64,000 nucleotides of DNA from Monocercomonoides exilis PA203 (taxonomy: Eukaryota > Protista > Preaxostyla). This document shows positions 1-64,000 of this stretch, piece by piece; the first letter of the stretch is position 1; every line of letters begins with the position of its first letter. Made by a program: the position numbers and the translations under genes. The stretch covers positions 1,364,001 through 1,428,000 of the forward strand of contig LSRY02000017.1 of the NCBI GenBank assembly GCA_001643675.2. Reading direction: 5' to 3'. Below the pieces are notes generated by a model that made no database searches, had not been told where the DNA came from, and saw only the letters and a list, made by a program, of their open reading frames with translations.

Positions 1-975
1 AGAATCTATTCATTGATTATGCTATTTCAAACATTCTTGAGGAGATTTGTGAGCTGAAACAGAAATTTGAGCAAAATATGAAATATTTGATTTATTTGGA
101 AATTAAACATTTGCGACTTTTCAAAAAGAATAACCCTTATTAAATGTAAAAACAGTTTTCAGTATTTTAACTTGTGATTATCAATATTTTAGCCGGCAAT
201 TATGAACGATTCAAAAATTATGAAAAAAACAAAATAAAAAATACTATTTAACAAAAAAATAAATATGATAACGAAGATGTTGACTAAAATAGATATGAAT
301 TTAATGTGCAAATACCGAAATGTGTTTTCGAAAATTTTTATTTTTCAATTAACAATTTCCATCTTGAATTATTTTGAATGCTTGAAAGAAATTCAATATT
401 ATTACAATATTGGAAAGAAAAAATTTTCCTCACAGAAGGAAAAAGACGAACAATCTGAGAAATTAATAATACTTAAAAAACTTGGAAAAATATTGACTCA
501 TTTTCAAAAGAATGTTGAATATGAAATAACAATATGTGATTTCATTTGCAAAAAATTCATTTGTTTTTATCACAAAGAATTAGCAACAACTTTTTAAGAC
601 TTGTTTGCATAAATTTCATGTTTTTAATCGTTGTAAATTATGTAACTTCACTTAAAATAGTGAATAATGTTTTTTATTTTCGAATCATAACAACTCATTT
701 TATCATTAAAAATATTAATGTGAATATTTTTTTTGATTCATGCAAAAAAAATTAAAAATAAATGATTTCTTTTTTAAAATTTAGATTTTGAATAAAAGAG
801 ACAATTTTTTGTTTTTATCACATCAAAAAATTGAAATATAAAATCGAACATGTTTGTTTTTTCTTTGTTGCCATATCATCCGAAAAAATTTTTAGAACTC
901 AACAAATATTTCGGAAATTGAGAGTTTCATTTTTATATTTATGGTTTTGAACAAAGAAAAATTATTATATGTAAA

Positions 976-1683
976 ATGATTGAAAGCCAATGTGCAAAGG
1001 TGGAGCAGACTTTTTCAAATGACAACGTCTTTTCTTTTTCCCCTGTTACCTGCGCATCACGATCAATTGAAAACAAATTAGGAACTGGAAAATTGACAAT
1101 AAGTAACTTGGGCTTGGAATTTTTATCGGCACATTGTGATGAACAACAAGATGGTTCAACAAAGGATAACATTCATTTGCAAATTGCATTAACAGATTTT
1201 GGTGTTCATGGAATACAAAAAATCGAAAAAGAAATGAAACTTTCTCTTTTCGTTCAAAAGATTTATGAAGAAGATGAACAATCAACAAATACAACTTCTA
1301 TGGATTCAGATTTACACGATTTAGAAGATAAATGCACGGGAAACACATTAGTTTCAAAGGAGAAATGCTTTTGGTTCATTTTTGATGATATACAAGGTTT
1401 TCTTTCTTTTTGAAGTAACTTTTAACCAAAATTCAAATTCTTTATAGTTCAAAAAAGTTTTAAATTTTTATCTTTTCTTCTTTCTCAAATTCACGAAGAT
1501 AATGATATGACACCTGATCCTGTTTTTTTCGAAGATGATGAAATGGATGAAAAGATGACAATACAACATGAAAGCGATATGATAGATAGCAAAGAGCAGT
1601 CTATATTTGCAAACGCAGAGGGTGATGAAAGCGAAATGGATGAATCAATTCAGGATTTTCAAAAAAATGCTTTTTTAGAATGA
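976..1683 (+). CDS. CLNS1A: pICln / methylosome subunit (Voldacs domain); 2 exons, intron 1397-1447
   Basis: KLGTGKLTISNLGLEFL...IALTDFGVHGIQ resembles pICln GLGTGTLYIAESRLSWL...YPTISLHA. A 51-nt GT-AG intron joins in frame to an acidic tail (PDPVFFEDDEMDE...) ending at TGA 1681-1683. Confidence 0.7.
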
Positions 1684-2292
1684 GAAATTAAATGGCAAGA
1701 AAGACATTTCATAACATTTCACTCTTTTCATTTTATTACTGGGAATAAAACCATTTATTTTTAAAAAATGTTTGTTTTGAATGATGATATTTGAAAAATT
1801 AAACAAACATTTAATGAAAAGTCCACATTTAATTTCGTTGATCACCAAACAAATTTTCGTTTATTTTTTTAAAGCTAGTGAAGATGAAGAACATTAGCGA
1901 TGAAAATTAGAAAGAAAGGAAAATAATAATTCTGAAATCAATATTGCGGAGATCAGTCAATGAAACAGAACAAAAAAGAAGTGATTTTGTGAACCTAAGA
2001 AATCTGAATTTTCGAGAAAGGAAAGAAGCTAAAGAGTATTACAAAGGAAAAGCGAAGTTAATAATACAGGAGTGAAATTGTTGGACAATCGTATTTTTTA
2101 TGAATGAAAGTAAGTTATCTTCTCCATTTTGACAATGGAAAAAATTGATGAAAACAGAATGATAATAAAGGAGAAAGATCAATTGAAGAAAAACAATGAG
2201 GTATTGTTTTTTGAGATGAACTGAAGTGAACAAGTGCATTCGTGCAAGAAGAAGAGATTCACAAAATCAAGAGAAAAACGAAAGATTATAGC

Positions 2293-2300
2293 AAAAAAAA

Positions 2301-2335
<35 letters not shown>
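2293..2335. repeat. poly(A) tract (43 nt, one T interruption)
   Basis: Directly visible homopolymer run. Confidence 0.9.
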
Positions 2336-2336
<1 letters not shown>

Positions 2337-2939
2337 GAAAAACATTTTTTTGATTGAAGCCCAAAATTCATATGTGAAGATGAGGGCGAGCAATTTGAAG
2401 AAATAGTTGAAATCTCCGAATCACCATCACAGCATTTTATTTTTTGTTATTGGATATTTACAATGATTTCGACACTTTCAATATTTGTTTCTGAGTCCTT
2501 CAACAAATCTTTCCTCTTCATTGCTCTCATATTCTTCTCAAGGAATTTTTCTTCATCTTCCTTTTCACCTCCTCTTCTCATATTGTTTGGATTTACAAAA
2601 ATTGGAGGAATGTGGGTTTCAGGAGGAAAGATAGATTCACAAAAGCAGTTGAAGAAACAGTTCCATCGAAAATGGATGAAGGAGTAAACATTGAATAATT
2701 ATGGGATTAATCATATAAAAGTAACAAGTGATTTGAGGCTAGAATTTAACAAAAATGAAGAAAGTTGATTTACTATTTTGAGTTTTTTATTTTGTTACAT
2801 GTTAACTTTTGAAAAAAGTATTAAAAAGAATAATGTTAATAAAAAAAAATACTTCTAAAGAATATTAATTAATTTGAAAAACAATGAAAAAGGAAAAATT
2901 AAAAAATATAATGACAATAGACAAAAATGCTTCATATCT

Positions 2940-4410
2940 TTAAGCATTCACAAAATATTGTTCTAAATCCTCACTTATTGGAAGAAAAGGGCTTCCGTGT
3001 AATGAAGAAAGTATTTCACAAAAGCTAATTATCAAATCTTCATAACCTTCTTCTTCTAAAATTCCTTTTGTTTCACTTTTTATCTTATTCCATTTGAACT
3101 CGTTGTATTCTTTATCGCCCTTTTCTTCCAATCTACTCGAAACTAAGATATAGAACCTCAAACAACAGCATAAATTAAAAAATTTCAATGTTGGCTGTTG
3201 GATTTCCTCCAAAAAGAAGTCAAAAACTCCAGCCTTCAATAAAACTTCATAGCTTTTGGCTTCCTTTCGTGCTACAGAATGAAAAAGAGTTGCACATTGT
3301 CTAAATATAATCTGTTCGTCTTCCTTCATCGCTCGACATATATCAACAATACGCACAGATAACCCGATAAACTCTTCATCATATAATTGCTGTTTTGAAC
3401 CAAAAAGCAAAATGGCTGATAACCATCTTTCTATAACATCAATATCCATTTTGTCGATGCCTTCTTTCTCCTTTTTATTCAAATCTCCACATTTTGTCAT
3501 TTCAGTTAATTCTTTGGTTGCCTCATCCACAAATCGCAACTTATTTGCAACAATATCTTTTAAATCATCATTGTCAAACAATCTGTTCATCAGAAATTGC
3601 CAAGCTAATTGATATGCGAGCCGCGTCAGATTGTGGTGTACCTGGTGATATAGAATAATTTGTTTGACATCCTTCAAATACAGCTCTTTTTTTATTTTCT
3701 GACAAAAACCAGAAAAAACGAAACAAATAATGAATAATAAAGTCATAACAGCATGCCACAAGATTCTTTATATTGCACAAAGCTAACAAAGTCATTTCCA
3801 CTTCCTTTTGTGTCTCCTCATCTTCCTCTTTGTTCAGTGCAACTTTCAGAAGGCAAGTCACAAATATAGGAATAGTTTCTTCTGGCAGCTTGCAATAGCC
3901 ATCATGCATCATAAGATAGCATCTGCAAAGATCTGCAAGAAACTTTTCGTCCTTTTCGTCTTTCTTCTTATCTTCTTCAACAATGACATCCCCAAATCTT
4001 TTGGGCAATGAAGAACTATCAAAACTATGAATCCTAAAATATTTCAACATTTTGCAGCTACCAGCACATTTCAATAACATGTTAACTTTCTCCAATGACA
4101 GCTTCTTTTCTGCAATCATTTTTTCCATTTTATTGAACAATTCTGTCGTGAAAACTGATTGAAATTCTTTTTCATTCAAATCGTTCACAACTTCGTTCAT
4201 TTCTTCAATTTTCCGTTTTTGATCATCTTGATCGCAATGTTCTAGAGCAACAAACACTTCTATAAAAAATATAAAACAACATAACATAAAGATACTTCAA
4301 ACGCAATTGAAAATGAACAAACCTGAAAACTTCTCCGTTGAGACCGTCTTAAGAAATCTGTAATTTATCATGCTAAATATAGACGAACTCATCGTACTTG
4401 CTTTAATCAT
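2940..4410 (-). CDS. Hypothetical helical protein of a lineage-expanded oxymonad family; 3 exons, introns 4322-4260 and 3759-3699
   Basis: Two GT-AG introns (63 and 61 nt) join an ATG at 4410 to ORFs 3574-4287 and 2940-3761 in frame. Motifs EETQKEVEMTLLAL, YHQVHHNLTRLAYQLAWQFL and EEEGYED are recalled as typical of a multicopy Monocercomonoides family. Confidence 0.75.
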
Positions 4411-4929
4411 GTTTTATCACAAGAAAAATTAACAGTTAAAGAATATTTGTAAAAAATATATTATGCTGATTATGCAATAAATAAGAAAGACTAGAAACAA
4501 AATACCTACAACTATGATTCAGGAAAATAGATGATAAAAGAGAAATTTCAATGAATCAAGGGTCAAATCAGGCTAAATTTAGATATTAATCTATAAAAAT
4601 TTTGATCTACCCAACATTTATTCTGACAGTGTATGTTTTTTTTAACAGTACATCACGAAATGAATGTTTCTGATGCTTATGTACTTTTTACTTTGGAAGC
4701 AACAATAAATCCATCAACGAAATAGAGGTTTAAAGAGAAAAGGAAAACGAGCAAGCAAAGCTCAAAAAATGTAAATGTATTTTATTTTTTGAGACACATA
4801 TTCGGAGAAAAAACAATGTCGCACAACGCTCACATTTGCGATGATTTTTTAGAGCAATCTTTTGTGTTCCTATTGATCTTGTTCAAAAAAGTGGAAGAGC
4901 TTTTTGAAGATAAATAAAATGAATAATTT

Positions 4930-6102
4930 TTTAATCAAAATGGTAAACGACAAGAGCATTAACTTTTCTTCTCACACGAAAGTGAATCAAATAAGTCAAA
5001 TTGTGAAAGAGCAAGACAAAATGCTTTGAATGGTTTTTGACGCCAAGGCTTTGAAATGAAAAAATTGAGAAATGCGTAAAAGCCAGCTCCGATAACAAAC
5101 TCACAAAGTTATATGATGGGTGCTTCAACAGTGTTAGGAGATGCTTTTTCTTCTCTTGAAAATTATAGAAAACTCTTGAAACAATTGTCCATCTGCAGTC
5201 AGATGAAAAATGATTTGTTAACTATTAAGAATAAGTCTACAATTTTTAAAAATTTATTCATGGAACATTCAAGAATTATTATTCTTCAAACGCAAGCAAT
5301 ATAAACGCGATTTCAGTGGAGGCCATTATTCAGAAAACAATTTTATGAACTTTTTGTTATGTAAAGAACTTAAGGAGCTTTAATTCATATTCTGAAAACT
5401 CTTTACGCAAACTCAATCTTCTTTGAACAAACAAGATGTCTATCTGCCATTCCCAACAATGTCAGCGAACACAAAGACTTGAACAAATGAAAGGGTATCC
5501 TTAAAAATATTTCATATCCTGTTATATTATTATTATCGCACCATTTCAAACAGAAAAACAATCTTTTTTCCCAATCTTCAATACAACTCACTGGATGCAT
5601 TGCACTATTCTTTGTTATTTTTATTGAACAAATATTCAACTTTGCTTTCAACTATTACTGTAGTGCATTTGATGAAAAGTTTTTAATTCCAATCACATAT
5701 TCAAAAGCTGATATCAGCTTTTACGATCAATTGTAAACGAAGATGGAGCGAAGTCTTTTTCGTCTTTGTCTGTTGCGCTTGCATTCCGATGCTTTTCTTA
5801 TTGATTCATGCCCATTCTTTCTTTTTCTTTTCTTGGAAGAAAAATTTCAAACAATTTTTGATATGTCATTCAACAAAATTTTCTTGTTTTCTCACTCTTC
5901 CTTTTCCAAGTCAAAGTATCTTTGAAGAGCCAGAGCAATGTTGAGTTTCGTTACATTCAAAATTAAATTGACAATGGAACATTTGGAGATTTTCACTTTT
6001 ATTCGTCACACTCATCTTCTTTTTCAACATCTGCTTTATCGCTTCATCTCGATTATTCAAATGGATGAGATTTTTTAGTGAATTAAAAGAAATTTCACAC
6101 AT
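4930..6102 (-). pseudogene. Heavily decayed coding relic, possibly a MULE (Mutator) transposase
   Basis: HPVSCIEDWEKRL...LRIPFHLFKSL (ORF 5403-5651) resembles the MULE P..I.TDFE.AL...C.FHL.Q segment. Surrounding frames have many stops. Boundaries are approximate. Confidence 0.35.
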
Positions 6103-6359
6103 TATTTTTTTTTAAAAATTGGAAGTCACTTATTTCTATAGATTATTTCCATTATCATATTAAAAATCAGAATGAATTAAAAATAATTGTTATTTTTTGG
6201 TTTTTTTAAAGAAATATATCATTAATTGAGATAAATGAATGACAAATGTACACACATTTCTTAAACAATTATGATTTTCTATTAAAACAGAAAAAATTTC
6301 TCATTTTATTAATTTACTATGGTATGATCAATTTTGTTCCTGTTTTTTGATAATTGTTC

Positions 6360-8321
6360 ATGAGTTCACTGCAGCAGGATCTTGCCCTATCATGCCCTGG
6401 TTTGAGATTTTATTTGTTAACTAGAATTAAAAATTTGCTTAGTGGCATATGGAAGTGGCAATTTCCCAGTTGTATTTTTACTCTGTTGCTATCTTATATG
6501 CCTTTTCTTTACTGTTCATGAAACGATTCATGTATTCTGGAAAAGCTCTTGGAAGAGAAATTTGATTAAAAAATCGTTTTTGACATTGATATCACTATTT
6601 TTATTTCTGCGTACATTATTCTTAGTTGTACCGTTTCCATTCAACAAACTTGGATACATGCTTGCTTGCGATCAACTACCACGATACCTTATTTTTCTTG
6701 GATGGCAAATGCTCGCACTTTGGCTTGGAAGTGCTGTGCTATCATCATTTGCAAAAGATAGATCATCACGCACTTGGATATCTATTATATTTATTGGAAT
6801 CTTTTTGTTATACATATGTGGGTCCATCGTTGTTAGCATTATCACAAACGTATATATACATATTTGTCCATTCTCTCTCTCTTTTTGAGCATTCTTTCAA
6901 AATAATTATTTGGCATTTTTTTAAATTTAGAAAGAAGATTATGAAGATTCTCCATATGTACATGATAAATATTTTGCTTACGTCGATATAGCCAATTACT
7001 TTACAATTGTTATTTCAATTCTTGTGTATTGGTGTCGTCTTCTTCAAATTTATGTGAAATTGAACAAACATCTTCCATTTCAAGCACGCATAAGATTTCT
7101 TCTTGTATTGATATTTATCATGTGCGCAATATTTTTTGCACGCTTTTTATATGTGTTTTTCTATGCATTTGGCATAAATCATCTTCAAAATCTTCTTGGG
7201 AAGTTATCAGACGAAGTGTTGAATGACAATAAACCGATGTGTGCAGTTAATATTTTGTCATTTATTTTGGATAATTAATTTCCCGGTTTCTTTGTGCACG
7301 CTCTATTTTTTAATACTTTGCATTAATTCTCAGGTCGGTGTTTTACGTGTTTTACATGATATTTTTCCTGATCTTTGAAATATCTCCGTCAGTTCTGCTG
7401 TTGCTCACATACTTTCTTCTTTCTGTGCATGCCACGCTCACCAAAAAGGAGAGAAAGGAACATTCGAACAGAGCGCATTCATCTTCCAGAGGGAAAGATA
7501 AAACTTCTCATTCAGAACGCTCTGGAAAGGAATCTGGGAGGAAAAAAGGGAAGCGAAAGAAGAAAAAGAGCAGGGCTGCCAGCGAACAATTGCCGAACGA
7601 ACCATTTTTGGAGGAAAAAGGAAGAAGACAGTACGGAACGAACTACACCAGCGACTCGCAGGCGCTTCTGAGCGGAGAGAGGGATCTGAAGGACGAATAC
7701 GATAGAGGCAGAAGCGGAGACTTTGGCGACGGAAGTGAAGCTGAGCCGATGGAGTCGCCGCCATACACGTACTCTTCGCAGGACAGCCGGAAGCTTTATT
7801 CGAATGCGCTGTCGAGTGCCTCTGGCAACCCCCAGCTCCAAGCTCAGCTTTCGCCCAACACTTCATCGCTGGCCCACTCACCTCAGCACGTCACTGATGC
7901 CTACAGCACACAGCAGTCATATCAGATGGGATATGCGCTGCCGTACCAGTCGCGAGCTTTCTTTGAGTCGCCTTCTAATCGCCAGGGCGCATCCAGCGCA
8001 GACACAAAATTAGCTGGGTCGCCCGAGAGCGTGTCGTCGGCGTCGAACTCGACCACGTTCACAGCCGAGCTGCTGAAAGGGAAGCAGCAGAAGACGCCGC
8101 GGGAAGAGGATGTCTTTTTGTTGGGGCAGAAGCCTCTGCCGTATCAGCAGATGCAGATTGCTGGGGGAGATGGCGGTGGCAGCGCGGGAGGGAAAGGAGG
8201 AGGGAAAGAAGGGCAGATGAGGGGGTGGATGGAGCGGACGGACAGCAGCTGCACAGAGGGAATTGGAGTGGTGGGGATTAACAGCGACGAGCATCTGATG
8301 TCAGATTACGATGCAACTTGA
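6360..8321 (+). CDS. Multi-pass (about 7 TM) membrane protein, TOM1/THH1/GPR137-like, with a long disordered C-tail; introns 6400-6424 (tentative), 6850-6930, ~7240-7333
   Basis: Hydrophobic ORFs 6442-6888, 7024-7278 and 7338-8321 splice in frame. DQLPRYLIFLGWQMLALWL, CAIFFARFLY and FEISPSVLLL match the TOM1/DUF1084 pattern. The 5' end is uncertain. Confidence 0.6.
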
Positions 8322-9179
8322 ACATCGAGAATTTTTTATTGATTTAATTCAATTGTAAATGTTTCTGATTTCTGATTTCTTTTTCTTTTTCTTTTCACTT
8401 TTTTTCTTTTCTTTTCTTTTTATTTTATTAACTTTATTAAAAGTGTTGAAATTGAACCTGTTTTTTTATTGAGTTAGCCAGAAAGAAGTTGTTTTTATTG
8501 TCTAATGATATCTTTTTAGTTCTGAGTATTTCAATAGAATTTTTTTAATTTTATTTTTATTTAAATATTTTATTTTATTCAATTCTTATTCATCTTTACA
8601 TCAAGAGTGTTTTCATTCTCGTTTGCATCTCATTTTATTTATTTATTTATTTATTTTTAAAACAGTAAAAATTGCGAATAATTTGAGATTGATAAGATTT
8701 TTAAAGTTAAGTGTTTCTGCCTTTCTGCTTTGCATTCATTTTTTATTTTATTAAAAAAAAGATCAATTATTTATTGATGCTCCACTTTCTCATTATTCCA
8801 AGTTGTTAATAAATGTTGAATGCTTTTTCTCTTTCTCTTTCTCTTTCTTATTCTTATTCTTCTCTTTTTCTTCTAAAGAAAGTGCAGAAGTTTTAATTGA
8901 CAACATTTTAAATCTTCACAATTTTTACAAAACGAAAATTTGAAACCAAAAGGAAGCGAGATGAAAAGCGCGACATTACAAACACTTAAAATTATGAGGT
9001 GAGAAATTAACTTCAAAGAATGAGGTGAAATATTTGAATACAGGTTGGGAAGGCTCAATAGAATTAGACAAACAAAATAGAACTTCATTAAAAATCCATG
9101 GATGAAAAGAGATCAAGTGAAGGATGAAAAAATTCAATGTTATAACTAAGTACTAACAACAACTTATCAGCTCAATTGC

Positions 9180-12100
9180 TCAGATGTGTGTCAGACTTCT
9201 ATGAGACGCCGCACTTCCACGCGAGTTCAAGCTGTCTCTTCTTGGCGCAGAGGAAGGTCTGCTTCTGCTGCTGCTGATGCTGCTTGTGGTGTTTGTTTTT
9301 GGAGGAGTCTGACGAAGAGACGAGATGCTGCGCTGGCTGGCAGCAGACGGCGGGCGCTGAGAAGAAGAAATGGCAGGCGGAGAAGAAGGTCGAAGAGAAG
9401 GCGAGGGAGTGCGCAGGGCAGGCGAGATGGGACGGGCAAATGACGTGGATGTGGATGAAGTGGAGGAAGAGGAAGAAGAAGAAGGAGATTGGAATGTGTC
9501 GTGTTGTTTGATGGATGTACCTGATTGCAGCGTCGGCGAGGCAACAGGAGGTGAAAGCGGAAGCGGTGGAAGGCGTTTCTGAGAGCCTGTGCGAGTGACT
9601 GAAGACGCTGACGAAGACTGCCTGGCGCTGCGAGTGGGTGTGACTGGGCCAGTGAGTGGTGCTGGCGTGCCCTCACTGCGCATCCCCTGTGAAGAGAACA
9701 TTCGTCGTCTCAGAAGAGCCAGTTCTGTCTTGCGTGCCTGCTCAGCCTCAATCACCAGGCGGCGGAGGTTGTCGAGCTCCTGCTGCTGCTCCATCAGTTC
9801 TCTCTGCACCGACGACAGATAGACCAGTTCGTCGGGCATCCCTCCGCCTGCTGCCCCTGCCACACCCGAGCCTGAAACAGGCGCTCTGCTGCCAGTCGAA
9901 GATGATCCGCTCTTCAACGTGGCTGTGGAACTCGACGACGACATTGCCTGCACCAGCAGCTGGTGCCTTTTCTCTTCGATGATTTCCTGCTCTTTCTGCT
10001 CTTCGTTGAAAATGTCGCGCCGCAGCTGGTTGATCTCCTTCACCAGCGCCACGTTCTCGTGCATGATGCGTGCAATCTCTGCCCGGTGGTGTGCTGCTCC
10101 AACCACAAGATTCTCCTTCAGCTTGCTCACATTCTTCTCCAAATGTGTTCTTTGCCTCTCTCTTTCTCTCTGCTCTGACGCACCTGCACTCGCTGCTGCT
10201 GCTTCTTTTGCTGCTTTGCTTCCACCTCCTCCAAAGCCTACACCCAACGCTGCCCCCATCCCTCTGTCTCCACCAGCAGCTCCTCCTCTGCCCCCTCTTC
10301 CTCCTCTTCCTGCTGCTCCTCCTGCCCCTCCTCTCCCTCTCCCTCTCCCTGCCCCACTTCCACCTGCCCCTCTTCCGGACCCACCACCAGCTGCAACTGT
10401 CTTCGCAAGTGGTGGAGGCAGATTAAATCTCCCAGATGCACTTCCAGCGATCTCTTCAGGAACAGACAGCTGGCCGCGGGCGTTGCGGAGCACGTATTGT
10501 GTGTAGATGCGCACGAAGTCCTCTTTCAGCTGGCGAGAGTCGTCCAAGTGAGGGAGGCAGTTGTGCAGCTCGTCTTCCACTTTCTTGATGTACTCCGTCG
10601 TCGTCTTCAGCCTTTCGGTCTGGATGGCCAGCTCTTTCTCCAGCCCACGCAGATTCAGATGCGTCTCGCTGATTTCCAACTCCAGTGAACGCTTTTTCAT
10701 TGAATATGTGTCCAGCTCAGCATCCATCTCTTTGATTTGTTCTCCAAGTGACTAAGAATGAAAGATAATGATAAAAAAAAAAAGAAAGAAAAATTATAAA
10801 TAAAAAGATTATCAATTAAAATCATATCACACCTGAATTTCATGTTCTCTTGGAGCGATCTTTGTCTGCAGCTCCTGTATTTTCCAGTCCAGCACGAACT
10901 TAAACTTGTCCAATTCCTGGTTCTTCTGCTTGAGATCCTGTATCCTAAACGCCTTGTCCTTGATTGTGTCTTCTCTCTCTGCGATTTCCTTCTTCAGCGA
11001 CGAGATCTCACCCAGTACTTCCTCCAGCATCTGGCAGCACGTCTGATACTCAATCACTTTCTCCTCGTATCTTCCTTTCGCCTCCTCCAGCTTCTCTGAC
11101 TTGATCGCCACGATTTTGTCTGCCTCGCTCTTTTCCAGCCTCGCCAGCTCTCTTTTCTCCTTCTTCGAGTTCAGCTGCGTCTCCAGCGCCATCTGCAGCT
11201 TCAGCAGCGACACATCGCCACTCTCCATCACAGCCAGCCGGTCAGATGTGTCTGCCTCAAACACATCGGCGATCTCCTTCTCAATCCTCCGCACATGCTC
11301 CTCGTTGTCTGCGATCTCCTCTTCGTACGACAGCCGCTGCGCCTCCAGATCCTTCTTGTGCTTCTCCTCCATCTCTTTTATCAGCTGCTCCCACTCCGCT
11401 GCTTTTGCCTGCTTCTCCTTCTCCAGCTGCTTTGCTGACTCGTCCAGCTGCCGTACTTTCTTCTCTGTCTGCTCGTCCAGCCGCGATGTCGACTCCAAGT
11501 AATCCTTCTCCAGCGCCTCCACATCCTTCTGCCCTTTCGACTTCGTCGCCTCAATTTCTGTGCGTGTTGTCTTCAGCCGCTCAATCTGCGACGTTGTCAT
11601 CACATCGTGTCCTGAGTCTATTTCTCTCAGCTTCTTCTCGTTCTCTTCCTTCAGCGCTGCCACTCCCAGCGTCCGTTGCGTGTCCACCTGCTTAATCTTC
11701 TCCTCCAGCGCCACCAGTTCGCTCATCGTTTCTGCATACTGTGCTCTGCTCACCTGGATCTCCTCTGCCCACAGCTCCTCCTTTCCCGACTTGTCTCCAG
11801 CGCCGCCCATCATGCTTGTTCCTTCAAGTGTCGAGTCGCCATCCCCATCGCCTGTGCCAACAAGAGTCACATACGCACACCCGTCTGTCGAGCAGCTCAG
11901 CAGTTGAACAGGCCCGCTGGTTTGTGTATGGGTGCCTGGGAAGTAAGTCGAAGGCAGCAGGGCTGTAATCGCTCCGCTGTGCAGTGAAATCTCCTGGATG
12001 GGCCCAGCATCGCTCAGAGGCACATTGAACAAGCGAATGCTCCCGTTGTCCATTCCGACAACCAGCTGCTTCTCAGAAGGCAGCAGTGCAATTGCTGTCG

Positions 12101-14406
12101 GTGCAGCAAACTCCAACTCAGGTGAGGCACACACAGGCTGAAGATGCGCATCGAACTCTCTCAGCCTGCGGTCAGAGCACGCAAAGAAGAACTTGTCGAA
12201 GTCAATCGCTGCGGCTATGGCAACAGCCACACATCCACCCACGCCCATCACAGAAGAGGTGCCAAGCAGATCGATTTTCTCAGCCACGTTCGACCCACCG
12301 CGGATGGCCGATGCCTTCGCTCCTCCAGCCTCAGAACCTGCTCCACTTTTGTCGCTTTGCCCAGCTGCTCCTCCACTTGACGACGAAGAGGAAGAAGAAG
12401 AAGATGACGCTGAAGCAGTGATGGGCTTAGCACTTCCGACAGCAGCTGCTTTGAGTGATGTGAAGGTTGTCATATCCCACAGGATGGCCAGCCCATCCGC
12501 AGCTGTTGTGATGAGCCGTGTGTCGTCTCTGCTCCATCTCATCTGCTTCACACGCGAAGAGTGGCCGTTGATGACACCGCCTGCGAGAATGCCCTTGTTG
12601 CTCCCTGAGAAGAAGTCGTAGACTTGGATCACCTGCGACACACTCGCCACAAACTGGTGCCCTCCATGCGAAAACACTGCTTCTCGGCAGCCTCGTAAGG
12701 AGGAGTATTCTCTGCCCTGCTGCATCACAAGCCCGTCGAGCAGAATGTTGAAGAGGCACAGCTTCTGCTGCTGTCCAACCACTGCAAAGTGCCCTGAAGG
12801 GTGGATGTCCACACACGTGATCTCATCACTGGCATTCGGAAAGCTTGTCGCAAATTCAATCTTCAGCTGCCTGTCAGTCGAGACAACTGGAAATGAAATC
12901 GCTCGAATGGACCGATCAACTGACGCTGTGATTGCTAATGCGCGGTGGTTTGATCTTGCAGCACCAATAATCGCTCCGCGATGCCACTGAGGAATAAGAT
13001 CAGTAACAAGCACAGACACCCCACCGCCCACAGTTCCGAGTGAAGTGGTGCTTTCTGAGCCGATTCCGCCTCCGTACGTACCTCCTGAAGAGACATAGGC
13101 GGGTGAAGTGATGCTGCTGGGTGCTTTGAGTCCTCCTGTAGAAGAGCTTGATGAAGCGGAAGACGATGAAAAAGGAGAAGATGAATCAGAAGACATGTCC
13201 AGCATCCCCTTCCGAAGAATATCGCCAATCTGTCCAGACGAAGGCGTTGACGGGGCTCCGCTGGGCGATGAAGCAGAAGAGCCTGATATTCCAGCCATGT
13301 CTGCCATCAGAACCTGCCCTTTCGACGTTCCGATGCACACCACACTCGAATTTGGCTGGAAGAGAGCAGCAGTCACAATCTCGCAATTGTCGATTGTAAT
13401 TGACCTCATCTGGACATACTCCACCCCACTCATCCCAGGAGACGGAGAAGATGCAGGCGGAAGCATCATCATTCCGCTGCTGCTTCCCATTCCCATATTA
13501 CGTGAAGATGAAATGTTCTCAAATGCACACAACGTTCCTCCATCAACGACAACACAAAATCCTTTCATCGTCGGAACAACAAGTCGAGGCGTTGCTCCTC
13601 CTTCAACTCGTCCGCAAACACCCTTTAATTCATTTGAATCAATAAGATAAATGTTCCCATCCTCACACGCAACAATCATTCTTGAAGTGTCCAACCATCC
13701 CATGTGAGTATAATTCTTAAGATTCTTATTTCCAAATGCACCAGGAATTGACTTAATGTTTTGGTCTTGAATTTTAAATACTCGGAAGAATCCTTGCCCA
13801 CAGACGTACACAGCTGTTGTGTCAAGAATGTGAAAGCATGCATGCAAAAGTAAGCCTGAATTTTGAATTTTCAAAGCTGCGACTTGCTTATAATTCAACC
13901 TTGACGCATCAATTTGCCAAATATATAGTATATAATCAGTCGTTGTAAGCTTCGCCAACGCACATAAAAATCTGGCATCTCTTGAAAATGAGATTGAAAC
14001 AATTGATTGACAATCAACAGGAATCGGAGTTTTCAAGCGTCTAGTTGGATTTGTCCAATCTGGAACAACACTAATAAGCCATTTAATGCTTGCTGTTCAA
14101 AGAAAATATTCAAATAAAACGTAACGAAATAAATAAATAAATTTTCACACTTTCCATTTCAGCAAATGCAAATCCACGTATTCTTGAGCCAGAAGGTGAT
14201 GCAAACACTGACTTAATTTGCTTGCCTTCTTTTGTTCCGTGAATAAATTGCTGTGTCGTATCATGCGAAGAAGAATCAGCGGTTGTTGGTACGGTGTACA
14301 AACAAATGAATTTTCCGCAGACATAAAGTATATGCCTTTCATCTATTACAGCAACCGAATTTAATCCAATAGTTGCTCCAAAACTGTTAATGAGTTGAAA
14401 AGACAT
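9180..14406 (-). CDS. CFAP57: Cilia- and flagella-associated protein 57 (WDR65), WD40 plus coiled coil; introns 14150-14093 and 10832-10752
   Basis: Signature KNQELDKFKFVLDWKIQELQTKIAPRE, IMHENVALVKEINQLRR and WD40 repeats. Both introns are GT-AG and frame-preserving. Confidence 0.9.
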
Positions 14407-14938
14407 TGCTTCTGTATATTGAAGAACGCCTTTTTCAAAATAACCGTTAAGATCATAAAACATAATCAGAAAAAATATCAAATTGAGAAAATTATCAGAT
14501 AGTTTTTTATTTACAATTTCAAGTGAAAGTTAGTTTACGCATCTTTATTTTGAATGAAAAAATAAATATGACATTGGTGTTTTTTTTTGTGAGTGTCAAA
14601 ATTTTCAAAAATTGAATAGACGCTATTTTTTGAGTCAGTAATATTGAAATCAAAAAAATAATTGCACTGCAACTTATTGATTATATTTATATTCATAACC
14701 AACAAACGTTTTATCAGACTTCCAATAAGAGATGAATTCTTTGAATGATAACAAAAAACATGTTATGCCACATGCAATGCGATATTTTGTCAATACACGT
14801 TCAAAAATGAATTATAATAATTCATGCTTTTGGAAAAAAAATTAATGCTCATAATTTTCTTGATTTTTAGAATTATTTCTCTTTTGACATACATCAAGAA
14901 ACAAATAATGTTATGGGCAGTTTATTGAAAAATTCTCG

Positions 14939-17900
14939 ATGGGTGTTAAGCATTTGTGGGATTTGCTTCGTCTTGCTCGTAAGCCGATCAATCTTCCTGC
15001 ACTTGCAAACAAACACCTCGCTGTAGATACGTCAATATGGCTTTCTGCCTTTATGCATGCACTTCAAGATAAATCTGGGTCAATATCGCCTCATGCACAT
15101 CTTATAGGTTTCATATTTCATTTTTTTGAATAAACATTTCATATTTAAGAAAGGGTTATATCATAGGATTCATCGCCTTTTATCATTAAACATTAAGCCA
15201 CTTTTTGTTTTTGATGGTCCCACTGTGCCTTTGAAACGAAGAATACTAGTTTGTAGCAGATTTCACAGTTTCATTAATCTATTTCAATAACTAGATGGAA
15301 CGAAGGGCACGTAGGAAATCTGCAAAGCAGCATCACGATGAATTGAAGTATCAATTGTTAAAAGAAAAGCTCAGAAGCATAATTTTACAGGAGCAATCTG
15401 GAAAACAGCCACTGATTTCCGCGAAAGATTCAGAAGAAGTTTCACTGAATTCATTCATTCATCAGCTCGATGATTCAATTGATGACGATGCTTTGAAAAA
15501 CAAAAGTGAGGAGGATATGTGTGAAATTGAAGAAAATTCAGATTTTGCTGAAAAAGAAGAAGCTTCATCAGAAAGTCAAGACTCTGAAGAAATTGCTGAA
15601 GATGATTTTATTGACAAACTGCTTCACTTTCAAAAGAAAATTGAAAACGAAAGAGAGGAAGAGCAAAGAAGGATGAAAGACAAATTCAGAGCGATTGATG
15701 AAGTTAAACGAAAAAAAGCGACAAAAAGAAAGTTTACAGAACTATTGGGAATTTCAAGCGATGATGAAAACGATGTATTTGGAGAAGATCCTCTGAACAT
15801 TTTGTCAGACTCAACAGATAACGAAGATGCAAATGATGAATCCAATCAAGGCAAAGAGCCAGAAATTGCAAGTATGCTCGATGAAATTTTCTTGAAGGCT
15901 TTGACTGCTCCACAGCCTGCTTTTCAAAGCGGATTTGAGGTCAATCCTGCTCCATATCATCCACCTTTGGGTACGAAAACATCTCTTTTCGAAATGAGCA
16001 AAGCAAATTCCACAGTGACATCTAAGCCAACCCGAGTCATTTCATCTCTTTCAGAGGAACTATCAACAACTATTCCAAGAAATGTCCAGTCAGACAACCG
16101 AATTCAAGCAAATAGAAAAGATAACCGCTTGCATTCATCAAACTATTTTCCATGGGAATCAGGTTTTACTAAAGAAAAACAGCAGAGTAAACCAGAGCAA
16201 CGCACTCAACAGGCGCAACAAGAAGCTCCAGAACAACAACAAAAAGAGCATTTATCTCTGTTTGACGAAAACGACGCAGATGTGATTGTTGACTCTGATG
16301 CTTCTTTTTTTTCAAATCTTTCAAATAAAAAGCAAAATGACATTACTTCCAGTTCTTTGCAAGCACAACCTTATAACTATTTTGCAAATGCAACTCAACA
16401 TTCACTTCCAGTTAGCTTGAACAGTTCAACCTCTTTAAACTCTTTTTCACATTCCGATTTCACTTTTCCTATTGTGCACAACGAAAGCATTCTTTTTCAC
16501 AACGATGACTCAGTTTTGCATTCATTTATCAATCAATCACAAAGTTTAACTTCTGCTTCAAACTTACAGTTACCAAGCAAAAATATTAAGGAAAATGCGA
16601 TTAATTTAATCGAAGAAAGCAAACAACAAAGCGAAAAACATACAGCTTTTGGAGCAAATGAAGTGCTTTCGTCAAAGCCAGATGTACAAATATTATCAAT
16701 TGATGATAAATGTTTTAAAGAGAAATTGAACATGAAGAATCAATCTGATTCAATAAATTCCCCAATTCCAGTTCCTCTAACTGAATCAAAGGGAAATCAC
16801 GATGCTGATGCATCATTAAAATCTCAATTTCCAATGCAAGAGATTGAATCAAAATCTTCAATAGAAACGAAGACAATAACAATAGAAAAGAAAATTGCTT
16901 CAGAAGAAAAGGAGGCTGTTGTTTCTGTGCAAAGTGACGCGGACGGGCTGCATAGTGTCAGCGAAACAATTAATTCATTGATAAAAGATGAACTGAAAAC
17001 TGATGAAAAAGAGGAAAAACAGCACACGAAAGAACTTGATGATGACTTAACAATTGATCTCGCTTCAACATCACATTCACCAGCGGAAAATGTTTCCTTT
17101 AAAAGCAATACTTGCGATATTTCTGATATTTCAGTTGAAAAACAGGATTCAACACAATCTAAAAGCCCAATAATTACCAATGAAATAATGAAAAAAGATG
17201 TTTGCATTACTGCATCATCTGAACCAGTGATATTGTCAACAAAAGCTGAATCAATAAAAGTTCAAGATGCTACAGAAACAATACCTGAAACTTCATCAAA
17301 TGCTCAAACTGAAGATATTTCAAATTCGCCAATTAGTTGTTCTTCTTCACCACACCTTCTTGATTCACCACTTGTTTTACTGGATGAACACTCACCACCT
17401 TCTTCACATTCTCCAAGTGAACAGCAAAATGAACCGATAGTCATCACATCCAATCCTCAATCACCACTTTCTCCTTCTCCGCCATCTTCTGCTCCAATGT
17501 CACCAGCCACAAAGCGATTCCTGTCTGAAGATGTCTCTGCCTCAATAAATGACTATCTGGAGACCGAAAGCAAGAGAATCAGCAAAGTGGAGCAAACGCT
17601 TCAGGAAAAGATTGGGCATGCATCAAGAGATGCTGCTATGCTGCCTGAGAATGCAATGTGTGTATTGTTGAATGAAAGAATTGAAATAGAGATAATTTTG
17701 TGAGTTTTGAAAGATTCATAATGAAAATTTGACTCATATATTATTGATAGATTTATTTATTTGATGAAAATATTGATTATTTCTTCTTTTTCAATCAAAA
17801 ATTTCTTTTGCAAAAAAATATGTTTCTTTGACTTTATTTTTCTGTTATTAACAATAACCAGAGCTGAGTGCCAGCATCTTCTCAGCTTGTTTGGCATTCC

Positions 17901-20025
17901 ATTTGTCACATCTGCCGGAGAGGCTGAGGCGTGTTGTGTCCAACTGGAGAGAGAAGGAGTAGTCGATGGCATTGTGAGTGAAGATAGCGATTGCTTCCCA
18001 TTCGGAGCTCATCTTGTGATCAGAGGCCTTTTGACAGGTGGTGAAGAGGTTTGTGTTTTTGATTCTGATTTGAAATGTTTTGCTGGCATGTCAATGTGAG
18101 CAAAAAATTTTGATTTGTAAGAAATTCTTGAATTATTTCTTTGATTGTTTTTTTGTTCTAATTTTTTTGTTCTTTTTCATCGAAATCTGATTCTCATTTT
18201 TTGCACAATTAACTTTTTTTCTTATAATTGCTGACTTTTGTGTGTCCAACATAGGATGGAATATATGCTTATTCATCGCGTGATATTGAAGACTTGCTTG
18301 GATTGAACCAACACGACATCATTGATCTCTCTCAACTGATGGGATGTGATTATTCTGAGGGCATCAAAGGAATAGGAAAAATGAAAGGTTTGATTCATGG
18401 AAAAGATATTTGTATACGAGAAATATAATTCTTTACTCTATTTTTTGTTATTATTGTTAAATTGTCATTATCTTTCTTGAATGTCAACAGCGTTGGAAGT
18501 TATCACAGGAATCAAACGTTATCAAGAAGCAAGCAGGAACAGCGGAGAAGATCCTTCAAAAGATCTTCCACCTCCTTTAACAATATTTACAGAATGGATA
18601 AAATGTTTGATCAAAAATTTGTGATTCCTCATTCATTATGTTATTTCTACAAATTTTATATTTCCTCATATTTTTATCCATTTCTCTCTTTTTGAATTGG
18701 TTTCTTTATTGGAATATTCGTTCTCTTTTAATCATTCTCGTTCTCATTCTCATTCTCATTCTCATTCAGCAAACCCAAATGAGCTTCATCCACTTGACGA
18801 TTTTATGCCACAATCCATTCACACACTGCGTAAATCGCTTTCACATTCCATTTCTCCTTTTTTCCCTTCGTTTGATGTCGAGGCAGCCTTTTTAAGGCCG
18901 CTTGCTCTGACAGATGCTGTCCAGGACGAAATAAAGCGGATGAAAGAGAAGAAAGAGAGAAAGATGAGACTTAGAGGATTGTCGGCTGATCGATCAAATG
19001 AAGAAACAAACAATCTATTTGGAGATGGCAATGATGAAGATGCACCAGAGAGTGGAATGCTGTCATTTTCAAGGATTCTGTCAAACGGGATGGAAGATGT
19101 GGAGAAGATTGGGCTGTATGCAGAGGTTAGCATGGGCATTGGCAGCTCTCGTGTTATTTCTGAGCTGATGCCAATTATAAAGAGAAGAGAAGATGCCAAA
19201 AAGAATAAGATGTACAATCAGACAACGTTGGATTTGTTTCTTGCTCCGCCTGTTTTCTTTGAAGCAGATGAAAAACCGAAAAAAGGCAGAAGAAGCAGTA
19301 AATCATCAAAGCAACAGGATAAAAGTTCAAAAGAAACGAACTCTCCAGCAAAAAAGAAAAAGAAAAGAAAAACATCAGAAAGATCAAAGAAGATTGTTCT
19401 AGATGATTCTGATGATTCTGAGAAAGATGAAGAAGTTGTTAATGTTGACGTTGAAAAGGAAATATCAAATGAATATGCAAAGGATAATGAAACTGGCATT
19501 GACAACAGTCCAAAAGAAGGAAAACGTCCTTCGAGGAATTCAAGGCCAAGGAGAGCAACAAGAGGGAGAATAAAAGGAAGGAAAAGAATGATAGAAGAAA
19601 GCGACTTTTTTGAAAGCTCATCAGAAATTGATGAAGCACTTGATAAAGATTATGTGGAGGAAGCAAACAATGAGAAGAAGTTGGACGATTCAGATGCCTT
19701 CGAAGAAAATGGGAATGAAGAAGATGATGAAGAGTCTGATGAAAGCATTGAATGGTCACCTAAATTGCAAAGGAGGAAAAAGAAACCTTCGAAAAGGAAG
19801 CGGAAAAGCAGTCATTCACCTGTTCAGGATGAGAAGCCTGTTGATAAAAGCAAAGAAGAAGAAGGAGATCAATTGAAAGAAGTCAAAGCGAATGATACAG
19901 CTGAAATAGATTGGGATGCCGAATTCGAAGAAGCCAAGTCTTTGGAAAAAGAAAAAGTTCCATTGAAAGAAAGAGAGAAGCAGCGTCTTCAGATTTTGTT
20001 CACCAAATTGAGAGAAGTTACTTGA
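14939..20025 (+). CDS. ERCC5: XPG/Rad2 structure-specific endonuclease, multi-exon
   Basis: N domain MGVKHLW...LAVDTSIWL and FVFDG; long acidic spacer; I domain EAEACC...SEDSDCFPFGA; H3TH LMGCDYSEGIKGIG (~18340); PIP-box-like QTTLDLF; basic NLS-rich tail. Confidence 0.9.
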
Positions 20026-20269
20026 AGAAATATTGTGTCTATTAATTTTTTTCTTTTTCTTTTAAAAACAACAAGAAAATTTACGCTTCTGTTTTTAATA
20101 AATGCTTATCTTTGAAATGACCAAGAAATTAAATTGTTAAATCCAAAAATACCAAAAAAATAAGATTCTAAAAAGAAAAAGCCAACAAAAATAACAAATT
20201 AAACAAAAATACACACATAAAAATAGAAAAATGTATCATTTAAAATAAAAAGCAGCTAACTTTATCTGT

Positions 20270-23200
20270 TCAAGGCGAGCTTCCGTCTCTTGGGCGGTAA
20301 GGCTGTGACATTTGGCTGACAGATTCAGAAGCTCTCGTAGAAGGTTTCCATTTGGTCGAAGAAATAGAAAAGCTCTGTGAAGAAGGCGAGTGTGAAGATG
20401 CTGGGCGAGATTGGACTTTCTTTATGTAATCGTCTACAGCTGGGTCTCCAGAGAGTGCTGATGGTTGCAGCGAGCTCAGAATAGACTGGGCGTTCATGCT
20501 TCGCTCAGAATATCGTGAAGACACACTTTGTGTGGGAGAAGCAGAACGAAGAGATATTCCACTACGTTGGAGGAGAATTGGATTCACAAATGTGATTGTG
20601 TCTTTCAGCGAGCGTAACTCTTTCGAGGCAGAAGCCAACTTTTTGTAGCGGTCTAAATTCGAAGGCGCAGGTGGCAAGCTCTGAGGAGTGCCATTTGCAA
20701 GCGTGATTTTTGGTTTGCCTGGCCGATTAATCACACCTGAAGAAGAAGAAGAAGAGGAGGAAGAAGAAGAAGTTGAAGGAGGAGGAGGGTTAGGAGGAGG
20801 AGGGGGAAGATGCGTAGTTTGCTGTTTCAGAGTAGGAGATGCAACTGGAGATGATGAAGGACGTGAATGAGAACGAGGAGAAGAATCGTCGCTGTCTGGA
20901 ATGAGAATGATGCTCGAAAGAATGCTGCCCTTTGGAGCATTAAAGGAGCTTTTTGAAGAGGCTGTTGATTTTTCAGAGGACGATAGAGAAGATGGGGTTT
21001 TGCGTTCAGGGGTAGAATTAACAGACTTATGGCTGGTAGATGACTGGCTTTGTGTGTTAGTCTTAGTTTTGTCGCGCTCTTCAGAAGACGGAGAAGTCAT
21101 TCTGGTTAAAGGCAATGAAGGAGAAGTCGAAGAGCGAGGCGAATGGACTGGCGAATGAGCAGGTGAGGGCAGAGAAGCAGATGTTGAATGAGAATTTTTT
21201 TCTGAAGAATTTGTTGAGGAACTTGCAGAAGCTGAGGAAGAAGAAGAAGAATTTGATGATGAAGATGCAGACCCCGAAGGGGACTGAGAAATATGAGGAG
21301 AAGCAGAACGTTTGCTTTGTGCTTTGCTGCTTGTTTCTGGTATAAGAATTGAAAGATCATCAAAAATAATCACATCGTCTTCGCTTTTCTTTCTTTGAGG
21401 ATATCTTTTTTCTGTCGGTGGCTTGCTTTCTTCTGAATGATGTTTGACTGGTGTTTTCGGCTGCTTTTCATTCTCTTTCGTTTCACTTCTACTGCTTCGT
21501 TGGGTCTCTTTTTCTTTTGTGCTTGTTTCAGGTTCAATCACAACCACTTTTTGTTCTGTTGTTTTTTCTTCAAGCAAAGAAGAATTCTTTGCGGAGTTAG
21601 CTGTTTTTAAACGAGGCAGTGAAAAAGTTGTGGTTTTTGTTTTTGTTTCAAGATCGATCACTTTTGGTTGTTGCGCTTTCGCTTCTTTTTTCGTTTCTTC
21701 TGCATTTTTATCTTCTCCTTTTTCATTTTCCACCACTTGAAAGTCCAGCTCGATTTCTGGTTCTTTGCTTTTGTCGTTTTTCTCTTCGTCAATTTTCACA
21801 AGTTCGATCAGATCCTTTTTCGCAGCTGTTTTCTTCGATGAAGATTTCCTCGGCTTTTTCAGTCGCAGAATCTCAACGTCTGCATCATCATCGTCTTTGA
21901 CAGGCTTCAGTCTTTTAAAGCGGTTCGTGTGTGATTTGTGCAAACGATCAGCGAGTGAGGGAGAAGTCGATGGAGAAGGAGACGGAGAAGGCGAAGTGTG
22001 AGTCTGTGAACGAGGTGAAGTAGGGTTTGCTTGCTGCTCTTGTTCTGATTGCATCTGAGACTGTGGTTGAGATTGGACTTGAGATTGTGATTGTGATTGT
22101 GACTGAGGCTGAGGCTGAGTCTGTGATTCTGTTGGCTTCTGGTGTTGTTGTGATGGCTGATTCTGAGTTGATTCAGATTGAACCTGAGCTGTTTCTTTGC
22201 TCTCAGAAATGTCACTTAAAATGTCAGGTATTGGCAAATGTGATTCGGGTTGTGTTTGAACGTCAGATGAATCAGAGGGCAGGGCAAGTGAAGATTTAAC
22301 TGTGGTAGTATCTGAAGTGGAAGAAGATGGCAACGAAGAAGATGATGAGGTTGATGTTGAAGATTCAGGAGTAGGCGAAGGAGAAGATGACGATGAACTT
22401 GATGATGATGATGAAGTTGGTTGTGCTGTTAATGAAACTGCTGATAAAGAAGAAAACGAAGGATGACGAGAAATAGAAGATTGTCTTCTCAGTAGAGAAG
22501 AAGACTGATGACGATAAGCAGAGTTTGTTGGAGAATACAAAGACAGCTTTGTTCGAGCAGACAGGGGAGATGTTAAGCGGAATGCCTTTTGGATAGGTGA
22601 CTTTGTGATTGGCGAGCGCGTTAGAGAAAGTTTCCTTTCGAGTTGAGGCGATTGCTCGTGCAATTTTGGAGGAACTGAAATCTTCTGCTGAGGAGCAAGC
22701 GCAGAAACAAGGAGAGGGATGAGAAGAGGGCTATGCGACGCCAGCAGCACTGTGATGGTTGCAAAGGGGGATAAGGCGCTTGTTTCCATAAAGTCCTCGC
22801 TCTGATCCTGTGTTAACAGATCACATAGAGATATTTCTTTTGCTGCTGCATCCTTTTGAGAAGGGCGGGGTGCTTGGTATTTCGTCTGCTTTTCTTTGAG
22901 CTGAATGAGCATCTGGTCAACTTCGTAGAAGTGGCTGAATGAAAGGGCATCGAGAATTAAGCGAAGAGTGTTCTGCTGGAAAACTGGCAGCATCTCCAAT
23001 GAATCACGAATGGTATTTGACTGTTGCTTGATTGGATTCTGATTGGAAGAAGGTTGAGACTCGGTTTGGACTTTATTTGCGGATGAAGCAGAGTTTGTCA
23101 TCTTTCCTTTGTCATCTCCAGCAGTCTGAACATTTGAGGAAGAGGGGCGTAACATCAGCACTTTTGAGACTGCTTTCAGTGATTGGTTCACATCTTCATA

Positions 23201-26200
23201 GAACACAGGGAAGAATGCTGAGCAAAGCTGGAGGAATGCTTCTGCCAGCTGCGACATTGCACTCACTCCGAAAGAGGAGAAAAGAGTGTTTCGATCAGCG
23301 TTTTTGAATGAGAAAGCAAGCGAAAGATTGACAATGAACTGGAAAGCAGCCCGTTGGAAATGAGATTTGTATGTTTCCTGAGAATCTGGCTCGTTTTCTT
23401 TTGCTTCGATTTCTCTCACTTCCTTTTTGCACTCCAGACATTCATACAGCTGCTTCTGTGCTGCAGGATTGCTGACAGCAGAACGGAGTGAATAAATAGA
23501 AGTTATGAGGGAGACAACAAAGAGGTGTGGGGTGTTATTGAACATGCCAAAAAGGGATATGATTTGCTGTGTTATTGCTTGGACTGGCAACTGACGCGAA
23601 GGAAAAGAGGGTAAAAGTTCAGTAAACGCAGAGAAGGAGAGGAAAGGCATAGAAAATGAAGAAAGAAGCAATAAAACAGGAGACGAATGCTGCGACAAGC
23701 CATCTGCCCAAACATTCCTCAGATGGGGCACATAAGCGAGCTGTTGTGTGAGAGAGGAGAGAAAAGAGGCAAAGAGATGATAAGAGGACAAAGCAGTGAC
23801 ATCCAACTCAAAATGCTGCTGGGACTGCAAGCAGATGACAAATGCTGCACAGAAAAAGACTAAATGAACAAGAACCTTCTGAAATGTGGAGTCGTTGAGC
23901 CCCATTTTTCTGATGAAAAACTGAAATTCTTTGAGAGAGGAAGACCAGAAGAGCGACTGAACTGAGTGCGGAAGCTGGAAAATGATTTGAACAATTCTGA
24001 ATGTTGCTTCAGGACTCCCCAAAAGATAGAACAATAGAGCTGGCTCAACTCTTCTCTCTTTCTGCTCATTCGGCTGATGGCTTGCTGGGCGGTGCTGATG
24101 AGAATCCTGATGCTGATGCTTCATATGCTTTACCAGCACAGAAGACTCAAAGGAAGGCGTGTACATTTCATCGTCGTCGTGTTCTCTGCTGTTGTACCTG
24201 CTCATTTTGAGAGCTGTTTGTGAAAGGAATTTCTCCATCCAGTTTGACAGGAGCTGTTCTCCTTGTCTGCCGCTGAATGAGACAGAGGACCACAGTTGTG
24301 CAAACCCATCGACAAGGAAGTTGGATGCTGCATCCATATCTTGTGCATCAAAAAGAGAAAGAGAAGAAGAGGAGGGAGAAGAAGAAGAAGAAGAAGCTGA
24401 TAAAGAAAGAGCAGGCAAGTCAGCAGAAAGGAATGTCTGCTCATTGGAAGCCGCCAGCTCATAGAAAGCAGGAGCCATCTGCAGAATCAATGCGAGGTGG
24501 AAGTCCGGTGCATATACAAGCAGCTGCTTTAGAGAATTCAGCAGTGCAGAAGAAACCGCACTGCTGCTCAAGTGTGGCGGTGGGGCAGAGCCGAGGGAGA
24601 TGGTTGTGATGAGGCTGACAGGATCGCCGGAGACAAGCAGCTCGAAGCAGAAGAAAGTTGGAGGCTCCAGTGAAAGCTTGAGGGAAAGAGGGCAGAACGG
24701 AGTGGATTCATTGGAGAAGGCCAAAATGCTGCAGATGCACTGGGAAAATGAAACGGGAGGAGAAAGGGCAGAAGAAGGAAGAGGAAGCGAAGACAAAGCT
24801 AAGGAGGAAGAGGAGGCAGAAGATTGCAGCATATCCAGAGCATTTGACTGCTCATTCGTGCAAAGAAGATCCAAAAGCTGTGAGATGGAGTCATAATGCC
24901 GAAACGATGAAGAAATCGTCTCGAGTGAAAGCTCGCTGTAGTTAACAGCATCTGTTGATGTCTTTGCCTCTGACACTTGTTCGTGGATGATAGCACGTGC
25001 ATTCATCGGGGTGGCAAAAGAAAGAGATGACAGAAAAGAAGAATTGAGCTGCATTTGAAGCATATTCATTGCGTCGCCCCACCAGTTGATGACACAGTCA
25101 GAAAGAGAAGAGAGCAGAGAAAGCATTCGAGTGGTTTTATCCTTCAGAACAGGAAGAGGAAGGGGAAATGGAGTGTATGAAGAGGGAAGAGAAGGAGCGT
25201 ATTGAGAAGAAGATTGGAAGAGAGTTGAATGGAGTGGAAGCACAACGCTCTCCCACTCACTTTGGAGAAGCTCAAGAAACAGGATGCGCTGAAGAAACGT
25301 TGTGGGCTTGTTGATTTTGACTGGATTTTTCGTTTTGTCCTCAAAATTATTCAATTGAAAAGGGGAAGATAAAGTTGAAAGGCACATAGCAGACAGGAAG
25401 GCGATGATGTTGATGTTCTGATCAGAATGAATGGAATGCATCAGCCTGGACAGAAACTCGTTGAATGAAGAGTAAGAAAACGAGGCCATTGGAAGAAAGC
25501 CTTCGGAGACGTAGGAGTTCAGTTCGTCGAGGAAGTTAGCAGTTTTTGAGGAGAGAAGAGTTTGGAGGAAGGAAGAAGAAGATGATGATGACGAAGATGA
25601 AGAAGAAGAAGAAGAAGATGATGATGATGAAAAAGGAGAAAATAATGTAACCACCGAGTTAATAAACAGAATAAGCACGCTGATTGTCCATATTTCGAAT
25701 GAAGCTGGTATCATTTCAGTGCGAAAGACGAGTGACACACACACACCAGAAAGACACCTTACAGTCTCTGCTGTCTGATTCAAAGGATCAGATGGCTTTA
25801 TTGTTGGCAGGGAAGAAAGCTTATCAACAAATGAGGCAATCAATTGGGATAGACGTGATTTGATGGAAGTTGTGGAGGAAGAGGAAGAAGAAGAAGAAGA
25901 TGAAGATGGTAGAATAGTAGAAGAAGCTGATGATGAAGATGATGATGAAGTGGAAGAAGGAGATGAAGTGGATAAAGAAGATGAAGATGAAGAAGGCAGC
26001 AGCCAGCCGAATGAAGTGAACAGATATGAATGAGGATGTGTTGTGTTTGAATGAGATGATGAATCATGAAGTTTCCATTGATCAGAATTGGAAGAAAGAG
26101 AAGAGGAGGATGAGGAAGAAGAAGAAGAAGAAGAAGAAGAAGAAGAAGAAGAGGAAACAGAATCAAGTTTTCGTGAAATGCATTGTTTAACCTTCAGAAT

Positions 26201-29200
26201 GTGCTGGTTGAGAATGGAAGGGAAAGCGTGGAGCTGGTTTGGCAGACACAGAGAAGGAGGAATAAGATCATTTGCAATCGTTCTGTGGATGATGCCGCTG
26301 TTCAGAGGAAGGCAAAAATGGTTGGGAGTGCTGAAATCAGGCAGATGTGCCAGCAAAGTCACTGGCTTGGGGAGGGACTGAGGAAAAGAGGAGAATATTT
26401 GTGTGGGCTGTGAAACTTCTGAAGAAGAGCTGTTTGTCGAATTTGCCTTCAAAGCGACTTCAAACGAAGGCATTTTGCGAGACAGATCGACAAACGAGAA
26501 GAGCTCGCTGAATGTCTCTAAAAGCGGTTTGTTTATGTTGTGTGCCTCTTTCTGTGGCTGAACAGAAGGAGATGGTTCATTTGTGGCTGAAGTGTTTGAT
26601 TTGGATGCGGATGCAGATTCCAAATCATTGACTGTCAATTTGAATTGGCTGTTTTTTTGCCTTTGGATGAAGCTCAGAATGACCTTGCTCGACTCATCTG
26701 GTGTTCTGAGTGACAGCAAAATCCGTCTTTTCCTCCCTTTGACTGAGCTTGTGCCGTCTTCAAGCGCCAATTCTCTTCTCAGCCGCTTGAGCGAATATTC
26801 CTTTTCTGCCTCTCCAGCCTTCAGCGTCTTCATCAGGCGCGACAGCTTCGAGCGGCTGCGTTTCAATTTTGTGTGCGGAAGAAGGGAAATGAATGAACTG
26901 GCTCCGTCTTTCTCTTCGTCCTCGTCCATATCAGCTTTTCGAGAGATGTGAAGAGATGCTTTTGACTCGCTTCCATGTTTGGCATTAGATTTAATTTGAG
27001 ATTCAGACGTTAAAAGACTCTCTTTCTTTCCATCCTTTTCTGTCTTCATGCTTTCTGCTCCTTCTGCTGCTTTCAATTTGAAGGCAGCGCGCTCTCCTTT
27101 GTCTTTTTCAGCAGCATAATCTCCCTTCCCAATCTGTTTTCTTTGAGCATCTTCCACATTTCTTGCATTTTTCCCTTTCTCATTCTCCTCTTCAGCATCC
27201 TCCTCTTCCTCGTCGTCTTCATCGTCCATCGAGTCATCAATGATTGGCGTCTCTTCTTCATCTGCACTTGCGCTGTGCAGAATGGTGTCCAAGTTGATTG
27301 CATCGTCAAGCCCATTCGCTGCCTTCAGCTCGTCGTCTGCCTCCATCGTCTCATAAAACACATCCGACTTCTCTCCTGCTCCTTTCGATGGCTCTGGCTC
27401 TTTGCCATGCTCCCCAATTGCACCCCGCTTCTGTTCAGAATCATCGCCGGGTGGTGCAGAAGAGTCTGTGTGTCCTTCATCCTTCAGCTTCAGCAGAGAA
27501 AACTCCTTCACTGCTCTCAGAATGATGTGGTGGGACGCATTGTGAGGAGCAAATGCAAAGATAAGCGAAGGCAAAACACGTTTTTTCAAGGCAAAAACAA
27601 ACGCGGATGTGATAGAAGCGCGCATGATGCCTGCGAGATGCCCTGCAACTGCTGGTGGGAGATGTGGTACAACAGCCACTGCCTTGTCTGTTGAAGACAC
27701 GAGCGATAGGTCGAAGGGAGGTACAGATCTGTTTGAGTACATGAAGTTGAGGAACGGCGAGTGCTGCAGATAGATCATGTCACACATGAGCCCCAGGATG
27801 GCAAAGCGCGGCACAACCAGCGGCACATTCGGCACAGGCACAACACGCCCTTGTGAGTCCAACATGCGTGCCACCACTTGCAGATCCAGCTCGTTGTTTC
27901 CGGCTGTTGGCGTGAAGAAGAACCAGTCGAAGCCAAGCGAGAATTCTGTGAAGGAGCACATCATGTTCATGCGCTTGATGTCTTCGGCACAGTCGCTCTC
28001 AGCCAGCGCTGTTTGGAACGAGGGGTCGCGGCGCATCAGCCGTTCAGCAGTGATCCCTTTGAACGAATACAGTGCAACCATCACCTGAGCTGTCAGTTGG
28101 TCTCTCCCAGTTATGTCGCGCTTCTTCTGCTGTGTCTCAAACGGGATGTGGAAGCAATGCGAGAGGAAGCGTATGACGTCGCAGCATATGTCTCCAAACA
28201 AGATGACAGACTCAGCCGCGACTGGAAGCGAGGATGCAACGATAAGTCCAACAGGATTGCCAAACGGAACACACGTTGGCGACATCTCCTTTGAGGCAGA
28301 GCTGACTCCGCTGGGTGAATGCCGCTTTTCCTGTGATGTGCCACCCACAATTGTCGCAGCAAGTGTTTGAACAAACATTCGAACGTAGAATTTCTGGCGG
28401 GAAGGTGGATTGTTAGGTACATGATTGAGCAGAAACTGGATGACAAGGAAAGTGTCAAATGGGATGCGACTGATAAGAAGGTCTATTGGAGTAGGTGTAG
28501 CCAGAAGAGACAGAAGCAGCGAGCGTGCCGGACATTTTCCGCAGTCTTCTTGCGGCTGGGTTGAGTTCACGAACTCGGTGAATGGAGGTGGCAAACTTTT
28601 GGTCGTTGGAGATGGTTCAGATGTTACCAGAAGGAAATGGAATATTTCGTGAATCAGGGGAACGTCGAGAACTCTAAGCATCACTCGCACCAAATCTCTT
28701 CCACTGCCCTCTACAAACAAACGCAAGTTTTGTTGGATAAATGACTCGTTCCACAGCTGTGAAATAACATCAATTATTTGTGTTCTGGTTCTTGAAATTT
28801 GATCTCTTTGAGGCCAATCATTGAACTGATGCAAGTAATCCGACAATGTTCGAATGAACGTGTAAAAGGCTACGCAAACAACTGATGCCTCGCTAAATAA
28901 TAGCTGCTTATGGCTTGTTAATAGAATAATGCACTGGGAAATATGTGTCATATTTCGAGTTGAAACATCCCCTGACCTAATACAACGCAAAATGCTAAGA
29001 ACTAATTGAAATGATTGTGGTATGTTCATTTCCATCAGCGATTGAATCAGAAAAAATATCTTCAAAGAACATTAAAAGAATCAACTAATCTAAACAAGAA
29101 TACTGCAGCTTTTGTATCCTCAAGAATTTGATGCCAGTGATAAAATAGTGCAAATAATTGTGTACATAAGTGATGATAACTGTCATTTTGAACCCTAAGA

Positions 29201-29687
29201 ATGCATTGGCTTACCTATCGAATAATAAAATCGAGTTTCAACACAATTACTTTGAATCACACTTTTTCCAGTGATATCTTATTTTGTGGACAGATTGCCG
29301 CATACAGCAGTCCGTTCATTATCATTTGATATTGCTGGGTGGATTCTTGAGCTTTTGAAATCAGTAAATCAAATAATCGACTATCACTAAAATCTGCAGT
29401 GAACTGTTTTAATGTTTCATATCCAGCTTTTAATTGCTGAACAGCATTGATTTTAATTTTTAAAAAAAAGCAGTTATTCAACCATTTTGAATCAGGAAAC
29501 CCCCAAATTTTCCCAATGGTTGATGTTTAATCAAATTATTATGGAGGGTAAAAGAAAACAAATAAAAGACCTGAGAAAAATAATGAGGTGCATCAGGAAT
29601 ATGTAATAAAAAAATGTTATCTGATGAATTCTGAGGAACAGATGATGATGATCGAAGAGAAGATTGATCATTCGAAAGTGCTTTCAT
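20270..29687 (-). CDS. INTS3: Integrator subunit 3 / SOSS-A homolog (~3,070 aa) with a very large low-complexity expansion; 4 exons, first intron 29570-29437
   Basis: Ordered motifs match the INTS3 N-terminus: IRSGDVSTRN (IAGGDVTAKN), AFYTFIR (AVYTYLR), GRDLVRVM (GRDLVRLL), CDVIRF (CDLIRY), FDWFFF (YDWLFF), KKRVL (EKRVL). Three upstream exons splice in frame into ORF 20270-29065. Confidence 0.8.
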
Positions 29688-29974
29688 TTCTCGCTAATTC
29701 AAATTTAAAATGTTGAAATTTGATTGTATATCATAAAAACAATAAAAGCAAATGTAACGATATATTTGTAATAATCAAAATATTTGGAAACCCCGTTTTT
29801 GGGCGATAATCTATGTTCTCAATTTTTTTATATTGGGAACCTCATTCTCAAATATCAATTTTTATGTATCCAACAAATTGTTTGAATGCTAATGGACTAA
29901 TTTCATAAACCTTTTCTTATTTTTTCTCACCAACATAGTAATGGGAATCAGTTAGGATTACAGATCAATCAATT

Positions 29975-32924
29975 ATGAAACGATCTGGAGTAAAAACAAC
30001 TGTTGGTAAAAAATCCCAAGCAAAACCTGTAGCAGTGTGTACATGTTTTGATTATTTGTTGTTTATTATTTTATATTTTTCTGAATTATTTTGTTATCTG
30101 TTTGAAATAATTTATGCACCTGTTTCGTTTGTTTCAAAGGGCAAGTCACCAGCTGAAGGCCCATATTCACCAATGAAAACGCCTATGACGGCAACAGGCT
30201 TTGGTCCATCTAAGTTTAGCCAATTTGAACAAGTTTGAATATTTCATTTTATTTTTAAAAAATATTTGTTATGTTTTACGTGTTATGTGAATTTATTGGC
30301 ATTGCACGCAATTTGCAATAACCATTTTCACAGAAAACAATTATTGAAAAACCACCAAATCAACTTGATTTGACAGATGCGGAACTCGCTGAAGAAATTC
30401 AACTCATGTTAAACACCACTGATTCGTTTATTCCAACAAATATTGTACGATATAGTAACAAAGATAGAGCATATAAACTTGACACAAGCACTACACATAC
30501 AAGAACTCATTTTTCTTTGGATTCAAGATGCACTTACAGAGATCCTTTGGCATACAGTGGAGGAGATGGAGAAAAAGGAACTAGCACATCAACAGCATCT
30601 ACTTCCACTTCTACTGCTCCACGTCTATTGAATGCTTTTAATATTTCTGCAATTGGAGCTCAAACAACAAATTTCGCTTTGAAAGATCGTCTTGTTGATA
30701 CAGATCCAATTGAATTTCAAGATTTTTCATTCACTGTTACACAATGGGAAATATTTGATTCATACATGCAAGATCAAGAAAGGCAAAAAGCAGAAAGAGA
30801 TCAAAAATCCAAGCGTCCAGGAATTGGAAAGAAAGGAGCCGGAGGAGCTGGAGGAGCAAGTGGAATAATGGGAGCTGCAACAGGATCAGCTCCGTTGATA
30901 CCCATCCCTCGCCCAATTCCGATGCCTTCGTCTGCAGTTGCCCCGAGCGGTGGTGGCGTGCTCACAAGCGATGCTGCGACTGGCGTGGATGCCATCAGTG
31001 GCAGCAGCAGTGCAATCGCTTCTTCGTCATCAACGCCTTCTTCACAGCTGGGTGTGACGACCATTCCAACTGCAGCGTCACTTGCTGCATCGAGCACAGG
31101 CGCGTCTGGCAGCGGGCTTCCGACGAACATCGCGTTTGAGACTGATCCGGATGTGCTGCGGACGCTGCAAGTGCTGGAGAGGATGACACTTCAGAACACA
31201 TACGATGTTATTTCCGAAGACTTCAAATTCTGGGAAGATCCCTCAGACCCCACAAAGGGCGATGCTGGCTCGCTGCTTCCGCTGTGGCTATTCACACCAG
31301 CAAAGAAGGAGGCAAAGCGGAAGTCCACCACTTGCCTTGCGTGGCATCCAAAATACCCCGATTTCTTTGCTGTTGGTTATGGCTCATTCGAATTTAATAA
31401 GCAAGGAATTGGTGCTGTGGCTGTGTATACACTGAAGAACCACTTGAATCCTGAATATTTCTTCACTTTTGATTCTGGTGTTATGTCAATTGATTGGAAC
31501 CCAATGGTTTGTGGAATGCTTGACACAAACATTTTTTTTGAAATTCTTAAATGAATTTGAATTTATTTCACTATCAATTTTTATTATCATACATCAATTT
31601 TGTTACTTTTTTTCTCAAAACATATGTTTTTTTCTTGTTATTGTGCTTTATCATTTATGTAATTTCAACTTTCATATTTCATCTTGTATCTATATTTGAA
31701 TGACTAATCACACAGCATCCACCATACATGGCAGTCGGTCTTTCAAACGGTATTGTTCTCTCATTTGACATACGGTCGATGTCATCCACGTTGTCTGTCT
31801 CGAAGATCGACTTCAGCCGAAGGAAAGGAGAAGTCAAAGGAAAACACACAGACTCAGTCTGGGCTACTTTGTGGGAAGACTCGTCGCTGCCGTTCACAGC
31901 TGATGAGGATGATGAGATTATGAGGGGACCGCCAAAGAAGAGAGAAGAGGGAGATTTGGATGATATGAAGAAGGAGAAGATGCATGATGACAGAGACAAA
32001 GATGAGAAGGAGAAGGAGAAGGAGAAAGTGAAATCAACCACAGCCACGCCAGGTATTATGAGTGGAGAGGAGCCGTCGAGCAGCGCAGGAAGAAGCGGTG
32101 TGGGACAAGTTCTGACAGTCAGCGGGGATGGAAGAGTGACAAGGTGGAGAAGAGAGAAAGACCGGATGATGCCAAGAGACGTGATGCTGATCAAGGCGAA
32201 TGATGAGACGCTGGATGCGATAGCAGCTGACGGGGCAGACGAAGGCGATGCGGCCTCTTCGTCGTCATCGTCTTCTGCGACGTCAGCGTCGATGTCTGTG
32301 GACTCGTCCATCATCTTCTCGCAGACGGTGTCTGGGTGCACGTGCCTGGACATCCACCCGACGCGCACACACCTCATCCTCATCGGTACAGAGGAAGGGT
32401 ACATCCACAAGTGCACCAAATCCTACAGCGGCGAGTGTCTGCAGATCTACAAGGCGCACAAGATGCCTGTCTACTCGGTCAAGTGGAATGCCATCCACCC
32501 GCGCGTCTTCCTCTCCTCAGGCGCCGACTGGTCTGTCTTCCTCTGGGACCATTCTCTTCCGGAGCCTCAGCTCACGTTCTCGCTCGGAGCAAGTGTGGGC
32601 GATGTTGCGTGGGCGCCGTTCTCTTCCACCATATTTGCTGCGTGCACGTCAGAGGGCAAGGTGTTTGTGTATGATCTGAATGTCAACAGACAGGAGCCAC
32701 TGTGCGAGCAGCTGGTTGTGAAGAACGTCAAGCTCACAAAAATTGCTTTTTCACGTTTTGACCCTGTTCTTATTGTCGGTGATGAGAAAGGCAACGTGCA
32801 CTCTTTCAAATTATCTCCTAATTTGCGCCGCTCTTTCAATGAAAAACCTTCACATGAGGAAGAGATTGATCATATGGAAAGAGTTTTGGAATATGCCACT
32901 AGATGCAAAGAAGCTGGAATGTAA
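29975..32924 (+). CDS. DNAI1: Axonemal outer-arm dynein intermediate chain 1 (IC78), multi-exon
   Basis: LERMTLQNTYDVISEDFKFWEDPSD...GSLLPLW, DFFAVGYGSFEF, GTEEGYIHKC and FKLSPNLRR. Confidence 0.88.
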
Positions 32925-33075
32925 AATCTAATTTTTAATTAAATCTTGTCTCAATTGCTTCTTCTTTTGAACTTTTTCATCTCCAAATCAAATCATTACG
33001 TTAATCATCAAAATGCTATATTTTTTTCTTATCGATAATTTATTTGTATTCTTGATCTTTTCCATCATTTTTTCA

Positions 33076-33613
33076 ATGGGAATAAAAAAATATATTGTTC
33101 TCGATTTGATATTCGCATCAATTCTATTGGGCTGTGGAATTTATTTTTTGGTCGAAACATTTTTAATAAAAGTTGATCAAAATGACTATTTGATTGGTTC
33201 TCGTTTGTCGCCTGCAAAGCGAGTTCTAAAGATAATTGACAGACCTGAATTTGTTTCGTCGTGCATACTTATTGCTGGCGGACTGGTTATCCTTGTTGTT
33301 ATGTATGGCACATTTTCAATCTTATTCGTTCAATAATTTTCTGCAAATATGAAATTTAGGCAATCAGTTGCATAACTTATACCCATTGACGTTAGCACTT
33401 CATTACATATTTATTTTTGCGGAACTACTAATTTCGATTAATTTCCTTATTCCATGTTATTGCTTTCAGGTTTGTTTTTTCTTTTGGAAAAATATTTTTT
33501 TATCAATTTTCATTCAACATTTCGAAATGTTTATGCTTTTCTTTTATCAAGATACCCTGTATCATATTTGACAAACCATTTATTTCACATTTTGTTAATG
33601 TACTCTTTGGAAA

Positions 33614-33644
<31 letters not shown>

Positions 33645-33731
33645 CACTTGTTTGCTTCTCATATTCGAAAGATTTCTGAAAAAAGTTTGTTGAGTCAATT
33701 CAAAAGAATCAATTTCAAAATATTATCATGA
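33076..33731 (+). CDS. Small multi-TM hypothetical protein, multi-exon (first intron ambiguous)
   Basis: Hydrophobic exon 1 (MGIKKYIVLDLIFASILLGCG...) and downstream exon-like segments with GT/AG boundaries ending at TGA 33729-33731. Confidence 0.45.
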
Positions 33732-33854
33732 GTCAAAGTGTATTAATTCGTTTTGAAATTTTTTAAGCACGATATTTTTTCACTCTATTTGTTAAAGATT
33801 GTTTCTTGAAACAATTGATCATTTTAACTATAATAAAGTATTTTTGAAATTATA

Positions 33855-34659
33855 ATGCGTCTCACCGTCGAATTTCTGCAAAAAGCAGATTCGTTTTTTA
33901 ATCCTTGTGGAGAAAGACAGCTAAATCTCAGAGGTTTGCTTGTAATTAGTTAGATCTTTCAAATCATAATGCGTTTCATTTTCGTTTTGAATATTTCTCG
34001 TTAAAAGGTTTTAAAATTCCTGCAATCGAAAATTTCGGGGTTTTAAGGGTTTAAAACTCGTTTTATTTTAAATTTGAAAGAAATCAATTTTCTTATAGGA
34101 CGCATTTGACGCAGTTGATCTCACAGATAATGTTATTCGAGTTCTTGGAGGATTTCCAACTTCTTATCGGCTAAAGGCTCTCCTTCTTTCTAGAAACGAG
34201 ATTTCACATATTTCTCCAAATTTGCGTGAGCAAGTTCCAAAACTTGACACTTTAGTTCTTTCGCAAAATAAAATTGAAGATAGAAATGAGCTTAATTCTC
34301 TTGTTGGAATGCCAATTACGAGATTAGTTCTTATGGGAAATCCTATTGCCGAACAGCAAAATTATAGGTTGTATGTAGCTCATCTTCTTCCATTGTTAAA
34401 GGTTCTGGATTTTCAAAAAATTACTCAATCGGTTTGTGAAACTCTTTTTTTTACAAGAAACTGATTTATCCTTCAAACATATCACAATATCTAGGAAAGG
34501 CAGCAGGCTGAAGCTTTATTTGGAAAGTCTCCTTTTCCTACTGATTTAACGTCAGCTCGTCCGAAACCTTTAAGGAAGAAAGATACTCCTTCTATGACAT
34601 CAAGCAGTGCGTTCACTCCTGGTGAATTTGCATCTGCTTCAAGCAGTTCGACAAAATAA
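33855..34659 (+). CDS. SNRPA1: U2 snRNP protein A' (LRR), 4 exons
   Basis: MRLTVEFL...NPCGERQLNLRG|FKIPAIENFG...DAVDLTDNVIR...NYRLYV...LKVLDFQKI|ERQQAEALF after splicing three GT-AG introns. Confidence 0.92.
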
Positions 34660-34806
34660 ACATCTGCTGTTTTCAATCATTTCATCACATTTCGCTTTTA
34701 TTTTGATATGTATTTCTGGGTTTACAACAGTTCAGTTTAAACGATTCTGAAGAACGTTTTCTTTCTTTAATAAAACAGTGTAAAGGAAAAAGCAAAGATG
34801 AAATGG

Positions 34807-35528
34807 TTAAGCAAATTTTACAGCCTTTAATTTTCCACTTGAATCCTTCACTAGAGCACATTTTCCTTGAGAGGACATCAATTCTAATATCTCAGAAAAC
34901 ATCGCTTCGTCTGTTCCAACAAATTCCGAGTGCGTGGAGACTTCCTTGTTAAGCAATTCAAATACGGTCATGACAGATCCGCTCAATCTGTTTGTTTCCA
35001 CCCATTTTGAAACAATCGTAACCCATTCTGGAATTGTTCTCCATAGTATCAATGCGACTATGTGTGTATCATCTGCCCATTTTGCATTTCCTTAAATTTT
35101 ATATTATTTTTCACATTTCATTGAAATTATCGGAAAATATTGTCATTTGAATTACAAAAATAATAAGAAATAACCTTTTTCCACTAATGAATCGATAATT
35201 ATTCTTACAGTTGATATTGATAACTTTCCTTGGAAAAAAAAGCATTTTTGATGTTAAATATAAAAAAGCACACTCTGAATTTTTCTATTATTAAACAATT
35301 CCATTGATTCTATTTCATTAAGATCTAATCGTTGTAGACCGAAATGTTTGCAGTATTTTAAAATCAAATCTTGCCAAGAGTCAATCTGTTTTGTTCTAAC
35401 TGACACAACCTTTTGTAATCTTTCAAAAAGTTTGTTCTTAAAAAAAGCACTTCAATAAAAAATGCAACTTCATACGTGAAAAAAGGTGGAAGATGATAAA
35501 AAGTTGGAAAAGTGAAATGTTTAGACAT
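34807..35528 (-). CDS. VPS25: ESCRT-II subunit VPS25, 4 exons
   Basis: MSKHFTFPTFYHLPPFFT|LQ...QIDSWQDLILKYC...LFNNRKI|RKLS...GNAKW...LILWRTIPEW...AVKF. Most exons are absent from the ORF track. Confidence 0.92.
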
Positions 35529-35622
35529 AAAAATTGTTTATGGTTAATTCTTTTGAAAGGCAAAAAGGTTATGGTTACTAATAATTTTTATGTTGATATA
35601 CGTTTGACGACTTTTTGAATAA

Positions 35623-36430
35623 ATGGTGTGAACGCAGTTGATTCTTCTAAATACTGAATTTTGTTCATGAATTTTGATGCTCGCACCTCATCTGATGCTG
35701 ATGATTCATTTCATCATTTCTTTTAATATTTCAGTTTTGTTCGAGCAATTTGAAGTTTCAGAATAAACCTTTTGATCCTTCACATTACATCAAATCTCCA
35801 GAGTCATTAACAAGTTCGAGTTCATTTTTTAATTCTGCTGTGGATAATTATTTTCGTTTTTGTTATTGGTTTTTTTTTTTAAGATCTTGCTGAAAAAGCA
35901 AATTTATATAATGAAAAGGGAAGAGAAAAAATATTGAAAATTATTCTGAATTGCGTTTCAACACTTGACGATGATTCTTTTATTTTTTCTGTACAAAGTG
36001 GTTTTATTGGTATTGTTCAAGCTTTGATTGGAAAAGGGAAAAATGCATCGAGTTGCTTAGCCCTTCAAATTCTAGATGTTGTTGCTCTAAGAGGTGCAAG
36101 TCTTTCAAGGAGACAAGAATGGAACATGTTTTATAGCTCGTTTTACCTTCATGATACATATGAAAATCTAAAATTTCTTCTGAGGGATGAGGTTCATTCT
36201 TCGTTTGATGTTAAATCTATTGTAAGCAGAATAATTATTGCAAGTGAAAAATGCTGTGCATTAGAAATTGACGATCTAAAACTTTTCAACAACTTACTTA
36301 CAACTCATCTAAAAGTTTTTGAAACATCACTAAGAGAAGGCACTTATAATAAAGCAAAAAGTGATAATGATAATACTGTTTTATCTATTCTTCGTGCAAT
36401 TTCAATATTGTGTATTTTGCCAGGTTTGTA

Positions 36431-36466
<36 letters not shown>

Positions 36467-37446
36467 TTTTTGTTTTTGTTTTTGTTTAATTTTCAGTTTA
36501 ATTGTTTATTCGTATACTGTTTTGAATAGAAAATGCATCTATGATTTCAATGAATTTAATCCAGCAATATGCAATATCTTTTTTGGCTTGTGATTCTGCG
36601 ATTATTGTTTCATCTGTTCTGCAATTGCTTACTGAAATGTGTTTGAAATCGAAACAAGTTGTGGAAAGTTTAATTTCGAAGTATTCCATTTTTGACATAA
36701 TTGATTCTATTCTACCTGGAGGTGAAAAAACGGAAGAATTAAAACATAACGACAGCATTGACATTGAAATGCTAAGGGAGCAGTTGGCCTCTCTTTCAAC
36801 AACAATCAAAGTTCCTTATCCGCAGTGGAATTTGTTCTCTGAACGTTTTAGTAAGCCAACTGTTCAAAAATTACACTTATCTATTGTATCTTCTCCTTCT
36901 GTCATAACATCAGCACTTAACCTTGCAAATTGTCTTGCTCTTTCTTCATATTCAGTCATTCAGCCTATGGTCGAGCAACATTCATTGCTAATGAAGCTGA
37001 TATGGTTATCTTCCGTTACAACTTTGTCGCCTTGTCTAATTCGATGTTTTGATGAATCTGAGCCAGGTTGGCAACCAAAACCGGTGATGGCAACTTGGCG
37101 TAGTATTTCCTGTCAAATGTTAAGTCACATGTGCCAATGGGGAACGGCTGAACAATTGAATAGGATGCATCAGATGGGTGGTGAGAGCGCATTAGCGGAA
37201 AGGATGAACGAGGAGAGTGATGCAGTTGCTGTAATTCATTCGCTTTATGGGCTGCTAAATTTACTTTATCGTTTAAAAACTGCCACAACCAGACGAGCAC
37301 AAAAGGTTTATGTGGAATGCTTGAAACGAATGGAAGAAGATGGAATTGAAGATTCGATTGATGCTTTGTTGCATCATCCAGTAAATGATATTAAATTTAA
37401 AGCAAATCAATTTCTAAAGTTTTTTAGGGAATCTGTTGTGAAGTGA
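35623..37446 (+). CDS. Hypothetical ARM/HEAT-like helical protein, multi-exon; start uncertain (ATG-only first exon inferred)
   Basis: ORFs 35934-36431 and 36541-37446 are linked by a poly(T)-containing intron. The C-terminus MEEDGIEDSIDALLHHPVNDIKFKANQFL resembles an ARM-repeat terminus. Confidence 0.55.
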
Positions 37447-37786
37447 AATATCGCAATGTTAAGGCTATGAAATTTTCAATGAATACTTCATATTTTAAAT
37501 TAAAATATAACGTTTTTTATTTTTGCCATGGTTTTTTTTAACATATTGCAATAATTTTTAAAGTGTTTGTTTATAAATTTATTTAAATAAATGCTTAAAT
37601 GATTTATTTTGCATTGGTGCGTATATTTCTCATTTTGATATGAACTCTTCTTGTCAAATTTTAATGAAAGTTATTTTTGTTGTTTTATTGGAATTTTTAA
37701 TATATGGTGCGAAAAAGATTCAAAAGAAACATCAAAAATTATGCAAAATTTATGAAAATAGCATGTTCAAGTTTTTATTTTTATTA

Positions 37787-39144
37787 TCATTCAAATTTGT
37801 CAAATTCATCTGAACTTTTATCAACATCTTTCAAAATTTCACTGAATGTTCTTTTCACTTTTTTCTCCAAAGGCAATTCTTCTTCTTCAATTTCCTTTTC
37901 TTTTTCAACATGGGTAATTATTTTTGAAATCATAACTTTTTTCGGGGTGATAACTTTTCTTGTGTTATAAGTCTTTGAGAAGAGATTTTGAATTCAAATG
38001 AAATATTCATAATATCTGTTTCAAAAACATATTTTCAAGCTGAAATAAAGAAAAGCATTTATTGGATTAGAAAGTTCTCTTTTCAGTGTTCATTTACGAA
38101 TATTCAGAAGAAATTTTCTAACCGAAATTTTTGACAATAAAAATAATTTCAAAAATAATTACCCACATTTTCTTCATTTTTTCATCTTGTGTTTTACATT
38201 ATCCTTATCCCATTCATCGAGAAGATTTTCTTTTGTAATTTCCTTTCCAAAAAACCCAAAACAAAGAGAATGTACTGGAATGAAGTGTTGAGAAGATTCA
38301 GGAATATTCTTAAGCACAAATCCAGAACCACAGCTGAGGGTTCCGCTTATGATGAAGGCATTTTTGATGACTGATAGGGTGAATGCGGTGTGAAGGGCTT
38401 GTGGCAACACATCTGCAGCAGCTGTTCTTTTGTCAGACGATGAGGTGGATGATGGAGAACTGTAATTGTTTGAAAGCTCCGACCTCAACACTGTTAATAA
38501 GCCTTTGTCCAGCTGCCGCGAAATGTGCGTTGTATGTGGAACGAAGGTGACGACGTCTTTTTCAGCTTCCTTGAACTGTCTCCATATCGATGGACCTGCT
38601 CGGGATGAGTGTGAGTCTGGGAGAAGATGGCAACGTTGAGTTTCATTTTAAATACATTATCTTCCTTCAATTGTGGAAGGCAGTAGAACTGGCGAGGTGA
38701 ATTCATAATTTAACGATCAATCCATCAACACATTTGTTTTCGACCAAATGTCAAGCAAAGATGTAAATAGCGATGTCAGTTCTTTAAAAGTGTTATGTCT
38801 GTCGACAACACGACAGATGAAAGCGAGAAGTCATCAACATAGATTCCACCAACAGGATTTGTATTCATCATCCATTCGGCAGTTTCTTTTGGATCCAAAT
38901 TGTTCATCAGGAGGATGAGCAATAACACTACGAAATAATGCTGGAATGCGAATCGTAGATTCATCGACGCTAATGATAAATACATCAGTGTATTAATTTT
39001 CTTCGAACAACGAATGTAATTTGGTGAACCCCGGCCAAAGAACTTTCTGGAAAGATGCTGAAAGTCTGTTAATATCAACTTGCTTTGGAAGCGATAACTT
39101 AATTTCGGATGAAGCTTTTCGAAGAAATGAACTGTCTCCAACAT
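37787..39144 (-). pseudogene. Decayed pogo/Tc5/Fot1-type DDE_1 transposase, interrupted by a MITE
   Basis: Hand translation of ~38625-38460 gives LLPDSHSSR...DVVTFVPHTTHISRQLDKGLLTVLR, matching the DDE_1 pattern LLLD.H.SH...LPPHTTH.LQPLD.G. Also IYVDDFSL upstream and ALHTAFTLSVIKNAFIISG downstream. Stops and frameshifts are present. Confidence 0.75.
37912..38164. mobile_element. MITE (253 bp), GGG...CCC ends, 4-bp TSD ACAT
   Basis: TIR GGGTAATTATTTTTGAAAT / ATTTCAAAAATAATTACCC (19 bp, perfect). ACAT at 37908-37911 and 38165-38168. Confidence 0.9.
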
Positions 39145-39148
39145 AATT

Positions 39149-39149
<1 letters not shown>

Positions 39150-39199
<50 letters not shown>
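39150..39199. repeat. poly(T) tract (50 nt)
   Basis: Directly visible. Confidence 0.9.
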
Positions 39200-39359
39200 C
39201 GGAAAAGTCATCGATGTCCAGTTTTCTGTTTTGATGAATCATTTCATTATTATCGATTTTTTGCAACATATCGTAAATTCATCACATTAAAAGAAACCAT
39301 TTCGTATCTGATATTGTTTATCTTCTTTGTTCATTTTTCAGTTTTTTATTTAACAAACT

Positions 39360-39617
39360 GGGTAATTATTTTTGAAATCATATATTTTTTCGGGGTGTAG
39401 ATTTTTCAAAGATTGTTTGTTTTTAGAAAGAAAATTTTGATTCAAAAGAGAAAAAGCATGATAATTGTTTTTAAAAAACAAATATTTATACCGAATAAAA
39501 GATTATAATGTCTTCAATAAGCCTTTTCACTTTTCAACGTTCATATGTTAATATTCAAGATATATTTTAGGACCGAAAATTATTTTTGAAAAAATATGAT
39601 TTTAAAAATAATCTCCC
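39360..39617. mobile_element. Second, diverged copy of the same MITE (258 bp), 4-bp TSD AACT
   Basis: Starts GGGTAATTATTTTTGAAATCATA...TTCGGGGTG like copy 1 and ends ATGATTTTAAAAATAATCTCCC. AACT at 39356-39359 and 39618-39621. Confidence 0.88.
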
Positions 39618-39852
39618 AACTATTGTGATGAACAATTAAAAAAATCAAATGTTGAGTTTTCCAAATAAACACTCACACTTCCAACTTTTCAAATCGAACA
39701 ATATATATTTCAAATGATATCACCATTTTTTTGAAAACATTTTATTTGACAAAAAAGCAGTTCTGTTTTGGAATTTTTTTTTTGAAAATAATTTTTATTC
39801 AAAAACTTTACCGAAAAAATAAAAGCTATATCCAGGAATGGTAAATAAAAGG

Positions 39853-39855
<3 letters not shown>

Positions 39856-39913
<58 letters not shown>
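39856..39913. repeat. poly(A) tract (58 nt)
   Basis: Directly visible. Confidence 0.9.
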
Positions 39914-39915
<2 letters not shown>

Positions 39916-40348
39916 AAATTAAATTAAAATTAAAAAACAGACAGAAATTTGTTTTTATCGATTATTTATTGATTCTCAAAAAATATCAAATTTGAATGAT
40001 AGAATTTCATGTTCATAATTTGAAATGTTGTTCATAAATCTTGACTCAGACATCTTTGTACGAAAACATTTATGCTTAACAACATTATCTACAAATAATT
40101 ACAACAGCTATAATTTGTCATAATCAAATAACAGAGTTGCATCAACGAAGGATCAAGCTTCGACTAATTATCATGAGAAATATAATTTTTGAAGATCATC
40201 TTCCGAATTATTTCTATTAAAAATTTAACAATTTCTTTGATAAAATTGTATTTCTGAATTTCAGAAGAAAAAGCAAACAAAGGATACAAAAATACACAAC
40301 GCATTCTTCCATTGTTATTATTTCCATTCATATTGTTTTTCAGTTTTC

Positions 40349-43300
40349 ATGTTTTTGGTTAGCATTTGCTTTTTGCTGTCAGCTCTCAACTCTTCTGGTT
40401 TATGCAACATCGAATCAATTGAAGGGAATTACTCTTCAAAGTGTGCGATTGTGAAATCAGCTTGCAATGACCCTTTCAAAAGGAGAATTCAGTGTTCAAA
40501 TGGAGAAAATGCAAATCTGAATATTGTTTGGGAAAATCATAGAAGCACTCTTTCAACAACATTTTCATGCTGCAATTCATCAATCACTTTGAATATGCTG
40601 AACTTTGCTTCTTCGAATGTGAAAGGAAAAGATTGTGTGTTTTCCAATACAATCATCAATATCCGTGATTGCATTCTCGATAATGCACTTTTCAATAATC
40701 ATCCGTTTGCTTTGTCTGGTTGCACTGTAACTGCTTGCAACATAAGCTTGCCCTCCACAAAACACATGAACACTTTTTCAACGCAAACTTCTTTTCACCA
40801 TAGAAGGATACAATCAACCTCAAATTGCTCCGTTTTTATCTCCAAATCTTCATTTTCATCTTTCACAGACACTCCAGCATATGCATCTTTTGGCTGTGAT
40901 GCATCGATTGCATTATCAATTGATTCATGCAACTTTTATAATGTCACCTCAAGCATACTTTTTGTTCGAAAGCAAACACAAAGCAGTTGTGATGCATCTT
41001 TTTCAAATTGCGACTTTCTTCGTTCATCACTCCCACATCATGCAGATATTGATAAATATTCTCAAAGATGGAATTCATATTCCGCATCAAACTGCTCATT
41101 CTCAAAGTGGATTCCAGCCTCATATGCACATGAATACAATGAAAGTCAACAAATAACTTCAAATGATAATATTCTTTTCGATGACTGCCTATTCACTGGT
41201 GGTTCCACTTATGCCCTTTCTTTGAAAAATGCTACCAACATAACAATCCACAATTGCACATTTTCACAATGCAATAAAGGAGCCATTTCTTTGGATTCCG
41301 TTCAAAAGCTTGTCGTTGATCAATCAATGTTTTCCAACTGCTCAGCAGAAACATGTGGAGGAGCAATAATTTTCCATGAAGCATCAATGATTATGAATAA
41401 TTCACACACATATAACTGTAGTGCAAAAAGAAATGGAGGAGCAATACACGAGAATCGCGGAAGCACAGTTTCAATTGAAAGCAGTGTATTTCAAACTTGT
41501 TCTGATTGTGCAACTCTTGACAGATATGGTGGAGGGGCTTTATGGTTTGGTGATGGTGGACCGCACGTTGTGAGTGACTGTCAATTTCAAAACAATTCAA
41601 CTCCCATGAGAGGTGGCGCATTGATGTTCTCTTTCGACAGTGGGTATGCAGGGCCATTCACTTGCATGATCAAATTCTGCTATTTCGAGAACAATTCGGC
41701 TGGCATAGAAGGTCATGATGTGGCCATACTCAACAACTGGACATTAACTTTGAACAAAAATGCATTTGTTGAGTGCAGAACAATGACAAACAAATCTCTG
41801 AGAATGATTAACGGAACAATCGATGTGAGCGGCTGGATGGGCTTCGGATATTATGGTGCGATAAAGGTGAACAATAAAGAAGGAATGGATCACTTAGCAT
41901 GTGGATTCAACCAGAGGAAATGCAAGACAATATCCTTTTCAACAACTGCTCAAGGAAGCCAAGATGGAAGTCTGACAACAATTTCTGTCGATCCCTCCAC
42001 ATATCTCGAGACAAGTTGCACCATCGGCTCAAAGAACATCAAATTGACAAAATCTGGGAGTGAAGAAGTCACAGTAATTTCAGTTGTCACTTCTGACTCT
42101 TTGTTCACAATCACAACTGGAGCATTGACAATGACATCCTTCACTCTTGTGCACGACACAGCAATAACTTCGCTGAAAACCTCGCTTTTCTTTCTCTCAT
42201 CTTCAGGATCCTTGCATCTGCAAGAATGCATCATTCATGGAAACTCTTCCAGCTCTCAAGGTGCCCCACTTCAATCTTCCCTGTTTGTTCTGCAAGGAGG
42301 AAGCACATCAATTGAGTCCTCCACTCTGGCAGGCTTCTGGTTTGCAACAACACCAGCAATCTCTTTTTCCAATGAATGCTCTGTGAATCTGACAAATTCC
42401 TCAATCTCGGATATTTCCAGAATTAATGGCAACGGAGGAGGTATCGAAGGTATTGTTGGAGCAAATATGGTATTTGATGTTGAAGATTGCAAACTGAACA
42501 GATGTGGCTCCAATGGTGGTGATGGCGGTGGCATTTCATTGACCTTGTCAGATGAATCGTCATTCAACATGATTGAGTCATCCCTTGATGCAAATGAACA
42601 CACATTTGATTCTTGTTGTTCATCTGAGGATGATAATTGTGGTGGTCATGGGGGAGGACTGCATCTTTCCATCGCCCAAAGTGAAGCAAATGGGTTCAAG
42701 TTGAGCTCTCTGACTTTTCGCAACTGTGAAGCACTGAGAGGAGATGACTTGTTTGTGAGAGCATTTGATCTATCTGTCATCGCATTAAGCGAGAGACTCG
42801 AATTCAGTATCGACGAAAACAGCCTGACTTCTTTGGAAGGATATGAATCCTCAACAACCAACGACACTTATTCCATCCCGTTGATTTTGTATTTTCGAGT
42901 CTTTTCCGCTCCTGCTTGTGTTGCTGGAAAAGAAGGGCATGATTTCACTGTCTGTGGCTTCTCGGATTTCCCCTGCAGCACAGTCGAGTATGCACTTGAC
43001 TTGCACTTTAAAACCACGCCTGCCTCCATTTCCTTTCTTCGTTCATTTGTGCTGAACAGTCAGCTGATTCTCAAACAACAAGCAGTACATTTCAGCTCTG
43101 AGCCAGCCGGATCTTCAATTGGAATCTCATGCAATCAAGATGAAGTTTGCGCATGCGCTATCGAAACAAGAACAAAATGCCTTTTCGCTCAAATTTTGTT
43201 TTCTTTGAATTCATCCCTGAATGAGAATAGAGAATGTGTGTTTCATTGCTGCAATGAGTCCTTGTCATTCTCAGACTGCTCCTTCAGTGCTGATTCGGTT

Positions 43301-46300
43301 GTTGCTGCATCTCTTGTGATTGTATCAAACGGTTCTTTAGATGTTCAAAACATGACGATAAGTGTGACCGAATTTGGTGCTCGCCCTGCCTTTGTTGTTA
43401 GCGGAAATGATTCCAGCTTCACATGCAAAAACATCAAGTTGGAAAACGAGAAAACATCGTTTGAGTCAGCAGTCGTGGTGCTGACAGACAAATCATCACT
43501 TGAAATATCTGAATCAGTGATAAAAAATATAGCTTTGGTGCAAAACAGTGCCATTGAGATTGAAGATTCAACCAGTGCCACTGTTAAAAATACAACTTTC
43601 CACAACGTGAAAAAGCAGAGTGGAAGCGGAGGAACGATCTCTGGTGTTGCAGGATTGGAAAAGACTGTATCAGTTGAAAACTGTTCGTTCGAAAATTGCA
43701 AGTGCCAAGGCGCTGAAAATGCAAATGGAGGAGCATTGAGCATCGAAGCAAGCAAGGGAGGATTCTTCTCATTCACAGAATCCCACATCAACCAATGCAG
43801 CGTGAATAATACGAGCGGATTCGGAGGTGGATTGCTCATTACTCTTGGTGCAAACACAAATGCTGATTTCTTGCTGAAAGATTCTCTGTTTTCGAACAAC
43901 GAGGCAAAATACGGGAATGATGTGTATCTCATTTGCGACGATCTGAACTCTGCTGTTATACATACCAGATTTCAACTCACATTTCTCAATGAAGAAGGAG
44001 AGGCAATTGTGGAGTTGGCTGGACACGATAGAAATCGTTTTGTGGATGTTAACACAGACTTGCTAATATTCATCTTCCAGTTGAAATCAGACGTGGTTCA
44101 CATATCATCAGACAACGGATTTGAAATGATTGGCTGCGGGACTGCCAAGTATCCTTGTTCATCATTGTCAAAAGGATTTGCAAATATCGACGCTGATGCT
44201 GAACACAAAAAGTTGATAATTTGTGGTCAGTCTGTTGTTGACAGCTCCTATGTTGTCTCCAATTTCTCCATTGAATCAAACGCACAACAACAAGATGAAA
44301 CTGTCAAATCCTTTCTCATTTTTGAGGGTTCTGAAAACGATATTGCTGATGGCTGTTTCCATAACTCATTCGATCTGTCGCTCCAATTCATAAGCATTCT
44401 TCTTGATCTCTCTTTGTTGAATAAACAGGGCGTTATTGTGTCAACAAAATGGGGTGTTCTGTCTTTTGTCAGCTGCTCATTTGCCTCAAATTGCTCCGAA
44501 CTCTTCTCTCACATGCAATTGGTTGTTATCAAAAGTGGAACACTTTCAATTTCAGATATGTGCATAAATCAACTGAATTTGGACAAACCTCTGTTCGAGA
44601 TAAACAGTGGCTGTTTTTGCTCCATGTGCAGTATTGAGGCATCAGATCTTGCAGCAAACAGCGGAGTGCTTGAAATCATAAATGGAACTCAGGAAGATGC
44701 AAATGGAGCGAGTGAAATAAAAATGATTGGTTCCTCATTTCAGAATGTTTCATGCAGCAAAGATGGTGGTGCGGTTTTCTCCTGTTCTCCGATGAGCTCT
44801 TCAGCCTTGTTGATCGATAATTCCAGCTTCGACATTTGCAGAGCTGACATGTCTGAAAGAGGCGGAATGATGCTTCAATGCCTGAATCAAGATCGCAGAT
44901 TCGAGATGAACAACAGCCAAATAACAAACTGCGGGTGCTCCGTTGTTTCGGGCAAAGGTGGCGGAGTGCATCTGATCGTTGAAGGAAAGTTGTCACCAAA
45001 CTTTGTATTCAAATCATGTGTTTTCAATGGAAACAGCGCTTGGAAAGGCAGAGACATCTTTGTCGAATGCTGGAGCATCTCAGACCAGATCAATGAGTTC
45101 CAGTTCCAGATGGATCTTCGACCCGATGCTTACAACCGCTTCGACGCCATCTTTGGTTCAGATGCTGCACATGACTCTCCTGTGGATCTGATTGAATATG
45201 TGACAATATACCAGCACAGCACAATCGTCATCTCTTCTTTGCCTGCCAGCAATGGTGTGAATGGACGCCAGTGCGGCAAAGCAACCCTTCCCTGCGAGAC
45301 TTTTGGTTATGGTCTGAGGCATCTTATTATTGATTATTCTTCACGCTTGGTGGTTGACACATGCACCAAAATCGAATGCGAATGCAACATCTCCGATGTG
45401 GAGATAAAGTCCAAAATCAAAGAGAAAGCAAATCTCACCTTTGAAGCAGGAATTGCAAAAACTCGTGGTTATCTGCTTTCTGTTGGCAACAATTCCATTT
45501 TCAACAATCTTCGATTCATTTGTCTTTCCGTACATGCACTTCCATATCTTTCATTGTTTTTCATAAATTCAGGGTGCATTTATTTTGCATCTTGTGAGGT
45601 TTCTGGTGAAAGAGGCGGTGAATCTTCTTGGCCAACTGCGTTTAAACTGACCTCAAGTGAGCTGGTGATCGATGATTTTAAGATTGTTAATTTGGAGTGC
45701 CTCAGTCTCTTCGAATGCAATGATGGAAAGCTGTCGATAAGAGGAGTGAATGTTGAAGAGACAAAAACTTCAAAATGTTCCATTCTTTTGAGAAATACAA
45801 TTTGCAAAATCGAAAAATTGAATATTCTTAATTGTGACACTCACGAAGGACCATTTGCAGATGTTGATTGCAGTCCTTTCAACCAAGAAACGAAGGAAAG
45901 TGATGCACTCTCCTTTTCGCTGTCAAGCTTCTCAAACATCTCTTTGTCAAGTTGTTCTTCATGCATGTGCTTCGACTCTATTTCTGAACCCATCGAGCTG
46001 CTCAACTGCTCTTTTTCAGAGCCTGATAATTGCGCTCCGAAACTTGGAAGCGTTGCAACTTTCTCAAATTGTTCAAGCATCATTGCTCAATCATGCAGTG
46101 CAGAAGGAAATATAATTTCATATTCAAACATCAAGAACAATGAGGATATCTCAGATTATTGCATATACCAATGGAATTCTTCGATGCTTCATTTCAGACG
46201 CTGTTCTGCAACCATGTCAGACACCACGCTGGCAAATTCTTCAATTGGAGGTCTATCAGTTTCTGATGCGCACATCGCAATAGCTGATTCGAAGTTTGTT

Positions 46301-48166
46301 GAGAACAATCCAAGACTGAAGAAATATCCATCTCTTCGAAGAAACATGCTTTGCAATGACAATGGAATCCTTCACATCAACAGCCTCAAGGGCGGAGATG
46401 GTTCACAAAACGATTCTTCTCTTTGGATTCTCAACTCGGGATGCATCTTGTCTGGCATCCCCTCTGCAAGACTCTCTCCACTGTTTGTTCCTTCTCTTTT
46501 CTCTGTGACTTCCTCCAGCAGCGCCAACCAGACGACCCTCATTTTCACAGGATTTCTCCTTCTTCCATGCAACTTAACTTTCCAGCTCATCTCCAAAGTC
46601 GGAAACCTCGAGATGACCGAGAACGAGGAATTCAGCCTGGATGGATATGTGTCGGAAAACGAAGTCCATGCAATGATTGATTCCTCCTTTCTGAACAATG
46701 CAGGGGATGAAGCAGAAGTCTCGGTGCGCATCCTGTTCGGCAGCACTGATTCTCCATCACAAACAGAGGCATTCATCCTGAAGAACAAAACAGATTCGAA
46801 GATTGATGATGAAGCGAAGGTTGCAAAAGGAGCAAATGGCTCAACTCCTTCTTTAACACTGATAATTATTGTTCTTTTCGCTGTTTTGTTTTTGATTGTT
46901 CTTATTGTTGCAATCGCCTTTATTGTTCGTTGGAAAAAACAAAAGAGGAGAACAGAAGAATTGGAGGTGATTGTGGAAGACACAGTGAAAAAGGATCCGA
47001 AGGTATTTGAAATGGTGACAATGGAGATGTCTCCCGAGGAACAGTGGAAAAGAGCTGAGAGAGAGGCAGAGAAGAAGAACGAAGAGAGGATCCAGAAGAG
47101 GGTGTATGCGAAAAGTTTGGGACATTCAGAATCATCAGAGCATCTTCTATCTGAGAGTGGATCAACAGAATATATCCTAGGGAAAGATTCAGACAAGATC
47201 CCTGATTGGGCATTAGAAAAGGAGGAGGAGGAAGAGATAAGAAAGCAGACTCCATCTCCATCCACTTCATCCACTTCAACAACCGATTCAGATTCAACTT
47301 TTGTTCGATCAGAGAGTCTGTGCCCTACAACCTCATCCATGTCGAATCTGGTGGATGCAATGGCCTGCTCATCCCCTCATGAGAAGCTGATTGTGGACTT
47401 AAGGGATTCGCTTTTCATGCTGCTTCATGGAAGGAACGAGAAGAAAGAAATGGCTATTGGAAGCTTGAAGGAGAGGGAGCAGACAGCTTCCCAAATCCTG
47501 TTCTGGGTGGCGAATGGGGCACTCCACTCATTTGACGAAATGGAAAACCCTCTTTCCTCTTTGGCCAATCTCAGCCCCCACATTGTGTTGTTCTCTGAAC
47601 ATATGGTCATCTGCATTGTGATGCACTCTGACTTATCATCTGACGATGATTCTGATTCATCCTCGATATCTTCATCGACTGTTGTTTCTTCTGCTAGTGA
47701 TGATGATGATGATTCTTTGCCATCATCAGCCTTTGAGGAGGAGGATGATTTCAAAAAAGAGTGTCTAAGGTGGAAGGCGCCTGAGTTGCTGATCAACAAG
47801 AAGATGGGAGCGACAAAGAAGTCGGTTGTGTTCTCGATTGGGATGATGGCGTGGGAGTGTCTGACGCTTCAGATCCCGTTTGGGGAGTATGAGGCAGAGG
47901 TAGCAGGGCAGAAGATTATCAACGGGGAGAAGATGTGTCTGAACAGCATCCACCAATCATCGTTGGCTGCTGTTGCCACAAAGTGTGTGGCATCCCAGTG
48001 GAGAGATAGGCCCGGACTTGACCAACTCAAGCGCGAATTCATTCAGCACTTCCCACCTGGCGCAGCCATCCTCACCATGTCTGATGCCGTCGCCTGCGCT
48101 CCTGCAAGCCGATGCGCTTCTGGATATGAAACAAATGTCACTCTCGATGCTTGCATGGGCAACTAG
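40349..48166 (+). CDS. Intronless 2,605-aa type I surface protein: signal peptide, Cys-rich beta-helix (Pmp/pectin-lyase-like GGA(I/L) repeats), one TM, C-terminal pseudokinase
   Basis: Repeated GGAI/GGAL/GGGI and FxxN motifs; TM LIIIVLFAVLFLIVLIVAIAFIV followed by RWKKQKRR; kinase C-lobe remnants RWKAPELL, VFSIGMMAWECLTLQIPF and RP. Confidence 0.85.
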   Translation: MFLVSICFLLSALNSSGLCNIESIEGNYSSKCAIVKSACNDPFKRRIQCSNGENANLNIVWENHRSTLSTTFSCCNSSITLNMLNFASSNVKGKDCVFSNTIINIRDCILDNALFNNHPFALSGCTVTACNISLPSTKHMNTFSTQTSFHHRRIQSTSNCSVFISKSSFSSFTDTPAYASFGCDASIALSIDSCNFYNVTSSILFVRKQTQSSCDASFSNCDFLRSSLPHHADIDKYSQRWNSYSASNCSFSKWIPASYAHEYNESQQITSNDNILFDDCLFTGGSTYALSLKNATNITIHNCTFSQCNKGAISLDSVQKLVVDQSMFSNCSAETCGGAIIFHEASMIMNNSHTYNCSAKRNGGAIHENRGSTVSIESSVFQTCSDCATLDRYGGGALWFGDGGPHVVSDCQFQNNSTPMRGGALMFSFDSGYAGPFTCMIKFCYFENNSAGIEGHDVAILNNWTLTLNKNAFVECRTMTNKSLRMINGTIDVSGWMGFGYYGAIKVNNKEGMDHLACGFNQRKCKTISFSTTAQGSQDGSLTTISVDPSTYLETSCTIGSKNIKLTKSGSEEVTVISVVTSDSLFTITTGALTMTSFTLVHDTAITSLKTSLFFLSSSGSLHLQECIIHGNSSSSQGAPLQSSLFVLQGGSTSIESSTLAGFWFATTPAISFSNECSVNLTNSSISDISRINGNGGGIEGIVGANMVFDVEDCKLNRCGSNGGDGGGISLTLSDESSFNMIESSLDANEHTFDSCCSSEDDNCGGHGGGLHLSIAQSEANGFKLSSLTFRNCEALRGDDLFVRAFDLSVIALSERLEFSIDENSLTSLEGYESSTTNDTYSIPLILYFRVFSAPACVAGKEGHDFTVCGFSDFPCSTVEYALDLHFKTTPASISFLRSFVLNSQLILKQQAVHFSSEPAGSSIGISCNQDEVCACAIETRTKCLFAQILFSLNSSLNENRECVFHCCNESLSFSDCSFSADSVVAASLVIVSNGSLDVQNMTISVTEFGARPAFVVSGNDSSFTCKNIKLENEKTSFESAVVVLTDKSSLEISESVIKNIALVQNSAIEIEDSTSATVKNTTFHNVKKQSGSGGTISGVAGLEKTVSVENCSFENCKCQGAENANGGALSIEASKGGFFSFTESHINQCSVNNTSGFGGGLLITLGANTNADFLLKDSLFSNNEAKYGNDVYLICDDLNSAVIHTRFQLTFLNEEGEAIVELAGHDRNRFVDVNTDLLIFIFQLKSDVVHISSDNGFEMIGCGTAKYPCSSLSKGFANIDADAEHKKLIICGQSVVDSSYVVSNFSIESNAQQQDETVKSFLIFEGSENDIADGCFHNSFDLSLQFISILLDLSLLNKQGVIVSTKWGVLSFVSCSFASNCSELFSHMQLVVIKSGTLSISDMCINQLNLDKPLFEINSGCFCSMCSIEASDLAANSGVLEIINGTQEDANGASEIKMIGSSFQNVSCSKDGGAVFSCSPMSSSALLIDNSSFDICRADMSERGGMMLQCLNQDRRFEMNNSQITNCGCSVVSGKGGGVHLIVEGKLSPNFVFKSCVFNGNSAWKGRDIFVECWSISDQINEFQFQMDLRPDAYNRFDAIFGSDAAHDSPVDLIEYVTIYQHSTIVISSLPASNGVNGRQCGKATLPCETFGYGLRHLIIDYSSRLVVDTCTKIECECNISDVEIKSKIKEKANLTFEAGIAKTRGYLLSVGNNSIFNNLRFICLSVHALPYLSLFFINSGCIYFASCEVSGERGGESSWPTAFKLTSSELVIDDFKIVNLECLSLFECNDGKLSIRGVNVEETKTSKCSILLRNTICKIEKLNILNCDTHEGPFADVDCSPFNQETKESDALSFSLSSFSNISLSSCSSCMCFDSISEPIELLNCSFSEPDNCAPKLGSVATFSNCSSIIAQSCSAEGNIISYSNIKNNEDISDYCIYQWNSSMLHFRRCSATMSDTTLANSSIGGLSVSDAHIAIADSKFVENNPRLKKYPSLRRNMLCNDNGILHINSLKGGDGSQNDSSLWILNSGCILSGIPSARLSPLFVPSLFSVTSSSSANQTTLIFTGFLLLPCNLTFQLISKVGNLEMTENEEFSLDGYVSENEVHAMIDSSFLNNAGDEAEVSVRILFGSTDSPSQTEAFILKNKTDSKIDDEAKVAKGANGSTPSLTLIIIVLFAVLFLIVLIVAIAFIVRWKKQKRRTEELEVIVEDTVKKDPKVFEMVTMEMSPEEQWKRAEREAEKKNEERIQKRVYAKSLGHSESSEHLLSESGSTEYILGKDSDKIPDWALEKEEEEEIRKQTPSPSTSSTSTTDSDSTFVRSESLCPTTSSMSNLVDAMACSSPHEKLIVDLRDSLFMLLHGRNEKKEMAIGSLKEREQTASQILFWVANGALHSFDEMENPLSSLANLSPHIVLFSEHMVICIVMHSDLSSDDDSDSSSISSSTVVSSASDDDDDSLPSSAFEEEDDFKKECLRWKAPELLINKKMGATKKSVVFSIGMMAWECLTLQIPFGEYEAEVAGQKIINGEKMCLNSIHQSSLAAVATKCVASQWRDRPGLDQLKREFIQHFPPGAAILTMSDAVACAPASRCASGYETNVTLDACMGN

Positions 48167-51100
48167 AATTCTCTCCATTTGCTCTCAACGCTCAAACGCA
48201 GCAAACACAGAAAGCACCAATTTTCCAATTGGCTTGCCAACGCTTGACTAAATGTGTTGCCTGCGATGTTTTCAATAATCCTTGCAATTTTATTTTTTGT
48301 TTTGTTCTTTTTCTTTGGAAATCAAACTTCTGTTTCAAGATTTGTTGTTCCATCCATTTCTGTGTTTATTCTTGTGAAACAAAATACTTTTTGTCTTTCA
48401 AAAATTGTCAATTCTTGTTTCCTTCCTCAACTTGTCCACTTGAGTTCACATTTGTAAATCAGATGTCAAAGTTTCGTGATGATCAAAATTTCATTGAATT
48501 TCATCTGTTCCAAAGATGCAAATGTCAGTGTGCGAAAATTCAAATGCAAGTTTATGCTTTATGATAGCATTTTGTAATTAAAAAAATACTTGATACTTGC
48601 ATTGCTTGCTCTTCATGACGCATTGCAGATTTCAAGCTCATTTCAATGCTCTCTGATTAACTGTTCGAGTTTTGCTTATTCTGCCGATTTTCTTGAATCT
48701 CCAAGAAAAACTTAAATACTCAAATGGACGTTTCGAATCTGGCCTTTCAAACCTCCTTCTCAAAACATTTCATAATTTCAATTCTTTCATGTTGAACGAA
48801 GTTTTTTATTCGTTCGTAATATTAAATCCTTCTTCTGAGAAAACAAAATGCAGATCATTCTTTGATGTCCATTTCATCATTTTCATTTTCAAAGAAAATG
48901 ATACAAAAACATTTATGAATTGATTTTCGAATCATGCTTTTTTTTTGACAATTGCATCTGAAGAGATACGGCCAAACATTATTCTTCGAAGCACAACATA
49001 TTCCACCAACTCATCACTCCAAAAACTTTAATTATCCATATTTAAAAAGGTGCATCTTCCTTCAACTCTTTTCCCCTCTTATCGCACATTTGCTATCTCT
49101 CAAAACGTTCTTTTTTATTTCATTTTTCCTTTAATATGCATCTGTTCTTGTTCTAATTCATTCTCACGTTCTTTTTCTTTCTTTCCATTCTCCACTGCAT
49201 TCTCCTAAGCTCCTGCATTTCTTTGCATTTCATGCAACCTTCAGTCAAAGTTGGTCTTCTCCTTTCTGAGTCTAATCTTCGCTTTCTTCATCCCACTTTA
49301 CCCTTTTTCCATATTATTGCGTTCGTTGATTGTCTTCTCTTCTTTTCACAAATCGTTCTTTTTTATCCATCACTTCATTTCCAAAGAAGAGAGAACAAGC
49401 AGATGAATGGAAGGAAATGCAAAAATCCAGTTGATGAGAGTGAAAAGCAATTCAACAATGATGTTCTTTTGCATTCCAAAATATATGCAAGGAAAATAAA
49501 TGCAATTTGATTCGTATCTGATTCCTCTTTCATTTTTTTCCCTTTTTTCTGTTCCAGCATTGGGCACATTAGCAATATAAATTCCTTATAATTTGTTTCC
49601 AAACATCGAGTTTAACGCTTTTTCCTCCAAATTTTGTCATGTCCTTGGAGCGATTAGCTCGAAATAATCCTCAAATTAAATAAAAAACAGAATCCATCTT
49701 AATTTTTCCGTTTTGATCAAAAATCAATCATTTTGAAGCACAAAGTTCAGTGGAATTGCATTTCAAATAATTCGATGTTTTCTCTTCGATTTTGATTTGC
49801 CCGTTGCGTGTGCAAACAACAACAAACGACATTTTCCTCAATTGCTTCAAGAAAGCTGATTATGAGTTCAGTAAATGAACTTACGCGTGAGTTGGCTCGT
49901 CAAACTGAAAACACAGAAAAACGGAAATGTTTGTGATCATTCTTTTTTTGGCAATCCCAGCGATAGGATGAAGAAACACTCGCTGTTTCATAGAGCAACA
50001 TTTGCTATCAATGGAGCTGTAATTGATATTGATTTCAAAATCAATAAATCGAAAAGCCTTCAAGTCGGCTCTTGTTCAAGAATTTTTGATAAAAACAAAT
50101 CTCCATAACAATCCAGTAAAAGTGTCCAGCATATAAGCATCAAATTAAGGAGTAATTGCTGTTGATCCACGAGAAAGTTTTTGAAACAATTCTTCAAAAA
50201 TGTGTTGGAGCCCGGTGTACGCTTTCAATATAATTAATTCCTGAAGATTCCGTTAGATTTGTTCTCTTCCTCGAATAAACGACTCATTTTATCTTTTTTC
50301 CATCGCTTCTGTGGCTCCGTTCCATTCGATAAGATTTTCTTTTTTTCTCGTTCTTCCTTGCACAATTAGCATCTGTAACCAATTGAAAAAGAGGCGCTTT
50401 TCACATGCATATTCGTCTTTTCCTTTATTGCACATCCAAAATTGGAAAAAAAATATAAATCATATAAGATGAAGATGACGTACACCAAGAGCATGTCATT
50501 GGCCCCTTTAGGAAAGCAATTACACATATAAAGAATTATCTTTATCTCGTTGGAAAGAAATATAACACCTTCTCTTATCTTTTTCCTTTTTAGGTGCTGT
50601 TAATTTCAGAATAAAAAGAGGGAGAGAATTTGCAACAAAGAAGCATTCTTGCGTTGACTGTAGAATTGAAGGTTATCAGTCAATATTGGCTTTGAGGAAA
50701 TCTTATGAACTTTTTTGATAGTTGTGAATGATTCAATCAAACGGTTATGACAAAGATTGGTATCTACAGGAATAGTCTAATTTTATCTTTTTAATCGGTT
50801 GATTAATTATTTCGAACAATGTCTTTGGTTGAGAAATCGAAGATTGATGTAATTATTATTGAAAGCTAATATCCGTTGTTCATTTTTTCCCACTCATAAT
50901 CTATTCAATTCCTATTCCTCTTCAAAATGTTTGTTAATTCCAAAAGTCAGTTGCGCAAAATGTTATCCACTTTCGAATCTCTCTTCTTGCCATTTCTTGT
51001 CTCAGCTTTTGCAGTTGTTGCACTGCCTTTGCTCGATTCAGATAAAAGCTTCTTTTGCACCAACAAATCAAAGTCGTGAAGAGATCTTTCCAAAGATTAT

Positions 51101-51641
51101 TTTCCTTCATAGTTCATTAATATTTTGATTTCAGTATTTTTCAGTTTATCGCTTGTCAATAATGATATTTATGAGGATTTCACCTGATATTTGATTCGTT
51201 TTCTTCTGTATCTATTTGTTGCATATTTTGTACATTCTATTGTCCATTGAAGTATTGCAATTTATTCTTGTTCCATTTTGTAGTAATTTGGTATTTAATA
51301 ATTTGTTGCTTCTCCATTCCATTTTCTCTTAATAAATATCACATTTCTTATTAACAAATTTTGATTGATTATAAAATGCTATCGTCATTCTAATTTATCT
51401 ATAAAAATGAAATCAATAATTATGAACGATTATGGATTTTGTAAAAAAATGTGTTTTCAAGTTAAAATAAAGAAAAAAATTATTTTCTTGATAAAAATTG
51501 CCAATTTATCAATGATTGATTTTTTTCAATAGAGTAATTGGAATGCATAAAAAACACATTTATTAATTCTTGTCTGTTATTTTGAATATGTCTATCACGT
51601 TCTTTATAACCATTATAAAGCTATGTGAAATATCCTTTTTT

Positions 51642-52473
51642 ATGAATATATTTTTTTGGATAAATTTAATTGCTGTTTTGCATTCTACATGCGTGTATGA
51701 AAAAGATGGAAAAGAGCCAGAAATTGGAGAATGTTCTGGGCCAACTGAAAGGGTTCTTGCAGCTCGTAATGCAACAAATCAACTTAATGAAGGATGTCCT
51801 TTAGGTGTGAAATTAGTTCATTGTTTTATATCTATCATCCGATATTTTTAGGTACTGTGCCTTTTTTTCTCGATGGACAGGAATCTGAAACGGTGAAAGT
51901 GTGAATTAAATTGATTAGAAAAGATTATTATTTTTTTTAAGTGTGGCCAATGCAAGCCAGGAGTCGGGGGCATGGGGCTTGAAAATGCATATTGCTCGTA
52001 TAATGAATATTGTACGGATGAAGGGAAATGCTCATCAATAACTTTGCATCCTGTTTTCGGAAAAGAATGTCCATATTTTGATTTCATGAAAACAGTCGAT
52101 TTCTGTGGTGGAGGGATGGAATGCATTCAGCATAAATGCTTGCAATGTCAAGACGGTGAAATACAAGCTGAAAGAGGACTTGTTTGATTTGTTCATTTTC
52201 AATTTTCTTTTTATTCTTTTTAATTTCAGATTTGCTACAAAGGCGTTTGGACAAAAAGCAAATTAATAAGTGTAATTACAGAACCTAATAATCTTTTCTT
52301 GGGAATCATATCCTTTGTTTTTGTGTGTCTTAATTAAATTTTTTCGATCACATGATTGTCTTATTTCAAAAAATTAGTTGTTTGAGTTTTTTATTCAGAT
52401 TGTATCTCGCATTCATAAAGTCTGTTCCAAGGATGATATTTTAAAAGTTAAAAAGAAATCAAAAATAAGTTGA
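51642..52473 (+). CDS. Small Cys-rich type I membrane protein, multi-exon
   Basis: Signal-like MNIFFWINLIAVLHS, then spliced Cys-rich exons (CGQCKPG...YCSYNEYCTDEGKC...CGGGMECIQHKCLQCQDG), a TM-like LFLGIISFVF and a basic tail. The last exon is tentative. Confidence 0.6.
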
Positions 52474-52654
52474 TTCTCAAAGAATAAATAATACGTGTAT
52501 TATTTTTATGATTTTTCAATAAGACATAAAGTTCTCGAAATTTTGAATAGTAATAACAATATTTCTTTAAATATAAAGTATTTGAAACGAAAATAAATAA
52601 ATTGTTTGGAGAGATCAATTTGATCTATATTCACTCAATTATAAAGAACGTAAT

Positions 52655-53400
52655 ATGTCAGCAACTGTTTTGCGTAGGATCCAGATTGTTTGGAAATTTC
52701 ATTTGCACTATTTCTTTTTACAGATTCTGTTATATTAAAAGGAAATTAATCGTTTTTCAACGGACCCAGTTGAGGGTATTCGAATTGCACCACATGAGGA
52801 TAATATTAGATATATAGACGCATTTATCAAAGGTCCAATGGGTTCTCCTTACGAAGGAGGAGAATTTAAGCTTGAAATATTTCTGAGAGATGGCTATCCA
52901 ATGGAGCCTCCTCTTGTGCGCTTTTTAACACCTGTTTATCATCCAAATATTGATAAATTAGGGCGCATTTGCTTGGACACCCTGAAAGATGCATGGACTC
53001 CAGCAATACAGATACGAACTATGCTCATGAGTGTTCAAGTTCGATTTCCCACTAAATTTTTTAATAAATAAATTATTTGTTATTTCAATGAAATACTTTA
53101 TGTATTGAATTTATAGGCTCTTATGAGTACACCAAATCTTGACGGTATGATATTAATAGTGTTTTGTCTTTTATTTTTGAAATTCTTATTCTATTTTTAA
53201 AAGATCCATTAAATGAAGTTGCTGCAAAGCACTGGAAGCGCGACAAAGCATCCGCAGAAGCAGAAGGTATTATTCTTTGATTTTTCTTAGGAAATTTTTT
53301 GATTATTTATAATGACATGCTTCTTTCATGATTTATATGAACAATTTTTTTTTTTACACCAGCAAAACGGCTGACTGCTCTTCATGCGAGAGCAAAATAA
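52655..53400 (+). CDS. UBE2N: E2 ubiquitin-conjugating enzyme Ubc13, 5 exons
   Basis: [15 protein letters not shown]...YPMEPP...[14 protein letters not shown]...QIRT...PNLD|DPLN...WK. Spliced end [12 protein letters not shown] at TAA 53398-53400. Confidence 0.88.
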
Positions 53401-55599
53401 ATGAAAATGTTATTCTTACATTTGGCAAATAACATGTTAATTTAACAATGAAGTATTGATGATTTTGAAATTTTTCTTTATTTATTTTTCTTATGACATC
53501 TCATCTGACTTAAAAAATCCAGTAAATTAAAAAAATCTTTCAATTTTTGATAAAACGAACTTTTATAATCTGAAAATTGAATTTTGAAAGTTCGGAATTT
53601 GAATAATCTTTGTTTGATGTGTTTTGAACATAAATAATTATTTTATTTAGGATTATTTGTACAAATTAATAATAAATTAATTTCGAATTTTTTTTTTACT
53701 CAAGAAGTTAGCATCTTCTTTGAAAAATAAAAATAACAAATTTTTTTTAAAATGACCGACAGCAACAAAAAATGGTAAGTCGTGTCGCATAGGTCTGGTG
53801 TATGTGTTTGTTAAATTCCTCATTGAAAATAAAAAAATATTTTTTTATATTTTGAAAACTGATGGCACAATTGTTTTTTCTGTTATTGCTTCAACAAAAA
53901 AATTTTTTTTGATATAAAAATAATTTTCACTTAATTTATTTAAGATAAACATTTCGTATTCGTGAAAAAATCGACTTTTGTTTTAAACTTTGTTAGTTGG
54001 ATATCATTTTAAATTTAACATTTTTTCAAAAAAAAAAAAAAAGAAAGAAAAACAATGAATAAAATATGACAGAATTGTTCGAATATTTTATGTGGAACAA
54101 ATTCCATTAAATCTGAATTTTATTCCATTCGCATTTCATTTTCATCACATTATTTTCACTTTCTTATTTATAATTTTGATTTCAATGTTAACAATGTTTG
54201 ATGAAATTAAAGTCATTTGGAGGGAAATGAGAATAAGACCAAATGAGAATAATGGATTGAACCAATAGTGAGTTTATTCATAAAATGGAAATATGAAAAT
54301 AAGAAAGTGATTATTTGATTCCTAATAATGTCCTAATTTTTTTGAAAAGTTCATTTTGTTCAATTTTCCAAATAAATAAAAATTTCATATTTTGATCAAA
54401 TATCTGTTTTCACTAACGAAACTTCACTTTAATAGATGAAATAACTTGATAATGCTATCATAGACTTTTCTGTGATATTTCGTGAGTGGAAACAGTTAAT
54501 TGATGAAAATATGAAGTTTATTTTTTATTTGAAAATTGAACAAAAGGAAGTTTTCAAAAAAAATATGCTACAGATATCGCACAAAATACCGGACAATATG
54601 GGTCATTATTTTTCATATCGTAACTTTGTTCGAAGAAAGATCTTTTTTTTATTAATTGTGGTAAAAAGAGAAAAAGGCAAAAATACATATTTATAAATGA
54701 ATAGAAAAAGAATCGTGATCGAATTTTAGCAAACCAAGTTAATCTGTGAAAATTGTGAAAATTCCATTATAACATTTAATTTTTGAGTTATTTCTTTTAT
54801 TTGAATTATATGGAATTATGAAGGTTAACAGGCTCAATTATCACTTATAAAAGATTTCAATTTGAGTATGATTCAAGGAAATAACTTTTTTTAATGCTTC
54901 GAATTAACTTTCGTTTGAAAATGAATGATTGATTGATTTATTAAATTTAGAAGCGAAATTGTGAGGTTTATAATTTTGTATTATATTTTTTTTTAACTTT
55001 ATTTATGTTATGAATGACGCACATTCGATTTTTGTCGAATAGAGTTGTTCGTGAGATGCAAATTATATTGGAAAATAAATGTTTTGTTTATTGAATGATT
55101 TAACAAGAAGTGGAATAAAAATGAAGTCAAATCATAATTATTGTATGTTAACATTTCGAACAATTGAGATAAAATGTTAAAAGTGACCTCAATGTTTTGT
55201 AAAGAAATTATTTTATTTTTCATTGTTTTTTGTTTTTTCTTCATTTCAAACATTGGACTTTATTGTTTTAATTGAAAAGTTTTTCGTTTATGAAATTTCC
55301 ACTTCATTTATCTTGATGAGATTATGCATTTATCTTTCCAGTTGTGAGATCAACATGTTTTTGATATATTTTATAGAAGAACTTGCTAAACATAACACAA
55401 TAATTTGATTTCTCATTAAATATATAATTAACTTTAGCAATTCCAAAATATTTATTTCTATTTTCCAGTGCAAAGGTGAAATGAAGAAAAAGATAAAACA
55501 AAAAAAAAAGTGAGGAAAATTACGTGAAATCAATAAATGAGAAAAAGAATCCATCTTTTGCTAAGCTTCGTTTTATTTACATGCATAAGGAGAATTTAT

Positions 55600-56810
55600 T
55601 GTTTCTATTCAGTCTGCTCCAGAAACATGAAAAGTTGACAAAAAAAACCTTCCCCCATCACAATATGTTTTGCATTTCTGGAACTCGCAGCCGCTGATCC
55701 AGACACACGAAGTAATACAATAAGCTACATCCCTCCTCCAGTATGATTTTGAGCAGTACATCCATCGAACGAGTTGTTTTCGATTTTGATTGAATTAATT
55801 GAATTGCACATAATTCCTCCACCATAAGCATATGAATAGCAGTTGTTGAATGAACAAAATTTCACTGAAAGTGTTCCCGATCCAAGGTTATACATGTGAA
55901 TCGCCCCTCTACTTGATATTCCATCTGAGACAGAATATTGATTTTCAGTTGTAATTGACCCATTCCACACGCACCAAGTGAATGAATTCGCCCCATTGTC
56001 TGCAATCTGCTGTCTCCCTGGTTTCGATGGATTCCCTTCACTCCCGCTGACTGCAACATTCTGAGACCGATAGCACATGACAAACGAGGTGTTCGAGGCA
56101 TCCAAGGAAGATGAGGGGCTGTTGAGCGAGGAGACAATGCCCCATCATACACATCCCACACTGATACAAATTCACACCCACTCATCAGAAATGATGTTTG
56201 GCCCAACCCTTCACCCAGATGTGTTGTTTTCTGTGGATCTGTGGAGATGTTGAAGAAGGTCAGCTGCGTGAGAGATACAAGGGGTGTCAGGGGAGGCGCC
56301 AGAAACGGGGCTGAAGACACACAAAAAGATGAGAAATGAATCTCACTCACCAATACATTCCCTCCTCCTTCGCTTTCTTCTTCTCTTCCTTCTCCTCTTC
56401 CTTCTCTACCTCTTCTTCCTCCACCTTCTTGTTGTCCTCCTCTCCCTCCTCCTTCATCTCTTCCTCCTCCAATTCCTCCTCCACCTTCTCTCTCACTCTT
56501 CGTCAGCCCCATCATCCCCTCTCCTCCAAACAGTCTCCCACACACATTTCCTCCCCTTCCAACCCCCCTAAGCGTGATGTTCCAAAACACCCCTCTGCAC
56601 CCGCCCAGCTCAAACACCCCCGCCTCCTTGCCTCTCCCCATCTCCACACCACATCCCCTCACCACAACCACACTCCCCCTCATTCCACACACAATCCTCC
56701 CAATTTCATCTCCAATCAGCTCAATCCCCTTCAACTCAACCATCATGCTCCATAACTCCCTCACAAAAAAATACTCATCTTCTTCCTTTTTCCAACTTTT
56801 TTTCAAATTT
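55600..56810 (-). pseudogene. Captured, frameshifted fragment of a beta-helix surface-protein gene (transposon cargo)
   Basis: ORF 55862-56806 (SFLMSGCEFVSVWDVYDG) shifts frame into ORF 55725-56105 (ASNTSFVMCYR...RGAIHM...SVKFCSFNNC...GGGI...GGGM*), then a premature TAG. Confidence 0.75.
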
Positions 56811-57699
56811 CTCTAAAAAATCATATCTCTGATTTTCCCCTTCCCTTCTTTCTTCGCCTTATTCAAATTTTCTCTTTCAATCGAACTTCCAAAATATTAT
56901 CTTCTTCTTCTCAATCATATGCCAAATTTCTTCTTTTGCTGTATCATCTATTCCTTGATCTCATTTTCGGCTTTTAATAAGATTCACCGTAAATGTCTTC
57001 CAAAACCATCAAAAAAATATCTTCTTCTCTTTTCCTTTCATTTATATTTTGCGCCCGCTCACTCCACCAAACGCCTTCCAATTATTATATCCTGATTTCT
57101 TTTAATGCATCCAATATCCCCATCTTCTCATATTCCTTGTTCATTCGTTGTCGTTGAACGTTCTTGCAAAAATCCTAGTTTCACAAAAAAATAATATTTG
57201 AAAAAACATAATTAAAAAAAATATAAATACACACCGTTATAATGATCATTCTTCACCGACTTCATTCTCCTCCCCCAAATATTTCCTTTCTGCCTATAAA
57301 TTCCATCTTTCCAGCCTTCGCTTCCCTTCTGCTTCCTCAAAAAACATTAATCAGCTAAAGCCCAACTTCTTGTTGCTTCTTCTCAAATAACCTCCACAAA
57401 CCCTTTTCTTAAAAATATCGAAGGGGAAGATGAAGATGAAGAAGCAGATGAATTAGAGGAGAGCTCAGACTTTTCGAAGTCCATGAAGGCGAAAATGATA
57501 ATAACCAAGAAGAAGATTTCACATAAAAATATTTTCTTTTGTTGTGGTGGTGCAAACGAAAACATGATGGTGATAATGACGGTGAAGAAGAAAATGAGGA
57601 GCATGAGGAAGATGTGGAAGATGAAGAAGGCGAAGAAATGATGTGACAAACAATTCTTTTCGCAATTCAATCATATTTCATAAGATCTTGAACATCCCC

Positions 57700-58550
57700 C
57701 AAAACATCCCATTTCCACAGCTCACTTAAAACTCTTCACAAAATCTCATTCCCAAATGTTATGCCTGATCCTTCCATCCAAATCATTTCATTCGGCCATC
57801 CACTGCTCATTCCTCTGCCTTTTCTTCGCCATTGCCCTCCCCTTTCCCCTCACAATTCCAGAGCGATGGCTGCTCTCAGTTTCTTGTCTTTGCTATTCTC
57901 CTCCTCCATCCACCTCACAATATTCTCCGAAAACAACACCCCTCTCCTTTTATTCATCTTTCTCGCCCTCTTCCAGAAATTCCTTCCCCTCCTCTTTCCC
58001 TTCTCATCCTCCACACAGCCTGTCCTCACCATTCCCCTTTCCATCGCTTCTCCGCTCCATCGCCTCTCTGGTGAACGGCTTCTCCCATCGCAGCAGTCTT
58101 CTCCTGAAAGTCCTCTCGCCCTTTGAAGACACACCAAACAAAATGGCTGCGCCTCCAACACACAGCCCGATAATCCATCTGCCAACAAGATGGAGGGCAA
58201 TGATCAGCTGCGCGAGGCTATCCTGACAAGAGATACAGAAGCGGAGGCGGCGAGCATCCAGTCGGAGATGCTTGGCCAGTCGCTCCTGCGGAAACCGCTC
58301 CACAACTACCCTATGCACAATCTGCTGTTGTTGTTGTTGCTGCTGCCATCGCTTGGCAAAGAAGAGCTGCCTGTGTTCTTCAGACACCACCCGATGGATG
58401 TGACTGCAGCGTTGCAATGGTGTTGGTGCGGCAGAGGAGAAGAGAAGAGAAGAGATGAGATGAGATGAGATGATGTGCAGTTGCACTCGATTAGCTGAGA
58501 GTTCAATGGCTGTGCAGTGTCTGCTGCAGCTGAATTCTTTAAAAACAAAC
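57700..58550 (-). pseudogene. Second decayed GC-rich gene fragment inside the transposon, possibly from the surface-protein family
   Basis: One frame with scattered stops reads NAAVTSIGWCLKNTGSSSL...ASASVSLVRIASRS*SLPSILLADGLSGCVLE. Coding-like composition but no intact gene. Confidence 0.4.
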
Positions 58551-60858
58551 CAAAGAAGAAGAAGAAGAAGAAGGCGAAGAAGAAAAAAAGAAAGAAAATG
58601 GTTGCGATGAAGTTAAAGGCATCAACGAACGTGGTGGCATCACCTGTTTTGTCTCTACGGGATTAAGTCCGAGTGCTTCGCAGCTCCTTCATTCCTTTGC
58701 AGCCGTCCTTCTAAAGCTCCTCCTTTCCATCGCTCTCTCACACAACCCATTCCTGCTTTTCTATTTTCGTTCCTCTTCCTGCCGCGGCAACGCCTCAAAG
58801 CACCTGTCGGAGTCTTCATCATTCTCTCAGGAATCCCCTTCAACTTTGCCTCCTTCTCCATTTAGAATACAGCTTTCCCTTTTCATATGCATCCCTTACT
58901 TTCCCCGCCTAGTGCTTAAATGTTTTCAGCCTCTGCTTCTTTCATTTCTGCTTCACATTTCTCGAAAGATGCTAACAAAACAAACAAATATACAAATCAA
59001 CAAATACATAAATAGTAAAATAAATGAATGAATATACAAAATTACACATATATCTAATTGTTGATTACCTTCTGAATTTTTCTTCTTTGTTAATCCATTT
59101 GACCAAATAGCTAATATAACATCAAATAGTACGAAGGCTTCATTTTTCTTTTTTTTTTTAAATAAAAATCTTCAAAGCTTCTTTCGAACAACTCTATTCG
59201 ACAAAAATCGAATGTGCGTCATTCATAACATAAATAAAGTTAAAAAAAAATATAATACAAAATTATAAACCTCACAATTTCGCTTCTAAATTTAATAAAT
59301 CAATCAATCATTCATTTTCAAACGAAAGTTAATTCGAAGCATTAAAAAAAGTTATTTCCTTGAATCATACTCAAATTGAAATCTTTTATAAGTGATAATT
59401 GAGCCTGTTAACCTTCATAATTCCATATAATTCAAATAAAAGAAATAACTCAAAAATTAAATGTTATAATGGAATTTTCACAATTTTCACAGATTAACTT
59501 GGTTTGCTAAAATTCGATCACGATTCTTTTTCTATTCATTTATAAATATGTATTTTTGCCTTTTTCTCTTTTTACCACAATTAATAAAAAAAAGATCTTT
59601 CTTCGAACAAAGTTACGATATGAAAAATAATGACCCATATCGATTTCACAATAGCTGCAAGAGGAATAATTCTATTAATTTTCCTCTAAATATATCTCAT
59701 CAATACTTACTCATTTGATAAACAAAACTTTCACAATAGCCACATTTGTGCTCAGAAAAATTTATTTTTTAAATCTCGGAGAAACTTTTTATCCTTATTC
59801 TCCTGGAATCAAATAATTATTTTTTCTGAGCACAAACGAAGCTGTTTAGAAAGTCTCGTTTATCAAATGAGTTTGTATTAATGAGATATATTTTAAGGAA
59901 ATTTTTCAGAATTATACCTCTTGCGGTTATTGAGAAATCGATCTTGTCCGGTATTTTGTGCAATGTCCGGTATTTTATGCGATATCTGTATATCTCAAAA
60001 AAACAACTATTTTGTGAAAAAGTTCCTGAATAAACTATTTTCAAATTTATTTCAAAAATAATAATTATTTTTTGAGTTTTTTTGTCTTTGTCATTTTGAT
60101 GATTTTTTTTTTGTGCAACTGAGAAACAATGATGAAATCAATAAACAAAATGATATGGGGCAAAACATTTCGCATCAGGCATTTTCATTGAAAAATTATG
60201 GATCTTTGATGAACTTTTTGTAATCAAAAAAATACAAAAAAAATGGGTTTCTTTATTGAAACAAATGTGAAATCCCATAACATTTTTATGTTATGTCAAC
60301 GATGCTTGTATGCAGTTATGAAAATCAAATTTGTTTTGAAATCCAAGTGAGTTTTATAATGTTATGAGAAAAACAATTTTTTCGTTCTTTGTGCAAAAAA
60401 AGCTTGAAAGTCCGTATTTTCCCCCATATAATAGATGATTCCTTCTCATTGAACTGTGACAAAAGCTCTATGTCCTCCTTACGTTGATGAAAATATACAA
60501 ATTGACCCCCCTGACAGAAATAATTTTTTGATAATTTTTAAAATAGTTGCTTTGCTTTATTTTCTTGTGAAAGTGAAAATAGAATATTTCCATCAAGTTT
60601 TCTTTTCAACTCACAAAATTTCACCATCATGGAAACAGTTTCATTGTCAATGGTTTGTTTCTTTAATGGTGGAATTTGGTGAGTTTGTATGAAAAATTGA
60701 TGAAATTTTTGAATTTTCATTTTTTCCTAAAAATGAGACAAAAGGAACTTTTCAAAAAAATCACACATATTTGTTATTCTTTCTTTAAAGAAAAGAGTGT
60801 TTAATTTTTTGATTCATTTGTTTTTTGTATTTTTTCTAGAATTTATGCATTCTGTTTA

Positions 60859-61259
60859 GTTGGTGTTGAAAATAATGGACACTTTCAATAGCTGTGGACA
60901 GTTGAATTTTCTCACAACCAATGTTAGTTGCATTTTGACAATAAACCCAATTATTCCCTCATTGAATATAACCAAATATGAATTGTTTTTATCTTTCTTC
61001 CAACTCAACGAAATTGTTTATGAATTATTTTCAATTTTCGGAGAAACTTGCGGAAATTATTTTCTTCGAGTTTCTCCGAAAATTAAAAACGTTAAGTTTT
61101 TTATTCTTGGGAGCAAAATTTTATATTTCTGCATGACTTATAAGTTCACATTCATTGAGGGAATAATTGGGTTAATTGTTAAAAAGCTATAATCAACTGT
61201 TGTTGAGATAATGCGACTGTTTACAGTTATTAAAAGTGTCCACAATTATTAACACTAAC
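60859..61259. mobile_element. Old, degenerate ~400-bp foldback/MITE
   Basis: Paired arms: TGGACACTTT/AAAGTGTCCA, AACCCAATTATTCCCTCA/TGAGGGAATAATTGGGTT and central TTTTCGGAGAAACT/AGTTTCTCCGAAAA. Ends are approximate and no clear TSD is seen. Confidence 0.75.
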
Positions 61260-61766
61260 AATATGTCAAATTTGACCAGATGTCTTATTATTCCATTCTG
61301 CATATTTTTTATTGTTTTATATCATTTTAAAGTGATGAAAAACAGATCGATTGCAAGTATTTTTTGAAAAATATCAAATGTGAATATAAAAGAAAATTTC
61401 TCATTTGCGATAATTCAAAAAGAATTACACGCGTTGTTGATTCATTACGAAAAATTCATAAATAATTGCATAAGACATCATTATTCAACAACATCATCAT
61501 TAAAAAAATATCAAAAATTAAAAAATAACATTCAATAAATTTTCCTTTACAAAATTTCATTAAACTGCCACTTGATTAAAACATATTCTTTCAATAATTA
61601 AGAATAAATGAGAATTCCCCCCTCCCCCCTCCTATAAATGACACAACGTTCCCGGTTTATTTTTTTCACTTGTGATTCTTAAAATTATTTCAATTGTTCT
61701 ATTATCGCATAACAAGTTCAATATTATATTGTGTTTGATTTATTCATATATTGAACGAATATATTA

Positions 61767-62766
61767 GGGTGATTTTTTTATCCGGACATTTTTTTTAATC
61801 CGGACATTTTTTTTTATTGGCGTTTCTCACTAAATAAAAACAAAAAATAGAAAAGGCATATTGCATAAGGTTTGAATACGTATTTAATGTTCACACAAAA
61901 AAATTTTTATGTCAATTTTTGTTTTTGATGAAGATCTTAGGAATTTTTAATTTATTTTTGATCATTTGTTTTGTCCATTATGGACTATCTTTCTTTTTTT
62001 GTTTATTTTTAACTATAAGTTCATGAAACATACTCAATGACGTTTTATTATTCCAAATGTTATTTGTTTTTAACTATTTTTTCATAAGTTTTTCGCATTT
62101 CATCGTTTTTATCAAAAAATTTGAAAAACTGAAGTTTTCTGAATTTTTGTATGATATAATGATTTAAATTTTTAATAGGTTTGTAAATAAGATAAAAACA
62201 TATTGTTGTTTTAATTTATTAGTCATATTTGATTGAATCAAAAATGAAATGAGCAAATATGTTAAAATCAAAAATTGATTGATGCAACTTCAGCAACAAC
62301 ATTTCACAAAATTTTAATGTGGTGAATGCTTAACTCAAGTTGTTCAATTTTCATACGCATCACTTTAAATATCAAATAAACATTGTATCTTTATGAATTT
62401 TCAGTTTTTCAAATTTTTTGATAAAAACGATGAAATGCGAAAAACTTATGAAAAAATAGTTAAAAACAAATAACATTTGGAATAATAAAACGTCATTGAG
62501 TATGTTTCATGAACTTATAGTTAAAAATAAACAAAAAAAGAAAGATAGTCCATAATGGACAAAACAAATGATCAAAAATAAATTAAAAATTCCTAAGATC
62601 TTCATCAAAAACAAAAATTGACATAAAAATTTTTTTGTGTGAACATTAAATACGTATTCAAACCTTATGCAATATGCCTTTTCTATTTTTTGTTTTTATT
62701 TAGTGAGAAACGCCAATAAAAAAAAATGTCCGGATTAAAAAAAATGTCCGGATAAAAAAATCACCC
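61767..62766. mobile_element. 1,000-bp foldback element: 367-bp TIRs, 266-bp spacer, TA flanks
   Basis: 61767-62133 is the reverse complement of 62400-62766. TA|GGGTG...CACCC|TA with a doubled subterminal ATCCGGACATTTT. Confidence 0.92.
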
Positions 62767-63050
62767 TAAATTTCATTTAACTTTATGAAAAACTCTAAAT
62801 ATTTCTTTGCAAATAACCTAAAACCATTTTCATCTTTGAAAATCTTAATTAACAATTCTTTCATCTTAAATTGTGAGCATCATATTCTCTTACATCACAC
62901 ATTCCGAAGCAGTCAAGAAGTTAACGGTTTATTCTTTTAACAAATAGAAGATAAAGTGTAAAACCTCTTAAAATGCAAATAGATAAAATTAAAAAGCTTT
63001 CATATACATTTTCAAAAATCTAAAATAAGTTAATGTACGATATTTACTAA

Positions 63051-64000
63051 TTAATCTACCCATTTCTCTCTGTCAATGGTACTTGACGAATATGAACATC
63101 TGTGCATGTGATCTTCATCATAAAATCCTCTGAAAATTAAATGTCATCATATATATATGCATTTTCAAAAAAATCATTAAAACATATTATTATATAAACT
63201 TCAAAATAAAAATAGAAATAGCTATCAATCTTATAATTCTTTATATACATCTTCTCATTCAATAATTTAAATTCTTCAATTTCACAACTCAACCTCGATC
63301 GCAAAAAGAAATAAATGAAAATATTCATTTTACAAACTTGCAGCAATACATCTTTGACACTTTGTCATAATGCAAATGACCCCCAAAGCATACAGGACAT
63401 CTTGCCGGAGGTCCGTTGACCATTGCATCAGCAACCCTACATCAAGAAATACAAATGATATTGAATAATTCAACGTTCAACAGATTAATAAAAATTTTTT
63501 AAAAATTTCGAAGTATTTTTGATTATAAGGAAACATATTTAACACAATTTGTAAACCTTTCAATGATATCTTGCTTTGTTCCAGTCCGAGTAAGATCGTT
63601 TTTCCTTAAAAAAAGATTTATTGAAAAAGTTTCTACATTTTTAAAAATTTATTTTCACACTTGCACATTTCTTTAAGTTCATCAAGTGATTTTGATGCGA
63701 GCTCTTTCATTTTTTTTGTGATTTCTGCTTGATGTCGATTATCTGCAGATTTGGTTTTCTTTGTTGTTGCAGCTGAGGGTGTTTTGGCTTTTTTGGCTTT
63801 TGGTGCTTTTTTGACAACAACTTTCTTTTCTTTCTTTTCAACCTTCTTTTTGGGCTTGTCCTTTTTTGTTGTCTTGACTGTCACCTTTTTTGTTGTAACC
63901 TTCTTTGTAATTTTCGTTTTTTTCTCTATGCACAAAAATTTCAGAAATAATAAGAAAAATATTTTAAAAAAAATTTATTTTCTAACCTTTAACTTTCTTT
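63051..64000 (-). CDS. Lys-rich protein ending in a stand-alone PADR1 (PARP1 third zinc-binding) domain; 5' end lies outside the window
   Basis: Splicing introns 63986-63926, 63660-63605, 63556-63437 and 63337-63130 gives LDELKEMCKKNDLTRTGTKQDIIERVADAMVNGPPARCPVCFGGHLHYDKVSKMYCCKGFYDEDHMHRCSYSSSTIDREKWVD*, similar to PARP1 [20 protein letters not shown].GQL...YYCTG...C. Confidence 0.82.

Follow-up and report, generated by a model that had tools for sequence, protein, structure and literature searches.

How do two insertions of about 255 bp and one of 5 kb, lying close together in a protist genome, come to end in the same short sequence, and what kind of transposon placed them there? The window analyzed is a 64,000-nucleotide stretch of Monocercomonoides exilis contig C11. 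It contains two ~255-bp MITEs and one 5,037-bp nonautonomous element with GGGTMATTATTTTT tips, each surrounded by a perfect 4-bp duplication. We place these insertions, with a probability of roughly 0.85, in an M. exilis lineage of cut-and-paste DNA transposons of the Sola2 type.

MITE 1 (253 bp, plus strand, 37912 to 38164) begins with tips of the form GGGTAATTATTTTTGAAAT... and has a 22-bp terminal inverted repeat (TIR). It is bounded by the target site duplication (TSD) ACAT, read directly at 37908 to 37911 and found again at 38165 to 38168. MITE 2 (258 bp, plus strand, 39360 to 39617) belongs to the MITE 1 family, is 69% identical to MITE 1, and lies between copies of AACT at 39356 to 39359 and 39618 to 39621. 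The 5,037-bp element (54600 to 59636), with tips GGGTCATTATTTTTCATATCG, is enclosed by ATAT (54596 to 54599 and 59637 to 59640) and carries two 460-bp TIRs, the left at 54600 to 55059 (plus strand) and the right at 59177 to 59636 (minus strand), that are 99.3% identical. An earlier note on this DNA had reported these three insertions, and every coordinate was right, as were the three perfect TSDs. The terminal 14-mer that it described as shared is present in all three, but the right tip of MITE 2, AAAAATAATCTCCC (GGGAGATTATTTTT read inward), is degenerate, with 2 mismatches. With 1 mismatch allowed, the 14-mer matches the window five times, against 0.07 times expected from shuffles. Two more MITEs, both of a 240-bp type represented by the copies L018 and L019, belong to the same lineage. 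One is a degenerate foldback-type copy with eroded tips (54331 to 54569; 70 to 74% identity across 231 bp), and the other is the right part of a copy cut by the window start (1 to 136; 81 to 85% identity), which ends in ...CAAAAAGAATAACCC.

Do these tips and flanks recur elsewhere? Exact matches to the 14-mer number 242 in the 82-Mb genome, versus 4 for a reversed control, and A-N-N-T stands directly before the tip in 225 of these ends (93%), mostly as ATAT, ATTT, or AAAT. The exceptions are 14 ends with a base other than A at -4 and 3 that have A at -4 and a base other than T at -1. A manual count of 100 listed ends gave 56 with ATAT, 27 with ATTT or AAAT, 8 with ATGT or ACAT, and 9 with other middle bases; A-W-W-T was found in 84 of the 100 ends listed. 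Among 21 complete copies examined, 20 have identical 4-bp flanks, and the matching pairs include the nonpalindromic ATTT, AGTT, ATGT, ACAT, and AACT. These last are important because ATAT is palindromic, so that a repeat finder runs the long element's TIRs through it (arms 54596 to 55059 and 59177 to 59640) and the 5-kb copy by itself cannot tell TSD from TIR. The nonpalindromic duplications of other copies settle the point, together with an empty-site comparison. At 17 intact paralogous sites, all of them arms of a host foldback MITE, a single 4-mer occupies the position (ATACCGGACA-AGAT/AGGT-CGATTTC, with AGAT in 16 and AGGT in 1), while the filled site in the window reads ...GGACA-ATAT-element-ATAT-CGATTTC. 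The insertion therefore added the element plus 4 bp. The earlier note had proposed a single transposon lineage that duplicates 4 bp of target, A-N-N-T, and a genome-wide tip search as the check; that search returned consistent duplications, and tips, flanks, and the empty site all agree with the proposal.

The autonomous elements of the lineage are 12.5 to 18 kb long, with TIRs of 22 to 29 bp (eight copies) and tips GGGT(A/C)ATTATTTTT. Five GGGTC-tipped copies of 12.9 to 18 kb are 81 to 99% alike, each with matching duplications, and three GGGTA-tipped copies of 16.2 kb are ~93% alike, with the duplications ATGT, ATTT, and ATAT. A 12.5-kb, transposase-bearing element (L025+L026 101-12611) is the putative parent of the two MITEs in the window; its flanks differ, AGCT on one side and AAAT on the other. 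Bases 1 to 182 of MITE 2 are 81% identical to its left end and bases 180 to 258 are 76% identical to its right end, and MITE 1 also aligns to this element through 140 bp at its left end and 79 bp at its right end. Judging from these alignments, the window MITEs are internal-deletion derivatives of a GGGTA-tipped 12.5-kb autonomous element. The ends of MITE 1 are asymmetric, with a subterminal TTTCGG motif at two different spacings, and a first look at the genome gave at least 1,060 candidate copies of its kind, 40 of which were scored at 68 to 94% identity.

What lies within the 5-kb element? No transposase is found in its interior, which holds a captured host gene fragment of 126 codons (55725 to 56105, minus strand; no Pfam match) and low-complexity, GC-rich sequence. 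The host gene family from which the fragment derives is very large, with open frames of 2,000 to 4,400 codons elsewhere, and the fragment has at least 1,402 first-look candidate relatives at 58 to 82% identity. Sister copies of 3.8 to 6.2 kb at seven other loci have both the ends and the gene fragment in common with the window copy, and the TIRs have 71 first-look candidates in the genome. The same fragment is found within sister elements on contig C7 and near family ends on contigs C15 and C21. As all sister copies examined carry it, the fragment was captured a single time and amplified afterwards. With its long TIRs, the 5-kb element is a nonautonomous relative of the autonomous elements.

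Could it instead be an inverted segmental duplication of host sequence, with 14-mer ends that arose by chance and with no involvement of this transposase family? Its interior is indeed host derived, and what it has in common with the autonomous elements is limited to the 14 terminal bases. Against this, at least seven further copies lie at unlinked loci with the same ends and with their own matching 4-bp A-N-N-T flanks, the 5-kb copy interrupts a MITE cleanly, adding 4 bp besides itself, and a chance 14-mer is very unlikely when the control matches only 4 times in the whole assembly searched; we give this explanation almost no credence. Somewhat better, though still very improbable, is a true duplication of only 2 bp, the middle NN, in which the outer A and T would be the terminal T and A of the element (TGGGT...ACCCA) combined with a target preference. 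The filled and empty sites fit both models, and sequence alone does not separate a 4-bp A-N-N-T duplication from a 2-bp one with an outermost element T...A. The T at -1 is kept slightly better than the A at -4 (6 versus 14 exceptions among 242), and TTAT or TAAT ends occur six times, yet no partner-type ATAA or ATTA end occurs among the exact tips. The 14-versus-6 gap is not significant, however (p ~0.1, an estimate), and many of the exceptional ends may be solo or mutated. Moreover, the full 4 bases are repeated in 20 of 20 perfect pairs, and published Sola2 elements are scored with a 4-bp AWWT duplication (PMC3627910). We therefore retain the 4-bp duplication.

The transposase gene is spliced. 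Its main exon encodes 914 amino acids and has a USP/UCH deubiquitinase domain preceding a zinc finger and an RNase-H-fold DDD core; the open frame (L001:2202-4946, minus strand) matches PF00443 (UCH) with an E value of 2e-15. The transposase as a whole combines four parts: a conserved domain at the N terminus, the USP/UCH insert, a CxxC zinc motif, and the catalytic core. When the C-terminal 334 residues were modeled with AlphaFold (pLDDT 75.5), strands and helices followed the b1-b2-b3-a-b4-a-b5-a order of the RNase-H fold, with b1 at 134 to 147, b4 at 217 to 223, b5 at 249 to 255, and a helix from 263. Foldseek with this model returned retroviral integrase cores, IstA, ISCth4, and Hermes at an E value of ~4e-4; with a TM of 0.3, the likeness to integrase structures is at the fold level only. 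A profile search found 5,484 relatives at E <= 1e-3. In 31 relatives the residues D73, C75, C78, H112, D140, K142, S189, D223, H227, F228, H259, G260, K261, D265, and F268 are invariant, while E257 varies. D265 lies at the start of the helix after b5, 42 residues beyond the second D, and both the alignment and the model place no insertion domain in that gap. D140, D223, and D265, in the motifs DFKEN, DxGPHF, and HGKxxxD, are likely to form the catalytic triad. The genome contains at least 419 candidate transposase loci. Several related transposase subfamilies occur in it, with 41 to 59% identity among them over the catalytic part.

In Pfam, nothing matches the core directly. PF25273 (DUF7869), with its curated cut-off at 26 bits, matches 3 of the 31 relatives weakly (E >= 3e-4) and gives no match to the element's own transposase. 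Paralogues from the M. exilis genome (39% identity, BLASTP E value of 1e-56) reach 27.9 bits in a six-frame scan, but hmmscan gave them 17.9 bits or no match. The core is thus a weakly linked relative of DUF7869 and not a scoring member.

To which superfamily does such an element belong? The Sola superfamily, reportedly set out by Bao et al. in 2009, is said to combine DDD chemistry with 4-bp duplications. The autonomous copies fit in having short TIRs with 5'-GRG-type tips, an AT-rich 4-bp AWWT duplication, and a D-D-D arrangement, predicted to be catalytic, on an RNase-H fold in which no insertion domain separates the last two of these residues. The transposases of Sola2_DFa-2 and Sola2_PPa-1 carry RTDxCxxC, DFKEN, WxDxxxHFKS, and YHGKSxxDxHF (Bao and Jurka 2013, PMC3627910), and when their printed sequences are read by eye, all 15 invariant residues are there at the same relative spacing. 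We conclude that the lineage is most probably a further member of the known Sola2 group. Might it nevertheless be a separate, unnamed DDD/DDE superfamily, like Sola2 only in target-site length and a few motifs? The missing Pfam match would suit that, as would the motifs DFAEN and SHG of Hydra Sola2, which are absent from all 150 closest relatives, and the by-eye nature of the comparison. However, Repbase curators give the name Sola2 to dictyostelid transposases with DFKEN, HFKS, and YHGKSxxD (PMC3627910), their elements agree with the present ones in size, in length of the TIRs, in the AWWT duplications, and in the GAG/GAA tips, and the D-D-HG spacings match those of Sola2-1_HM. A separate superfamily is accordingly unlikely, and the absence of the Hydra motifs marks a distinct subclade.

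Other superfamilies fit less well. Zator (transposase 36, PF07592) has a 3-bp duplication and different printed core motifs, and no PF07592 match was found in the core. The one place where PF07592 turned up was a single Atlas cluster, as a minority label (11%). Kolobok and piggyBac (criterion from PMC9587614) are set aside by the lack of TTAA in the 242 flanks and by the 42-residue gap without an insertion domain. Ginger1 and Ginger2 have a suitable duplication of 4 to 5 bp, but the core has no match to their rve-type PF00665 at E <= 10. The earlier note was correct, on the 4-bp A-N-N-T duplications, to exclude Tc1/mariner, piggyBac/Kolobok, hAT, MULE, and Harbinger, and its guess of a Sola-like element with GRG ends stands, given the by-eye match to the published Sola2 residue pattern and the AWWT duplications and 5'-GAG/GAA starts of published Sola2 elements.

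How might these elements move? The transposase would bind the tips, with the subterminal TTTCGG motifs probably serving as further binding sites. The element would then be excised and integrated at A-W-W-T sites through cuts staggered by 4 bases, repair of which would generate the 4-bp duplication. The window MITEs would be moved in trans, as would, presumably, the 5-kb element, by a GGGTC-type or related transposase. The earlier view that one transposase moves both is only partly borne out. The donors are related, so that MITEs and carrier do not trace to unrelated autonomous transposases, but a single shared enzyme is too simple, given the several subfamilies. The MITEs point to the GGGTA-tipped 12.5-kb element, and the 5-kb carrier shares only its 14-nucleotide tips with the GGGTC-tipped elements of 13 to 18 kb.

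The lineage's one unusual feature is the deubiquitinase domain inside its transposase. The USP/UCH domain, which follows the N-terminal domain and precedes the catalytic part, occurs in three or more M. exilis subfamilies and 1 of the 31 sampled relatives, and one metagenomic relative has an OTU domain in its place. No description of a USP/UCH-class domain within a DDD cut-and-paste transposase was found in the literature searched. Transposon-encoded ubiquitin-family proteases are thought to shield transposition proteins from ubiquitin-dependent control (PMC9741609). One tentative speculation, which we consider somewhat less probable than its opposite, is that the module functions as a recurrent accessory in this Sola2 clade, by which the transposase escapes ubiquitin-dependent degradation or silencing. 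If so, it would help to explain the expansion in M. exilis to its many candidate transposase loci and about a thousand candidate MITE loci, and the family could be part of the 35% of the assembly described as unclassified repeats in the M. exilis genome paper (PMC8767320). Finding such a domain in a DDD transposase also makes the idea of transposons tampering with host ubiquitin control testable.

For M. exilis, the family represents a concrete, curatable class of DNA transposon, with 12.5- to 18-kb autonomous elements, the many candidate MITEs, and carriers of gene fragments. It also allows many "hypothetical proteins," among them MONOS_18616 and MONOS_12024, as well as copies of gene fragments, to be annotated as transposon derived. 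The range of Sola2 is extended to oxymonads, with relatives in Streblomastix.

How does the lineage compare with known systems? The dictyostelid Sola2 elements, DFa-1/2/3 of Dictyostelium fasciculatum and PPa-1/4/5 of Polysphondylium pallidum, are 10.3 to 15.3 kb long, with TIRs of 12 to 22 bp, 5'-GAG/GAA tips, and 4-bp AWWT duplications (ATAT, AAAT, ATTT), and the DFa tips are 5'-GAGCATTTATTT / GAATATTTATTT (PMC3627910). The M. exilis elements are similar in length, in their short TIRs (22 to 29 bp), and in their duplications, and their tip, GGGTCATTATTT, resembles that of DFa. A GRG-type tip is not universal in Sola2, since the PPa tips differ (TGTTAAATTTT). In common, the transposases have RTDxCxxC, DFKEN, DxxxHF(K/R), HGKxxxDxxF, and an N-terminal "...L..GF.....KHAKQ" block. 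A Fanzor1 (TnpB-like) gene is present in the dictyostelid elements and was not seen in those of M. exilis, whereas the inserted USP/UCH domain, abundant MITEs, and long-TIR gene-fragment carriers are M. exilis features, and the host is a metamonad. Sola2-1_HM of Hydra has a D-to-D spacing of 84 and a D-to-HG spacing of 35 (Majorek 2014, PMC3985635), compared with 83 and 36 in M. exilis, and both have an RNase-H-fold core without an insertion domain; the Hydra motifs are DFAEN, DGxxxQYKN, and SHG where M. exilis has DFKEN, DxGPHFRN, and E.HGK. More distant still from the M. exilis core are the motifs of Sola1 (DNCGGQNRN, ERGHT) and Sola3 (SDNASSYHGN, CRGKD).

Beyond Sola, some MULEs carry a ULP1 protease domain. 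OTU and VTD protease domains are known in Helitrons (Erven et al. 2022, PMC9741609). As in M. exilis, both encode a ubiquitin-family protease in the transposon's own protein, but in M. exilis it is of the USP/UCH class (PF00443) and lies inside a DDD cut-and-paste transposase. The 5-kb element resembles Pack-MULE-type carriers, which are likewise nonautonomous, with long TIRs around a host gene fragment; those are MULEs with a 9-bp duplication, and it has Sola2 tips and a duplication of 4 bp.

The three insertions in the window that an earlier note had described as ending in one shared 14-mer are all present, each with identical 4-bp flanks. As read from the sequence, MITE 1 (37912-38164) lies between ACAT and ACAT and the long element (54600-59636) between ATAT and ATAT. 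MITE 2 (39360-39617), which has two mismatches in its right tip, is flanked by AACT and AACT. The window has five occurrences of the 14-mer GGGTMATTATTTTT with one mismatch allowed, where 0.07 would be expected. The genome searched comprised 82,301,135 bases in 101 contigs (the window being C11:1364001-1428000), and here the exact 14-mer was found 242 times, versus 4 for a reversed control. A-N-N-T precedes 225 of these 242 ends; 14 have a base other than A at -4, and 3 have A at -4 but a base other than T at -1. One hundred A-N-N-T ends were printed and read ATAT (56), ATTT/AAAT (27), ATGT/ACAT (8), AACT/AGTT (4), or others (5), counts that put A-W-W-T at 84%. Identical 4-bp flanks were found in 20 of the 21 complete copies read, among them the nonpalindromic ATTT (six times), ATGT (twice), AGTT, ACAT, and AACT. 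The odd copy shows a single-base difference, ATAT/ATTT.

Does insertion duplicate the target? The long element is a poor witness by itself. Its inverted arms (460 bp, 99% identical) adjoin ATAT, and because this word is palindromic, a repeat finder extends the arms through it and a duplication is not demonstrable from the one copy. The element interrupts an unrelated foldback MITE about 30 bp from that MITE's left end, and intact paralogues of the MITE (17 arms at eight loci) therefore served as empty sites. The interrupted MITE, roughly 400 bp long, occupies window positions 54570-54599 and 59641-59989 and belongs to a very abundant family, with at least 556 first-look candidates genome-wide for the MITE at the element's right flank. 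The empty site in the 17 intact arms reads ATACCGGACA-AGAT-CGATTTC (AGGT once), and the filled site reads ...GGACA-ATAT-[5,037 bp]-ATAT-CGATTTC. Comparison of the two indicates that the insertion gained the element plus four bases. Taken alone, the same filled and empty sites would also fit a 2-bp duplication in which T and A are the outermost bases of the element, a reading that we consider very improbable.

The family was sorted into three structural classes: MITEs, long-TIR carriers, and autonomous elements. Both window MITEs are of an asymmetric type, 253 to 258 bp long with asymmetric ends and 22- to 23-bp TIRs, for which the genome holds at least 1,060 first-look candidates. The other MITE type is a 240-bp foldback with arms of about 95 bp; the window contains a degenerate copy (54331-54569) and a cut copy (1-136). 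Where do the window MITEs come from? Bases 1 to 182 of MITE 2 align with the left end of a 12.5-kb, transposase-containing element on contig C13 (81%) and bases 180 to 258 with its right end (76%), and MITE 1 aligns with these ends in like fashion. To judge from their sequence, the window MITEs are classical internal-deletion derivatives of this GGGTA-tipped element. The boundary of the apparent parent (C13:1308793-1321303) is provisional, since its flanks are mismatched (AGCT versus AAAT) and its right end has two tandem candidates 175 bp apart. As for the 5-kb element, it has its first 14 bases, and nothing more, in common with the GGGTC-tipped autonomous elements. The earlier proposal that one transposase moves both MITEs and cargo elements is thus supported as far as a single lineage is concerned but is not shown for a single shared enzyme, because the MITEs match the 12.5-kb element and the 5-kb element shares just 14 bases.

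The long-TIR carriers (3.8 to 6.2 kb) have tips reading GGGTCATTATTTTTCATATCG and arms of 416 to 474 bp. A transposase was looked for in them and is absent. What they have in common is a gene fragment from a huge host family, for which at least 1,402 first-look candidates were found and whose full genes span 2,000 to 4,400 codons. The fragment is described as surface-protein-like, and its carriage between long TIRs is an unusual feature. The carrier TIRs have 71 first-look candidates in the genome. In five of seven elements (L011-L017) the arms are 96 to 99.8% identical within the element, and between elements identity is 72 to 83%; L017 combines two different arm types (76%). This pattern suggests arm-to-arm conversion or chimeric formation. 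On contig C42, N-terminal fragments of the same giant gene family, with open frames of just 400 to 750 codons, form many inverted pairs about 4 to 5 kb apart, which may be further long-TIR carriers or a head-to-head gene array.

The autonomous elements comprise five GGGTC-tipped copies (12.9 to 18 kb), three GGGTA-tipped copies of 16.2 kb that are about 93% alike, and the 12.5-kb GGGTA element on C13. One 17.8-kb locus (C1:2659132-2676920) is a 12.9-kb element with an insertion of about 5 kb within its transposase frame. The GGGTC elements have an open frame of 911 to 914 codons with a USP/UCH domain (PF00443; E values of 2e-15 and 1.5e-16), in the translation of which a Cys box (GNTCY) and a His box (SGHFF) are recognizable. 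The candidate transposase exons were searched separately, unjoined. In the 12.9-kb element on contig C16 (L001+L002), the 914-codon main frame L001:2202-4946:- has a further frame on either side. The upstream one (L001:5048-5383:-) was matched by hhalign (85%, E 6e-6) to the N-terminal domain in the family profile, and the downstream one (L001:1885-2208:-) extends the C terminus as in MONOS_18616. These frames indicate that the transposase gene is spliced and that the USP domain counts as an insertion when the protein is compared with most of its relatives. The 16.2-kb family and a more distant paralogue have USP as well, and one metagenomic relative has OTU in its place.

The C-terminal 334 residues gave only noise against Pfam (E <= 10) and no match in a sequence search of the PDB. 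In their predicted structure (pLDDT 75.5), strands and helices follow one another as in an RNase-H-like core. Foldseek with this core model returned retroviral integrase cores, IstA, ISCth4, and Hermes at E ~4e-4, and Atlas models carrying DUF7869 match the core at TM 0.58 to 0.67. When 1.84 billion representatives were searched with a profile, 5,484 relatives were found at E <= 1e-3. A first word-index protein search with the catalytic part had found just 9, and the same search with an alignment or another family query gave 3 and 5 proteins, respectively, each of them either a relative known beforehand or a metagenome protein with no name. Neither dictyostelids nor animals contributed a named Sola2 protein in those searches, and 188 retrieved proteins contained none of the short peptides taken from the printed Sola2 proteins. 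Invariant in 31 relatives are D73, C75, C78, H112, D140, K142, S189, D223, H227, and F228, as well as H259, G260, K261, D265, and F268. A glutamate two residues before HGK is frequent but not invariant, whereas D265 is invariant and starts the helix after strand 5, so D-D-D is the best reading of the predicted catalytic triad.

To which group does the lineage belong? The 13- to 18-kb size hinted at Maverick/Polinton, but polymerase and integrase are absent, and that group would call for a 6-bp duplication rather than the 4 bp observed. Academ was rejected since neither XPG nor helicase is present, Kolobok and piggyBac since TTAA flanks and the insertion domain are absent, Zator since its duplication is 3 bp rather than 4 and a PF07592 match is absent, and Ginger for want of an rve match. 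The transposase itself misses the cut-off of PF25273 (DUF7869), though 39%-identical paralogues touch it. The Sola2 elements of two dictyostelids are 10.3 to 15.3 kb long with 12- to 22-bp TIRs and "AT-rich 4-bp TSDs (AWWT)," namely, ATAT, AAAT, and ATTT (Bao and Jurka 2013, PMC3627910). The supplement of that paper gives Sola2 tips as GAGCATTTATTT and GAATATTTATTT and prints two transposases with NRTDxCPxC, DFKENI.LG, FW.D...HFKS, and YHGKS..D.HF. Compared by eye, these two have all the invariant residues at equal spacing. In the Hydra Sola2 core (Majorek 2014), the D-D and D-HG distances are 84 and 35 versus 83 and 36 here, which we call the same, whereas the motif letters differ. The "Sola-like" interpretation put forward earlier is therefore supported by AWWT duplications, tips, size, and transposase residues like those of dictyostelid Sola2. 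We put the probability that the lineage is Sola2, in a clade near the dictyostelid elements, at about 0.85, the transposases having been matched by eye to printed sequences.

How far has the family spread? At least 419 first-look candidate loci were found for the catalytic part: 7 at 81 to 100% identity (the query itself being the 100%), about 45 at 51 to 59%, and many at 41 to 49%, frequently with intact frames of 1,000 to 1,300 codons. MONOS_18616 and MONOS_12024, annotated as "hypothetical proteins," belong to this transposase type. The ONT assembly paper (Treitli et al. 2021, PMC8767320) reports 46% repeats, with 35% of the genome unclassified, and does not describe the present family; the transposase loci may account for part of that 35%. 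One 16.2-kb copy that also encodes USP contains a ubiquitin-family frame (L022:3424-4026, plus strand; PF00240, E 1.6e-13). It was rejected as an element gene because stop codons break it in the other two of the three sister copies, and it is probably a captured fragment or debris.

Overall, the lineage matches Sola2 in mechanism, target, tips, and size, making this a known transposon type in a new host group. What is unusual is the scale of diversification in the M. exilis genome and the presence of a USP deubiquitinase domain within the transposase. The literature searched (one collection) yielded no description of a DDD transposase that contains a USP domain. Deubiquitinase domains have been described in Helitrons (PMC9741609), but those are OTU and VTD, whereas that of the M. 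exilis transposase is USP.

Follow-up and report, generated by a model that had tools for sequence, protein, structure and literature searches.

A family of long-TIR transposons with a beta-helix gene segment in Monocercomonoides exilis, an oxymonad

In a 64,000-nucleotide stretch of the Monocercomonoides exilis PA203 genome (contig LSRY02000017.1, positions 1,364,001 to 1,428,000; hereafter the window, within which all five-digit coordinates are given), two long inverted copies of the same sequence enclose the remains of a beta-helix surface-protein gene. This arrangement raises the question of whether the locus is a transposon that captured a host gene and moved recently, as a first-pass annotation made from the sequence of the window had proposed, or whether its structure arose in some other manner. 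We therefore examined the boundaries of the unit, its relatives elsewhere in the genome, the likely source of its mobility, and the history of the gene segment that it carries.

Structure of the 5-kb unit and its insertion site

An inverted-repeat search delimited two arms of 464 nt each, including ATAT, at positions 54596-55059 and 59177-59640. These arms are 99% complementary and lie 4117 nt apart. All mismatches are confined to arm positions 457, 458, and 462 (numbering from the outer A of ATAT), and the 452 nt directly after ATAT are identical between the arms. Without ATAT, the left terminal inverted repeat (TIR; 54600-55059, plus strand) and the right TIR (59177-59636, minus strand) are each 460 nt long, and their outer 40 nt are nearly invariant throughout the family described below. 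The TIRs bound a unit of 5,037 bp (54600-59636) that carries ATAT on both sides (54596-54599 and 59637-59640). Our analysis thus reproduced the architecture described in the first-pass annotation.

Adjoining the TIRs are two subterminal segments that are non-coding and specific to the family. Segment B (55060-55590) has 21 genomic matches, 20 of which lie between paired ends of long-TIR elements, and the exception (C25:1042709) is located about 2 kb from a lone family end. Segment F (58553-59176) has 17 long genomic matches, 16 of them in elements and one (C42:493873-494382) upstream of a beta-helix family gene. This last locus (C42:493.8-496.8 kb) is the sole TIR-free one with such an arrangement and may be either parental or a relic. 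Between these segments are the gene-derived cargo (55456-56803, minus strand) and a variable, G+C-rich, low-complexity middle segment E (56804-58552). A frame test based on dN/dS gave no coding signature in the 56.8-59.2 kb interior, where ratios for segments E and F were 0.57-0.99 over all frames compared to 0.33 for the cargo control. As the first-pass annotation had noted, no recognizable transposase is encoded inside the unit, in that none of its interior open reading frames (ORFs) has a Pfam transposase domain.

The 5-kb element splits a foldback MITE. The left 25 nt of this MITE with its TA flank (54569-54570) can be read from the sequence at 54569-54595, and the remainder (59641-59990), with 160-nt hairpin arms at 59624-59783 and 59798-59957, ends with TA at 59989-59990. 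Elsewhere in the genome there are 256 occurrences of the MITE site, and in every one exactly 4 nt separate the motif halves at the insertion point. Intact sites carry AGAT or ATAT at this position, and the window element inserted into an ATAT variant.

Because ATAT is a palindrome, the window copy by itself does not distinguish a target duplication from an extension of the inverted repeat. The comparisons with other family members and with empty sites, however, establish that ATAT derives from the target. When the flanks of 21 pairs of family ends were compared, the adjoining 4 nt matched in 17 (ATAT/ATAT in 13, ATTT/ATTT in three, and AGTT/AGTT in one), where chance agreement of 4-mers is about 0.8% at this base composition. 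Four of these 17 matching pairs (the three with ATTT and the one with AGTT) are non-palindromic direct repeats. The net gain at the target is 4 nt, and the exact 4-bp duplication proposed from the window copy is borne out both by these pairs and by the 4-nt spacing of the MITE sites.

Read data bear on the possibility that no mobile element is present and that the structure reflects a local inverted duplication or a nanopore misassembly. The short Logan contigs include none that spans the whole structure, and this genome does form large palindromes around such genes, as at the L031 locus and in numerous inverted pairs of genes with equal scores. Nevertheless, about 30 loci have the sharply ended unit, flanked by direct repeats of 4 nt, and the unit has a precise empty-site counterpart; moreover, short-read contigs agree without differences with the arms and with both flanking junction regions. 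We consider an artifact or local duplication to be extremely improbable. Some read-derived contigs do skip the 5 kb, joining 54595/6 to 59639 with G or AG between. These were considered as a possible empty allele, but this reading was rejected because they represent paralogous MITE copies.

Several other classes of elements were likewise rejected. A foldback element is inconsistent with the presence of a target duplication and with arms that make up only 18% of the unit. A DIRS element would have inverted terminal repeats but no target duplication and would encode a reverse transcriptase and a tyrosine recombinase; no ORF for a reverse transcriptase or recombinase is present in the window element. 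Polinton/Maverick and Ginger elements, which are characterized by an rve-type integrase and, in Polintons, also by a protein-primed polymerase, were excluded on the basis of the 4-nt duplication, compared to 6 bp for Polintons, and because the genome has almost no rve, with a single weak match below the cut-off.

A genome-wide family with concerted arms

We searched the assembly with the TIR and paired the inverted matches, which yielded at least 41 matches and at least 14 inverted pairs. The 36-nt terminus occurs at least 59 times on many contigs (32 exact occurrences; none for the control), and conservation reaches 0.96-1.0 in the outermost 40 nt compared to about 0.8 in the remaining TIR. 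The family comprises about 30 elements, which measure 2-11 kb and whose TIRs are 350-930 bp long, and the repeat is therefore multi-locus rather than peculiar to the window. The window copy is one ordinary, decayed member of this large, undescribed transposon family, and our literature searches retrieved no description of such elements in oxymonads. Its nearest relative is only 81.5% identical. Other members are much closer to one another: three copies on three contigs (L042, L043, and L044) have backbones that are 97-100% identical, which reflects recent mobility within the family.

The first-pass annotation had taken the pristine TIRs of the window copy as a sign of a recent move. This conclusion is not supported, because near-perfect arm identity is found across the family. 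The two arms of an element are 98.5-100% identical in nearly every copy, whereas copies differ from each other by 10-30%. The sister elements L034 and L035, for example, differ by 3.7% in their TIRs while the arms within each are 99.4-100% identical. In three copies, arm identity extends beyond the end of the element. Since arms are alike within copies, copies are divergent, and identity continues past element ends, the arms have been homogenized in place. At the level of the family, intra-element gene conversion or fold-back repair keeps the arms of each element alike. The arms thus evolve in concert inside each element, and their identity cannot date an insertion or serve as an insertion clock in this family. 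We infer that the window copy is probably old rather than fresh.

Gene conversion between arms occurs in human Y palindromes and in plastid inverted repeats. As in these large palindromes and inverted repeats, the two arms of the M. exilis elements are near-identical while the unit as a whole diverges from its relatives. The arms studied here differ in being only about 0.46 kb long and in residing on a mobile element, 2-10 kb apart. Moreover, the converted tract passes the element end in some copies.

Superfamily relationships and a candidate mobilizer

ORF listings for 22 copies that were read, with Pfam searches of selected ORFs, revealed no transposase belonging to the family. This result, together with the TIRs and the 4-bp duplication, supports the earlier classification as a non-autonomous TIR transposon, and an element with no transposase of its own must be moved in trans. 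Two candidate proteins encoded within family members were rejected as parts of nested elements. First, the DDE_1 ORFs in copies C32 and C7c lie in discrete, independent 2-kb pogo-like insertions that have their own TA flanks and other copies with 93-98.5% identity. Second, a 635-aa D5-like helicase (DUF5906/VapE) encoded in copy C36 is part of another nested element, which is 4.6 kb long and has TIRs of 675 bp.

The ends of the long-TIR elements are shared with a larger group of sequences. Members of this superfamily begin with 5'-GGGTSATTATTTTT and are inserted in ANNT sites with a net gain of 4 nt; among their flanks, ATAT is far more common than AAAT, ATTT, and AATT. An end of the MITE type has about 840 matching termini, mostly with ATAT flanks (none for the control). 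The first 14 terminal bases are common to the window family, to these MITE-type ends, and to a few elements of 13-18 kb, although the likeness to the latter ends after those 14 bases. The large elements and the window family also agree in the length of the duplication. When the outermost 105 nt of the TIR served as the query, only the window-type family was recovered and no large elements. Large elements with ATAT at both ends are present on C13 (1533496-1551469), C14 (2060696-2074899), C16 (187702-200560), and C21 (339460-353266), and three of these carry UCH-domain ORFs (916, 919, and 576 aa) at a constant distance of 3.46 kb from one end. No helicase matches were found in the large relatives. 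Given their matching termini, their ATAT flanks, and their 916-919-aa ORF with a USP domain, these 13-18-kb relatives are candidate mobilizers of the window family, and we consider them the likeliest source of its transposase.

A 4-bp target duplication of the form AWWT or AWDT has been reported for Sola1 and Sola2 transposons, and duplications of the AWWT type, including ATAT, AAAT, and ATTT, are found with Sola1 MITEs of insects and Sola2 elements of dictyostelids (PMC3845634, PMC3627910). A model for Sola is absent from Pfam (PMC5751038). Sola elements and the window family have in common an AWWT-like 4-bp duplication, TIRs, ends beginning with GG, and numerous MITE derivatives. There are also differences. 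Only about 12 of 18 bases match in a comparison with one published Sola1 MITE terminus, the TIRs of the M. exilis family are hundreds of bases long, the AGTT duplication of one pair fits neither AWWT nor AWDT, and a USP (UCH) domain is present in the candidate autonomous ORF. To our knowledge, this domain is not known from Sola elements. The pattern of target sites is the one published as a hallmark of Sola1 and Sola2, and it is on this pattern that the designation Sola-like would be based. Overall, we think it probable that the window unit is a DNA transposon that moves by cut and paste without a transposase of its own, and that the large, possibly Sola-like relatives would mobilize it.

Alternatively, the family might be a non-autonomous derivative of the resident pogo-like elements (Tc1/mariner-pogo, DDE_1). 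The ends would then read T-GGGTCAT...ATGACCC-A, only the two central nucleotides of the flank, usually TA, would be duplicated, and a preference for ATAT targets would account for the outer A and T. The resident DDE_1 elements are 2.02 kb long and have ends in which TA is followed by GGGTCATATTTTT; thus they share with the window family their first seven terminal bases (GGGTCAT) as well as A+T-rich ends and ATAT-like insertion sites. Their copies are 93-98.5% identical in DNA and up to 99-100% in the ORF. Intact ORFs occur among them, which indicates that an active transposase is on hand. Their flanks are A-TA...TA-T in three of four cases, equivalent to the A-TA-T sites of the window family, and DDE_1 genes lie within or adjoin several long-TIR elements. 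Furthermore, flank positions 1 and 4 of the window family are always A and T, which is compatible with a 2-bp TA duplication and T...A as the outermost bases.

However, three of the 17 intact pairs have TT as the central dinucleotide and one has GT, whereas pogo elements are described as strictly specific for TA. The GGG is abutted by TA in the pogo-like copies but by AT in the window family, and the pogo-like elements have their own transposase and TIRs that are short, measuring about 30 nt in the insertion within C7c. The Repbase rule for superfamily membership calls for terminal bases 1-11 to match a known member with at most one mismatch; the two groups differ at two of these positions and also in the length of the duplication. 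Considering these discrepancies, we regard derivation from pogo-like elements as unlikely and favor the large, possibly Sola-like relatives as the mobilizer.

About 35% of the M. exilis assembly has been categorized as "unclassified repeat" (PMC8767320). The superfamily described here, with its MITE-type ends, cargo-bearing elements, and few large elements, explains part of this fraction and gives it a structure that can be annotated.

Inheritance and turnover of the beta-helix cargo

The cargo of the window copy was compared by blastx and tblastn with M. exilis proteins and with the ORF of copy L039. It corresponds to the N-terminal 380 or so codons of a beta-helix family gene with a truncated 3' end, and in C42-type proteins the equivalent part extends from residue 1 to about residue 378. 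The predicted fold is a right-handed parallel beta-helix (Z of 15-19, with all of the top 50 matches in agreement), and the gene family to which it belongs has at least 1915 candidate loci in the genome. Frameshifts near 56135-56141 and 55728-55731 divide the coding sequence among three frames, and the cargo is a pseudogene. Therefore, the beta-helix origin and decayed state noted in the first-pass annotation were confirmed, but the several gene pieces that it envisioned are a single piece. Contigs from RNA data that cover 55.7-56.5 kb carry mismatches and probably originate from paralogues.

The beta-helix gene is also enclosed by other family members. In 11 copies, the cargo is truncated at a common point located 986-1035 nt from one element end, which indicates that the cargo was inherited by the lineage rather than captured by the window element, contrary to the initial proposal. 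Longer cargo is present in L039 and C73, whereas L034, L035, C17a, and C17b have no beta-helix part and carry other content. Intact cargo genes are found in L039 (MONOS_15980) and L032 (MONOS_6381). When a parent was sought for the 311-aa ORF found in the L034 subfamily, the ORF itself was the only match. In a phylogenetic tree of cargo sequences, element copies are intermixed with C42 genes while the C73 cargo groups with a different clade, and a single acquisition is thus not proven. We propose that the interior represents one ancestrally acquired beta-helix gene segment with its flanks, which most of the family would have inherited in shortened form.

The same evidence bears on the reading that the window copy is a Pack-type element that itself recently captured surface-protein gene fragments and had just moved. 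Pack-TYPE transposons such as Pack-MULE and Pack-CACTA are non-autonomous, have long TIRs and an interior of host-gene origin with cargo that can be reshuffled, and have been described as plant elements (PMC8903248, PMC6379663). The window family resembles them in its non-autonomous nature, its long TIRs without an enclosed transposase, and its host-gene interior, and to this extent the comparison with Pack-MULEs stands. A capacity for capture might also be seen in the variation of cargo among subfamilies, including the copies that lack a beta-helix part and the C73 copy from another clade, and in the mosaic cargo of sister copies described below. However, the cargo layout and truncation point are common to 11 copies, the window copy has no close relative, and its identical arms reflect concerted evolution throughout the family rather than a recent insertion. 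The duplication is 4 bp rather than the 8-11 bp of MULEs or 3 bp, and the superfamily is a different one. Moreover, most copies appear to have one ancestral cargo in place of many independent captures, cargo turnover resembles gene conversion from a huge paralogous family, and the host is an oxymonad. We therefore judge recent capture and movement by the window copy to be very unlikely, and we retain inheritance of an ancestral cargo as the preferred explanation. With these elements, gene-carrying TIR transposons become known from a protist and from a Sola-like superfamily with 4-bp duplications.

Although the window element did not capture its cargo, the suggestion that such elements shuffle the surface-protein family finds some support. 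The three sister copies with nearly identical backbones each carry a different cargo, with identities of 75-89%. Some cargo shuffling is thus real, in that the cargo of near-identical sister copies has been overwritten by gene conversion. At the level of the family, ectopic gene conversion from paralogues overwrites both cargo and patches of the TIRs. This overwriting in sister copies offers a specific mechanism, open to testing, by which a very large family of beta-helix genes could be shuffled. A more speculative extension, which we consider unlikely, is that long-TIR elements serve as vehicles that scatter beta-helix cassettes and engage in two-way gene conversion with the roughly 1900 paralogues. 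Element copies would then be maintained by purifying selection (dN/dS about 0.3) and constitute a reservoir for surface-protein diversification, with a transposase of Sola-like type, fused to a deubiquitinase, as its driving force.

Structure and target site of the window element

The repeat search placed the arms of the element at 54596-55059 and 59177-59640 (464 nt, 99% complementary, 4117 nt apart), with both starting as ATAT followed by GGGTCATT. Mismatches fall solely at arm positions 457, 458, and 462, which upholds the description in the first-pass annotation of identical 452-nt arms after ATAT. A+T-rich stretches of the interior alternate with G+C-rich ones (up to 54% G+C), and its ORFs matched no Pfam transposase family, in agreement with the earlier reading that no recognisable transposase lies inside. 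Short contigs from runs of the source sample agree perfectly with the arms, with the flanks on either side, and with most of the interior, and none of them bridges the whole unit. An assembly artefact is nevertheless unlikely, because the assembly is nanopore based and the same architecture recurs at ~30 loci.

Repeats make up 46% of the M. exilis nanopore assembly, and 'unclassified' repeats account for 35% of it (PMC8767320). A family-level account of DNA transposons is absent from that assembly paper (PMC8767320). We searched the 82.3-Mb assembly (101 contigs, with the window at C11:1364001-1428000) with the 464-nt arm and obtained at least 41 matches. Most of these form inverted pairs with a spacing of 2-10 kb, distributed over many contigs; the repeat is thus multi-locus. 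A search with the outer 36 nt gave 59 matches (32 forward, 27 reverse; 32 exact), and a reversed control gave 0.

Among the 22 paired family copies that were read, the ends could be recognised in 21, and the 4 nt that border GGG...CCC on the outside are ATAT/ATAT in 13, ATTT/ATTT in 3, AGTT/AGTT in 1, and discordant in 4. Since the ATTT and AGTT flanks are direct rather than inverted repeats, the flanking bases are target derived and lie outside the inverted repeat. The window element itself splits a TA-flanked foldback MITE (54569-54595 plus 59641-59990; MITE body 54571-54595 plus 59641-59988) whose 160-nt hairpin arms are 79% identical. This site has 256 other copies in the genome, and in every one the insertion point is occupied by exactly 4 nt (mostly AGAT, sometimes ATAT); these copies together with the matching flanks indicate a net gain of 4 nt. 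Some read contigs jump from 54595/6 to 59639 with an intervening G or AG; these represent paralogous MITE copies. The window element is therefore a genuine TIR transposon, non-autonomous and gene-carrying, whose target duplication amounts to a net 4 nt (ANNT), and the 4-bp duplication originally proposed is supported. Since A always occupies flank position 1 and T flank position 4, this duplication is formally indistinguishable from one of 2 bp in which T...A would form the outermost element bases.

The internal site motif of the split MITE often occurs in the genome as inverted pairs ~310 bp apart. To the left of the element, a hairpin-type repeat spans 54334-54565 (94-nt arms, 83% identity, 44-nt loop), and one of its arms is related to 60710-60761.

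Concerted evolution of the arms

Over the first 340 nt, the two arms within an element are 98.5-100% identical (median 99.7%), with one exception at 77% (the copy C17b); the arms of L043, a copy on C7, are 96.2% identical across their full 423 nt. Between elements, median arm identity is 77.5%. If arms evolved independently, the difference within an element should equal the difference between copies. This expectation is contradicted by the copies L034 and L035, which differ from one another by 3.7% in the TIR (6.6% overall), although each has near-identical arms within itself (99.4% and 100%, respectively).

Inverted identity also crosses element boundaries. In L035, arm identity reaches 24 nt past the ends. 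The family member on C80 (L031) is the centre of a larger palindrome, in which inverted identity extends at least 500 nt past the element into two inverted helicase-gene halves (C80:1137457-1138942 and 1144741-1146227, inverted copies of D5-like helicase residues 140-635), and the 4-nt flanks form an inverted rather than a direct repeat (ATTT/AAAT). In another copy, L045, a MITE has inserted at an internal ATAT, and 35 nt of it occur on each of the two arms. Together with the L034 and L035 arms, these cases show concerted evolution of the arms in situ, so that arm identity provides no date for insertion. The first-pass annotation had taken the identical TIRs as a sign of a recent move; this argument falls, as arm identity is a family-wide product of concerted evolution. 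The outer 40 nt are almost invariant across the family, which fits selection for transposase recognition in lineages that are still moving.

The C80 locus also contains a 2-kb element (L031:1321-3320) with perfectly identical 524-bp TIRs. Its 8-bp direct flank repeat (GATGTTTA), in the style of MULE or hAT elements, separates it from the window family, and it represents a distinct long-TIR family in the M. exilis genome.

Inheritance and conversion of the cargo

The sole protein-like part of the window copy lies at 55456-56803 on the minus strand. It corresponds, in three frames and at 70-80% identity, to residues 1 to ~378 of 600-700-aa C42-type M. exilis proteins, and all protein relatives found are MONOS_ proteins of M. 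exilis. A longer, intact cargo of 448 codons, annotated MONOS_15980, is carried by the copy L039. Its structure, predicted from an alignment of 30 relatives, is a right-handed parallel beta-helix (pLDDT 86-94 across residues 150-300); the top 50 structural matches to this model are all beta-helix proteins (Z 15-19 across 220-270 residues), and a Pfam search with this cargo gave no recognition.

Several observations bear on when the cargo was acquired. The interiors of family copies are homologous, and the copy L032 can be aligned with the window copy over its full length (81.5%). In 11 copies, beta-helix homology ends at one common point, 986-1035 nt from one end; the L039 and C73 cargoes extend 140 codons past it. 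The subterminal segments B (55060-55590) and F (58553-59176) are almost confined to family elements; the exception, a candidate parental locus, is F-like sequence located ~1 kb upstream of a family gene (C42:493873-494382). The common stop point and the element-specific segments indicate that the cargo was acquired before the lineage radiated. The window copy, with its inherited and decayed cargo, is thus not the fresh Pack-type capture it had been proposed to be.

A cargo tree (174 shared residues, quick IQ-TREE run) intermixes 13 of 14 element copies with 23 C42-type genes in one fully supported clade, and the C73 cargo falls in a different clade. Element cargo is often nearer to 'host' genes (80-87%) than to other element copies. 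Among element cargo copies dN/dS is 0.27-0.36, and the equivalent ratio for non-coding segments in all frames is 0.6-1.0. The sister copies L042 (C27), L043 (C7), and L044 (C15) explain this pattern: their backbones are 97-100% identical, whereas their cargoes (element positions 1051-1500) are only 75-89% alike in every pair. The cargo is thus being overwritten by ectopic gene conversion from diverged paralogues, a process that explains the low dN/dS as well as the intermixed tree. The near-identical backbones on three contigs also show recent movement of the family, although the window copy has no close relative. The suggestion that such elements shuffle the gene family gains some support at the level of the element family, whose members do carry and reshuffle parts of a beta-helix gene family of very large size.

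That gene family comprises at least 1915 candidate loci, and its open frames reach 3800 codons. Many of the genes are arranged as inverted pairs with a spacing of ~5 kb, the two partners having equal search scores (C71:60271-67039, C42:448236-454191, C53:344766-351585, C80:1180219-1186229, and others); such pairs are probably palindromic duplications. Metatranscriptome contigs ('synthetic metagenome' run) cover window positions 55676-56463 at high depth with 3-7 differences each, and these transcripts probably derive from paralogous beta-helix genes rather than from the window copy.

Superfamily placement and resident transposons

The described hallmark of Sola1 is an A+T-rich target duplication of 4 bp that follows AWWT/AWDT (PMC3845634); for Sola2 elements, ATAT, AAAT, and ATTT duplications are reported (PMC3627910), and pogo elements are described as duplicating strictly TA (PMC3845634). 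The flanks of the window family match this pattern, with ATAT and ATTT shared with Sola2 and AGTT as a single exception. Approximately 840 genome ends match ANNT followed by GGGTSATTATTTTTGAAA with at most 1 mismatch (control, 0); most belong to ~245-bp MITEs (for example, L012:484-740), and ATAT flanks far outnumber AAAT, ATTT, and AATT. By its end sequences, the window family is a small branch of this large superfamily.

Four large elements of 12.8-17.9 kb (C13:1533496-1551469, C14:2060696-2074899, C21:339460-353266, and C16:187702-200560) have ATAT followed by GGGTCATTATTTTTGAAA at both ends. They share terminal bases 1-14 and duplication length with the window family, which places both in one superfamily when the Repbase rule is applied to these features; no similarity between them was found further inward than bases 1-14. 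According to a genome search with Pfam UCH, three of these large elements contain a UCH-domain ORF (916, 919, and 576 aa), each time at a distance of 3.46 kb from one end. This ubiquitin-specific protease-type (USP) ORF is a candidate Sola-like transposase, and the large relatives that carry it probably move the window element, which is best placed with Sola-like elements. Ginger or Polinton relatives are excluded by the near-absence of rve integrases from the genome.

Pogo-like DDE_1 genes number at least 1224 candidates, and the 2.02-kb DDE_1 elements, which end in TA followed by GGGTCATATTTTT, have 7 terminal bases in common with the window family. The DDE_1 ORFs within the C32 and C7c copies were rejected as the family's own, since each belongs to a separate nested element bounded by TA flanks of its own. 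Copies of the C32 insert (L049:255-1463) occur elsewhere (L055, L056, and L057; four contigs in all). This 2.02-kb family looks recently active, given DNA identities of 93-98.5% and a 403-codon DDE_1 ORF that is up to 99-100% identical among copies.

In the window, a 1.0-kb non-autonomous pogo-like element (61767-62766) is flanked by TA, with TA followed by GGGTGATTTTTTTATCCGGACA at both ends; the DDE_1 element nested in the C7 copy has ends of this type too. On C36, a pogo-like element is adjoined by an open frame of 526 codons (L055:768-2345) in which reverse transcriptase and RNase H domains were recognised. The C36 family copy (L037/L038) contains a nested 4.6-kb element (C36:1034666-1039264) with 675-bp TIRs that are 99.3% identical and ends of ATAT followed by GGTATATCAGC; its one ORF of 635 aa has a D5-like helicase domain (DUF5906/VapE), with ~95 candidate loci in the genome.
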